The notes beneath the pieces were generated by a model. That model did no database searches, had not been told where the DNA came from, and worked only from the letters and a program-made list of their open reading frames with translations. From the NCBI GenBank assembly GCA_965202585.1, contig OZ241826.1, forward strand, positions 38,316,001 to 38,380,000: 64,000 nt of DNA, given 5' to 3'. The position numbers were made by a program, and so were the translations under genes. Below, piece after piece: positions 1 through 64,000 of the stretch. This DNA comes from Thalia democratica. Its lineage: Eukaryota. Numbering within the stretch: the first letter of the stretch is position 1; each line of letters opens with the position of its first letter.

Positions 1-399
1 GAAAAAAAAGAATTTTTACAACATTATCTGTTAAAAATCTGGAAATTTTTTAAATTTGAATTTAATGAGAGAATATTGTAATATTAAATAAAAAAGGCAA
101 TAAAAGTGCTCAATAAGATGAATAGGTACGAAAAATGTTTTAAATTTTAATTAAACTAACATCTAAAGTAATACAACTTCATGTTCCGTTCATAAAACTA
201 AAAACTTAAAAATTTGAAATGAATAATACTTATTTAAAAAGAAAAGGTCAGTTTGAAAAAAGATTCTTTTAAAAAAAAGACTTAAATTAAAATGAAGAAC
301 TTGTGCATCTTTAACTTTTTATGTATAACATTTATATGTAAATTAGTTAATAATAAAACAATTGGTTTTATAATAGCTTCTTCATTTTTGAGGTAAACA

Positions 400-829
400 T
401 TAAAAAGCAACGCTGTTTTCGTAAGCTGCACTTTCTTTTCTCTCTGTTAAAATTGATTATTTTTTAGTTTTATTTTTTAACTGTAAATAGAGTACTTACA
501 CTATTTTCAACAGTTACTACAAAAATTTTTAAAAGCAAGCTTACACTATTACCTTTTTATATAAACTGCCTGAATTGGAATTGAAACTTTAAATAAGAGT
601 TTGATAGTTTTATGCATAATTCTAGGTAAAAAACTAAATGTTTGTAATATTTACGTAGTCATAGTTAATGCCAAGTTAAACTATGTAAGTAAAAAAGCTT
701 AAATATAATTATTTAGTTTGTTATCATTATTTGTCTGAGACTTACCGTTTTTCTGTTTGGCTTGCATTTCAATTTCCTCTTTTTTCTTATTTTTGTAAAA
801 CTTCTTCGTACTTGTTGAGCTAATTGATT
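400..829 (-). CDS. Gene A cytoplasmic tail exons ([28 protein letters not shown] / [14 protein letters not shown])
   Basis: Exon 746-829 (CAG acceptor, GTAAGT donor, 84 nt) and exon 400-443 (CAG acceptor, TAA stop) are in phase with the TM exon. Additional small exons between 830 and 2587 are not excluded. Confidence 0.65.
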
Positions 830-3800
830 CTGAAAGTTTTTTTTTTATAAAAATAAAATTTTATTTTATTTATTTCTACTGGATTAGTTTTAGTTGAAGG
901 CACAAAAATCATTCATAACGTATCATTACCGTAATTCAACATCTTTTTTTTTTTTAATTTTTTAAATATTCTATTACCGGAAAATAATTATGTTAACAAC
1001 TACAACTTTTAATTAACTACCTTAAAATTATTATTAACTTTAAAAATATAAAAGTTATACTAAAACATTTGTTTCGTTTTTTTATTCAGATATAACCCTA
1101 AATAGTTATTTTTTAAAACAAAACATATAAAACCTACAAATAAAAATTAATAACTATCTTTAAGTAAAATGCTAAGGCAAAACTATCCACAAACTTCTAC
1201 AAAATACAATTATAATTTATTTTTTTATATCTGGTACTTACTTAACTACATTTAAAAAAGTATTTAGTTTATATTTCTGGACATAAATTTTAATACCATT
1301 TTAAATTCTAGTATTTACCTTAATAAATATAGTAGGGCATGTATAAAATGACAATAGTTTTCAATCTACAAACATCAAAAGTTTTATAAAAAATAAAGTT
1401 GAAGCGGTTTTCTTCTTCAGTTCTTACTTTTTACCCATTGTGTTCAAAATGAAAATTTCTATACTTTTAACTTTTACTAAAAAAAACGGTTTATTACCAA
1501 TTTAATATTTTTTTTACCTTACCCATATATAAACAAATTTAATAAACAAAAATAAAAAAACATCCGAAAGTCTTAATAAAAAAGCAATAAAAGAAAATAA
1601 AAGAAAACAAAAGTTAAGAACAATGCCGTTTACATCAAAAAATGTTTTAATTGAAAATAGATAATTAAAAGTTTCAAAAGCTCAAAATAAAACTTAGAAA
1701 ATTAAGAATGAGCAGTGTAACTTCATTAGCACTATAAAATATTGAAATATGAATATAAAAATTGTCTATATATTATTTTTTGAAACTCAGATTTAAAACC
1801 AACAGACAATGAAAATAACTTTAAAGTAAAAGCTTTAGAAAACATGTCTGAAGCTTGCTTTTAGTTCTGACAGACACTTTATGTTTTTGATAATTTTTTA
1901 TTAAATATTTTGTAGTTATCAAAAGCTAAATGAAGATTTTCATAACTATTAACAACAATAGATTTTATTTCTGTTAAATGTGAATTTCCTTCCAAAACCA
2001 AAAACTTAGTAAATACGCCATTAAGTTTACTATTATATAAACCTTTATTGATATTATTAACATCCATCGTTTTACCTTTATCTGATGAAACAACTTCTTT
2101 CTGCTGTTGTTGAAAAAAACTACGATTTGTTTCGTCTATAATTTCATCCTGACTACTATTGTCCATGGTAGCAAAACCATCTATGTTCTCTAGAGTAATT
2201 TTAATATTGAAAATTTTGAATAATATCAAAAATTCAGTTTTTTCAAGGCTACTTGCTTTAACACTATACTTTTTTTTTCGTAATCGTGCGTTTATGAAAC
2301 TAAGTTTAATAACTAAACACATGCTTATTAGCTTTTTAGAAGTAATATTTGAATGAATTTCTATTTTACGTTTTACGATGTTTGATATTTCTTCATAAGA
2401 CTAAATTGAAACATCACGTTGAAGCAAGCCAATAAAACATTTGTAATAATTTTCGAGTACTAAAGTGAAAAGTTCGGTTTGGAGAATAAGACTGTGTAAA
2501 TGTAGTATTATAATAGTTGTAGATGTTTCAATTAAAATTTTTGTAAAGAAATAAAAAAATTTTGATACGCAATCATTTATAACTCACCAAGGTCGTCACA
2601 AGCTTCAGTATTTTCACCACTTTCACGGTAAGCACAATATATAATAAGGAAAATAGCGAGTGCTCCTCCTACGCAGCTGCATGATATTATTATTTTCTTG
2701 CTTCTTTCAGCATCTGTCGTACCTTCATCTACTGCACCCTCTTAATAATTATTTGTTTATTAATACCTTGTTGTTATCCATAGCTTACATTATAAAATTT
2801 TCTTTTAAAATATTTAACTTATACATGAAAAGAAATCAAATAAAGCAAAAAGTAAGTTTTTCCAGCTTTTAAAAGCAACAAATTAGTTTTAGTTTTTTTA
2901 CTTATCTAATCGTTTTGATTTGTTATAATTAAATTTTATATCAGTTTGGTTTAAATACAAAATGTAAATAAAACAACAGAGATTTAAATTTAACGTAGAT
3001 ATTTTATAAAACTGTTACACTACATAATTCTGTTTATTAAAATTAGTCAAAACTATCGAAAGAAAGCATAAAAACTTAAACAATTATAATTTGATGTAAT
3101 TTGTTTTCAAAACTATCTGATGTTAAAGTGCAACATAAATGTTAATACATTTTTCCCACCTTTTATGCAAACGAGTTCGTCTTCTTTCTCCCATTTTCCG
3201 TCACTACCACATGACGTCACGTCGTTATCCGCGTAACTGCCGTCGTCACGGTAACCCAAAACTTCCCCCTGACCGCAAACGTAGTTTCCCTCGCTTCCGT
3301 ACATTATGACGTCATCAGACGAAACAACTTCTACGTGCGACGATGACGTGAGTGTGCATGCTAAAAAGATATTGTAGCTGATAAAGTAAACAAATTGTAT
3401 AGTTTATAAAAAAATAATCAAGTAAAATTTTATGACTGCATGCTAATTAGATACGTTTGAGTATTTTAATTGTTAATAAAAAATAAGTTGGTTTCACTTA
3501 TAAATGAAATGTAATTTTACGACAAGAAATAATGTTTTTAATAATGTATTTAAAAAGCATCAGTATATGTTCTATATACTTTTGTCTAGCTTTAAAAAAA
3601 CATTTAAAAACAAAACAAACTTGTAATTTTCAGTGTAGCGCCAAAATCCTGCCTCGTTCCGGTCTGGTAAGCGGCGATGACGTAAAAGTCAACAGTGACG
3701 TCATCATCTTCATAATCTAAAGGTTCGATCAACTGGAGTGACGTCATCAGAGTGTTGCTGGAAGTAGAAGAGTAAGTCACGTACCAACCCACTGTTTCTG

Positions 3801-6800
3801 ATAAGAAATAAAGTAATATATAGTTTTTAAAATAATCCTTTGTTTAAGAAAAATTTTAAAAACGGTAAAGTGATATTTTAATGGAAAATCAATTTTTTGT
3901 GATAACATATGTTTGTACAAATGTTATTTTTTATAGTTTATTTACTTACTTAGATAAGTAAGCCATAAACAAATTAAATTTCTTTGTCAAAAAATAAAGC
4001 TGTCTCACATAAATTAGGGAAAAATACTTGTTAAAGCAAATATTTATAAAACATAACAAAACTTTAGCTGAATTGTTTTTTTGTGAATGTTTCGCAAATG
4101 ACGTGACACCAAGGGATTTTTTTTAATAATTAAAATAGATAGTTTTTATTTATGTTAGTTTAATTGATTTTTTCTTAAGGGGTAGGTAGATTTACACATA
4201 GTGTAACTTAATTGCTTAAACTTCATCGTTGTATCGGATAGAGTTAGATTGATTTATTTTTACCATAAAAAACATCATAAATCTAATGTATTTTGAAATT
4301 TTAAAGTACTTAAAGAAAAAGTAAACGATTGACAAACATACAAACCGTTTGTATCTCTAGTTTCCAAACTATTATTTGCAACATCAATATTGTATATGAG
4401 TGACTGGTCGTTGTAAGTCCATCCGATAGTGTATGGCTCGTTGTTAGCAACTATTTCCGCTTGGTACAAGCTACCATAGTAACCAACTGTCCAATCGTCA
4501 CCCTGTGTACCAACAGATCTTCCAAAATTCACGTCGATGCTCGATTGGATTGCTGTTTTTAGAATTGTTTAATTAAATTAAAATATTTTTTTTCAAATAT
4601 CATTTTACATAACTTTTAGTCAAACAGCTAACCAACGCAACCATCTTGATAAGGTTCACCTTCATAACCGAATTTACAAGAACAACTGAAATTTCCCACC
4701 AAATTTTCACAATCTGTATTTTCACCACAGGTATTTGCCCTTAAGCACTCGTTTTCATCTGAAACAAAATCAAAGTTATCGAGTAGATGTAATTTGCTTC
4801 TGAACTTAATACGGAACTTAGTTAAAAAAAGCATAATAAGCAAAATAAATTTGTTTTAAGATTTAGATACAGACTTTACATTTAACTCTTTTATTAAAAG
4901 CTAGTCAAAATACAGTTTGTTTAAAAACTTAAATTACAACTATTTATAAGTTAGGCTTTTGTATTAACAAAACCAAAAGCATAAGCCAAATTAATAACAT
5001 GTCTTTGAAAAATGTTATATAAAAAATTACTACAAATTTTTAACCAATTTTAAGCATGAGTTGAAATGAAAATCCACCTCTATCGTCAACCCCTTCATTT
5101 ACCATATTTTCAGCTTTACAGCGAACATATTTTCCATTGTCACTAAGTTCTGCTGTTTTCGTGTAAGTAGATTCCTTAAAAAATAAAAATTGTCATAACT
5201 TTTTATAAGAATATTAGTTTACTAGCAACTAAACATTTTAGACTTTTGAAAATAGTTAATTATTAAATTGTTTTAAAATTACAAATTTTTCAATACCACC
5301 TCATGTATTATTTTTTAAAAAGTAATTAAAACGCTTTCAAAAAGTTTAACGTTTCAATTGACATCAATCAATTTCAACAACTTTCAAAAAGTTTCAAAAA
5401 CTTAAAACAGCGTTTAAAAACGATTCTAACAAAATCAATACTTAAGAACCTCTATTGGATAGCGTTCAATAAAGTACATATGTTTATAATAATTTTTCAG
5501 TGTAAATTAAAGTAGTATTCAATATATTTTTACGAAACTAACTTCACCCTCTTGAACAATTAAGTCGTCGAGGTAGAAAATAATTTTTGTTACGTCATAA
5601 TCCTGAGTGAAGTACAAACAATCGAACTGAAGTGTTTCAGCTTCTGGTAGAAAGGTTTCACCGACTATCGTTACTGGTGTTGGTGCTGTTTGAATATAAA
5701 TGTGGTTTTATTTTTTCAAAATACTTAATATCATATAAAAATATTATCAAAAGTTGTTTACCAGTGAAACACTGTTTTAGTTCACTGCAATCGATATTGA
5801 CTTAAAACACTTGAAAAAGTTAATTACATATAAAAGTTTACAAACAAAAAGTAGATAAAATATACAGTAAAATATAATGTTTTTGTTTATGTTTTTAAAA
5901 AACAATTTATTTTTAAAGTAATGTATTTAAAATTGTTATCATCAAATTACAATAATACTTAAACAGTTTAGACTGAAACAAACGTTGATAGCAAGCGAAT
6001 TGGTCATAGTTTTCCCACTCGGCAGTTATCAAGCATGTAGTTTCTGTACCAGAAGGTTCGCTTCCGTCTTTCAGGTATAAGTAGTAACCTGATTGGCACC
6101 CGAAAGTTCCTGATGCTTCATAGTCGTTGTTTGTGCTGACTACTCGTAATGGTGCTTCCACTGAACATTCTGTAGGAATTTATAATTTGTTTTAGCTGTT
6201 ATTTTATGAAACTGTTTTAAATAGTTAAAAGGAACATATAAGAATAGTTTTTTGAAAAAGAAAGTAGTTTTTATCTGTTTTTTTATTAAGTTAATTGATC
6301 TGAATTTGATTGTTTAGTTCAGAGTTTAATGAATGTTTTGTATTCTTAGTCTTAAAATTTTCAAAGTAACAGCATAAGTATTAATTGAGTGGCAATAACC
6401 ACCGAAATCGATAATCTGTAAAGAAAAAAATCTCGTCAACCTTTGACATCGAACTCAATTCGGTACAAATTTTCTAAAATATTTCCACCAAATGCTACCA
6501 TGGATGAAGTATTTCTCAAACTGAGGGGTTTTTTGAGTTCAAAAGTGCTAATCAGGTTTCCCGCGTTTATTTCACATGTGACCTGATATGATTTTTTTCA
6601 TAACAGCTTTTAACAAACAATTTTACATTTTAAAATGTATTATATCAAAGCTTTTACTAAATTCAAAAATGAAAAACATTTAACTCTTAAAATGCAACTG
6701 CTAACAAGTTTGTAAATTCTTTTACTTTAGTAATAATTCTACCAAATAACAAGAAGTTTTAAAATTGTGTAGCCCACTTATTTTGTTTAAAAACTTGATG

Positions 6801-9800
6801 TTTAAAATATCTACATTTTTTATAACATTTATATAAACAAACTTCATACTGGTCGGTAATGTTATTAAGTCTGGTGCAAATTCCAGTTGTATAATTCATT
6901 TCATAATATTGAGGTAGCTGATCATTGTAAGTCCACGAAAAATCAGTGACGTCATTGGTTGTCGTGGCAACAAACAAATTTCCCGCATATCCGGTCGCCA
7001 TGACGTCACTTACTTCCATCGTGCTCGCAAAGTCGCCTTGATAATAAACATGCAAAGTAACTTTAGTTTTTTCGATAACATACATTTTTGTTAGCTGTAT
7101 AAATTTTGATATCTTTTTATATGTTAAAAAATATATTTTACTTGTGCTTTTTTCAGGCTTTACTAACGTATCTTTAATAGTTAATGTACTGATTCTAAAA
7201 GACAGAAAAGTCTTTGAGTTAATTTAACAGTATAAGTGTTTATAAACAATGGTGTTAAGCTTTCTTTTAGGCTATTTTGAAATTTAGAATTAATAAAACG
7301 AAGTTTTGCAACTTTTAAAACCTAAATTGTTAAAGTGACTGCTTAAGTACCTAAAAGTTAAATATCAAATAAAAGTAAACGACAATATCAACTTATTAGA
7401 GAATACAACATAAACTACATCACATATTTTAACTAATAAGATGTTTGTTATTCATTAACATTGTAGTACCATCATGACCAAACAAATAATTATACTATAT
7501 AGCACAAAACAATAAATACTATCAAATAAAGATAATAAAAATATGTCAATAACTGTTAATAAAACATTTAAGTTCTGATGTTCTATTGATCACTACTAAG
7601 CGAAAAAAACAAATAAAGTATTAAATTCAAATTAATTACATTAATAAACTGAAATTTATAAACAAAAGTTTTAGTATATGTTAGTTTTTAACCCTTGCAT
7701 AAACTTATTATACACAGAATTAGATTTTAAAAATTCTTAATTTGTTTGCTTAATAATTAGATGAAGTTTTTAAAGCATAAATTTAAGTATTTGTAAGTTT
7801 TTTACCTGTTTTTTAAATTACTTGACAAATTAACCAAGTAGTGTTAAGTATTCTATTTTAATTGTTTTATATTAAGTATAGGTATTCATAAAAAACACTT
7901 AAATTATGAAAAGTTAAAATTAGACGTTTAAAAACTTAAATATGTTCTCGTAAAAACTTGGTATCGTAGATTTAGAAATGTATTCATAAAATAATGTATC
8001 AATGTAAAAACTTTTATATTATGACACCAAGTTTTCTTAAACTAAAATATTTTTTAAGTAGCTATACTCAACACCTCAAAGCATAAAAGACAACAAGATA
8101 AGTAAGCTTCAGACTAGAGTAAAATAAGTTTTAAAATTTTAAAACTGGGTTGCTTAAGTTTTGTTTTGGTAAGCAAGTGTAAAATATTTTAATACAAAAA
8201 TAAAACAACAAATCTTCATTTGTTAACTATTACCATACGACTGTTTATGCAAAGTTGTTATTAAAAACTATAGTTAAAAAGATCTTGTTTTCAAAACAGT
8301 TTGTTATCGTTTCAAAAAAGAAAAAATTATAAACAAAAAAATTGTAAACACTTAGTTTAAGGATAACTCTTTTTATATTCTATGATTTTAGAATGATTAT
8401 TTGTTTTTTATTATTTAGAAAACAAACTTGATGTTTTTTTTTTATGAATAAAAAATCTTTTAGTGTTTTAAGTTGCGAAAAAGGTTTCAAGTCAAAACAA
8501 ATACTATACTTTTTTCCATAATACTTTTTTAAGTTTTAAAATTATGAAGTTGATAAAGAAATATTAACATAAGTTCTAATATAATATTAGTAAAACGAAT
8601 AATACACTAAATTTTTAATGCTTTTATTATGCATCACTTGACAAGTCAAAATCATTTGTTTAAACAGATGAATTGTAAATAAGCGCATGAGCTAAATTTA
8701 CTACTGAACAAACACTCACTGTTATAAAGTTCAAGTTTGTTTATTTACTTGTTTTCACACGAACACTAAATAAAGTAGGACAACATTCAGTCGATCAAGT
8801 TTAAATTGGACTTTAATCAGTTTGTTTGAGAATTTTTAAAGTTTTTCACATTACAAAATACGTTTTAAGTGCTTTTTTAATAAGATTTAGTGATTATGTG
8901 GTTATGTAGTATCTAAATCACTTGAACATATTGATATCAATCAAGTTTTAAATTTGCTCTTTAAACACGGGAAAAGCATGTAATCTAGTCAGTTAGTTTT
9001 TAATATAATTTTATCAACAAAATTGTTTAACATCATTACATCACAAAAAGCATAATTTTAAATATATTTTGTTAACTTTTTATGCAATAATAAACTTATG
9101 AACTTTGAATATAGTAGTTTTACTTTACTATTAGTCAAATGCTCAATGTTTTAACTAAACTACTAAAACTTTCAAAACTAAATTTACTATTTTATTCTTA
9201 AATCTTTACATTTTAAATCATTAAATATAAAAGTTAGAGTATGTTTTCACATAGTAAAGTATAAATTAAGTTTATAAGGTAATTTTAAATATATCACACC
9301 TTTACATACAAAAAAAAAGTTAAGTTTTGTTGTAAGTTTTCCAACAGTCACGAAATAAAAAATAATTATAACTTTTATGATAAATAAGAGTTTTTTAGAA
9401 CATGTAATTGAACATTTAGACATTATAATTTATACAAAAGGAAGTAATTATACATATAAGAATTAAACACTTTTAAGCTGTAAAACCTAAATGTAACTAA
9501 GTACATGATAAGATATTAATATTAAAAAAATGACAAACCAAAACTTTATAAAATTTAAAATCGTTGTAAAAAGTTAGAATATCGAAACCATTTTGAGTTT
9601 TAGAAAAATCATTAGTTTTATTAAAGCAGTAATATTAAAAGGTTACATATTACAGTTATACTATTTCATACAAAAATATTCATGAAAACAAAACAAAAAC
9701 TGTTTATAATTTAAACATATTCTAGTGGTATGTAAAGTTTTTTTAAACAGTTAAAGTAGTATGGTTTACGGTAAAACGTTAATTAGTACATTGAACTTCT

Positions 9801-12800
9801 TTAAGGTAAAAACAAAATATCTTTAAAACTACTATTACGTTTTATATCGCAATACTTTATTACCAGCACATTGTCAGAGCATTAAACTCCATCTATGACA
9901 TTTATTACTTTTAAAACTTAAAAATACTTTTCATCAATTAATAACAAAGCAAATAGTACTAAATAAACAGGGTAACAAACTTTTTATTACCACAAAAACA
10001 AACAACTACACAAAAACGAACAAACAAAATATGAAAGTTTTCTATTTACTCATGTTTCAGTTTGCTTCAAACTCAACGTCAGGATATTGAACTGCATCCT
10101 GATCCTATCGACTATTTGTATTGCGCAAATGTTAAAACGTCAAATACAGCAAAATATATCAAGTTGGTATGACTAAAAAATTTCTTTAAAAAATCTGTTT
10201 CATTGATTGTTTTAATTTCAAATGCAAACACCTAGGTTATCTTGAGGATACAATTATATTTTTTAAAATGCTTGAAGTTTTTCATATATTCTTTAAGTTC
10301 AACCACCTATGGGTCATTGAACTGATACTCTAAATTGATATGACTAAAAAATAAAATAACGATTTTTTTTTAATTTCCATTACAAACATAAAACCAACCT
10401 TGTGGACACTGTATCGAACCCTCGTACTCCCAAGTCCCATCAGCTGTACAAGTAGTAAACGTTTCTCTCCAGGGGACATAATCGTTTGAATACAAAACTC
10501 CGTTGTTGTCGCATATGAGGTTTCCTGTACTCTTGTACAATGGATCGTCTATGTAAGGTGTTACTGTAACGTGGTCTTTCACTTTGAAGCATTCTGTTAA
10601 TTACGTTTTGATGCTTCTTTCCATTATAAGATTAAGGGTTCGTTTCAAAAAGATTAGATTAAAGTAAGTGTCCTTAAAAAAATATTTTGGTGCTTTTCAA
10701 TTCAGTTTTTTTTAACTAGTTTTGTTTAACAAAGGGAATTGTTGAAATAACGCTACAAAATCACAGCTTATGCATGTTATTCTGAAATATCTTAATTAGT
10801 TTACACCTGCAGTTCAGTTTGATTTTTTTGGTTATTTTACAATTAGTTTTAGACTTTATTAGTTCAAGTATAAACCTTTTATCTTAAATGTACTTTATTT
10901 GTTTGGCTACTAAAATTAAATATAAATGATGATACAAAGTGTGTAATAAAGATAAAGAAATCTTAGAAGCCACAATTAATTCTAATAGTTGTTAGTTAAG
11001 TTTTTAACCGTGTGAAAGTGAGACTTGTAAACAAAAACTGACGCTTTACAGTAATCGTAACGTTGAAATCCTGTCTCGCTCCGCTCGGGTAAGCAGGTAT
11101 CAGGTAAAACTCGACTAGTTCCTGGTCATCGCTCAGTTCAAATCCGGTTCTGATGTTGATAGAAGATCTAAAAACATCGTTTGAAACAGTTTCGTAAGTC
11201 AGGAAGAAATTTGTCGCTCCAATTCTATTTTCTTTTTCAGCTTCTTGTATGGTCGGTCCAATCGTATATTCTTCATTTTCACCCTTGGAAAGTTCATTTA
11301 GCATGAATAAAATAGTTAAAAATTATTTTTTGAACAAACGAAAAACACCAACAAAATATTATAAACTGCTATATAATGCAAAAAAGCAAAGTTTTTTATT
11401 AAAATAAACACACTACTACACAGTTCTACTAATATTAAAGATAAAGTTATAAGTCGTTTACTGACTTATTTCTACCTTAAAGTTCCATCCCAAAGTAAAA
11501 GGTTCAGTTGTAGTAATAGTTGCTTGATACAAACCACCAGTAAATCCTTTTGCCCAGTCGTCTGCATTGCCCCTTGAATAGTAGTTAAGACTCCTCTCAA
11601 AAGCAATTGTGACGTTTGAATCCAACACTTTGTTAAAAGTAGACAAAAAAATGATGTTAGATTATTTTTACTACTTTTACATTTAATTTGGTTTATGTTT
11701 ATATTTTTAAAGGCATAATAATCTTCACTATAACTATAAGCTTGTATTAAATTAAATTTTTATCTTAGTTTTAAACCAAACAAACTTTCACTACAATCAA
11801 CCAATGGGTCTCCAGAATAGCCAGGACTACATTGACAAATAAAACTTTCTAAAGTATTGAAACAATCAGCATTGGTCCCACAAGGGTTACTATCACACTC
11901 ATTTATTTCTGTTTTTTTTTGGTATTGTATTAAAATTTAATTCAAAGACGTTTAGTACAAACGCCACACTGCTCATGAAAATGAAAATAAAGAAAACAAA
12001 GTAGTACCTTCAGTGCAAATAAATTTATCTTCATTCAGCCATCTACCATCAGCCGTACATATAGTTCCGTATTCATTAACGTCAACTTCACTTCCATCTG
12101 CCAACGACAAGTATGTTTCTTTTGGGCAGCTGTAAGTACCTTGCGAGGAATAATTGACATCCGTGAAAGGAGATACTATGCTGTCAGTTGAGCATGCTGT
12201 TATGAAATTAACTTTTTAGCGCTAGAAGTGTTTGCTGATTTTATTTCAAATTAAATAAAAATGAAAAGGTCATATTTTAAAAATTTAGTGTATATATTTT
12301 TTTTACTATTTATATAAAGTGAAATCTGATTTGGATGTTATACAAATAAGTTATAGTTGTTCAAAAATGAAATGAACTTTTTTGTGAGAAAAAAGGTTCA
12401 AACTAGACATATTAGGAAAGGAATTTATAAAATAATGCTTTTTGTTTTTGATTTAAATTTACTTAAACAAAACCCACTTGTAATAGAAATAGTAGCAGAA
12501 AAGTCTTGTCTCTCGTTGCCAATGTAATCTGATACAGTGAAGAATTCAACCTTCTTACCCTCGTCCCCAGCAACCAGATTCCTTAGCAACCTCATCGTCG
12601 TCACGTAACTACCCCTCGGTGTCTTCTCATACGTCACGTAGAAGTTGCCTGCTGATCTCGAATTTGGGAAATACCCAACTTTGATACTCTCCTCATCACC
12701 ATCGAACTTCCACGTGGCGGTGTAAGTTTCCCCGTTGGCGAATATTTCCGCTCCATAGAAGTTTCCTTGGTAACCTTGGGTCCAAACGTCGTCATAGGAA

Positions 12801-15800
12801 CCCTCGCTGCGTCCGAACACGATGTCAAGTTTCGACTCCAATACTAGAATAAATGGATTTCATGTTAAAATAAAATATTACCAATACTAATTAGTTTTGT
12901 TAATTACAACATGTATTAACAAAATATTGAACTTAAAATTTATTAAACTATTATAGGTTTTTCAAATACTGTTTAATGAAGAGTCATTTTTAAGATATAA
13001 TCATAGTTTTTTTTTTAATTTCAAACCAAAAAAAAATAAACAAGTATGTTTAGTTATACTAAAAAATGTAAACAAACTTTCGCTACAGTCAACAAATGGA
13101 TCACCAGAATATCCGAATGTACATTGACAAATAAAACTTCCCAAAGTGTTGATGCAATCTGCATGTTTCCCGCACGGATCACTATCGCATTCATTCACAT
13201 CTGTTATTAAGACAAAAACATATTAAAAATATTTTAACTACTCTCATTATAGGTTGTTAATTTTTAAACATATGATTAGTATAGATTAGAAGATAGCTTG
13301 TACTACTGAAAAGGAAATAAAACGTCAGAAAAAAATACAGTTATAGGTTTACAAAGGTGACAACTAAGTAGCAACTGATAAAAAATAAACTTTATTTACC
13401 TTCACTGCAAATGTATTTGTCTTCATTTTCCCATATCCCATCCGCAGTACAAATAGTTGAATAATCCTCTACGATTCTTCCGTTTTTAAATGTCACATAC
13501 TGACCTTCAGGACAAACATAGAGTCCTTGTGAAGAATAATTAGCTATTTCTTTTGCGGGAGAAACTAAACCATCAGATGAACATGCTGTAAATAAGTTAA
13601 ACAACTGTATATAAAATTTTCTACCAACAAAAGTTTATTATTTTATCTAAGCTTGCTTTGAAAAAATTAAAACATTTAATCTTTTCCAAGAGTGTTAAAT
13701 CTTATAAAAGTCTTATTAGCAATAAAAAGCAAAAAGGTTTGATTTTAGTTTTCGTTAAACTGACGTCTAACGATGATTGTTTCTTCAAAATCCTTTCTGG
13801 GCCTATTTACTGGGTACCCGGAAATTGTGTAGAATTCAACTTTCTCCCCACCGTCGCCTTCCACAAGGGGACGCAACAGAACTATTCTTGTATTTATGAC
13901 GTCATTTTGCGCTGTAAAAGTGACGTAGAAATTTATATACTTTTTCCTGTTCACGTTTCCCATGGCAGCCACGTTCGTTTCTATGGTCTCGCCCTTGAAC
14001 GACCAGCCCAACGTCATCGGCTCGTCTTGGCTGATGATGGTTGCCTCGTAGAAATCTCCCTGGTAACCGATGGCCCAGTCGTTGTCTTGGTTACCAACGA
14101 CACGGTGAAGATTTACTCTTATGTTTGACTCCAACTCTTGAAGTAAAATTTACGATTAAAACTATTAGAAACTTTAGAATTTTTCATATAATATATTTTT
14201 TCGTTAACTAAAAGGAATTTCTACAAAGTTATGTTTTGTTCGTCTTAAACTATTTGCTAGTTTTTATATATGTACTTTTTTAATTTTCAACTAAAATAAA
14301 TAATATTAAAACTTTTTTGTTACTTGAGAAAATATTAATCTTAAAACTTACTCGTGCAGTTGAATCCGTCACCGGTATACTTTTCTCTACAAGTGCAAGT
14401 AAAGCTTCCTTCTGTGTTCACACATTTTGCATTCTCATCACAAGGTTTAAGTCTTCTGCATTCATTTTTGTCTGTATATTATACTTTAGATAAGAAAATT
14501 ATCAATCAGAAAATGTTGGTTCTGAAATAAATAATGCAATTTAGTTAGCATATTATGAGTATTTTATACTTTCAGTTCTTGCTATAGTAAAACAAAAATA
14601 GTTTCGTTTTATAATTTTTATAAGTAATTATGTCATTGTTTATAAGTTTAGTTTTATTTTAAAACTTTTTTTAGTTGAAAATTCTAAGACACAAGAATAA
14701 TTAAATTTAGTACAATTAAACTAACAAAGTGCTTAAAAGCAAATTGTTGACATTAACAATACAACAAGAAAATAGAACAATCTATAAATACAATATCTAT
14801 TTTTTTTAATTGTTTGTACAAACGATAGTTGCCTTAGTACATAATAATAAATTTATATAAACCTTTAATACACTTAACATCATCGACACCCGCCCATACA
14901 GCATCAGCACCACAAACAGTTTTCACTTCGTCGACAACTGTTCCGTTGTTGTAAGCTAACAAATTCTTTATTCTTTTAACGCACTGAAACACTCCTTCAA
15001 CCTTATAGTTTGGTATGCTTGTCACCACTAGACCGCTTCTTCTGGATGTACTGCACTCTATGAAATTAGAGAAATTGGTGTTAGCTCAGTAAGTGTTATT
15101 GGTTCACCAAAAGCAACGAATAAATTGAATACTAGTTAAGTTCCAGCACAATGTGTAACTTTAAGAAAGTTTACCACATAAAAAAGAAATTTATACTTAT
15201 TTTTTGAAAAGAACAGTACAAAAATAGTACTGTTTTAAACCTTAAGTATTTCAAAGTTTGTGATCTTTACTAAACAGACAGGTTATTAGGGTGTTAAAAT
15301 AATAGAAGAAGGATCAAATCTTATGTATATATATTAATGCTTACTTAACAAAAAATACTATAATTAATAATTTAAAGTAAACTTTTATAATAATTACTAA
15401 TAAACCTGTATAGTTTTAAGATCATAACTTTTCAAGTTTTGTACTGAATAAAATACAATGCAAACAACTGAAAGTACATAGTACTTTCTACTAATAGAAA
15501 CTCAAGTATTTAAGATAAAACTTCGGAATTATAAGGTTTTTGTAGATTTTCTGTTGTAAATACCTTTTACTTTGATACTTTTTTCAAGATTTATCGGCTC
15601 TCCCGAAGGGTAGGCAGGATTCACATAAAACTCAACTTTATTCCTGTTGTCGTTCGATTCAAGTGGCGTTATCAAAGTTATCAATGTTGTGAGCTTGCCC
15701 TTACCAGCTGCTTCAAGCGAGACGTAAAAATCAGTTCTGCCTGCCCTGCTGTGGTTTTGTTTGTCAGTAAGCATACAACTTTCTCATATTTTATTTTCTT

Positions 15801-18800
15801 GACATTTTGCTTAATTTAAATAGTTAAACAAAACCTTAAAATCTAATTGACGGAAATTAAATATTAGCTGTATACGTTTTAATGATACTCAAGGTTTTTT
15901 AGAATTAACGCCATCTTTTCCAATTAAACAACTTTTATCTGGCTTGTAGAACTAAAAGTAGCAGACGTTTAATAGATTTAGTTACGGTATGGAGTATACC
16001 TTTTTTAAATTTTTAATTAAAAGATACTACTATATAATAAAGCGTCAATACTCATAAAATCGTTTATACAATTACCTGTTGTTCGCATACTTCACCACTT
16101 TACTCTTTTTAGCCATAAACACAGTCATATCCACGTAATACTCAACAGTGTTCCTGTTAAACGTCCAACCCATGGTGAAAGGTTCTGATGACGTGATTGT
16201 CGCTTCGTAAAAGCCTCCAAAAAAGCCAATTGACCAATCATCTCTCTTTCCTTCAGTGTTTCTGTTGATGCTACGAACTCTTATGTTTGATTTCAGCACT
16301 GCAAACAATGTTTTTATTAAAATAAAAAGACATGGTTTGTTCTGATACAGTCATACTTAAGGTTACTAAATAGTTTTTTGGGTCCTTTTTACAATCCAAA
16401 ACAGTAAGTGTTTGTTTCACAGTAAGAACTTTAATACACAAATGGCATTAATAAACATTATAACAAAAATACTTTAAATTATTTAAAACATTAAATACTT
16501 TTTATAAACAAAAGTAAACATACTTTCACTGCAGTCAGTAAATGGATCTCCTGAATAACCAGGACTACATTGACAAACAAAACTTCCTAAAGTATTGATA
16601 CAATCAGCATTCGTTCCACAGGGTTTTGGTCTTTTGTCACATTCATTTGTGTCTTTTAATTGTATGAGTTACAAAATGTTTATAATGTGTAATTTTGAGA
16701 TACTTTAGATATTAAAGTAGTATTTTAAAATAAGTAAAATGTTTTTTTTTTAAAAACGAAACAAAACCTATCCAACAAAATTGTTTTATTTTTATTTGTA
16801 GTTAAGTGTTTGTCTTTACTTCAGCTTAGTTTTTCTTTAAATAATAGACCATTTACGTAAAACTACACAACAAAACTGAAAAAAAGTTTAATTTTTTTTG
16901 GTTTTAAAACGCAATAAACTAATAAAACTTAATTATAATTCTCACCTGTAAGGCAAAAATAAGTGTCCTCATTTTCCCATGTAGCATCAGCCGTACATAC
17001 CGTACCATAATCATTAACGTTAATTTCACTTCCATCTTTTAATGATAGATACTGCCCATCTGGACATAAAAAGTTTCCTTCCGCACCATAAGCAGCTAAT
17101 GCGTCTTCTTTAGGAAGCACTAACTGGTCGTTGGTGCAGTCTGTTGCAAATGTACAAGTAAGCCTATTAAAAAACTTTACCGGTATTCTTTACTTTAAAT
17201 CTGAAAATTAAAAATTAAGTAATCATTGTTAGACAAAGTTGATAAAAGTAGTTTAAATACCTTTAAAAACATTTAAATAAACATCTCAGTCTTACAAAAA
17301 TGTTAGCAAAACCTGTAATAATTAAAAACATTACTAGAAATGTAAACTTTACTTTGAAAAAACTGTTCATACTACAGAAATCAATAAAACTTCAGGAAAA
17401 AAAAAACTACGCTAAAAAATATTTTACCTCATTTTAAAATTAACTTATTAGAGATTTTTTGAGACTTATAAAGAAAAGAAGTCATTGTGAACAAAACATG
17501 TTTAAAGCTCCGAGTGAGACTAAAGCAAAGTAAACACCAACTTTTAATAGATATTGAAGCTGAGAAATCTTGTCTCTCGTTACCGATGTAATCCGACACA
17601 GTCCAAAACTCCACCAAGTCTCCCTCAAAATCCCAATAAAGTCCCCTCATCAAGTACATCTTAGTCAGATGGCTTCCGCTGGGCGTCTCCTCGAAAGTCA
17701 CGTAAAAGGCGTCGTAAGCTTTCGATGTTGGAACTTTTGTAGGGAAATCCCCCACTTTGAAAGTCTGGTTCTGGTAGTTGAACTTCCACCCGATGGTGTA
17801 AGGCTCGTCATTGGCTAATATCTCGGCCTCGTAAAAATATCCTGTGAAAGTGATTGCCCAATTGTCTCCTCGAGATCCCTGGCTGCGACGGAAATCAATT
17901 TCCAGGTTAGACACCAACACTGGTAAAACAATTACGTTAAATGTAAGTGTAGATGTTTATAATGTTTAAATTAATTAGCACTATTGATATTAAAATTGAA
18001 TGAGAATTTTTGATATTGTTGCGCTTTCATAGATTTGGCATATATAAATACTTTACTGAATTACGTACTTTTCAATCTTTTACAATTATATTAATTTTTC
18101 CTTCTTTGTAGACAACTGTAATTTATGTTACGTTATGTTTTATAAATAACTGTATCTAACAAGTACAAGAGAATCCATCACCAGAATAACCACGGTCACA
18201 TTCACAAGTGAAAGACCCGGGTAAGTTTGTACATTTAGAGTTTGTATCACAAGGACTTGAAGCACATTCGTCAATATCTACAGTTTAGTTTTTTTAACTA
18301 CATACAACTGATAACAATGTAAATAAAAGTATATTATTTAAAATATTTAGAACTGTTTCGTATAAAATATTATTTGGTGGTAAAAAAATAAACTAGGTTT
18401 TTTAAGGTTGAAAAATTAAGTAAACATAATATAACAAAGAGTTGTTTTGTCATCATTCATCATTCAGCAACACTCAGTTTCGGAAGCTATTTTATTAATT
18501 TAATTTATAATGCGAATTAAAAGAGTGAGATTAATAAATAATTCATATAGATTCAATATAACAACCTGTTGTGCAAGTAACAGTGTCCAAATCAACCCAG
18601 GTAGCGTCTGCACCACAAACAGTTTCAAATGGTTCAACTAAATCTCCATTTGGTAGTTCAATTACTTGTAGGGTCCCATTGCAAAATACTTTTCCAGGTT
18701 TCAAGTAGGAGGGGTCGGTAGAGTTGACGGTTATGTCACTAGATGGAGCTACTGAGCATTCTGTGTACAATACACACTTTATATCATGTAATGCTTAGAG

Positions 18801-21800
18801 TAAAAAAAAGTGACTAATGCCTGTTTTATAAATGTCTAGCAAGTACTTAATGAATAGAAAGACCACTTTTTTTTCTATTATTCACGGGTTAGAACAGTAC
18901 TTTATGGATATTACCAATAAAAAATAAAGGGTATTTTTGTAAAAATGTTTAGGTGTAAGAGTAAAATGATACGATTTAAGCTACGTTAGAAAATAAAAAA
19001 GGCATTTATCAAAAAAAAAAACGTTCTTAAAAACTTTTTTATACTCCTATCTATAATTACTTATAGATTTAGATAATATTAAAAAAATAATTGCAAGTAC
19101 AATAAGCAAGATTTTAAAACCAATATATTAACTTGACTTTAGCAGTAAACAATTAGTTGTTTACTCACGTTTTACTGTAATTGTTTTTTCAAAGTCTTCT
19201 CTAGTTCCGTTAGAATCAACTATGTACATCTGAACTTTTTCTTGATCATTCTCAGAGTCAAGTACAGTAATTAGGTTCATAACAGATATATATTGTCCAG
19301 GTGCAATAGTTTCATACGTCACATTGAAACTTTTTCCGTCTGTTAGATTAAGCAATAAAAGCATATAACTTAAAAGTTAAAGTAGTGGTTTTATTACCAC
19401 GGTAAAATTATTTACAAATTTAAAAAATGGGCTATGTTAAATATTTTTTTAAATAAAGTTAGTAGACGATAGTTAAGAAACCACATTTGAGTAATGAATA
19501 AATTTACACCTGCTATTCATAGTTTTAGTACTTTTAGTAGATTATCATAAGCTATATATTAGCCAAAAATTTGTAGCACTTAAAATGTTTAAGTTGAACA
19601 GTCACGAAGAAAGCTTTATACATCACACATTCATCATAAAGTTAAAAAAAATAGTGTGTTGAAAGATTTACTAAAAGTAGTAAAATTTTTAAACTCTTAC
19701 CTACTCTTTGCTTCTACTTTGTCATTTATACAATAGAAATATTACAAACAAAATATTAAATAGACTATGATTCAGTTCTACAACTATAAAACAGTCAACA
19801 TAAATGAAATATAAAAATAAAGAGTCTACTTCTTTACCTGCTCTATTCACACTTCTTGTATTTTCAGTAGATGTTTCAACATTGTATTCAACAGTTTCAC
19901 CATTGAACGACCAACCAACCATGTAAGGTTCCTGACTGTATATGGTTGATTGATAAAAACTACCATAATAACCAACTGACCAATCGTCTGTAGTAACATC
20001 TCCACTTCTATTGAATGTTACTTGAATGTTTGAATCCAACACTGTTAAAACAATAAATTTGTTTAAAGTAGCAATGTTTCAAACTGTGCTGGTGTAAATA
20101 TATCTTGTTAAATTTAAAAGATTTATTTCTCACTTATAAATGAAAAAAAAAATCATAAAAACGATAAATGTTATATTTGTAAACCATAAACAACCAAAGT
20201 AATAATTTTATTTAAAGTTAAGAGAATGATCATAATTAAGTTTTGATATTATAACTTGATAATTATTTTTGCTTTATTTAGTAGTCGACTAAACAGTTTA
20301 GAAACTAAAGCTTTAAGTAAATAAATTAGGTTAAATAAAGAACAAACTAAAAAATTTAAACTCTAATACAATACTATTACAATTTAAAATGAAAGTTTTA
20401 TCAAGTTTTGCTTTTTTAACTGTATAACTTTTAATTTTGTTTTTCAACATAGGAAGTAGCTTAGTATAACAATAAAGTTATTATTTTTTGTTCATCTAGT
20501 AGGTTTTTAATAAAAAAAGATAAACTATCTATGTCATATTTTTTTTATTTTCGGAAGTAAACTCTGCAGACTCTCTTAAAAAACTTTTGAAACCAACACA
20601 GTGTTCAAAGTATTTATTTCAAGATATAAAAAACAAAAATAAAGTTACACTTTTGTTTTATCTTTAAAAACATTAAATATAAACACACCTGTATTGCCAA
20701 TACTATAAAGTCCCACATCGTAACCTGTAAATAAAAAACACTTTTTCACAAAAAAGCTGAAAGTTTAACTCTAAATTTTATTAAGTAATAAAAGTATAGT
20801 ATATTTGAATTAACTAGATAGAAACACTTATTACGTTTAAGATAATTTTAGTAAGAATAGTAAAAGGTGATATGTTTATTGTAAATATATTGCATAACTC
20901 TAATCATTTAAAGCAAACACGACGCTTTAAAACGATGTTTGTTCAAAAGCTATTTGTTTGATTATAACATCTTATATAACACTCAACACAATCGTAAATC
21001 TTTAAAAAATAACTTAAATCCTTTTTACATTAGACTCAAGTTTGTACGACTTCAAAGCACAACAAAAAGTAAATTTTCCATTTAATTTTATATAATAACT
21101 GTTGTCGTTTGAGTTTTCACTTTATGAGTTCGCACTTTAGAGTCAAAGTTTTTTGCTAGAAAAGTAGTTTATTTTTTATAAAAAAAAACTGCAGCCTCGA
21201 AATATATGGAGAAACGCAATTTGTTAGTCGCTGTGAATTTATCTAATGTAGATAAAAAAGAAAGTCAACAAAAATAGTGACCAACGTTAATTTCTTTCAA
21301 GTGTCCTATGTATTCGATAATTTAAGAAGAATAATTTAATGTTGATAAAAACATATTTAACACACCTGAAAACAACATATTTTTAGTTTATGTTCTTACT
21401 ACCACCTCTGATAATTAGTATAACAACTTTATTTAATGTTTTTTGTACTCTCGAAATCAACTTTCAAAGTACTGGTAGTCTAATTTATTATTTTATTGGA
21501 GTTTATTGTGCGAAGATGGACTCGGGAATTAAAACCTGAGTCGCTTAAACATTTTGAAGACTAGAATTTTGCTGAGTTTGCATTTTTAAGATGTGTCCAA
21601 GTAAAAATTTTAGCAGCAGACTGTTGTTATTGCAATAAAAGTTTAGTTTAGCAAAACATATCAAAAAGTTGCCACTTTTTAAATCTAAACTGAACGTTTC
21701 CTTATAAATTATCTAAAACAAGATACTTTCCCCAAATTTGTACTAAGGTTTATTTTTAGTTTAAAAGGTAATAATAATAATAAAAGTGTTTTGTGATATC

Positions 21801-22050
21801 AACTTCATCAAAATTTTTATTCAGGCTTTTTAGTAAGCTTTCAAAGTATGCTTTATAGGCTATTGTATGTTTCCTACTAGATTACTAACGAAATTAAAAA
21901 ATTGAAATTACTTTAAACTGAAATTTAGTTAAATATTCTAAACTTAATACTATTAATTTCTACTCAGCATAAAATTTTTATCAACTAACCGGATACTAGC
22001 TGCAGAAGGAAAACTACTAAAGACGCGTGTTTTAAAAAGTTTAAATTCAT
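400..22050 (-). CDS. Gene A: ~1,980-aa type I membrane protein, SP-[X-sushi-EGF]x5-X-sushi-X-sushi-Ig-EGF-X-sushi-TM-tail (34 coding exons)
   Basis: Exons in transcript order: SP 21990-22050; stub 20689-20724; X1 19838-20041+19169-19339; S 18566-18760; E 18161-18277; X2 17542-17919; S 16946-17140; E 16524-16652; X3 16076-16298+15564-15745; S 14863-15057; E 14352-14471; X4 13765-14136; S 13400-13585; E 13078-13200; X5 12478-12843; S 12008-12196; E 11786-11908; X6 11476-11627+11043-11283; S 10399-10593; X7 6843-7036+6441-6582; S 5984-6169; Ig 5543-5685+5045-5174; E 4633-4758; X8 4346-4552+3621-3797; S 3160-3360; TM 2588-2740; tail 746-829 and 400-443 (TAA). All have GT donors and AG acceptors; the total is 5,940 nt, in frame. 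EGF exons carry D-x-N/D-E-C and six Cys (e.g. [39 protein letters not shown]). Sushi exons carry four Cys plus the C-x-x-D-G-x-W motif. Confidence 0.88.
2588..2740 (-). CDS. Gene A transmembrane exon (..[39 protein letters not shown])
   Basis: 153-nt phase 1-1 exon with AAG acceptor and GTGAGT donor; ~22-residue hydrophobic stretch directly after the last sushi exon. Confidence 0.8.
8630..8760 (-). promoter_or_regulatory. Conserved non-coding element in the ~3.4-kb intron of gene A
   Basis: Reverse complement matches 58818-58950 (CAAGTAAATAAA..CAAACT..TGAACTTTAT; AAATTAGC..ATGCG; TCTGTTTAAACAAA..TTTGACTTGT), while most intron sequence cannot be aligned by eye. Confidence 0.55.
21990..22050 (-). 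CDS. Gene A first coding exon, signal peptide [20 protein letters not shown](G)
   Basis: ATG, hydrophobic core, V-S-G cleavage-type motif and GTTAGT phase-1 donor; 61 nt, same length as and homologous to gene B exon 40888-40948. Confidence 0.85.
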
Positions 22051-22339
22051 AGTTAAAACGTTTACTTGATTTAATGATTCTGCCGTTAGTTGTTTTGTTA
22101 AATCAATTTACTGTTTTAACTTTTGTTTTAGTTTTCACTAACTTTGTACTTATTTATGTCGTACTCTTTACAAAGCTAAAAAAATACAAAATTTTAGACG
22201 AAATCTTCTTTTTTAACTAATTAAACAAAAAATTACTGTACATAATAAAAAAACTTTGAGAAAAAACTAAAATGTGTAAACAAATTTGATTTAGAAAAAT
22301 ATTGGTATTGTTTAAAAGCAAGTATAAAGCAACAATTTT

Positions 22340-22555
22340 TATAATCTAAAAGCAAACACTTCATTTAAGCTGAACACTGATTTCGAATACTCATCGACAA
22401 AATTAATCAAATAAAAAAGGTAAATATTAACAAAGCTGTCAAACTAAATAATTTTGTTTTGTTTATATTTCATATTTTCACGTAAACGCACTTAATTGTT
22501 TCAACGTTGATGATTAAGCGACGATAACTTTTATTATGTTGGTTTGTGGTTTTAA
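22340..22555 (-). promoter_or_regulatory. Conserved upstream (promoter/5' UTR) block of gene A
   Basis: Reverse complement aligns by eye to 40418-40642 (shared AAAACCACAAAC, AACAATTA, GACAGCTT.GTTAATA.TTACC, ATTTGATTAATTT, CAGCTT..T.AAGTGTTTGC), at a similar distance from the ATG. Confidence 0.6.
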
Positions 22556-25500
22556 CTTTTTAATTAATGCTTACTAGAGTCTAAAAAAGTATTAAAACTT
22601 AGTCAATAAAAATTAAGAAAAAAAAATATTTGTTGTAACATTACGTTCTAGTTTAAAATGTTTCGTGCTTTTTCTACAAACTTACAGGTTTTCATTTAAT
22701 TTGCATACAAAACTATCTCTACAAATATTGCAGGCTAATCAAAATCAGTTCCTTTAATTTTTCTATAAGAACTAGTTTAATTTAAAAAATATTACTAATG
22801 TTTTTTCTATAAGTTCCAAGTTTATTTGACTTAGCCTGACTATCTTGTTTAATCTTTGTGAATTATAAAACTTAATAGAGTCGCTTTTTTTTTTTGAGTT
22901 GAATTTAATTATTTATATATTGTAACAACATATAACTTTTACTATATTTCTAATTTTGACTACATATAGCTTTAAGATAAATAAGTGATACATTTTTGTT
23001 CAACAAAACTGTATAAGTAGATTAAAACAGAAATAAGTTTTTTAGATTATTTTTTAATGGTTTAATGTCTAAAGTACTTTACGTAAACTTTTAGTAAAAA
23101 AAAAATAAAACATTCTGAATTATAAACAAAAGTATATATTTCAAAAGTCAACTATATTTTTAACAACAAATGTATTAATGCTTAAAAACTCTAAAAGTAA
23201 AATTAAAATCTTTACTTTATTTTCTTTTTAGAGAGTTAAAATTGTTTAATATAAAAAACAGTTCTTCTATTTCATATATAATTTTTATTAAGTATTTATA
23301 CTAATATTAAAATTTTATATCCTACTGCCAAAAAATTGTATTAATATTCAAACCAAATCTTTAAAACATTTGAAAAGCTATTCTATAGAAAAAAAAAAAA
23401 ATATACAAAGCTTAATTTTTTACCTTGCTCCGCTAAACTATGTTTTAAAATCATAACTAAACGTTTTTTTTTTCTATTTAAGCTTAAATAAAACAGTTGT
23501 ACTTCTAAAATATAAACTTACTTTATTATACGAAGTGTTATGCTTTACTAAAGTTGATAAACAAGCGGATAAAAAACTTCTACAAAAGACTAGCGAAATT
23601 AGTTATTTTAATTTTACAGTAAAGTTACAAATAATTAAAACTTACAATAACAAGTTTTATGAGCGTTGTTAAAAATGAGACTTTAGATTGCTTAATGAAT
23701 TACGTGTATATAATTAAAAAGCGTTATTTAGAGTTGAATATACAGAAAAAAAAAATAGTTTTAGATATGTCATCATATACAAAATTTTGCGTAAATTTAG
23801 TTTTATCTCACTTAAAGTATTTGCTTTTAGATTTTTTGAATACTGCAAGTAGTAGCTATCATAAACATACTATAACTGTTTTTATTAAAACTTGTTTTAT
23901 GAAACTGCTAAGTCTGTAGTAATAATTTGAAAATATGAAATAAAGAAACTAAATTTTTAGAGAATTTATGTCAATATATTAGCACATTAAAGTTTTTCGA
24001 GTTTGATAGAATTTTTTTCTTAAAAGTCAAAGCTTAAAACAATTTTTTATTGAGAATAAATAAATTAATTTACAACACGTAGTTTAAATAAGATAAAGTG
24101 AACTGTCTTAACATGCAATTTATCACCAGTTAGAGTATAAGAAAAGTTAAAAGCATTAGCTACCACTCTTTTAAAGTTATTTGATTCTACATTATCTAAA
24201 CATAACCATTAAACTTATCATGTCATTATATTAAAAAACGAACTAAAAAGTTTGTTTTGTATAAAAAGTTTAAAGAGGTTGTATGTGGAAAAATTAAAAA
24301 CTTATTGATGTATAATTAGTATTCTTTATCTACGGTACACACATTACAGTTACAATATTAGATAAACTATCTTTTTAGCTACTTATTTTGTGATTTTTGT
24401 TAGATACAGTTCACTTATCTTAGTTAGCTTTATTTGATATACTATATAATATAGATTGGCTTGCTTAAGAATAACTTTTTACCTAACTTTTAAATGTGAT
24501 TATAAATATGTTTTAATAAATTTTATATTAGTAGTATACAAGTTTCTTGCACCTAATTTTTATTTTTTTTAACGTGCTGGATAATATTAAATGGTAAGCT
24601 TTTACAAATATAATTGATAAACTTAATTTATAGAACTTTACCATTCTTTTTCAAATACTCATATACAATGACAATTGAATTAAATTTATTTTTTATTTTA
24701 ATTTTAGTTTGGCTAAGAAGCATACATTGAATTTACTTTAGAATATATATATATATTTTACTTTCTACCAGCACTAAACTTATTAACTTTTATCGTATAA
24801 ACATTAATTCTTAATAATTTAGAGTATGTGTTCAATTTTTAGTGAGTTATAAAATAAAAAATCTTAATAGAACAGAAATTTGGAAATTTATTAATTGTTT
24901 ATTAAATGAACAAAAAAAGCGCTCAAATATTTGGTCCAAGGACCTGGTGTTAAAAAAACTTTTTGGTTATCGAGTCATACACCATGATACAGTTTAAAGT
25001 CATGCCCAGGACAATTAAGCTATAAAAATTATAAGCTAGTTAAAGTGTCTTGAATTAAACATAAAACAATTAATGTAATAAGTTATAACCAACAACTTTA
25101 TCATAACTTTCTCAATACATTGTTGATCTTTTATCAAAGCAGAAAAGTTGCCTAAAACATGAACTAAAAAATATACTTTAGTTTTGTTTTAGTTTAAATA
25201 TAATATACTACTTTAAAGAAACCTTATTTTCCTTGTTGTCTAAAATTACTTTTTAGACCCTCTAATTTTAACCATTCAGATAATGTAAGTTGTAAGCTTT
25301 TTAGTTTTACTAAATCTGAAAACATTTTTTTTACTTAAAAACGAAATATATAAAATAACACCAGTTTGTTGAATACTTTGACAAATATGTACATTTTTTT
25401 TAATTTGGAGTAAACTCTTATAAGTGTAATGCTTAACATTTTGAAACCATTCAAAAAAAAAAGAGATATAACAATTTCATAACTTATTTCACTTTGACAG

Positions 25501-26899
25501 CGTTTAGACTTTATTTAGTCATTATCAAAAAAGTAAACTGTGCAAAATTAATAAAACCGATTAATTAAAGTCACATATAAAATTATGCATTTAGAATGAT
25601 ATATTACACTAAATTTACAAGTTTCTTATCCTTATAGCACTTATATTCATAGAATAAATTAAATTTCAACTCACGAAGTGTATTGTCCTTGTTGTTGAAT
25701 AGTTACCTACTTTGTTCGTAAAGATAACTTTAAAATCTTCAACGTAATTGTTTACTCGTTGTTCTAGTTTCTTTTGGTAATCAATATTTGGTTTTCTTAT
25801 GTAAGGTACATCTTGGATGTTTGTGAAGTTTGAATTGTTTGATTTTTAATTAGTACACTCTTTATTATTAAAAGTTCTCTCCAAACAACAAATTTCTTTG
25901 AATAATCATTTGCTATTAACTTATTTTTTTCTTTTATGATTATTGTTGATATAATTGAGAGATTTGTTAATAAAAATTAAGAATGTACTAATGAAAAATC
26001 AACGCTAAAAGGTTTTAGTATAAAGCCTTGTGTATAGATTCTTAGGGAAACTTTTTTATAAACACATATAAGACTTACAAAGACTACTTTAAATACAAGC
26101 GTTTTAGAAGGTTTTTTTACGATTGTTTTTTATTTAAAGGTTAGAGTTTATATGATTATATGATATTGAAATAATTAAACTAAAAGAACTGTACATGCAA
26201 AGTTTCAAATGTTCAGTTTGTCGAAGTACTTGATATTACTTTTGTTCGTACATATAAATGCCAGTGAGCAAAAGACGTGACTAAAATAAATAAAATTGTG
26301 GTATTGGGAAATTTTATAGAATAAAAGTAGTTTTTGTAATAAAACAAAAAAAAAGAAATGTGTAAGCATATGTTATTTTAATTGAAAAAAAACATGGTTA
26401 TTATATAACATGTAACATATAACAACAAAGATTCGTAACTAAATTTAAATGTAATTATATTTTTTCTTTAAAAAACAGTCCCAGCTGCTTTTGAAAATAA
26501 AATATATTTAGTTTTGAAGATGAACTCTAAAAGCGTTAAGATAATTGTATAGCAAACATAACTGATTGCTTTACGTAATTTATTAATGCATAAAAAGTAA
26601 CTAAAGAATAAAAAAAATAATAATAAAAAAATAACTTTAAACTTTTGCCTAATTATGTTTAATTCTAACACTATATAGTATTAGTTCATCAGTCAGTTAA
26701 TTTAAATATTCATATAAACATTATTAAGTAAATGAAAAAAATATTTTATACAAAATATTTTTATTTTCAAACTGATTTAATTTACTATTTGCCAAGTTTT
26801 AGTTCTTTTATAAATAACTCTATTCAATCATACGGCTAACTGTTATTCTTTTGACTTATTTTTGTAATCTTTAGAAAATGATTTTTTTTACTTTTTTTG

Positions 26900-28960
26900 T
26901 ACAAAATGAGTTTTTTCCTTTAATAATATTTTAAGATGAGATGGATATTTTTTACTTTTGTTATTTTTAGAATAAAGTGATATAAAACGTTAGATTGAGG
27001 TTTGAACTGAGATGATAAATTGTTCATAAAAATGTTGGGGATTTTATGATTAGTTAAATAATGAAGGCCAATTATATTTTGACAGGTAATTATTGATGTT
27101 TTTAAAATTTGCTTTTTTAAAATCATATGTTTCTTTTACAGCATTGATAATTTTTTGACTTTGAATTTTAATTTTAAATGAAATCAAGTTATGATCACAC
27201 ATATTTTTAAATGGAAAAGTTACTGAATGAGATAAGATTCTATCTAGACTATAATTATTGCAAATTAACAGATCAAGTATGTTTCCATAATAATGAGTTA
27301 GACCTTTGATCAGCTGAGTTAAAAAATTATACGTGCAAAAGTCAAGTAAACACACATGGAAACCATTGAAGTCTGTGCCAGGAATTGTCCAGTCTATGTT
27401 TGGCAAACTAAATTCTCCAAGAACATAAAAAGAAAGGAACATTTGGAAAAAAAAAACATTCTAATTATTTAAACAACATTTTTAACAGTTAGTGCAAATT
27501 TTGCAGAAAGTGGGAAACATAGACACTTAAAAATCCAATTTTTAATGATATTAAAATTATATCTACACATATGTATTCAAAATTCTTGTTGTTAATAGAG
27601 ATTAATATTTTTTAATTTCAAATACTTTAAGATTTTTTGTAAAGGACAGCAACACCTCCACCCTTAATTTTTTTATCATTACGCATTGTATTATATTTAA
27701 AAGGACAGACTATGGCATCATTGACTTTAGGAGTCAACCATGTTTTGGTAAGAAAAAATAAATAAATAACATTCAGGCACAAATAGTTCCCTAAAAACTC
27801 AACTTTGTTCCGAACAGATTTTATATTAGATTATTCAATTCTTAAATGTTTACTGTTACAATTGATAGACATATCAAAAGAAAACTTATTATGATTAATA
27901 CTATACTTATCAAATAATTAATATCTTTAGAGTTGTTTGAAGCTGCTGACTCTCAGTTTGACTAGCATTTTTTGCAACTAATCTCAGAGCTCCTGGGAAT
28001 TGAAACGAAAAAACTATCTAGTTAGTTAAACTATTTTATTGTTCCTTATAATGTATTTCAAATCTAAGTTGTTCAGGTCTGCTATAGCTTATTTCATTTT
28101 AACTTCCTTTCTCGAAATTCTGAGTGTCTCAAGCTCCAATATGGTTCTATCAGGGTTATTATAGACATTTGTTTATAAATAACTTTCAGATTTCTTAGTT
28201 TTAACAGTCGGTGTTTAGTGGCTTCATCATTTAGCTTGATTAGGATCGGTCTATTTGTGTATATTTTGATTTTACCCACACGTGATTAAAATTCCTCTTT
28301 TATTATTTTATTTTCTCCTAGAACTTCTTGCATAGTTTTCAAGTTATTTTTAGAGATTTTATGGGAACTATTGATTGAATTTCTCCACTTAGGGACATTA
28401 AAAACAATTACATTCAGAGCTTACTTTTCTTTTATTTTTTATTCGTTTACCGCTTCATTTATTCCAGCAAATACATCTAATTTTGTTTTGATTTCGGTGA
28501 AAAAGTATTTAGGTTAGATTGTTTCCATTGCATCACATATGTAGAAAATTTTAATTTAAAACTTTTAAATTTAGAAGAAAACTCTGTTTTTAATTCTTAG
28601 AAACTTCTTTGTAACTTTGTGATTTTTTAACTCTACAACTAAACATCAATTTATTTTTCATCTTTCTGAATTTCAACAATACTCTTCTCAATGCTCTTAC
28701 TTTTCTTTTTATACTTACCTTTTAATCTACAAATATCAGCCTAAAGTGAATTCAATTCATTGTCTTTTTTTCATCCAAAAGTTATCAATTTTTCTTTCAA
28801 CAGTTTTCTTTTTTTGGAACTTTCTATCAAGGCTTTGATCTCAGCTTCCAAAGACATTTACTTCATTTTTTACAAGCACCTTCTACAATATAATTGCTTT
28901 ATATTTAGATTAATAATTCATGCCTTTACTTTCTTTTATTTAGTAACATTAATGTAAAAA
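26900..28960 (-). mobile_element. Degraded non-LTR retrotransposon (CR1/L2/Jockey-like LINE): ORF1 remnant plus APE endonuclease of ORF2; RT not seen
   Basis: APE motifs across broken frames: TKTWL (~27740), KGGGVAV (~27650), GEFSLPNIDW, NILDLLI, CDHNLISF, YDFKKANF (ORF 27050-27442). ORF1-type NVIVFNVP (~28400) and RPILIKL (28094-28279). Many stops and frameshifts. Confidence 0.75.
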
Positions 28961-30835
28961 CAAATATCAAAACTAGTTAAAATTGTTTTTATCGGGGGAT
29001 AAATTTGGTAACTACTTACTGTAAACGGGTAAAATGAAAAATAAAAAGTGCCACTGCTACAATTTATAAAATAAATAATCTTAATAATAGGTAGAATACA
29101 GTTAAAAAATCTAAATTTTTTGAATTTATCATCAAATGATATTTATTACTTTAGTGTTTTGGTTTATTTAAAGTAACTATTAAGTATCTTAATGGATGTA
29201 AGATTTTAGCATTTCAACAGCTTTCCTTTAAAAGTATGGTTAAACTACAAACTTTGTTACTTATTACTGCTTCAGTTAATTTATTTACTAGTCTTAGTTT
29301 AAGAGAGTTATTTTTAAGCTAGATAATTTGAATTAATACGTCAAAATCAGCTTAACACTAACAACAATGAAACTTCTTTATTGAAAACACTTATACAAAA
29401 ACAAAATAATAAGTATCAGTCGATGATAATTTTTAGTTAAGTTATATTACCAAAACTTTCTTACGTTCAAAAAACTTTTGTTGTTGAATATTGTTTTTAG
29501 TTAGTGTTTTGAATATTTTATTAATGATAAATTGCTTAGCATTTTCATTTTCTCGTTTTGTATAAAAAAGTCAGTTTATTTAAAGCTAGCAGTATTAAGT
29601 ATGTGCTAAGTACTAAATATACCTCATTAGAAACTGTTTATAGTAGAAAATTTCGAAAGACAAGTTATAATCTAACATTATTCAATTTTTTAAAACAAAA
29701 TGCTGTTGTATACTTTTTGAGGTTTGTACAGTCGAACAAATAAATACTAAAAAAAACTTAATATATTTATTTAGGCATAGAATTTAAGTATAAAAACATT
29801 TCTATTTGCCTGTTTGTAGTTTTGATGTTTATAATTCAAAAGTATTTATATTACTTCCTAATGTAATTTGGAAACTTCACCAGAAACCTTGAATTTATAA
29901 ACAATTCATTAACTTTGCGGTAAGTAAGTATTTGTTGGCTAAAAGTTTTAATAGTTGTACAATATTAAAAGATTATTATTTACAGTTGTAGTTTAGTTTT
30001 AATAATGACTTCCCTGCCTAGCTGCAAGCTTTTTTGAATTAATGAAAGAAACATGATTGCCTAGTGATTTTTGTTTCATTTATTTTACAGTCTACTGACA
30101 TAGTTATTGCATAAGATAAAAAAAAATTTTTTTAGTAGTTTTGAAGAAAAACTATTTAGAGTATCTTTTTGATTCCAGCAAACATTATTGGTAGATACTT
30201 TAATTAAATTTATACAGCTTATAGTGTATTATTTATTAATAATGAAATGGTTATTGAAAAAAATATATATAAAACGTAGCTCTAGTACAATCTTTCAAAA
30301 ATTTATTTTTGATCATTTTTAGATATAAAATATTAAACTTACACATTTAAGTGTTTTACTTTTGCGGAATTTTTAAACAAAAAAAAAAACTTATAAATTG
30401 AAGATTAAAGTTATTGATTAAATATGAACGAATAACTAAAAATAAAAATAACTAAACAAATGAAAATTGAGTAACTAAATTAAAAAACGAAAACAAATTC
30501 TCTAAAAATGATAATGATTTGTACTTTTTATCTTAGAAATTTTTAAATAACTTGACAGCATCGTTTTACTGCTTTAACAATTCAATACTTTTTGTATATG
30601 TGTAAATATCAGGATTTAAAATTTATATAACATACTTTCGGTGTTTCTATGAGACTAAGGCCACAAAATTACAAACCAAACTAATTAGTAACAACAAAGT
30701 GATTATATTATAAAAAAGCAAAACTCATTTGAAAAGTTCCAATAATTTTTACTTATTTTTTGACTACCACAAGAAGTATAACTAAACTTGATACATTGTA
30801 ATTAAATCTCAATAACCACAATAACAAAACCTCAG

Positions 30836-31432
30836 GTACTACAATTTGATTGGAACTAACTTGACCCTTGAGAACACCAGGAATGGATGTTAACACAATT
30901 ACTACTGTAGGCAAGATTTACATTTATGAAGCTCAAATGACGTTTGTTTTTGAAAGGCACTGAAAGAAAAGCTCAAATTCAACGAAAAACAGCTGCAAAC
31001 TACGAAAGGACGCTGTTTTGAAAGTCTAGAGGTGGTCAGTCACTCAATTGATTAAGTAGTGCGTTTGTGCGAGCCTGAGAATGTTTTTAAAAAGAAAGTT
31101 GGTCGACAAACGACAAAAGTGTGTCGAAAAAAAAAGAAGCAAGAACTCTTTGAAAGTAGAAAAATAAGATAATTAAATAGTATGTACAAGTAAAGTATGA
31201 GAATGAAAACAAGATAATTAAAAGGCTTATAAAGAAAGTTGAACAACATATGGAGTTATCTCTGGAACAAATAGCAATGAATAAAGGTGACCTGCAGTTT
31301 AACCTAACACCTAAAAGGATCCAGCATTTCCATCAGTTTGAAGCAGATTACGCATTTTCATTGTCAGCGGTGTGTTGTATGTAGTTTAATGATCACAAAA
31401 CATGTCCTTAGTGCAAACACCATTTTGCATGA
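30836..31432 (+). pseudogene. RING-finger E3 ligase pseudogene (copy 3)
   Basis: Fragments NTITTV, KALKEKL, FESLEVV, LTPKRIQHFHQFEAD, CQRCV, DHKTCP*CKHHFA* match 34460-35101; stops, frameshifts and a deletion of the first half of the RING. The 5' boundary is approximate. Confidence 0.75.
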
Positions 31433-32896
31433 AACATTCGCTCTTTATTTTTTAGCGTTGAGTTGAACCAATTTTTATAATTTATTCTTTGTTAATTGTG
31501 TAAGTTGATCTGAGCTATCAGTAAGTTTTTTTAAGTTGGAAGATAAATTTACCCTGCCTCATAAATTTTAAGTCCACAAGTTTATAAATTTTAAATTAAA
31601 TACGCTTTTTTATTAATTAACAATAAAGTTATTCACCGAATTGTATTTCTTATATAGAGCTAATTAGCGTTTTATGTTTTGTATGGGAAACATGTCCACT
31701 TTGTATTTATATGCACAATGTTTTTACGCCGATTTTCCGTAATAAAAACAATTATAGCTTTAAATTTCTAGAATACAGTAGCTACTGATGATTAGTTTAA
31801 TAAAAAACATTTGAAAAATAAATATACTTTAAGTTTTCGAATAAAGATTGTAGAAGTAATGCAATTTTTTCGGTTAAAATTCTTTTTATTGAATTTTAAA
31901 GTTAACATCTCGTTTTTTAGGACAGTTTTTATATGGAAGAAACATTATTTTCTTAATAATAATTTGTCCATTGCTAAAAAAAATGATATTAGTGAAATAT
32001 AAGTATTTAAAAGAACCTTTACTGCTTAAACCTTTACTGTTTACGTCATTTGACATGAATCTCTTTGAAGTTTTAAACTAAGATGGATCGCAGTCTGTTT
32101 ATAACTTGGCTAAATCTAATCGTTTAATACGTACCATTATTGCTGAAAACTTAATGATGTCTGAATTAATTACTGTTTTAACATTTGATGCGGATAATAT
32201 CTTTTTTTAATCTACAAATATTTCTTTTAAAACCTGTTATTTACAATTGATATAAGTTGAACATACTAACCATGTGTAACAGCCTATAAGCTTAATTAAT
32301 AAAAAACAAGAATGAATAAAACTAAAGAAAAAAAATTTAAAGCAGTAAAATACATAATATAAAGCTAACGACATTTTATGACTAAAGATGGTAGAAAAAA
32401 CTTCTTGCTTCATAACTTAATTTAAACCTTAATCTCTGCTTCGGCTTCCTATGTATTAGCAGTTGTTCACCTGACTTATTAGCGCTGTCTAGCGGTCATT
32501 GTTACACTGCAAAAAAATTAAAACAATATTTTTGGTAGTATACTGTTTAACATTCAACTTTTAATACTGGTAAAATAACAAAACTAAGCCCAAATCTAAA
32601 CTATAAAAACTATAAAATTTACATAACGTTATGCACAAGGTGTAGTAGTAATTCGAGGGACAAACTAAAAACATTTTCAATTTTAGATAAATGTTCTATA
32701 AAACTTATAGTAAAAAACTGACACCAAAATTTGATACTTAAGATTTTTTATAGAGAACTGCAAAGTACAGAAATTTCTATAAAAACAAGATATTTAGATT
32801 TCTCATAATTTATTTTTCTATCATTGTTACCTCTAACTCTTATCTTTAATATCTATTTGTTTTTAAGTTAAAATTTTTTTATTCTTGTTCAATAAC

Positions 32897-33808
32897 TGTA
32901 TAACCGGCAAGGGGCGCCAGGTTAATTTTCGGTAAAGGGGTTAAGGATTGAGGGTTAGCCCCGGTCTCAGCAGCAGGCTTATGGCCTTCGACCTGGTAAC
33001 AATTTTAGACATGTTCATAAAGTCCTTGAAGTAATAAAGAATGACCTTTGGGTTTTACACCATAAATTGAACGCAACTTAATTTCTAGAAGTTGTCTCCT
33101 TGTAATTGTTAACCCTATTTTTTTTTTATATATTCTGTCGCGAGAAGGTAATCTTCCTAGACAATTTAAGGTACTCAGTAAAATCTCTAATCGGTATTAG
33201 AAGGTTAAACTATTAAATAGGTTTCCGAACTTGGTCAAGTTAACTATACTTAATGGGGAATATAACCGATGGTAATACGATTGCCACGTTTGTTAACGAA
33301 TACGCAAAGAGGATGGGAAATAAAATGTAAGAACTTTATTTACGTGCTACAAAAACTAAGTAATTTTATGAATACTACATAATTCAAAACTTGTGGATGG
33401 GCTTATAAAAATTTTATAAGGCCTTCGTGGCTAAGTCAATTTAAGTTAAAATACCCTAAGAGTAAGTACTTAGTAACTTTAAAACTACCAATAGCGTTAG
33501 TTTTCGATCTAGTTAAAAAACTAACTTAACTTATAAAAGTACAATAGCTTTTAAACAACGAAGTATTTAACTTAAGTGATATAATTACGTTAGGGCAAAA
33601 TTTAAACAAGTACAATAATATATAATATTATTTTATCCTAAACTTTCCGCAAGATTAACAAAAAATTTTGAAGATGAAATTGAATCTAGCTAAGTCCTGA
33701 ACGAAGTCCTAAACTCAGCAGTCCGGGTCGAACATTTAGTAGAGACGCATATCTACGGAATAAAGAGGTTTGCTATCCTCTTATTTACCACGTGTTTACT
33801 TTTATACA
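32897..33808 (+). mobile_element. Probable solo LTR (~912 bp)
   Basis: Starts TGTATAA and ends TTATACA (perfect 7-bp inverted ends, TG..CA); more GC-rich than the flanks; AATAAA at 33759-33764 about 45 nt before the end. No matching target-site duplication. Confidence 0.4.
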
Positions 33809-34459
33809 TTTATTTCACATTAGCTATATATATCCGTTTTCTAAAGTTTAGCAAATATTATATTTCCATTTGTTTAATAAAGTTTTTTTTTGTTTTAATT
33901 AAAAACGTTTATGATTAAGTATAAACTGTAATAACCACGTTATATAACTGTTAAGAGCAAAAAATAGTTATTAGTGATACAGATTTTATTTGAAAGTTTA
34001 TTGCTATTAAGTCATCTATAAGCTATAATAATTGTTAGTTGAGATAGTACACTTCTTATATACTTCATTTGTCTTTAGTAGCTTCATTTTCCATTAGCTT
34101 AAAATTTAAAGTCTTTATTTTTTAAGCTTATACTATACTTAATCTTTTAAGTATAAAATATGGACGTAAAAACATTGCACTTTTAAATAAACAAAATAAA
34201 CGCATTTGCCACAAAAATATCTTAAGCTTCGTAGCTATGTATATGTATAAAAGAAATAAAACTCAGAAAACAACTTTATTATTAAAACATTTAAAGACGA
34301 GCATTTATGCAAAATTTATAAAAATGTGGACTATACCTTTTAGGAGAAGTGCAATTCTACTTATATATATATGAATATTTTATAAACGCTTCGATCAACC
34401 GACATGTTAAGCAAAAGAAAACTTAAGAATTTTAGCTTTAATAATAAAGAACTCATATT

Positions 34460-35101
34460 TCATGCGAATTGGTTTCTACAGGTAGGGCAGGTTTTATGAT
34501 CGACAAACCACTTTTCAACACACCGCTGACAATAAACATGATTGCAATCAAGACGAACCATTCTTGTTCCTAGTTCAATATCCTCTAGGCACACATCACA
34601 ACGATCTCCGACAAATGAGGCATCTGCTTCAAAAATATGGAATTGCTGAATCCTTTCGTCAGTCAAGCCAATCTGTAGTTCACGTTTTCTTATTGCTATT
34701 TTTTCCTGAGCTATCTCCATGTACTGTTGAGATTCCTTTAGAAGTCTCTTGATCTTTTTGTCTTTATCTGCGCAATTTATTTCTTCTTGAAGGAGTTCTT
34801 GTGTCCTTTTTTCCAACTCATTCCTGTCGCTTGTCAGCCCACTTGAGCCTGCTGATTGGTTCTCACACAACTCAACGTTTTGATCAACCACACGTCTCAC
34901 TACTTCGAGACTTTCTAACGAGTAGCTCCTAACAATTTCAAGCTTTTCATTGTTGAGCTCGAACTTTTCTTTCAGTGCTTTAAATTTCATTTCGTACAGA
35001 ACGTTCGTTTGTTCTTCAAAGTCAATCATCTGGTCAACAGTTGTAATGCTGTTAAGTTCTTCCATCCAAAAATTATAGAACTGCGGGTTAATAGAGCCCA
35101 C
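34460..35101 (-). CDS. Single-coding-exon coiled-coil + C-terminal RING-finger protein (putative E3 ubiquitin ligase), copy 1; start uncertain
   Basis: 213-codon open frame ending CDVCLEDIELGTRMVRLDCNHVYCQRCVEKWFVDHKTCPTCRNQFA*, with an E/K/L-rich helical N-terminal part. The track start is GTG; the first in-frame ATG is at 35065. Confidence 0.85.
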   Translation of the reverse strand: MGSINPQFYNFWMEELNSITTVDQMIDFEEQTNVLYEMKFKALKEKFELNNEKLEIVRSYSLESLEVVRRVVDQNVELCENQSAGSSGLTSDRNELEKRTQELLQEEINCADKDKKIKRLLKESQQYMEIAQEKIAIRKRELQIGLTDERIQQFHIFEADASFVGDRCDVCLEDIELGTRMVRLDCNHVYCQRCVEKWFVDHKTCPTCRNQFA

Positions 35102-36997
35102 ATTTTTTTCAAGTATCTGAAGTATTTATGATTGTTAGTTTGGTGAAAAAAACTAATTAAACAGTGACTGGTACAATAATGCTTTAAAAGTTATTAAAAA
35201 TATACAATTTACACTACAAGCAAACTATTGTCATTTGTACAAACTAATTTTATTTATTGTAAGTTTTAGTTTTTGTTATACAATTTCTGTTTACTTTGAT
35301 TGTAATTTATCTGGCATTAGTCTTTATGTTTGTATTAAGTTTTTTTTTTTTGATAATGATTAAATTTAAGTCACTGTAGAAATCAGTTTTTTTTTTGTAT
35401 TATTAATTAAAAATAAACTCAAATATAGTACTATTAATACTAGTTAGTATTTTTTGCAAAAAGTTATTTTTTCACTTTAAAATATGATCGTTGTAAACAG
35501 TATAATATTTTAATAAACTTTATTCAAAGAACAAACAAAATTTGTTACAATTTAAAAGTGTTCTTAATATTTTCTTCAAAGCTATTAATATTTTGACTCA
35601 TAACTTTAGCAGCAAACCGTTAAGTACACAAGCATTAAAACAAAAATCACTAACCAAACCAGCTTCTTTCGAAAATTCAAAAAAGCTTTCACCAAGGTTG
35701 AGAGGTCCGGTAGTCATATTTTATATGTAATCAATTGCTGTAAAAAACTATAATATTTATTATTTAGCATTTAATAGTATCATATAAAATAGCTTATTTT
35801 ATACTTAAGCAGCAAACCAAACAGGCTAAAAATACTTGTTAATAACTGATATATTTAAAACACAAGCTACAAAAAAAATGTGTCTTCAACAGCAAAACTT
35901 AATTGTATGTAGAATATTTTTACTAGCATCACTTAACTTAAAGTTTGCACTAGTAAATACTTATTACATTCTTTTTGTATAAGTTTTTTCAGGAAACTTT
36001 TTTGATCCAAAAATTCGACAGACTAACTTTTTTAATTAAAAGTTATTAAGCATCTATGCAATTTTCTTTTACAATTACCAATCAAGAAAATAATTAAAGA
36101 TATGTTAATGTTATAAATAGAATCATTTTTACTGTAAACAATATTTGTTTAGTATGCAAGGCGATTTATGTTGCTCATGACCCCCTATGACTTCTCATCT
36201 GTTGCCACTTTTGTTAATTCTTAAAACCTTTTACCAAAAAAGAAAAGAAAATCACAACTTAATTTTTAAAATATTATCGATAGGTGTAAAACTAATAAGT
36301 TCAAAAAAATTAACTATTCAGAAAATAGTTGCAAAAATATTTGCTTTTATTAAATAAAATGATAAACTTTAGGACTTGAAAAAAAAATATATATATATAA
36401 TAGAAAAGTTCAACAGACTTTTTGAATAATAAAAATTTCTTAATCTTGATATTATCATAGATTTTTTTCAGGAGTACAACTATTTAATGTTATCAAAAAG
36501 AATTTATAAAAAATATGAAGAGTACTTGTCTTTTTAAGTGTCATTTCTGGCTTTGGTAGCATTAAGTTTATAGTTATTAAAATAATCATATTTAAAGACA
36601 AGTTGAAAAAAACTTCGTTATTTGAAAAGTTCTTAGGTAACACCATTTTCAAGACGCTTATTTGAATTTTTTTGAAAAAACCTACTTGAGATTCATTTGT
36701 AACAAATTCAAGACAAAATCTCACTTAAAAAATAACTTTTTAACTGTTAGAATGGCAAATTAATAGAACTAGTTTTAAGTTGTAATTATTGTATTATAAA
36801 CGAGTCAAGTTAAGTGAGAGACTACATTGCGAGATAACTGTAGTAAGAGTTTTCATTCAAAACTCTGACAGTTGTAAGAAAAGCTTTTAGTATTTGATAA
36901 CATATAACTGTTCTAAGTCGTAAAAAATTTGTTCTTTAAATGATGAAATCAGTTTCAGTAAAAGGATTTATTACTAAAACGTCACACGATAAATTTT

Positions 36998-37590
36998 TCA
37001 TGCAAATTGGTTTCTACAGGAAGAACATGTCTTATGATTGACAAACCACTTTTCAACACACCGTTGACAAAAAACATGACTGCAATCAAGACGAACCATT
37101 GTTGTTCCGAGTTCAATATCCTCTAGACACACATCACAACGATCTCCGACAAATGAGGCATCTGCTTCAAAAATATGAAATTGCAGGATCTTTTCTTGTG
37201 TCAGACCGAAGTTTAAAGCAATTTTTCTCAATTATATCTGTTCTGGAGTTATTATCTCTCTGTACTGTAGTAATTCTGCTAGAAGCTTCTTGGTCCTCTT
37301 ATGAGTTTTGTTAATTTTCTTAAAATCTTCTCGTGCCTTCCCATCATAATCATGCATTTTCTCGTTCATATTTTCCAGCTCAATGTCAGAAATGTCTATA
37401 AGTCTCTCTTGCAAACTCTCCAATACTTCCGTCAGCCTGTCCTATATGTACGCATACAGGTTGTAAAGAAGTCTTTCGGTTCTTTGTTCGAAGACCGTCA
37501 TCTCGTACGCGGTTTCCGATCTTTGCAGGTCGTCGAGCCGAATCCGATGAAAGTCCGGATCGAACTAGTTCGACTCGAGTTAAAGCAGCT
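36998..37590 (-). pseudogene. RING-finger E3 ligase copy 2, interrupted by in-frame stops
   Basis: One frame from ~37564 to 36998: FDPDFHRIRLDDL..LYAYI*DRLTEVLESLQERL..PEQI*LRKIALNFGLTQEKILQFHIFEADASFVGDRCDVC..CSSCRNQFA*. TAG at ~37442-37444 and TAA at 37232-37234. Confidence 0.75.
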
Positions 37591-40417
37591 AGAAAGGTTG
37601 TGTTAGTTAAAGAAAAAAAATAATTAAAATAAACAAAATAAATGTAAAAAGCTTTTCTTTTTTTTGAGTAACTAGTTTTGTTGTTCACATATACACATAT
37701 GTTCATTACACAAACTAAACTTTTCAAAGAGTTCTGTTATAAACGACGTAGGTTTATTCGATTATAACTTAATTTTTGTATAAATGGAATTTAACTTTGG
37801 TGTAGATTATTAATTGTAACTTTTAAAACTAATCTAAAAATGTTTAAAGCTGTTTTTAATGTTATTTCTCGTAGAAATATATTTTAAATCTCGTATTTAA
37901 TTTTTTTAATGGAAATTTATATAAACTTTGTTTGTTTATTTTGATTATTGTACATTCTATAAGAAATATTACATTCTATAATATTCTATAAGAAATATAT
38001 TTTTTTTTACTTTGAAGTGTTATTTTTATTGATAAAAAAGTTTATACCTCTATAAACACTGTTTGTAAAATTAGTAAAACATGTTTGTACAATCTTTGTC
38101 AAAACTACAGTTGGTGTAAATTTTATATACTTTCAAGCTTAATATATTTATAAATAAAAGAAGCTTAAAAATTATAAGATTTTTTGTTATATTCTAATCT
38201 ACTGTTATTCTTTCTATATGGATTGTAAGTTTTCATTAGCTTTAGGCTTTTTGAACAACAGTTAACAAAAAAGTTTAATGTAACAAAAATTTATAAAAAT
38301 TTATGCACTTACCGAATGTAGTTACTCATTATATCTTCATCAAACATACAAGAAAAGTTATAAACTAGGAAAACTTATCCTTGTCAACGTTACAACATGC
38401 AAAAAAAACATAAGTTAAACGATTTTTATTCTGTTTTTTTTTAGTTTTTGTTTTGATATATATATGCAGTAAAAGATTTTAACTTGGAACTGTTACATGA
38501 GTTAAATATTTTATAAAGATGAACTTTGAACTCTAACTAGCTTTTTACAATTAAAACTTTGTTTTATTGTAAATTTTAACTGCCTAACTACTTAAAAGTC
38601 ACTTAAACTCACTTTAGTTTTAGACGGTAAAACTCCAAAAAATTAAAAACTACTTGCTTATTCTCCTTAAATATTTACTTCAATAAATTTAAAATAGAGG
38701 TTAACTTGTAAATAAAGAAACTTTTTACAAAGACTTCTAAAACGATGTTTTTGAATAGCAAAAATAACTTTGTTATGTTTTTTTTTACATGTTTAAAGTT
38801 TACAACTAAGTAAAAATAATTATAGAATTTAACTTGTTGCCAGTTTTAGAAATACTTAACATTATACATCATTTTTACCTGACATATAAATTTTTTTGTT
38901 TAAAGACAAAAAAGATGATTTAGGTCATTTGTTTGTTACAACGAATAAAGTATAAAAAAAAATCTTAAACAAGGTTATTATTTACTTTTTTACTACAAAA
39001 CTATCTTTTGTAATAAAGTATGTGTCGACAATTTAGATAAGTTTTATACAAAAAATTTATTATTACCAATGCTAACAGTTTTTTATTATTTCGAAGTTTT
39101 GTTAGTTGATAGCTGTTCAACATTAAGTTGTTTATTAAATAAATGCTTAAACTAATTTTCAGATAAAAAGTTGTGTATAAACAGATTTTGTAGAAATTAG
39201 GAACATAAAGAATAAATTGACAAAATTGGGAAATAAAATATATTGAAAACGTTTACAAATTAAAACAAATTTTCAAAAAATTTTAAAATTTAGATATTAA
39301 ATAAACGTTTTTACTTTATGAGTACGCAAGCTTAAGTGTTAACCATCACTTAGTGTCACAAAAAACATTATAAAGACTTGATTACTAAAAAAACTAGCTT
39401 ATCTTTTATTCATAGAGCGAGAACAAATGTATTTGTTCATAAATTTATTCAGCAGACAAAATTTAAAGAGCTCGACAATTCATCAGAAAGTTATTAAAAA
39501 AACGCATGAAAAATCATTAAGAATAAGTTGTTAATTAAGCAATTTTTTGACACTTAAATCAAAAGTTGAGAAAGTTATGAAAATAATTTAGTATTTCGAG
39601 ACAAAAGCTAAAAATTTGAACATTTAATTTTAAACAGAGTTTCAGATATCCGATATCGTTTTTAAGGTTCGAGACTTTTGTTTCAAATAATAACCTGTTT
39701 TTTTAATTAAAAAATTTATTTCTGTGTCTTTTACATGTTTTTCTAAGAGTTATATATTTATCGCTTTGACGAGAACTTTGAGCGAAATATAGTATACTAA
39801 ATAAAACTTTTAGAACAAAATAAAAACAATCTAAAGTTTTATTTATACAAGTTGAAAACATTTGAAAACTATAACAATATAAAACTTTCAATTAAAGATT
39901 ACTATGTTACTATTTGTAGCTAACTTGAGTTCAACGATATTAGAAAATTCCTTTAAGCGGTTTTTAGTAAACAAGCTTGTGTAGTATAGAGCACATAACA
40001 ATTTATATAATGACGGTTTTAAATTACTTTTATCAAAAATGTTGAAGTATATCAGAAACTTTTTTGGAAAATTTTAGGTAAATTTACATTGTTTTCGATT
40101 TTATTTTACTAAAAAAAGTTATTTCTACAGTTTAAAATACGTGTGTAAAACAACAAAGAATAAAAAGTTTATGTGATACAAGTACGAATACTTTGATAAT
40201 AAAGTTGAAAATTATTTTTTTTACGAAAACTAACGCGCGTATAACTTAAACACTCATTTTTAGGCTTTATATTTTATTACTTATCAACTTTGAATGGAAG
40301 AATAAAAAATTATAAAACTGAGCTAAGATGACACACTAAAAAATACTTTTATTGCGTAATTCTTACAAAACAAGAGTTTAACAGCCTTTTAAGACTTGCG
40401 TCAGCAATTCGAAAACA

Positions 40418-40642
40418 ATTAAAAACCACAAACTGACACAAAAAACATTTTATCAGTGGAAATTGAACATTGGAACAATTACCGTGTTGACGCAGAGAAA
40501 TTAAAAGTTGTAAAAACAATAAACTTTCGCTAATTAGCTGACAGCTTGGTTAATAATTACCCTGGTGATTTGATTAATTTCATCGGTGCGGTTAGTTATC
40601 AGTTAGTGTGCAGCTTGACTAAAGTGTTTGCATTCTGATTAG
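40418..40642 (+). promoter_or_regulatory. Conserved upstream (promoter/5' UTR) block of gene B
   Basis: Homologous to 22340-22555 (minus); about 250-470 nt upstream of ATG 40888. Confidence 0.6.
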
Positions 40643-40887
40643 TTAGATTTCATTGATTTTTTTGCTTTTTTAAATACTTATTTGAAATAAAATGTTATAT
40701 ACGCTATATTTTAACTTGTCAAGAAAAATCTTAGAGTTAAAACAAAATAAGCAAATTGAGAACTTTTTGTAAGAAATTTTTATAAACCTGTATTACTCAA
40801 AAGTAAAAAACACAGTAAAAACTAAAAAGCTAAAAAAAAAAAATTCAATTATTTCCGACAGAATCTGTTAAAGTAAAATTTTAAACG

Positions 40888-40948
40888 ATGATTTTAAGGA
40901 TTTTAAAACAAATATCATTTATAGTTTTACTTCTCCAGTTAGTATCAG
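40888..40948 (+). CDS. Gene B first coding exon, signal peptide [20 protein letters not shown](G)
   Basis: ATG, hydrophobic core, GTAAGC phase-1 donor; ends LLQLVSG like gene A. Confidence 0.85.
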
Positions 40949-43900
40949 GTAAGCTTAAAGTATATTTAGATTCATAATAAAACTAAAAATTTCGTGTACA
41001 ATGTTCGTTCTCAATTTATTAATTTCGAAAAAATAATATAAACAAATTTTATGTAGTATTTCGTAAATAGCTTTACGAAACTTTTAACTAGAAGCTTAAT
41101 TGAAGTTAAGCGACGTAAGCTTTCAACTTTTGTATTTCAAATCTATCTCTAAATTAAGAACAACTACAAAGAAACAAGTTTAAAAACAAGTAAACACTAA
41201 GTTGAAGAAGTTTACTAGTTATAACTTAAACTTTTCAAAACTTCAAGTAAAATTTACTGAAAGTTTCAATACGTTCATTAATCCTAACTACTAATACTTT
41301 TACTTTTAAATTACTTTGCGTTGCACACAAATAATAACAAAGCTTGAAAGGTCAATAGAATAGCTAAATTAAGAATTTAATTAAGCTTGTATTGATAAGT
41401 TTTAAATATATTTTTACTACTTTTTTTAGTCAAAAAAAGAACTTATTCACCTTAGTTTGACATTATAATAATTTTAATTATTAATTCACATTTATTTTTT
41501 TTATATATAAGATGAAGTGTTAAAACGAATAACTTTTAAAGTTATTTAGTTATTGATAATAAAGTTCGTTTATTTATTTTCCTTTCAAGCACTTAAGGTA
41601 AATTTGAACTCACTTTTAAATTTAAATTTGAAATACTTAAAACAAACTTAAAACTTGTAGACAAAATTTTTTGAAGCTTTTCAAAGTGTAGTTCTACACT
41701 TTTTTTCAAAGTTTTAAATTTGATTTTATTCGTGTAGATTAAGATGATGGACTTGAACTTCTTAAATTTATAAAGATGTTAAAATAAATTAATGTATATA
41801 TCAGTTTAAATATTTTAAACTGTTTTACTAAGTTTCTAATAAATTTTGCGCAGGTTACGATGTGGGACTTACCCGTATCGAGGGAAGGGGCAACTCTTGG
41901 GCGGTCGGTTACCAAGGAGACATGCTCGAGGGTTACCTTGACGACCGAAGCACTCTAACATCCATCACGTGGGCGTTGGTTACCGAAGATGGTGACGTCA
42001 CAGAGACGCATTTGGTCAACAGCGACGGCAGCTGCACGTTGCTGGGCAACGACGTGACGTCATTCGAAATCGGTTGTCAGGACGACGGAAGCGGGGGATT
42101 GAGGAGTTTGTTCACCGTAACCAGGGAGTTGGTGGAGTCGGATTTGGAGGTGAAGATTTCTTTCGATAACTCGGGGGATTCCCAGCAAATTCCTACCGTG
42201 GTTTCGCCTATTTTTGTCAAAAGTTAGTTTTTTTAGATTTTATTAAATTTTTACGTAATGGTTTAATTTGTTTTTATAATTTTAATGACGGTTTTTTATA
42301 AATATATTATTATTTTTCCTTGTTTTGTAAATCAATAACTAGTGTGGATTCTTAATTCAGTTTAATTATTTTTTTAAGAAAATATTTGTGACTTAAAACT
42401 AATTATTAGTCATAGAAAAAGTTATAAGATATATCAACGTTAATTTTTAGTTTAAGCATTTATAAACATTTACTCTGAGTTTTCTTTTTTGGGTGATACA
42501 GTTTGTTTAATAACAGTTTATTTATTACTATTTTTCAGTGTGTGAAGCCGACAGACCAGTGGTTGTCGACACGCAAGGATCAGAAATCAAATACCAGACC
42601 CAAGGAAATTTCCAGTGCGTCGGTGCAGGGTACCTGTACAACGAAACCAGCCAGTTGGAAATCGTTGACAGCTCTACTGTTTGCACGATTGACGCTGAAT
42701 GGATGGGACAAGATGACATGATTTGTTATAATGGTCAGTTTGTTGATAATATTATTATAAGTTAATCAAATAAATTTAGAATTTTTTTTTCCAGTATAAT
42801 AAATAGTCAGTACTTGCTTGTGAAAATTGTTATACTTTTATGAGAATGATAATGTAAAAGCAGTATTTTAAAAAGAAATCGCAAATATAAAGAGTAATTA
42901 AGCATATCGTGTTTGATGCTGTATGATTGGATACTGTCACAATGTCGAAACAGTGATAGTATTTTAAGTGTAAGCCAAGATGTTATTTTATAGAAACTTT
43001 GATAATTTTAAGACGAAATCCATGAAGTTTAACTTTTTTTTTAATTTGAAACAGTTCTTAAAGTTTGACGTATTCTAATGTATTTTTATAGCATCTTTTT
43101 AAATATGCTATAAATTAAATACAATAATTTGTTTTTATACACTTCAACCGGTGCTTTCATTAGGAATAATTTTTTTTTTAGTTAAAACCAACAGTCTACG
43201 TTGTTTAAAAAATCTAAAAAACATTATTTATTACAAAATATCAATAAAGCTTTTAGATAACTTTCTAAACTTATACACATCTATTTAGTATAACAAAAGA
43301 CTTAAGCGATAAAACTTTTTATCGAAAAAATAGTAAACTGCAAATGTAATACTACTATTAATCCGTCGTAATCTTTTTATTACTAAAATCCTACTAAGAA
43401 TTTGAAAACGTGTTTATATATTACTTTTGTATCACAGAACCAAAGAACGTGTCATTGTCGGGAGATTTGGAAATAACCGAAGGTACAGACCTGTATTTGA
43501 GATGCAGATATTTTACTCAGGACAGCAACCCTGCCACTAACATTATTTTTTATGTTGATGACAAAGTTTATGAGGAGATTGATTTGACGCAAAACAGAAC
43601 GGTTTGTAGTGGTTGAAGTTTGTGTGTAGTTTAACTACACAACTGTTTCAAATACTTTAAATTATCTTAATAGTTACAAAATATGTTTGTTTTACAATAA
43701 ACATTTTTCGTTAATTAATAAACTAACATTGTAATACATTTCAAATTGTTTACAATAATCATTTTAAAGTGTCTATTTAACTTATAAATCTTATCTAAAC
43801 TTTAATGCAAACTGATAATACCAAACAGTAATTCTAAGTTAAAAAGAAAAAGTGTTTAAATCTTATTAACCAAACAACTGACAATTATCAAACAACATCA

Positions 43901-46900
43901 AAACAGGAAGCGGTATTAAGAATGGGAGTTGATGAGATCACTGATAAAATGACAGTACAGTGTAAAGCTGAAAATTTTATAAATGCTGGTGTAGATGACC
44001 ACGGTGGATTCTCACCTATTGAAACTATTAGAATATGTTAGTCAGCTGTTTAAGTAAATAAAATCGTTTATTCATTATTTTATTGTTCTGATAAAGAAAT
44101 TTCCTTTTCACGTAACAGCTGTATGAGTAACATTAGTTACAAAAAATTATCAAAAACTTAACAACTTTTTTGATATACTATTTTATCATTGTACTCTTGA
44201 TAAATCAATGATGATCGTATTTTAAAAAACTTAACAAAAACTTCAAGTAACCATTTATTACGTCAGTTCTTAAACACGATAATTTTTAAAATGTATATAT
44301 GATACAGTTATTGAACCCTCAAAAATACAAAAGGCTACAATGATTTAGTAAAGCGTAATGTTATAACAGGCTCATTATATACTACATTACAAATAAAAGT
44401 CTAATAAAGTAAAATAAATAACACAAACAGACCCAGATTCTTGTTCATCTAGTCCATGCGATGCAAATGCTATTTGTAGTGATGGCGAAAATGGACCTGT
44501 TTGTGAATGTTTGCCCCAATTTGCAGGAGATGGAACTACTTGCACTGGTTTGTATCAGAAATAAAATGATATTAATTTTCTATTTTTATTAAGTTTATTT
44601 TAAGACTGTTTTTCTTTATTAACCAGCAACGCATACTAGCTTATTTATAAGGTGTAAGTAAAACTTGAAAAACAAATGTAACAAACATAACTGTTAAGAA
44701 TAAGTTTGAAGAGTTGAAATATGCATTGCTCAGTTAAGATTACCTATTTAGTTTTTTTTTTGTTACAACTAAAGGTTTGTTAAACTAAAACTGAGTTTAA
44801 AAAGAAGTAGACTGAACAGTAATCAACGAACATAAAGTATACAAACAATCAATTTACGTAGAGAACTTACAATTCACACTTGTTTTTGCAACAACGATAT
44901 TAGATTTTTTAAAAGTTATCTAGCAATATTCCCAATCAGAAATCCAATCAACGATGACAGCATCATTCGAGCGTAGCAATGACGTCACGGGTGACGATTG
45001 GGCGTGGGGGTACGTGGGGGTGATGTACGCGGCAACCATCAATTCAACCGAGCCCTTCTCGTTGTTATGGGAGTTCGGCGGGTTTCAGTTTGGTTACGAT
45101 GTCGACGAGGACGGAAAATTCGAAATAAGTCAGGTATGGAATAATGGCTGTTTGTAAAAGTCTTTGAGTTTTAAATGTTATGTGTTTTTACAATTAAAAA
45201 ATTGTTTAACGCATTCAAATATTTGTTAATTTATTTTTTAATTGTTGTCTAATTAACAACATATCGACCTCATTTAGTCATTTCTAAATTTTCACAAATT
45301 TACACGGCTAGGCTGAACTTACAAAGCTGTCAGTAAACTAAACGGTTACAAATTAAAATCTTCGTATAACACATCTAATTTTCAACTTCTAGGCAAGCAC
45401 ATACCTTGAAAGCTGTGGTCATACAATTATTATTTTTTACCTTTCACAGGAAACAACACGGTTGGTGAGCGATGTTTCCGCATCTTTTGGCAGGATCGGT
45501 GATGGAATATACTTATCCCAGATCAACGTAAAAGGCTCGGGAACCACGCTGGGATACGGGTTGGATGACACTAACGATGGTGGAATGGTGAAATTCAAAA
45601 CTGTATCTAAACTTATGAGCGAGAGGGAGATTGAGTTTGAGAGGACAATTTCCGTGAAAAGTTTTTATTTTTAAAATATGGCTATACATGTTCTTATAAA
45701 TCTTAAAAGATGTATATATGTTTTGTAAAGTGTATGTCAAACTAGGCCAATAAACGTTTTCAGTGAGTTTATTATTTTACTGCTTGCTTTGAAATTTTGA
45801 AATACAGTATGTTAACAAATAGATGATTTTGTAACAGAAAATAAAAAGTTCAGCATAAAAAATGTCTATCTAGTTAATAAGTCATAAAAAATTTGGAGTA
45901 AGGTACATAAGCATAATACAAATAAAGTCACAACACAAAAAAAAAAGTTTCAGAGACTGTTTCAATTAGCAGTTAACGATAAAATTCTTAAAATTTAACA
46001 AAAGCTAAGAATAGCTTTTATAACTAATATAAGATTATATAATTATAATTTACACAAGTATAAGTACAAAAACAACTTTTATAAAAGCTAAACACGGAAA
46101 CTAATGCCACATGTTTTTCACAGACTGTTCTTTTCCGCTGAGAGGCGACTTCAACGTCACATCTTACGATGACGTCATATACAACTCGAAGGGGGTGATC
46201 ACGTGCGCAAATAATCAAGGGGTGCAGTTTCCGAACGGGACCACAACTGATAAGTTTGACACAGTTTGCCAGGCAAACGCGCTGTGGAGCGACTTTGACG
46301 GCGTTGGTTGCGTGCCAGGTAAGTGGAAAGTTTTATAACTATTTTTAATATTGATTTTTTTGTTTGTATATTTTGAATTTTTTAATTTTTTAGAACTTTA
46401 TTTCAGTTATCTCAAACCCTTGCTTTGTGCTCCTTTAGTTTTAAATTAGTGATTTTTATTTCAACTATAGGTTAATCAGCTGCTTATTTAATTAGAAACA
46501 TTTATTTTCTTTTCAAATTTTGTTATATAATCTCACAAACTTATAACCGTTTTTATTGTTTCAGTAAATATACTAAACACAGTTTATGAAGGTAATTAAG
46601 AAGTTCAGTTTTATAAATTCAAATAAAATGTTTATATTCTATTTATTCATATAGTAAACGCGTTAAAAATATTGAACTGTATTGAAATGAATAGATGAAG
46701 ACGAGTGCGCTAAAGCTATAAAACCTTGTGATACAAACGCCCAATGTACAAACTTGCCTGGAACTTTCACTTGTGAATGTAATCCTGGTTATTCTGGTGA
46801 TGGATTGTCTTGTACTTGTGAGTTTCAATATATATATTTTGTTTTTAAAAAGTGTTTATAACCAATGACTTTCTGAAAAAAAACTTACATGATATTTCTA

Positions 46901-49900
46901 AGTAAGGTATAATAAGTACTATACATAGAAAAAAATAATATATTTATTTATATATGTGTGTCATCTTTATGTTTTGTGTGAAACTAGTTAACCACTTTTT
47001 ATTCTACAAACCTTACTCGAAAATAAAGACAAATATCTAATATAGTTATTAAGTGCTAAATTTATACTTACTTATTACGTCACAGTGCTCGTGACGCAGC
47101 TCGAAGTCACGTTCCAACGAAGCGTGCCTGGTAACCAGCAGGACTGGGCATACGGTTACCAGGGAGAGCTCTACCAGGCGGTGATAACCTTGGGTGACCC
47201 CGCAGAAACATTCTCATTTGGATGGCAGTTTAAAGGAGAAAGCATCGATTTCAATGTTGGTGATTCCCCTAATAATGCCCAAAGAGGATACGAGAATTAC
47301 TACGCCACTTTTGAGACTTTGAGTTCAGGTACTTATGCCAAACAACTATTTATCAGTTTTTGTTTTGCATAATGACAGTAATATTTTTAATGTTTCGTAG
47401 ACAAACTTGTTTAAAAAGTAATTTTATCAAAAATAAAGAGCAACTCAAGCTACTTAAACTTGTAGTCAAATATGAAGCATTATCTTATACATTAATCAAC
47501 TTAATTTGTATACCTTCAAATTTTAATTTTTATGTTTTTACTTCCAGGATCTATCAGGAGTTCAATGAAGCTACTAAGACAATTGAGTGATTCAGACAGC
47601 GGAGAAAAAGTTAAATTTTTTGCAAAATCAGATTATATCAATACCGACCAACAAGATTTTACTAAAACAATCACAGTCAAAAGTAAATAATTATATTTAA
47701 ATATTAAAATTTATGCCATCTATATGCGTAAACAACTTTGGTTTATTACTTTGTCTATGATTAACTATTTTGTATAGCTCTTTAGGTGTTCTTTTTTTTT
47801 AAGAGTTTTAATATTTCCTTGTGCTTACATTTGATAATCGACAATTTCCAACTTGTATAACAAAAATTTTTGCTATTAGTTTTCTCAATATACCTTCAAA
47901 TAGTTTTAAATAGTATTTTAAATATTATAAAACTCCGCATAAAGGCAGTTTTCAACACTAACACCTCTAAATGAATTTAACTTGTTAAACATGTTTTTAG
48001 TTAGTTTAGATAGTTTCACTATTTTTCTTATTGTTTGTTCGTACGTAAACGAAAACAACAGAGTGCGCCACCACTGGTAACCCATCTGTCACACCTATTA
48101 TCGATGACGTCATATACCAGACCGCGGGATTTTACAGTTGCCAAGGCGACGACTACCTGTCGCTAGACGACGGAAGCCCGGTGGAAGTTATTCAAACCAC
48201 ATGCACTGCCGATGGTACTTGGGAGAATGAAGGGGTTTACACCTGCAGTACTGGTTTGTTTCATTTTGACTTATATGTTTTATTTATGTTAGTAGTTAAT
48301 GTGTTATTACAAATTGTCAAGTTTCTTGAGATTAACGCAGGAGTCAGCAAAATGCAGCCCAATAAATAAAAATTCTTCAACGTGTATTTTAAACCTAATT
48401 TTGATGACAATGTTGAGTTTGATTAAACGTGATAACTTTACACATACTGACTGTGTGTACTACTATACTGTGACTGCATGATTTACAGTGAATAAACCTA
48501 AATATTTTTCTACATGAAAACCAAAAACGTTTTATTTGCTTAATTCTAGTTTATCAGCGCTTACGACAATAGTATTAATTTTGGATAAAGTAACGTAAAA
48601 AACAGAAGTAAAAAACACTTTCCTACCAAAAATAGTATACTTTATGACGTAGACGATTTAAATTTTAGTAATTGTTTATATTTAGACCAAGTTTTCCTAA
48701 TGTAAACGACATTGCCCCTCAACTTCGATAATGGCTACCAAGGGGCAATGAAATATAAGGGAAATAAACAATCAAGTAGTAAAGGGGAAATAACTATAAA
48801 AATATTTTTGAGCTTTTTCAACACGCATATAAATAAATGTAGTAGATTTAAACAGGTTTTAATCATAATACCGATAAACAGATGTAAATGAATGCGATAC
48901 AAATCCTTGTGGAACGAATGCTGAGTGCATAAATACATTGGGAAGTTTTATTTGCCAGTGTGAAATTGGTTATTCTGGAGATCCTTTTACTGACTGCAGT
49001 GAAAGTTTGTTTTAGTTTGAATTTAAGTCTAAAAAACAAAAGGGTAGCTGCAGTAGTTAACTTAAACTTAAGAAATATGCATTTTATTGATCTTAAACTC
49101 TCCCTCCCTCGTTAATTTTATTTTACAAATATCCATCGTTATAAAAATTAAAATGTCATTAAAATGTTAAATACTATTTTCTAACACGTCTTCACGTGAA
49201 AAAACATTGAAGTTTTTAAAAAATTGTTTTTTCAACAGTGTTGGACTCCAACATTCAAGTAATATTCGATAGAAGTGGAGATAGTACTACTGACGATTGG
49301 TCAACTGGTTATTACGGTAGTTTTTATCAATCAACCATTTACAGTCAGGAACCTTACATGGTGAGATGGTCGTTTAATGGTGAAACTGTTGAATACAATG
49401 TTGAAACATCTACTGAAAATACAAAAAAGGCTGACAGAGCAGGTAAAAGATTTAAACTTTATTGTTTTACTTTTGATAAATTTTCTACATTGACTGTAAC
49501 ACAACAACTGGTATTTATTATTATTTGCATGATCAATGTCTTTACTCATTAAGTTGGTATGTTTCAAACAGATGACCAATTTTCTAGGTAAGTATTTGAA
49601 GGAGTAAAATCTTTATATTGATAATTTATATAAAATTAGGTGAAACAAGTTTTTACGCGACTTATGAGACTCTTGCTCCTGGTCAGTTCAGATCTGTGAT
49701 GAACATAATTAGCAGTCTCAACTCTACAAATGACCAGCAGAAAGTTCAGTTCTACATCATACCTGTTTATCCGAGTGGAAAAAGGCAGGACTTTGAAAGA
49801 ACAATCACTGTTAAACGTTAGTAGAAGTTTTGACAACTACATACGTTCAATATTATTACTTTTGTTTAGATAGTTATGTGTGAATATATAAGCTTGAAAA

Positions 49901-52900
49901 CGTATAAAAGTAATAGTTTAAATCTGTAATTTCAACTTTTGTACTGATGTTACAAAACTAGAGCCTTAACGTTCAGCTTAACATAATAAAAATCAAGTTG
50001 GTTTAGTACAATTCATGAAATATAGAAAATTCTAAGTTCTTGTACATTTTGTATTTTGTTGTTTAATCTAATCTTTATCTACATATATGTGCTTACGTTA
50101 GTAGAACTACTAAAAGCAATAATAAAAAAAATTATCTTTGTTGTAAAATCTTTACAGAATGCTCCACATCGCCAACTAGTGACACAACTGTCCAATCAAC
50201 CGACCCCACCTACTTGCAACCCGGAGTTCTTACTTGCAACGACCCACTAGTAGTACAGCTACCCAATGGAGATCTTGTGGAAACGTTTGATACAGTTTGT
50301 GGTGCAGATGCTAAGTGGGTGGATTTGGACACTATAACTTGCGAAACAGGTATAAAATTTGGTACTTGTTTTTGTTTAAATAAATTTTACATTACTTCAA
50401 AGAGTGTCTTACTTTGAACTTAAAATTAAGCCCTAAAAGTATCTAAAAATTACTACAAATCTGATATACTTTTCGGTTATTTGTGACACCTTAAAATCAT
50501 TACTATTATTATTCTTTTTATGTTAGGTAATCACTTATGATACATCTTTTTTTTTTTTTGGTTTAACAACACAAATAATACAATACATACAATAATAGAT
50601 GTTGATGAATGTGCTTCAAGTCCTTGCGATACAAACGCCCAATGTACTGACTTACCCGGAACTTTTAATTGTGAATGTAATGTTGGATATACTGGTGATG
50701 GAACTACTTGTACTAGTAAGTTAAAAATAGCTAGAAACAAAAACATATAAAAAACTCATACTGTTTTTTTTTTTAGAAAAAAATAATTTTGAAACATTTT
50801 GTTATAGTTTTGGTTCCACGTTGTTAGATACAATTACCATCATAGTAAAGATAATGAGAAAGTTCTAACGTTTCATCTATTTCAGCTAACTATTAATAGC
50901 TATCGGTGGTCGTTTAACCTGTGTGTTTAAATCATAATTTGTTTTGTTAACTTTTACTTATTTTGATAGTATTGGAATCGAAACTGGACATCGTGTTCGG
51001 ACGCAGCGAGGGTTCCCATGACGACGACTGGACCCAAGGTTACCAAGGAAACTTCTACGGGGCGGAAATATTTGCCAACGGGGAAACTTACTCCGCCACG
51101 TGGAAGTTCGACGGTCAGGAGGAGAGTATCCGAATCGGGGATTCCCCTAGTTCGAGATCAACAGGCAACTTCTACGTGACGTTTGAGAAGACACCAAGGG
51201 GTAGTTACGAGACGACGATGAAGTTGCTAAGGAAACTGGTTGCTGGGGACGAGGGTAAGAAAGTGGAATTCTTCACTGTATCAGATTACATTGGCAACGA
51301 GAGACAAGACTTTTCTGCGACTATTTCTATTACAAGTGGGTTTTGTTTTGTAGTATATTATTATTTTTTTAACAACAAATTACTGTCTATTCTAAATAGC
51401 TCTTATTGTTTTGAATTTTATTTCTGTTACCTGTGAACCATCTTAAAACAAACTAAAAAATTCATACTAAAGTAAAAAGCTCTATGAAACTAAAAGTCTA
51501 AAGTCATATATTTACCTTGGTAATTTTCCTTGTTTATAAGTTTACTTAGTTTTTGCTTTTTTAACTAGCTTTGTTTGTTAAAATCTAGTTTAGTATATAA
51601 GATAACTTTATACTGAATAGTTACCGTTTTACAACAGCATGCTCATCTAATGGCCTGGTTTCACCTATCACTGAAAACGTTGATTTCTCTGCACAAGGTC
51701 TTTATTTCTGTCCACAAGGACAGTACTTGTCGTTGAAAGACGGAAGCGAAGTTGGTGAATACGCAACTGTTTGTACGGCTGATGGTACTTGGCAAAATGA
51801 AGACGATTATATTTGCAGTACAGGTGTGTTGAGTAATTTTGCGCTTTAACTTTAAGCTTATGCTTTTTAAATACTGCTGATCATATTACTTTTATTATTC
51901 AATAAAGAAAAATAACTGAATTTTATTTAGACCAGCTAATTGCAAAAAGTTAAAAAAATATTGAACTGAATATTTTTCTTTATCTTCTTTCTAAAATTTA
52001 AAACACATATTTGTTTTTAGTGGTCTTTATGCTAAAACAGTTTAAATTATAAACATTCAATGATGACTTGTTAATACAAAGTAAAATAACAACAGACACA
52101 AATGAATGCGATTCAAACCCCTGTGGAACAAATGCAGTTTGCTTCAACACTTTAGGAAGTTTTATTTGCCAGTGTAGTCCTGGATATTCTGGAGATCCGC
52201 TTGTAGACTGTAGTGAAGGTTTTTAAACATATTTATCTAAGTTCCGCCTTTTTTTAGACAAAAAACAAAATTTTTTATCTAGTTTTCCCTATGGATTTCA
52301 TAACAAAGTAAAAGATTTTATGTACGTAGTTGTGTTTTAGAAACTTAAAATGAATTTTTTAAATCTATTAAAATAAAACTTAAACATAGTGGAATTTGTA
52401 AAACGTATCTTGTTGTTTTTTTTTATCTAACACTACGTTATACGTTCTCCAGTGTTGGATTCGAACATTCGAGTCGACTTCAACCGAAACACTGGTAACA
52501 GAGACAGTGACGACTGGGCGGTAGGGTTCACAGGTGGCTTGTACGAAGCTTCCATACTGTCTACAGAACCGTTCACTGTGGGTTGGACGTTTGACGGCAA
52601 AACCGTTGAATACAGTGTTGACATGTCAGCGTTGATGGTTAAGGAGGGAGAAATAGTAAAGCAGAACAGGTTGAGTCATTGTTGGCTGATAAACTCGTTG
52701 CTGGTTTTAAGTAAACTAGTGTAGCTGTTTTTAGTTATGTCGGTTAAATATGAATTGAATATTATTTACTAGTTTAAAATCAATGGATATAGTTACTGAC
52801 ACAAAAATAAGTGTTTATACTTACTACCAGCTTTAAAATGTCTACCACCGAATCTAACAACAGATGAAACACTTGTTAACATAAAACTAAAACCTGATTA

Positions 52901-55900
52901 CTTTAATTTAGTTGATTAATTAAAACGAACAAAATTAACAACAGAGCGGGTGACACGGATTTCTATGCTACTTTTGAAAGACTAGCTGCAGGTCAACTCA
53001 GGTCTGTAATGAAGGTGATTACACCATTTGATATGAGTGACGATCAGAAAAAAGTTGAGTTTTATTTGAACCCTGCCTATCCTTCGGGAACCCCACAGAA
53101 CTTCGACAGAACCATCACTGTTAAAGGTTGGCATAAAATTATTAGTGTATTAGTACGTTAGTGCAGTACAGTTCTTTAGAATTTAAAATCTAACATATTC
53201 ACTAAGATTAATTTGTTTTTTGATTATGGAATATACGAAGGGTTGTGCTTAGTTTTTTGTTTTTGTGTTCATATAACTAAATCAATTACCGTTTTAATAA
53301 AAACTAGCTAACTACAATTAATATTTCTCGCAGAGTGCAGCACATCAGGTGGTCTTGTAGTAACAAACGAACCGATATACAACAATGAAGGTGATTTCAG
53401 TTGCGGTGAAGACGTATTAACTTACAAGAATGGAACGGTGGCTGGTGATGTGTCGACTGTTTGCAGTGCTGATGGTGTTTGGGTGGGAGTCGATGACTTA
53501 CAGTGTATCAAAGGTATAATTGATGTGTTGTTATAAACCGTTTACCTAAGTAGTCAAATGTTTTGCAACATCATACTACTGTTTAAATAGAATGCTAAAA
53601 ATAGGCTGTGCAAAACTCTATATTTAAATCGATACATACAATAAAAATACTTTCTTAGATGTTCACGTATTTTTAGAACATAGTATTACTAGCTTCTAGT
53701 TATTTAAAAGGTCTTTTTTATGAAATTTAAAACAAGATAATTTACAGAAGCACCGTCAATAATTTCATTATTTGAATACAAAGCTTAAAAAGCTGCAGTT
53801 TTAATTAAAAAATAGTTTTCCACATCTCCACATTATTAAAAAATATATTTTTAGATGTAGACGAATGCACAACAGACAAACCTTGTGATCCAAATGCACA
53901 ATGTATGAACACTCCCGGAAGTTTTACTTGTACATGTAATGATAAATACACTGGAGATGGTTTCACCTGCACGGGTATACTTTACTTTTCTTATTTCAAT
54001 ACATCGAGTTTAACTGTAAATGCTTTTAGAACTTTTAATAAGATTTTAGTAAGAGTATGTCTTAGTAAAAAAATGAAAGTTACCTTAGACTATGCTTTTT
54101 CTTCAAAGAAAAAAAACTTTCATACTGATTTGATTGTTAATTTTTGTGTGACAACAGCTCTGTATTGTTTGTTTTCAATCAGAGTTTTTTTTTCTAGAAC
54201 TGGTCTCAACCATCCAAGTTGATCTTCACCGCGTCGTCGGTAACCAAGACAACGACTGGGCCATTGGTTACCAGGGAGATTTCTACGAGGCAACTATCAC
54301 TAGTGAAGACGAACCGATGACTTTGGGCTGGTCGTTCAAGGGCGAGACCATAGAAACGAACGTAGTTGCCATGAACAGCAGAAAATACGAAAATTTTTAC
54401 GTCACTTTTGATACGAAAAATGACGTCATTGTAACTAGGATGGTCCTGCTGCAACCCCTAATGGAAAGTGACAGTGGGGAAAAAGTGGGATTCTACACGG
54501 TTTCAGGGTACCAAATTGATAATCCGAGACAGGATTTTGAAAACACGATCACTGTTAAGTGTAAGTTAGGCATAGAGTTAGAATAGTAATATTAGAAATT
54601 AAAATTTTAATTTAACTTATTTAATCTTTGTTGTAAGTAATAAAGCTGTTAAATGGAGCATATAAGTCCAATTCAATATGATATTTAAGTGCTAAATCAA
54701 TAATGACTCTTGAAATATTGCAGTTAACAATTACACATCTTTTTCGAAACTTCTTTATTTTTTTTAAACACAAGGCTCGACACTACTAGACTTAGAGAAA
54801 TTTTAACTAAAAATAGACCCACTTAAAAGAATTTGGAATATATTATTTTATTCATAAACATTTATTCTGATAAAACCTTACAAGAAATGTACATTTCTAT
54901 TTAGTTAATTTAATACCCGAAGACTATTTTTAGTTGCTCAGTTTTAATAATTAAGTAAACATTTGTATCATTGTATATTTTATAAATAAACAACAGCATG
55001 CTCATCCGACGGTTTGGTTTCTCCTTTGATGGACGTTGATTACAACTCACTTGGACTTTACTTCTGTCCACAAGGTCAATACTTATCGTATAAGAATGGT
55101 AGTGAAGCAAATGCGTACCAAACTGTTTGTACGGCTGATGGTAAATGGGAAGACGAAGACGACTATATTTGCAGTACAGGTATTTTTTAAGTACATAAAA
55201 CTATATATTTAATTAAAAAATGTTAAATAATATGAGCATTTATTAAGTTGTGATTCTGATCAGTTTTTGACATTTACTATTTAGTTTTCACTAACCTTGG
55301 CTTATAAGAAAATGGTAAACGTCGTATTGTTTATGAGTTAAGATCTTCCAAAAAGTATTTTTTATTTTAATTATACAAAAGCAGTAGCAACAAGTAGTTG
55401 TTATCTTAAAAATTAGAAAAATATATATAAACATTCTAAATTGTAACTCAAAAACTTGTAACTTGATAATGCTATCTAAGCTTTGTTTTAGTATTCTAAA
55501 CTACCAAAAATCCTGTTACCAATTAACAGATGCAAATGAATGCGATTCAAACCCCTGTGGAACAAATGCAGATTGTTTCAACACTTTAGGAAGTTTTATT
55601 TGCCAATGTAGTCCTGGATATTCTGGAGATCCGCTTGTAGACTGTAGTGAAAGTTTGTTCGTTTTATATTTAATATAAAATTGATTATATTTCAATCTAA
55701 TCAGTAATACAGTTCTGTGATGCTCAAACTGTATGTATTATTACCATAACATGACAATAAACGATTTAAAAACCATAAATGTGCACATAAAACTAAAAGA
55801 TAAAGTTGGTGTTAATTATTGACTCACCTTAAACTTATGCAGTTTTTAAAAACTTTTTTTATTTACAGTATTGGATTCAAACATCCAAGTTAACTTTGAT

Positions 55901-58900
55901 AGAAGCACTGATGGAAACGCAGATGATTGGGCAACAAGTTTCACTGGGGGTTTGTACGAAGCTGAAATAACAACTACTGAACCATTTACTGTTGGCTGGA
56001 CTTTTAAGGTAAAGTTATCACAAATCACTAAATAACAAAATATACATGTGATAATGTTTACTTGTGTTTCTTAAGGAAAGTTTTGTAAAGCTATTATAAA
56101 TGTAAGTGTATGCATTTCAAAACAAGAAAAAAACAAGATATAAGTTTAACTGACAGTCACATCGAGCCGTTTACTGTGGCTGAACATTTAAGGCGAAACT
56201 TTCGTAATCCACCAAAAACAAAACATGCTTCTTTACTTTATAATTGTTAAGCAATATTGTGCATATCTAACATACATACAAGTAAATTCGTTACTGATAT
56301 TTCCACTTTATGTTTTTTAAGGAAGAAAACGTGCAATACACAGTTGAACTACCCTCACCGGCTGCAAGACAAAATCGAGCCGGGGACACTAAATTTTATG
56401 CGACATTTGAAACACTCTCACCTGGAGTGTACAGGTCTGTAATGAACGTTATAGCAGGACTCAATTTGACTGATGATGGGGAAAAAGTTGAGTTTTATCT
56501 TATACCCGCATATCCGTCCGGGGATCGACAAGATTTTCCAAGAACAATTACAATGAAAGGTAGCTGCTTTTTATTGACTAAGGTTGTTAAAAAAACAATG
56601 AATTTAAGAAAAAAAACTCTTTTGTTGAAGTTAAAAAGACACCTAGTTTAATATTTTGTATAAAATATAACTATTTGTTGTGGTTATACTTTTTTTTTAT
56701 GTAGTTATAACACTTTAATAAACTAAAAACTACACTTTTTTTTAAACTTTATAAATATTTTTAATTAAACAATGTTAAACAAATTTAAATATTTTCTTTA
56801 AAGTGTTAAACTTTAATGCAAGTTTGATATACACTAAAACTAATCAGAATGCTTCGATGTACAAAACCACGTAACAACCACAACCAATCAAAACACGTAC
56901 GGTAGCGAAGGGGATTTTATTTGCGACAACGGCGGGGTTCTGACAAACGAAGCGGGAAGCCCCTACGTCGATCCAAGTACAGTTTGCAGGGCTGACGGTG
57001 TGTGGGAGAATGAAGATACAATCAAGTGTCCTGATGGTTTGTTTTATTTAAGTGCTTTTTTCAACGGGTTTTAAAAATAAACCTACTTTTAAAGCGTTCT
57101 TACTACGCTTTTATGGTTATTCTGATATTTAATCTCAAAGTTTAATTACATATTTTTTCTAACATTTTGAACACGTCTTAAAACATTATAATCCACTTAA
57201 TTTTTTTTAAATACTCATAAGTGAAATACATATGTTACATACAGAATATCGATATATTTAATGACTTAAAATAATTTTGTATGTCTTTGTGAAACTAAAA
57301 TATTTTGTTGTAGGTTGCAGTTTTTCATTTAGTTAAGTTCTGATTTTTGTTTATCTAAAAAAGTGTTGTGTTATCCTCCCATTATCACTTTAAACTATTA
57401 TAATATTAAAATGCAATTTATTTGTATTCAATCTCAGAATTGCCCAATTTAAGTTTTTCTATTTTATAATTACGTATATATACTGCTCGTCATTTAAAAC
57501 TACTTAAGATTTTATTTTATAATGTTTTATAATTTAGATAGTTGTTTAAAAATTTCATGATGGTGTGTGCAAATAGTAATGATTCTTAATAAAGTTGAAA
57601 CTATTTTTGTAGGTAAAAAAGCTTAAATTTATAGCTTTTTTACTGTATAACTAGTTTATAAGTAATAATCCAAATTTTAGATTTTGTTTTGTTGACTTGT
57701 ATGAAATTTAGTATAAACATTTAGTGAGTATTTTTCTTGTTTTTTTAAACACAACTGCCAAACTTTGCTTGAAATGTTTTGATTTTATAATTTTTGATTT
57801 TATATGCTGACGTTAAACGACATAAAAAAATGTTTGTTACGAAATCTCGATAGCTTGAACTTATGCTTGTAAACCCTTATTAACAGATAGTTGCCATGTA
57901 TTGTACTTAGATGTATTTTTATATAAAGGGTAATGACTTCTTTTTCATTGCTTTTGCATAGTTTTTTAAAACCTATTAAAAATAACCTTTTTACGTGTTA
58001 TTTTTAAAATAACCGTAAAACTTGATGTTATCTCATATTGTATATAAAGTTAGTTACTTAAATTAACTCTAACACACGTAAATTTATTACAACTTAACAA
58101 TAAATTTGAGACAATTTTAAAAAACTTTATGCTTAAGTATTTAAAATAACCGTAAAAAAACTTAACAAACGGTTAAGTTTATAAACTTGAATGTTTATAA
58201 GAATAAACTGAAGTAAAATTATTTTTTTAACAATTAGACTTCTTTATTGCACGAAAAATAATCAAAAAAGTATTTAGAATTAAACAAAAACTTAAGTGAA
58301 AAATTGACTAATTGTTATGTCATTCAACATACTTTGTCATAGTAGTTATGTTTGAAACCATCAATTTAACTAGCTTGTTTTTTGTTTACTGAGATTATCT
58401 AAAACTTAAACTTCAAGAATAACACTGTCATTGCTCACTTTATAGGTCAAATAGTATTTGAACTGTCAATTGTAACGTCGTAAAGTAGTAACAAAAAAGC
58501 GTAAAAAAGCTAAATTAAGTGGGTTAACTGAGTAATAAAAACACTTTTAGTAGGTCAGATGTTTAAAAACGTTATATTTGATGGTTTGCAATAGTATAAA
58601 AGCACTTTAAAATTATTTTGTAACTTTTCAAAACTTTGTTTAAGTTATAAGATTGTTAATAGAACTAAAACCCTGAATAAAAAACGTTGTATGTTTGAAA
58701 AAAATTAATGATTTTCAATATTGTTTGACTTTAGCAAATAAATCAGCTGGTTAAGGTCGAAATTTATATTTAATTGCTCGAAATTTGGTGAAAAATGCAC
58801 GTATACTGAACGCTTGCACACAAGTAAATAAATAAACAAACTATTGAACTTTATTATAGCGAATGTTTGCTTTATATTAAAATTAGCGTATGCGTCTGAT

Positions 58901-61900
58901 TAAAAACCTTCTGTTTAAACAAAAATGTTTGACTTGTGAAATTTTGCATGCTTGAATAGCAAACATTGTCGAAAGTAATTTAAAGTAAACTCGATTTTGT
59001 TTAATTTTTGTTTTAATAAAAATTTCGTCAGAGTTGTTTTGTTTGAAAGGCTGCGTTAACCTTGAAACTTGAAAGTATTTTCAATCAATAAAGTTTAATT
59101 GTGGTCTTAAAAACTTAGTTTATTGCTAATTGATATTGAGTTCGACTGTCCAAACAAAAAAACTTGAAAACAACGGAGTTTTGAAGCTTAGAATATAAAA
59201 TAAAGTTGAAAAGTTATAATCCTCCAACTAGACATAAATGTTGCCTTTTGATCTATCCAGCAATTGATTTGAAAATAAAATTGAAACTAACAGTTAAACT
59301 AGTTGAAGAAAAAGTAAAAAGAAAAAACAAATTATAATCATATTTTGGTATGTATTTTGTAAAAAAAACTTTATTCTAATTGTATTACTAACCTACAAAA
59401 TAAAATAAACTACCACATATTTTATTTTATACATACAATGTAAATCATTCTTATGTCTAATAAAACAATTAGTATTGTATGCACAATAAACTGTATGAAA
59501 ATATAAACCGCTTTTGAAAAAATTTACAGGATCTAAAAAAAAAAACCCACTTGTTTTAACTTTATTATGAATTGCAAATAAATAGTTTGAATACAGAAAA
59601 CTTTACTTTAAATAAAAACCCAAAGTTTATTTTTGGTTAATTTTTATCATACAAAACATTTGATACTGTATTCGTTACAAATTTAATTGTTTATTTGTTT
59701 TTATTAAACACTTAAACTGTTTATTTAATCTTGATAGGTGTGTATACAGTCAACAAAAACAAACAACTAAATTACAAAAAATGAAGTATACTTCAATTGA
59801 ATTTAGTTTTTAGATAACTGTAACATAAGTTTTTGTTGTTTCTATTTGCTTTTAAATTGAGTTTTTGGAAACTTAAGCATCACGTTTGACAAAAAATTCT
59901 AAAAACAATTAAATTCTTTATTTAACAAAATTAAATAAAACAATTAAATTCTTTATTTAACAAAATTAAATAAAAACAATTAAAATAATTATAAACTTTT
60001 TTAAACTAATGTTTAAAACAGGCTCTTTACTAACGTAACAAACTGTTCAAACCGTCACATTTTTAAACACTTACCACCTGAATGCTTAAACCACATTATC
60101 ATCTTAGGCGATTTCTCGAGCACGATAAGTGTCGATGACGTCATAGGAACGGGATACGTGGGCGACCTGTACGTAGCTGAAATCACAAATGACGTCACAA
60201 TGATAGTGTGGACGTACAACCAGCAGAGCGCTCAAAGTTATAACGTTGAAAGTGACGGTAGTTGCACTCTGCAGACGGATGGTAGCGACAATTTTGAAGT
60301 TAGTTTATATTTTACTTACTATAAAGGTGGTACTTGTCTATTGAAAAGAAGTTCAGATTAATTCACTACATTGTATAAAATACTTGTTTATCTAATACAG
60401 TTGCTATTAAGCAAGTTTTAAGAAACAATGATAAACTTCATTTGTTATGTTCTCTACCTTAGTTATATAAATATTTTTTTATTTCTAATTTTTTTATTGC
60501 TATACAAGTACATAAAATAAAAGACTATTTGTTTTATAAGAAGTCAAACGTAGTTTATAACATATCATTTTCAAATAAGGTCTCGTGTGAGAAAAATGGA
60601 GGAAATCTTATTAGCACTTTTACTCTCAAAACACCCCTTGTTCCTATGGAATCTTCTTCTGTTGCTTTTAGCACCAACGTCGACCCTATTTTGTATGAGG
60701 CTAACTTCGATGTTAAAGGTTATAAAATTTCATGTTTCTAACATAACCTTATTACAGCCTATACTATTTAAACTACTGTATATATAATGTTGAAATTTTT
60801 TTGTTCATATCAATGAGTTTAACTTAGCAATATTTTCTGACGTCCTTTTATACTAGTTAAGGTATTGAATAATTCTTTGTAAACTAGTTAATCAATTAAA
60901 TTGTAATAAGCTAATTCAATAATGTATTTCTTATAAAATACTTTTTTTTTCAACACTTATGGAAATTTCGTAAACATTTTATTTTAAACATTTGTAGTTT
61001 CTAATACAACTTATTTATGTTACAGAATGTTCCGTCGAGGCGCCATTACTAGTAGAAAGTACAAACAACGACTATGAAATCTCAGGAACTTTCGGGTGCC
61101 AATCAGGTTACTACTTATACCTGAAAGACGGAAGCCAACCTTCTGGTACACAAACTACATGCTTGATAACTGCTGAGTGGGAAAACTATGATCAATACGC
61201 TTGCTATCAACGTTTGTTTTGATGACTTTTTTAAATAGTTCAGGAAACAACTTAACTATAAACTATCTTTTTAAGGCTGAATTCTTTATATTCTTAAATA
61301 AGTTGTTTTAATTGTTTCTGTTACGATCAGATGCTTTAGTTTGTAACAACTTTGTACTAGTTAAGACAAACAACTCAAACATGAATTAACCTTAGAAAGA
61401 ACATTTTTAAATTTAAATTTATAAAGTTTTTGTTGCACATTTGTCTTAAAACTTATTAACAAAAAATTATTAGATCAATCTATTAAAACATCACAGTCTG
61501 TAAGAGGAATGAGATAGTTGCTTAGTTATACGGTTCAGAATTTTATTTCGTCATCATTTTTGTAATTGAAATACAGTAAACTAATCAAACGTGCTCCACT
61601 GTGGTTTAAAAGTACAAAACCAATTGATTAACTTCATATTTTATCCGAACAGCACCGACTCCGGTAACAATTGTCGGTGACACTTCAATGTCGGAAGCTG
61701 AAACGCTTCAGTTCGAATGTTTGTATTTTACTCAGGATTATGACGTAACAAACATCATATTTTATATAGATGACGTAGTTGTTCAGCAGGGTGAAGTTAG
61801 TTTAATTAAATGATAAAAACCTCGAACTACATTGTAAAATTAAATTTAATACACTAAACAAAATTTCAACAAGCTAAGATTCAATTCAATAAAAAAAGCA

Positions 61901-63606
61901 ATTGAATATTAGTTGCGTAAATAATACTAATAAGCATTAGGTCTTTTTACATTAGCTGTTGTTGTCATATACCATATTTTTGTTTTATAGAAAGACATTA
62001 TTAAGCTGTGAAATACAGTTACTTAAACTTATTTTAAAAGGTTGTCGTTCAAAAACTTTAATAAGTTCTTACTATATTTATATGCATCAAATTACTCAAT
62101 ATAAAGTTAAACAGTATACTAACTTTTATAATATCTAAGACTTTAAAACTTAAAATACGTAAATTGAAGAAACCTATTTTATCTTAGGATACAACTTTCA
62201 CAAAAACAGCAGAAGTAAGTGACAATGGGAAATATGTTCGTTGTAAAGCAGAAAATATGGTAAATGAAGGGGTTGACGATAGAGGTGGATTTTCACTACA
62301 ACTCATGCTTAAAATTGGTGAGAAAGCCTCTAAAAAATATTAAGCTACAATTTTTTTTCAAATGAATTGTATTACGTTTTGTAATGCCTTTTGCTTTACT
62401 TATTTGAAAACAAACTTATTTTTTACAAATAAAGTTATACTTCAACAATTTATACAAAAAGTTTATTTACTAAGTTGTGATAAAATAATCAAATTAGTCA
62501 AATTACCCTTTAACCTATAATATTTATTACTTTTAGATGAAAACGAGTGTTTGAGGGCAAATACCTGTGGTGAAAATGCAGATTGTGAAAACTTGGAGGA
62601 AATAGATGGAAGTTTCAGTTGTTCTTGTAAATTCGGTTATGAAGGTGAACCTTATCAAGATGGCTGCGTTGGTTAGCTGTTTTATTGATTTAAACCATTT
62701 ATTCTGACAAACATGTAATTTATTTTATCGTGATTCAAATAAAACATATTGATGTTTTTACAAAAACTTTGGACGTATAATAACTAAGTAATAAAAAAAT
62801 ACTTTACACAGCAATCCAATCAAACATTGAGGTTACATTCGAAAGATCTGACGGTTCACAGGGGAATGACTGGACAACTGGTTACTATGGTAGCATGTAC
62901 CAGGCCGAAATAACTGCTAACAACGAACCATACACTATTGGGTGGACCTACAATGGCCAGGCAGTTATATACAATATAGATATGCAAAGTTATGATGTAA
63001 ACTTCAGAGCTACTAATGGTTTGTTTTATGCTCAGATAGTTTTTTTTTTGTAAAAATAACAGCAATGGGTTCACTGTTTAGAGCTTTTATGTAGTTAAAA
63101 TGGTTTTAAAATTGGCTTTTTTTCTTATATATACAAACTTTAAAAGTTCTAAAGTTAAAAAAACAAAAGCTTAAACAGGAATAGCAATATTCATGTCATA
63201 CCTTAGTTATCAATAGAGTTACATATTTTTTTTTGTCAATAAACTGTTATAAATTATTTAGTAACGACTCTTAAAAAAAAATAAGTTGTTTTCAAATTTA
63301 AGAAAAAACTATTAATTTAACAAATATATTTCAAAAAGACTTAGCCAGTAAAATGCAATTAGAGATTATAAAAGTGTTTATGTTTAAAATAAACCAAACA
63401 CTTTCACAAAATAGACATTTTATAAACAGAAACAGTGGGTTGGTACGTGACTTATTCTTCTACTTCCAGCAACACTCTGATGACGTCACTCCAATTGATC
63501 GAACCTTTGAATTATGACGATAATGATGTCACTGTTGACTTTTACGTCATTGCTGCTTACCAGACCGGAACGAGGCAGGATTTTGGCGCCACACTGAAAA
63601 TCACGA
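40888..63606 (+). CDS. Gene B (3' end outside window): paralog of gene A, SP-X-sushi-Ig-EGF-[X-sushi-EGF]x6-X-sushi-X-sushi-Ig-EGF-X-..., >2,350 aa
   Basis: Exons: SP 40888-40948; X0 41854-42222; S 42539-42733; Ig 43438-43601+43907-44036; E 44431-44547; X 44940-45133+45450-45660; S 46124-46318; E 46695-46817; X 47086-47328+47548-47682; S 48062-48253; E 48882-49004; X1 49239-49442+49640-49816; S 50158-50349; E 50599-50715; X5 50970-51335; S 51638-51823; E 52096-52218; X3 52453-52669+52945-53126; S 53334-53513; E 53855-53974; X4 54198-54560; S 54997-55179; E 55530-55652; X6 55869-56008+56322-56559; S 56848-57036; X7 60108-60298+60580-60718; S 61026-61211; Ig 61653-61795+62188-62317; E 62537-62671; X8 62812-63018+63430-63606. 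All are GT..AG and frame-consistent; several exon lengths equal their gene A counterparts (204, 366, 186, 143, 130, 207, 177 nt). Confidence 0.88.
58818..58950 (+). promoter_or_regulatory. Conserved non-coding element in the ~3.1-kb intron of gene B
   Basis: Paralogous to 8630-8760; contains forkhead-like TAAACAAA / TGTTTAAAC words. Confidence 0.55.
59902..59985. repeat. 35-bp tandem repeat, ~2.4 copies
   Basis: AAAACAATTAAATTCTTTATTTAACAAAATTAAAT at 59902 and 59937, plus a partial third copy. Confidence 0.8.
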
Positions 63607-63756
63607 GTTTGTTTATTGCCTTTATTTGTCATAATTTCTGTGCTACATTTTTAAAGGAAGGTTTAGAAAAACAAGCAGACATCTTATAAAGAAACAAATA
63701 CAGTTTTTTTATACTATACGTATAAGCAATTTTGGACTACAAAATTTTCTCTAGAT

Positions 63757-63960
63757 CAGGGTTTCCCAAACGTTTTTTCAATAAGCCCCTTTAGAAAATT
63801 AAAAAAAACTTGGCTTCCTCTAACAATATTACTCAAAAACTAAAAAAAAACGCCTAAGACCTTTTTCTCTCTTCGTCATCAACACCAGAATATCTAATGT
63901 TAGTTTGAAATATGGTCTTGTGGCTCTTTTACTGCTCATGGCCCACTTTGTGAAACCCTG
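63757..63960 (+). mobile_element. hAT-type MITE (204 bp) in a gene B intron
   Basis: Terminal inverted repeats CAGGGTTTCCCAAA / TTTGTGAAACCCTG (13/14 match); 8-bp flanks CTCTAGAT and CTCTAGAA (7/8). 8-bp TSDs with a TCTAGA core are typical of hAT/Charlie elements. Confidence 0.8.
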
Positions 63961-64000
63961 CTCTAGAATCTATTAAACTTTAATAAGTTTTAAACAATAA

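Follow-up and report, generated by a model that had tools for sequence, protein, structure and literature searches.

What kind of protein is encoded by the two giant modular genes that face away from each other between positions 400 and 63606 of a 64,000-nucleotide stretch of Thalia democratica DNA (the window)? A sequence-only reading had proposed a diversifying pair of receptors for self/non-self or gamete recognition. Both genes encode type I membrane glycoproteins whose rod-like ectodomain consists of 25-36 small domains, the repeat unit being a predicted V-like domain (X), a sushi domain and a calcium-binding EGF domain (cbEGF). A signalling adhesion or recognition receptor is the most likely reading of the two genes.

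Six-frame reading and explicit gene models gave two divergently placed paralogous receptor genes. Gene A, on the minus strand, runs from an ATG at 22050 to a stop at 400, the exact start of the stretch marked in the sequence-only reading, and encodes 2,012 amino acids in 34 exons. Its order is signal peptide, [X-S-E]x5, X-S, X'-S-Ig-E, X-S, transmembrane (TM) segment and a tail of ~110 amino acids, where S is sushi, E is EGF and X' is a cysteine-bearing subtype of X. Gene B, on the plus strand, starts with an ATG at 40888; its part in the window comprises 39 exons, the last of which ends at 63606, likewise the exact end of the marked stretch, and encodes 2,344 amino acids; seven further exons past the window edge (locus L004) add S, X, S, TM and tail, giving a total of ~2,696. 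These figures fit the two divergent paralogs of ~2,000 and >2,350 amino acids described earlier. All 78 introns were GT-AG, with no in-frame stops in the models, and 67 of them were in phase 1 (29/33 in gene A and 38/45 in gene B), the exceptions lying inside X or Ig domains; the repeated X/sushi/EGF/Ig exons joined by phase-1 introns were thus borne out. So were the signal peptides claimed for both genes, the two leaders being homologous (...FLLQLVS and ...LLLQLVSG). The features are as follows.

21990..22050, minus strand: gene A exon 1, start codon and signal peptide (hydrophobic-core scan and phase-1 donor), homologous to the gene B leader
18161..20041, minus strand: gene A unit 1; X 20041-19838 and 19339-19169, sushi 18760-18566, cbEGF 18277-18161 (Pfam EGF_CA, E 7e-10); 73% amino-acid identity to the gene B unit at 49239
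16524..17919, minus strand: gene A unit 2; single-exon X 17919-17542 (included in X alignment A1), sushi 17140-16946, cbEGF 16652-16524
14352..16298, minus strand: gene A unit 3; split X 16298-16091 and 15748-15564 (internal junction picked by homology to the RNA-supported gene B junction, and less certain), sushi 15057-14863, cbEGF 14471-14352
13078..14136, minus strand: gene A unit 4; single-exon X 14136-13765 (the X used for fold prediction), sushi 13585-13400, cbEGF 13200-13078 (Pfam EGF_3/EGF_CA, E 1e-8)
11786..12843, minus strand: gene A unit 5; single-exon X 12843-12478, sushi 12196-12008, cbEGF 11908-11786
10399..11627, minus strand: gene A unit 6; split X 11627-11476 and 11283-11043, sushi 10593-10399, no EGF; then a 3.4-kb intron in which a hidden exon was sought and none found
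4633..7036, minus strand: gene A unit 7; X' 7036-6843 and 6582-6441, sushi 6169-5984, Ig-like 5685-5543 and 5174-5045, cbEGF 4758-4633
3160..4552, minus strand: gene A unit 8; split X 4552-4346 and 3797-3621, membrane-proximal sushi 3360-3160 (Pfam Sushi, E 0.011, under the cut-off)
2588..2740, minus strand: gene A TM exon, based on one RNA contig across sushi, TM and first tail exon
400..2189, minus strand: gene A cytoplasmic tail; exons 2189-2043, 829-746 and 443-400, stop at 400
34463-35125 and 37001-37231, minus strand: two RING-finger ORFs (Pfam zf-RING_2, E 4e-12 and 6e-12) in the 18.8-kb spacer separating gene A and gene B; not receptor parts
40888..40948, plus strand: gene B exon 1, start codon and signal peptide
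41854..44547, plus strand: gene B N-terminal unit; cysteine-bearing X0 41854-42222, sushi 42539-42733, Ig-like 43438-43601 and 43907-44036, EGF 44437-44547
44961..46817, plus strand: gene B unit a; X 44961-45133 and 45450-45660, S 46124-46318, E 46695-46817
47086..49004, plus strand: gene B unit b; X 47086-47328 and 47548-47682, S 48062-48253, E 48882-49004
49239..50715, plus strand: gene B unit 1; X 49239-49442 and 49640-49816, S 50158-50349, E 50599-50715; exon-only RNA cover
50970..52218, plus strand: gene B unit 2; X 50970-51335, S 51638-51823, E 52096-52218; exon-only RNA cover
52453..53974, plus strand: gene B unit 3; X 52453-52669 and 52945-53126, S 53334-53513, E 53855-53974; fixed exactly by four GT..AG RNA joints
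54198..55652, plus strand: gene B unit 4; X 54198-54560, S 54997-55179, E 55530-55652
55869..57036, plus strand: gene B unit 6; X 55869-56008 and 56322-56559, sushi 56848-57036, no EGF; then a 3.1-kb intron
60108..62671, plus strand: gene B unit 7; X' 60108-60298 and 60580-60718, sushi 61026-61211, Ig-like 61653-61795 and 62188-62317, cbEGF 62537-62671
62812..63606, plus strand: gene B unit 8 X; 62812-63018 and 63430-63606
Beyond the window (L004 numbering), gene B: S 58-258; X 820-1013 and 1296-1485; S 1970-2158; TM 2728-2883; tail 3306-3389 and 3664-3707

The joining of these exons was checked with RNA, using contigs of a marine metatranscriptome (a wild plankton sample) that are 90-99% identical to the window and may therefore belong not to this animal but to a sister species or population. 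About eight splice joints of genes A and B were seen, with cover restricted to exons. Six were clean, i.e., four GT..AG joints in gene B (52218/52453, 52669/52945, 53126/53334 and 53513/53855) and two in gene A (sushi to TM, 3160/2740, and between the Ig halves, 5543/5174). Two further joints in gene A, from TM to tail and within X (near 4346/3797), were seen only with extra or unaligned letters; the gene A tail was covered at 2043-2192 and ~600-990. Both genes are intact, and copies of at least a close relative are transcribed and spliced.

The X domain matched no Pfam family at E <= 1, an Atlas feature search with it stayed below threshold, and its profile, when run against 1.84 billion representative proteins, found no protein longer than 171 amino acids. 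The fold predicted for it, from shallow alignments of 6 and 19 sequences, is a two-sheet sandwich of nine strands that include C' and C'', as in the Ig V-set. Most X copies contain no cysteine whatever, and the canonical B-F disulfide of the V-set is missing. X is predicted to be a sequence-cryptic immunoglobulin domain of V-set topology, usually cysteine-free, and its most variable, indel-rich part is the C'-C''-D region.

A sushi/CCP/SCR domain (PF00084) of ~60 residues is marked by four cysteines that never vary and by a tryptophan, likewise invariant, that lies between Cys3 and Cys4; in an alignment of 19 copies, the four cysteines were invariant and the tryptophan nearly so. Against the Pfam gathering score of 20.7 bits, the best single sushi exons reached 13.9-16.5 bits (E 0.011-0.076) and others gave no match; the sushi domain is divergent. 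The EGF exons scored above the Pfam cut-offs (EGF_CA, PF07645, 33.8-39.4 bits against 27; EGF_3, 35-41 bits against 28.5), and the calcium-binding consensus of the six-cysteine fold, an N-terminal D-x-D/N-E-C, was visible at their starts. The Ig-like domain of the gene B N-terminal unit gave weak Pfam Ig_2/ig matches (E 0.03-0.04) on one half-exon and was 41-45% identical in amino acids to the other Ig-like domains.

The best matches of the sushi profile were CCP modules of MASP-1, C1r and MASP-2 (E 3e-6 to 2e-4), and the combination of sushi with cbEGF is typical of complement and selectin-type proteins. This would fit a complement-type or pattern-recognition surface protein, in which the ligands of the sushi domains are complement components or of microbial origin (with complement receptors and regulators and SVEP1/selectin-like proteins as models) and X is a spacer only. 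Such a protein seems very unlikely here, because the E-values are modest and show a shared fold only, while X, which exceeds the rest of each unit in size and conservation and is under purifying selection, fits a passive spacer poorly, and a C-type lectin, CUB, protease or thioester partner domain is absent from both receptors. Like the window genes, SVEP1/polydom, selectins, CSMD and the MASP-1/C1r CCP modules have sushi and calcium-binding EGF on phase-1 exons, but none of them is known to have a V-like Ig in regular alternation with these modules, and the other domains differ (vWA, pentraxin, CUB, lectin). No orthology of the window genes to vertebrate sushi/EGF mosaic proteins was detected.

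X and sushi also build a clustered family of shorter, tandem receptors on chromosome 8 (C8) of the same genome, with the layout X-[S-X]x2-S-Ig-Ig-Ig-TM. In hhalign, the window X profile matched the C8-family X with a probability of 98.3% (E 2e-14), and an independent C8 X profile recognised 19/19 window X copies. In gene A unit 7, X' scored better with the C8-family profile, and the Ig domain was homologous to the Ig exon of a C8 gene. We infer a lineage-restricted superfamily, defined by the pair of V-like Ig and sushi domains, that takes in both the window genes and the C8 cluster. Besides the two in the window, only one gene of the long type was seen, on contig 6.

Among described designs, the nearest is that of the fester/FcoR receptors, which serve self-recognition in Botryllus, a colonial sea squirt. 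The mitochondrial code places the organism studied here among the tunicates, probably the pelagic ones. The analogy to fester drawn from the sequence was apt, since the host is likewise a tunicate and a predicted V-like Ig followed by sushi is the FF/FcoR ectodomain module (PMC12582321). The N-terminal Ig-like domain of FF/FcoR, known by structure prediction alone, resembles vertebrate V domains, with nine strands; it spans one or several exons, sushi follows directly, and the genes are clustered and multiplied (PMC12582321). In FcoR, the signal peptide, V-like Ig and sushi are followed by two more Ig domains and one TM, and the tail bears tyrosines in ITIM, hemITAM or core-1/core-2 motifs; FF has three TM helices after the sushi (PMC12582321). 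In architecture, the window genes share with FF/FcoR a cryptic, predicted V-like Ig straight before a sushi domain and, with FcoR, a single TM, a tail and, in two units, an Ig-like domain after the sushi. Unlike FF/FcoR, they repeat the pair 8-11 times, insert cbEGF and are 4-6 times longer; they have one TM rather than the three of FF, and their tail carries Y(E/D)NS rather than the motifs of FcoR. The C8 genes come closer to the FcoR layout. On a less likely reading, X plus sushi would be a true homolog of the fester/FcoR module and part of a tunicate-wide immune-type scaffold, with the window genes as giant concatenations of it that, together with the C8 cluster, would serve individual, chain-mate or mother-embryo recognition in a pelagic tunicate. 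If so, the module would predate the split of stolidobranch ascidians from this (probably thaliacean) lineage, dated to ~389 Myr by the calibration that PMC13746493 cites.

Genes A and B are ancient paralogs with all domains under purifying selection. Their introns are saturated, and neither introns nor promoters could be aligned. As described earlier, they differ in module number, order and local identity (53-93% of amino acids per unit), units a and b (44961..49004) having no counterpart in gene A. The fifth X of gene A pairs with the gene B X at 50970-51335 (X2; 89% amino-acid identity, dS 0.19), and gene B unit 7 mirrors gene A unit 7, the sushi domains being 90% identical and X' only 53-54%. 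At this paralog level, dN/dS was 0.04-0.42 for every X, S, E and Ig unit compared, none being near or above 1. Since the tails are also of the same type, with the same Y-E/D-N-S-V motif, the genes are not an activating/inhibitory or receptor/co-receptor pair, and the terms "diversifying" and "paired receptor" are left without support.

These values bear on the possibility that the pair is a hyper-polymorphic locus for self/non-self or gamete recognition, with alleles told apart via diversifying X and sushi domains, as in Botryllus fuhc/fester or Hydractinia Alr. The tunicate host, the module shared with Botryllus allorecognition receptors, the expansion and clustering of the domain family and the differing module number and order would all suit such a locus. 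A same-species DNA run contained a second haplotype, matching no paralog in the assembly, that was 8% different over 361 nt of exon and intron, a figure taken without a genome-wide control; high heterozygosity is general among tunicates. The low dN/dS in every unit and the shared tail argue against it; the variants seen were a mix of synonymous and conservative changes, and the wild plankton transcripts were not wildly divergent from the window. We regard such a hyper-polymorphic recognition locus as quite unlikely.

A 2022 description of Hydractinia Alr in PNAS is said to report unusual Ig-like domains. As with the window receptors, the Alr proteins are single-pass, their membrane-distal domains are V-set-like only in predicted structure, and gene families are clustered, the Alr locus being a clustered allorecognition gene family (10.1101/2022.03.25.485889). 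They differ in being cnidarian, with tandem Ig-like domains only, no sushi or cbEGF, ITAM/ITIM-type tails and demonstrated homophilic, allele-specific binding. Botryllus fuhc-sec and fuhc-tm, candidate histocompatibility proteins of 555 and ~1,000 amino acids with extreme polymorphism as their hallmark, are a secreted and a transmembrane tunicate protein in which EGF repeats occur together with Ig domains; their genes adjoin the fester genes (PMC3691228). Unlike the window receptors, they are much shorter and lack X-sushi-EGF periodicity. Among ascidian gamete self-recognition proteins, Halocynthia HrVC70 consists of EGF repeats and Ciona vCRL1 of sushi repeats. These too are tunicate surface proteins of tandem EGF or sushi modules proposed for individual recognition (reviewed in PMC9265791 and PMC8849226), but each has a single module type and no X domain, and they are vitelline-coat or follicle proteins, polymorphic between individuals. 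The X-sushi-cbEGF repeating unit, which the sequence-only reading had not recognised, matched none of the described architectures found.

The TM helix and tyrosine tail proposed for gene A were both recovered: there is only one hydrophobic segment, in one exon, and the last exon encodes a tyrosine that is conserved. That exon is a 44-nt island, 91% identical to its gene B counterpart; its acceptor is conserved, and its frame agrees with that of a phase-1 GTAAG donor, also conserved. No RNA covered this exon itself, and a read-through ending (...NNYI) is possible instead. Scans of the tails for ITIM, hemITAM and core-1/core-2 motifs found no YxxI/L/V and no [A/D]VYxxV. The very long, rod-like ectodomain with calcium-binding EGF spacers, the purifying selection throughout, the small number of long-type genes and the high depth of the RNA contigs in the plankton sample could also be explained by a purely structural anchor in adhesion or matrix (of zooids, tunic or epithelia), without recognition specificity or signalling. 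That appears unlikely, since the tyrosine motif and C-terminus are kept between paralogs whose introns are saturated, suggesting that the tail is read by adaptors, and the domain family is otherwise used in clustered, expanded Ig-bearing receptors.

Taken as a whole, the locus is probably best explained by a signalling adhesion/recognition receptor of the V-like Ig plus sushi superfamily, whose members would include the C8 cluster and whose design would also underlie the Botryllus FF/FcoR receptors. At the cell surface, the V-like X and adjoining sushi domains would be candidate ligand-binding surfaces, and the cbEGF modules may act as calcium-stiffened spacers between them. Signalling would run through the short C-terminal SAAY(E/D)NSV(A/Q)F, which combines a putative Grb2-SH2-type YxN tyrosine with a hydrophobic, PDZ-like C-terminus; one of the tails ends SAAYDNSVQF.

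The window is very AT-rich (G+C 21–33%) and its exons are short. In six-frame translation, exons with a cysteine pattern line up in two long runs: a minus-strand run descending from about 20 kb to 0.4 kb, and a plus-strand run that starts near 41.8 kb and continues to the edge of the window. Gene models were built from phase-1 AG/GT boundaries, repeat homology and an HMM of X, a cryptic Ig-like domain, the HMM being used to place junctions within split X domains. This yielded two giant receptor genes, i.e., gene A and its paralog gene B, which runs past the end of the window:

22050 to 400, minus strand: gene A, from ATG (22050) to stop (400); 34 exons, 2,012 aa
40888 to 63606, plus strand: gene B, from ATG (40888) to the end of exon 39 (63606), within the window; 39 exons in the window

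Seven further exons of gene B lie within the next 4 kb of the chromosome, giving a total of about 2,696 aa. The sequence-only reading had proposed two giant modular genes spanning 400 to 63606, and the models ended at exactly these positions. All 78 introns of A and B were GT-AG and 67 of them were phase 1, the other phases all falling inside X or Ig domains. With S denoting sushi, E calcium-binding EGF, and X' and X0 cysteine-bearing subtypes of X, gene A encodes, after a signal peptide (SP) and before a transmembrane helix (TM), the order SP-[X-S-E]x5-X-S-X'-S-Ig-E-X-S-TM-tail, and gene B SP-X0-S-Ig-E-[X-S-E]x6-X-S-X'-S-Ig-E-X-S-X-S-TM-tail. The regular X-sushi-EGF triplet architecture appears to be undescribed.

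Transcript data came from a single RNA data set, a marine metatranscriptome, in which contigs 90–99% identical to the window covered the exons but not the introns. Four clean GT..AG joints were found for gene B (EGF/X, X-N/X-C, X/sushi and sushi/EGF) and two for gene A (between the two Ig halves, and sushi/TM), the sushi/TM joint lying on a single RNA contig that continued into the tail exon next to the TM. The RNA also reached the TM/tail, X-internal and Ig/EGF junctions of gene A, but always with extra or unaligned letters. With exons alone covered and joints present, the RNA shows that the modelled transcripts are produced and spliced, either from these genes or from their orthologs in a very close relative. 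The final 44-nt exon had no RNA cover of its own; it is supported in that it forms a conserved island (91% identical between A and B, the surrounding DNA being otherwise unalignable), has a conserved acceptor, and joins in frame to a phase-1 GTAAG donor that is itself conserved.

At the TM-to-tail junction of gene A (2189–2198, 2588), the metatranscriptome contig had six additional letters, TTACAG in coding-strand orientation. The related animal could here be using a shifted acceptor, or an alternative one. A counterpart of the gene A tail exon at 2189–2043 was sought in gene B, and none was found. A single long intron (3.1–3.4 kb) occupies the same position in A (7037–10398) and B (57037–60107), after the sushi of the EGF-less unit (a unit being one X-S-E set of exons). 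Alignment of these introns was limited to about 115 nt, and a search of both for hidden EGF exons found none.

The E modules scored above the Pfam cut-offs for calcium-binding EGF. Taken singly, S exons did not reach the Pfam threshold for Sushi. The 19 copies have in common the tryptophan and four cysteines that mark the CCP fold, and the S profile matched, among solved structures, the CCP modules of MASP-1, C1r and MASP-2 (E 3e-6 to 2e-4). Judged by these profiles, S is a divergent but genuine sushi domain. The two-exon Ig-like domain carries the classic D-x-G-x-Y-x-C-x-A-x-N signature, read directly in the sequence, and its half-exons gave weak Pfam matches. Its homolog is one Ig exon of a related contig-8 gene, in which the Ig exons beside that exon pass the Pfam Ig_2 cut-off.

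The X domain (~122 aa) is mostly cysteine-free. Pfam gave no match to X exons at E ≤ 1, and an ESM Atlas feature search found no credible neighbor; bacterial repeat proteins were its best-scoring candidates (0.82), below the trust level, and were set aside as noise. A six-copy profile searched against 1.84 billion representative proteins returned only 19 matches, all of them fragments of ≤171 aa. Four matches were traced to ENA metagenome assemblies, two of the four being labelled as Tara Oceans marine metagenomes; their contigs were all under 1.3 kb and without genomic context. That no full-length relative was recovered follows from the protein collections having no annotated proteome of such a probably pelagic tunicate. 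AlphaFold predicted a nine-strand sandwich (pLDDT 79), for which Foldseek returned only weak, generic Ig-like matches in the PDB and AFDB clusters (TM 0.4–0.57). Where Foldseek had not sufficed, an exhaustive VIA search ranked V domains consistently. Because of the fold prediction and these structure searches, X is predicted to be a sequence-cryptic V-set-like Ig domain. Its core (R..DDW..GY.G.FY.A.I…EP.T.GW.F) is conserved over the 19 copies in the window, which vary in length mostly in the stretch that links strands C' and D. At the sequence level, these predicted Ig-like domains make up a new family.

In the genome of 802 Mb (published salp genome sizes are 790.7 Mb for Thalia democratica and 742.8 Mb for Salpa thompsoni; PMC13746493), the X profile matched 64 places. 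A dense tandem cluster on contig 8 (4,428,000–4,600,000) held at least 25 of these matches, in genes on both strands, and smaller groups were present on contigs 9, 10, 4 and 1. Because the strand switches from minus to plus near 4.477–4.481 Mb, the contig-8 cluster is also arranged head to head. The domain order of the genes there is X-[S+X]-[S+X]-S-Ig-Ig-Ig-TM, with sushi and X fused in one exon and no EGF. Profile-profile comparison of the window X with the contig-8 X gave a probability of 98.3% (E 2e-14); the contig-8 profile recognized all 19 window copies, and scored the cysteine-bearing X' copies higher than the window's own profile did. A possible tail exon in the cluster contains GHYENL, reminiscent of the Y-E/D-N in A and B. 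Contig 6 (32,027,600–32,032,300) carries a third long E-X-S gene, whose units most resemble the ones in gene B.

A and B resemble each other only in their exons. The duplication is therefore old, because introns, promoters and spacer could not be aligned. Amino acid identity per unit was 53–93%; unit 5 of gene A pairs with unit 2 of gene B (X 50970–51335), and three N-terminal units and one membrane-proximal unit of B are absent from A. The two genes are intact, spliced, ancient paralogs encoding giant type I membrane proteins, in which known folds are set in an undescribed regular order. The family had been called diversifying in the sequence-only reading; this was unsupported, dN/dS being 0.04–0.42 in every X, S, E and Ig unit. 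Values of dS formed a mosaic (0.19–0.26 in a few exons, >1.4 in most), and together these comparisons indicate purifying selection with patchy, exon-limited homogenization rather than domain-wide diversifying selection. A few exon pairs stood out by their similarity:

12843–12478 (gene A, minus strand) and 50970–51335 (gene B, plus strand): 92–94% DNA identity, dS about 0.2
6169–5984 (gene A, minus strand) and 61026–61211 (gene B, plus strand): 92–94% DNA identity, dS about 0.2
3797–3621 (gene A, minus strand) and 63430–63606 (gene B, plus strand): 92–94% DNA identity, dS about 0.2

Their flanking introns were unalignable and the neighboring exons saturated, a pattern suggestive of gene conversion limited to exons, or else of selection acting at synonymous sites. 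In a same-species DNA run, window positions 52473–52833 were represented by two contigs at similar depth, one identical to the window and the other, across 361 nt that include both exon and intron, differing by 30 substitutions and one indel. The assembly offers no paralog as its source; because the sole other genomic match was 69% identical, we regard this variant as a second haplotype, about 8% divergent, a figure that describes this 361-nt stretch alone and says nothing locus-specific. The coding variants listed there were a mixture of synonymous and conservative changes.

In kind, A and B are IgSF/sushi/EGF mosaic receptors. X and S would provide a binding surface, the cbEGF modules would stiffen the rod, and the conserved YxN tyrosine and hydrophobic C-terminus would recruit SH2 and PDZ adaptors; the proteins would then act as signalling adhesion/recognition receptors. 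Both tails end in the same motif (ten residues in A, not shown; SAAYDNSVQF in B), which speaks against the "paired receptor" once proposed.

The closest described design is that of the Fester family (FF) and fester co-receptors (FcoR) of Botryllus schlosseri, in which a V-like Ig domain detectable only by AlphaFold is followed by sushi and, in FcoR, by a pair of Ig domains, a single TM and tyrosine motifs (PMC12582321). However, A and B carry other tail motifs, have one TM helix where FF has three, add EGF modules and repeat the unit many times. Because of these differences, and because the comparison was by description only, membership of A and B in FF/FcoR cannot be claimed. The original analogy with Botryllus was therefore well aimed, but a "diversifying paired-receptor" family was unsupported. 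A deep link to tunicate allorecognition receptors is possible. On the modelled folds, this genome would deploy V-like Ig plus sushi in two ways, i.e., an FcoR-like tandem cluster, and the window's pair of 2,000–2,700-residue [Ig-like, sushi, cbEGF]n proteins. Homology of the module with its Botryllus counterpart would make the origin of the chordate V-domain plus sushi receptor scaffold directly testable; even without such homology, X adds an Ig-like family missed by Pfam and sequence searches, and A and B cleanly illustrate how modules are concatenated by exon shuffling, with homogenization that is patchy and confined to certain exons.

Lineage markers were also examined. The mitochondrial contig (contig 1833, 14.1 kb) has nearly all genes on one strand and about 24 tRNAs, including anticodons UAU and UCU, and the invariant COX1 motifs FFDPxGGGDP, FGHPEVY and GGxTG were correct only when AGR was read as glycine, as in the ascidian (tunicate) mitochondrial code. 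A cnidarian or other non-bilaterian origin, raised by the AT-richness and by a let-7 search that gave only a sub-threshold match and no mature sequence, was rejected on the tRNA number and AGR = Gly. Exon-by-exon six-frame searches for cellulose synthase (PF03552) and GH6 (PF01341) gave no match and were uninformative; the GH6 controls were also unmatched. An Atlas search with the RING protein told nothing about the taxon. MPG glycosylase (PF02245) was not found, in agreement, as weak evidence, with the loss of this enzyme described for thaliaceans and appendicularians. Together with the low G+C, a genome size near those of salps, and metagenome and metatranscriptome relatives of which at least some come from marine plankton, this suggests a pelagic tunicate, possibly a salp. 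Several COX1 fragments interrupted by many stops have been copied into the nuclear genome, on contig 4 near 56.84–56.94 Mb and on contig 757.

Between A and B, the 18.8-kb spacer contains a 136-aa open frame (27053–27460, minus strand) that on visual inspection looks like the last part of a LINE endonuclease domain (…PNIDW…); it had no Pfam match at E ≤ 0.01, and the retroelement reading is only a candidate. The spacer also holds two RING-finger ORFs:

34463–35125, minus strand: RING-finger ORF, Pfam zf-RING_2, E 4e-12
37001–37231, minus strand: RING-finger ORF, Pfam zf-RING_2, E 6e-12

These tandem ORFs have near-identical C-termini. The second looks truncated or split, and the ORF at 37386–37727 may be its upstream part.

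Follow-up and report, generated by a model that had tools for sequence, protein, structure and literature searches.

We identified a repeated domain of about 120 residues (X) in Thalia democratica that is very probably a lineage-restricted, sequence-cryptic immunoglobulin (Ig)-like beta-sandwich with V-type topology, multiplied as an exon in two type I membrane proteins. Its sequence family is new, its fold known, and as far as can be seen the family occurs in pelagic tunicates only. The data back the presence of the repeats, their exon structure, their transcription with splicing, purifying selection, the membrane anchor and the lack of a Pfam or PDB sequence match; the Ig-like fold is predicted. 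X accounts for about half of two large, expressed membrane proteins but escapes Pfam as well as an exhaustive profile search of 1.84 billion proteins. The window is the whole 64,000-nt stretch of DNA that was analysed (contig OZ241826.1, positions 38,316,001 to 38,380,000).

The focus exon and its transcription

The focus exon, 50970–51335 (+), is copy B4 of gene B. It is a single exon of 366 nt (122 codons, phase 1-1) and encodes no cysteine; translation of 50969–51337 (+) gives a frame that is open throughout (123 aa). The copy was recovered at E 3.7e-67 when an HMM built from four copies was searched against the six-frame translation of the window. RNA contigs of two marine metatranscriptome runs contain the exons here and lack the introns. 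They are 90–99% identical to the window, and therefore stem from the same population or one closely related to it. A GT..AG joint in these contigs, 50715>50970, marks the 5' edge of the focus exon, and at 51335 the contigs continue into letters matching the next (Sushi) exon. Thus, 50970–51335 is exactly one exon, with the boundaries assigned to it in the first-pass annotation. Further GT..AG joints were identified at 50347>50597, 52216>52451, 53124>53332 and 53511>53853.

The window is AT-rich (21–33% GC) and its open frames are all short, as fits an intron-bearing eukaryote; no stretch of N is present. In the split copies B3 (49425–49638) and B5 (52661–52940), the RNA contigs carry 9–16 extra letters between the exons. 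These represent either a shifted splice site in the related population or a C''-D loop of variable length.

Repeat copies and architecture of genes A and B

Searching the six-frame translation with the HMM returned the same total of 18 copies in the window as the first-pass annotation, eight in gene A (-) and ten in gene B (+) (Table 1). Full-length copies scored E 1e-51 to 1e-68 and intron-split half-copies E 1e-7 to 1e-20. Most copies are indeed without cysteine: seven in gene A and eight in gene B, the others being one X0-type copy in gene A and two in gene B. Gene B has an eleventh copy, which lies a short way beyond the end of the window (L007:801-1487).

Table 1. Positions in the window of X copies and neighbouring exons of genes A and B, with the evidence for each
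Feature	Position	Strand	Evidence
Candidate signal-peptide exon, gene B	40888..40948	+	Prediction from hydrophobicity and donor scan; GT donor (phase 1) fits acceptor before 41854
X0-type copy, gene B N-terminus	41854..42224	+	Non-canonical Cys pair GSCT...EIGC; near-identical metagenome ORF P0010
X copy B1	44945..45662 (exons 44945-45088, 45558-45662)	+	HMM
X copy B2	47088..47684 (exons 47088-47345, 47547-47684)	+	HMM
X copy B3	49241..49818 (exons 49241-49425, 49638-49814)	+	HMM; one RNA contig covers the two exons together with the Sushi exon that follows
cbEGF-type exon directly before focus exon	50599..50715	+	39 codons; RNA joints 50347>50597 (cut +2) and 50715>50970; sister exon EGF_3 E 3.2e-7
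Sushi/CCP-like exon, four Cys, directly after focus exon	51617..51830	+	Weak Sushi match, E 0.049; sister modules to E 2.4e-5, above cut-off
X copy B5	52451..53124 (exons 52451-52661, 52940-53124)	+	HMM; RNA joints 52216>52451, 53124>53332
X copy B6, one exon	54197..54559	+	HMM E 1.6e-51; covered by RNA contigs
X copy B7	55871..56558 (exons 55871-56014, 56358-56558)	+	HMM
X0' (second X0-type copy, gene B), first exon	60107..60304	+	HMM E 5.9e-4; acceptor site; Ile replaces W21
X copy B9	62817..63608 (exons 62817-63029, 63435-63608)	+	HMM
Gene A copy A3	19167..20039 (exons 19854-20039, 19167-19334)	-	HMM; N-terminal half 92% identical to B3
Gene A copy A4, one exon	17540..17917	-	HMM E 3.6e-68
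Gene A copy A5, two exons	15568..16296	-	HMM
Gene A copy A6, one exon	13760..14134	-	HMM E 1.7e-62
Gene A one-exon copy, closest paralogue of focus exon	12476..12841	-	HMM; 89% aa identity, dN/dS 0.29
Gene A copy A7, two exons	11038..11625	-	HMM
Gene A X0'-type copy, divergent	6888..7187	-	Weak HMM matches; sequence
Gene A copy A9	3619..4547 (exons 4326-4547, 3619-3792)	-	HMM; C-terminal half 95% identical to B9
Gene A TM exon and short acidic tail	2580..2741	-	Equivalent to gene B TM exon

The pieces of open reading frame between X copies are of two kinds. One is a Sushi/CCP-like module with four cysteines (Pfam Sushi E 0.14 to 2.4e-5, one above the cut-off), and the other is an EGF module of the calcium-binding type (EGF_3 E 3.2e-7). 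The Sushi part of a second AlphaFold2 (AF2) model has pLDDT <50, so the Sushi fold is assigned from the weak to moderate Pfam matches only.

Gene B runs from the candidate signal peptide through X0-Sushi-Ig-EGF, seven X-Sushi-EGF units and X0'-Sushi-Ig-EGF-X-Sushi-X-Sushi to a transmembrane (TM) exon, which lies beyond the window (L007:2721-2885), and a tail of about 15 residues. A scan of 57100–60130 gave no second signal peptide that would split the gene. Gene B is modelled as a single transcript from 40888 to the TM exon, with joining across 57100–60100 predicted. Gene A is a shorter mirror image that has an extra B4-like copy and is without the X0-Sushi-Ig-EGF-X1-X2 head. Both gene models predict type I membrane proteins of about 2,700 aa composed of (X-Sushi-cbEGF) repeats.

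Identity between X copies is 25–55% within a gene and 64–95% between equivalent copies of genes A and B. The latter value differs between the two halves of the domain: in the N-terminal and C-terminal halves, respectively, identity is 92% and 64% for B3 and A3, and 70% and 95% for B9 and A9. The introns around the focus exon and those around its paralogue share about 80% identity. This uneven identity of the head-to-head paralogues suggests gene conversion or unequal exchange. Ratios of dN/dS between paralogous X exons are 0.08–0.29, and we conclude that both genes are under purifying selection.

Two other reading frames were identified in the interval between the divergent genes. An intron-free ORF of 213 aa at 34460–35101 (-) has a C-terminal RING-H2 domain (zf-RING_2, E 4e-12), and an ORF of 130 aa at 27050–27442 (-) appears by eye to be a retrotransposon (LINE-like) fragment.

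Sequence searches

X had been described as an unrecognised domain, and searches of sequence databases leave it so. Five copies gave no Pfam match at E≤1. Among 33 family members searched at E≤10 there was nothing consistent, and no match to V-set, I-set, ig, Ig_2, Ig_3 or PKD. Only chance matches, and no Ig chain, were found among PDB sequences with phmmer and with hmmsearch using the family profile; a collagen adhesin (E 0.027) and a bromodomain protein (E 0.08) were rejected as such. An ESM Atlas search by sequence features returned no usable match, and hhalign of X against canonical Ig_2 domains of the same genome gave a probability of 1%. A literature search for a described tunicate or thaliacean protein combining Sushi, EGF and a novel domain found nothing relevant.

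A profile search of 1.84 billion representative proteins produced just 47 matches. Part of these are short ORFs, and all six that were looked up come from ENA marine metagenomes; the short marine ORFs are true homologues that include both the Cys-less and the X0 subtypes. The remaining matches are long proteins aligned at profile positions 29–85 only, several times each. The six of these that were looked up are PKD/Ig-type repeat proteins, and the four that are named are bacterial. No named tunicate protein was identified among the matches looked up from this search (E≤0.001), for which the profile was dominated by the Cys-less subtype.

Predicted fold and conserved residues

Modelled by AF2 from alignment A1, the focus copy reached pLDDT 87.5 and pTM 0.82; the input alignments are shallow (24–25 rows, many of them fragments and many from the same locus). 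Strands are predicted at 7–12, 20–22, 28–35, 41–47, 50–56, 61–64, 68–74, 80–86, 98–105 and 113–122, a series that follows the A, A', B, C, C', C'', D, E, F, G pattern. Foldseek TM-scores of the model are about 0.5–0.6. The first-pass annotation had proposed a V/I-set-derived beta-sandwich. The structural part of that proposal agrees with the model, which is Ig-like with a two-sheet Greek-key V-type topology; a non-Ig fold did not arise. By sequence, no method connected X with V-set, I-set or any other Ig family.

In Ig domains, a disulfide joins Cys23 of strand B and Cys104 of strand F, and Trp41 lies in strand C. The consensus written earlier for X agrees with both alignments (A1 and A2). W21, G24, G27, Y30, W45 and L90 are each at least 90% conserved among the 33 family members. 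W45 falls in the predicted C strand (41–47). The 'L...D.G.K' motif that was likened earlier to that of Ig domains reads L90-x-x-x-D94-x-G96, but the K-K-V99-E-F101 that follows lacks a Tyr and is shifted by one residue against Y-x-C. X0-type copies keep only the L and D of this E-F motif.

The different Cys pair attributed to the X0 subtype was found in the gene B X0 copy at 41859–42224 (GSCT...EIGC), where it lies in the C''/D region. In alignment A2, the second Cys of the pair corresponds to F72 in the focus copy. With the focus copy free of cysteine and the X0 pair in C''/D, the canonical B-F disulfide is absent in both subtypes. The core of X is probably held by conserved residues with aromatic or hydrophobic side chains, namely Y30 (strand B), W45 (strand C), and V99 and F101 (strand F), instead of a disulfide.

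X resembles V-set (PF07686) and I-set (PF07679) domains in its predicted fold (a Greek-key sandwich of two sheets and about 120 residues, with A', C' and C'' strands), in the Trp of the predicted C strand (equivalent to Trp41 by strand position only), in the phase 1-1 exon, and in extracellular use in type I membrane proteins beside EGF, Sushi and canonical Ig domains; the 'L...D.G' in the E-F turn is reminiscent of their E-F motif. X differs from these families in having no B-F disulfide, Tyr corner or Pfam/profile match, and in its own signature, W-A-x-G-Y-x-G-x-F-Y-x-A in A'-B, as well as the X0 Cys pair in C''/D.

Wider family in the genome

The profile was also searched against the 802 Mb assembly, in which at least 73 exon-level matches to X/X0 were identified, 46 of them outside the locus of genes A and B. 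The Cys-less X-Sushi-EGF design recurs in a third gene, at C6:32025001-32035000 (L010), whose one-exon X copy (L010:4144-4488) shares 63% identity with the focus copy. At C8:4428000-4610000 (L009, L018, L020) there are about 11 tandem genes at a spacing of about 20 kb, which encode X0-(Sushi+X0)-(Sushi+X0)-Sushi-Ig_2 x3-TM. Tyrosine phosphatase (PTP) exons occur 8–10 kb downstream of each, on the same strand, and those of L020 retain an intact WPDHGVP loop and VHC|SAGVGRTG catalytic motif. From these gene models, the C8 cluster appears to be a receptor-type PTP family that has expanded and carries V-like heads. Genes resembling the C8 set are present also on C9 and at C1:102.3 Mb. Given X0 copies across the C8, C9 and C1 genes, we infer that X0 is the widespread form and the Cys-less X a derived branch.

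Relation to known Ig-like domains

A parallel by architecture is found in the Fester family (FF) and FcoR receptors of the tunicate Botryllus schlosseri. FF proteins have an Ig-like domain (V-type in 15 of 38) and a Sushi domain, and FcoR proteins have a V-type Ig-like domain, Sushi, two Ig-like domains, TM and a tail; both occur in multigene clusters, with the first Ig domain encoded in one or three exons (PMC12582321). Compared by description, these receptors and the products of the genes reported here are all tunicate type I membrane proteins with a predicted V-type Ig-like domain at the N-terminus and Sushi directly after it, and they are encoded in tandem clusters. It is possible, if on balance unlikely, that the N-terminal domains of FF and FcoR form one tunicate-wide family with X and X0, which would then be its pelagic branch and not a new family. 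The FF and FcoR domains were likewise recognised only by AlphaFold and Foldseek, and adjoin Sushi in type I membrane proteins (PMC12582321). Similar heads are seen here, as gene B begins with the signal peptide candidate followed by X0-Sushi-Ig, and the X0-(Sushi+X0)x2 of the C8 genes leads into Sushi-Ig x3-TM. However, the exhaustive search at E≤0.001 with its mostly Cys-less profile returned no named tunicate protein among the matches looked up. Moreover, the membrane and cytoplasmic parts differ: there are three TM helices in FF and ITIM or hemITAM motifs in the tail of FcoR, against one TM with a short tail (about 15 residues) in genes A and B and, in the C8 gene models, one TM and then a tyrosine phosphatase domain. 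The use of X in up to 11 repeats with EGF in a giant protein, or at the head of receptor tyrosine phosphatases, also differs from FF/FcoR. A broader version of this idea is distinctly doubtful. It would make X0/X homologous to the cryptic V-type domains of these allorecognition receptors and 'V-like Ig plus Sushi' heads ancestral to tunicates, with recruitment in this lineage both to giant adhesion filaments and to an 11-gene tandem receptor tyrosine phosphatase array for self/non-self or immune-type recognition.

A further case is that of the Hydractinia Alr proteins, which have Ig domains without the Cys 'pin' that are detectable only by structure prediction (PMC9546547). As in X, the Cys-Trp-Cys 'pin' is missing, the predicted fold is V-set-like, and aromatic or hydrophobic residues occupy (or, in X, probably occupy) the Cys positions. 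These are cnidarian proteins without sequence similarity to X, and most Alr domains are without the Trp that X retains. Also, HHpred still links many Alr domains to V-set.

We consider it improbable that X is a distant, enlarged relative of PKD (PF00801, PF18911) or bacterial Ig-like domains instead of a V/I-set member of the Ig superfamily. PKD domains are Ig-like sandwiches in which strand C leads into a conserved 'W-x-F-G' turn. Weak, repeated matches to bacterial PKD/Ig_3 repeats, confined to positions 29–85 (7–10 repeats each, summed E down to 7.7e-25), were, among the matches looked up, the sole non-ORF ones in the 1.84 billion proteins, and the common pattern 'F.A.....EPFT..W.FG' recalls the PKD motif WDFGDG. 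Against this, hhalign of X with a bacterial PKD repeat gave a probability of 13% over 46 columns, and no X copy matches any PKD Pfam model at E≤10. A PKD domain has about 85 residues and no C'', whereas X has 122 aa (about 35 more) and both C' and C'' strands, and just 'GW.F.G' is alike. We therefore rejected PKD membership and treat these matches as motif-level resemblance. Finally, the shallow, fragment-rich alignments and the Foldseek scores would be compatible with an AlphaFold artefact that conceals some other all-beta fold, but we regard this as highly improbable.

Proposed origin and role

Under the favoured reading of X as a lineage-restricted Ig-like domain with V-type topology, the Cys-less form would have derived from an older X0 type that carried the local Cys pair in the C''/D region. 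The phase 1-1 exon of X encodes a self-contained module and, on this reading, was multiplied along with two others, a divergent Sushi/CCP exon and one for calcium-binding EGF. This multiplication would have led to the two head-to-head paralogous genes and their predicted type I membrane proteins of about 2,700 residues. Judged solely from the architecture, X domains may serve as rigid spacers that also offer a protein-binding surface, and each protein could form a long cell-surface filament, on the order of 100 nm, for adhesion or recognition.

Tunicates are the sister group of vertebrates, and V-type Ig-like domains in tunicate receptors thus bear on the origin of the building blocks of antigen receptors. 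After Hydractinia Alr and Botryllus FF/FcoR, X would be the third case of Ig domains without the cysteine 'pin' that are found only by structure prediction.

Occurrence in plankton data and mitochondrial code

Near-identical X exons and COX1 fragments are present in Tara Oceans plankton metagenomes (PRJEB4352) and in other marine metagenome and metatranscriptome sequences. A curated X profile would help to annotate pelagic tunicate genomes and the Tara Oceans plankton data, where X exons are common. The intact mitochondrial COX1 copy, on contig C1833, uses AGA/AGG at invariant Gly positions (GGFGN, FFGHPEVY) and TGA for Trp, which is the ascidian (tunicate) code. The best COX1 matches (86–91% identity) are marine metatranscriptome and metagenome sequences, with no named tunicate among them. 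Together, the code and the plankton matches mark the host as a planktonic tunicate. Additional COX1 copies with many stop codons, at C4:56842736-56945724 (L005, L006) and on C757, are numts.
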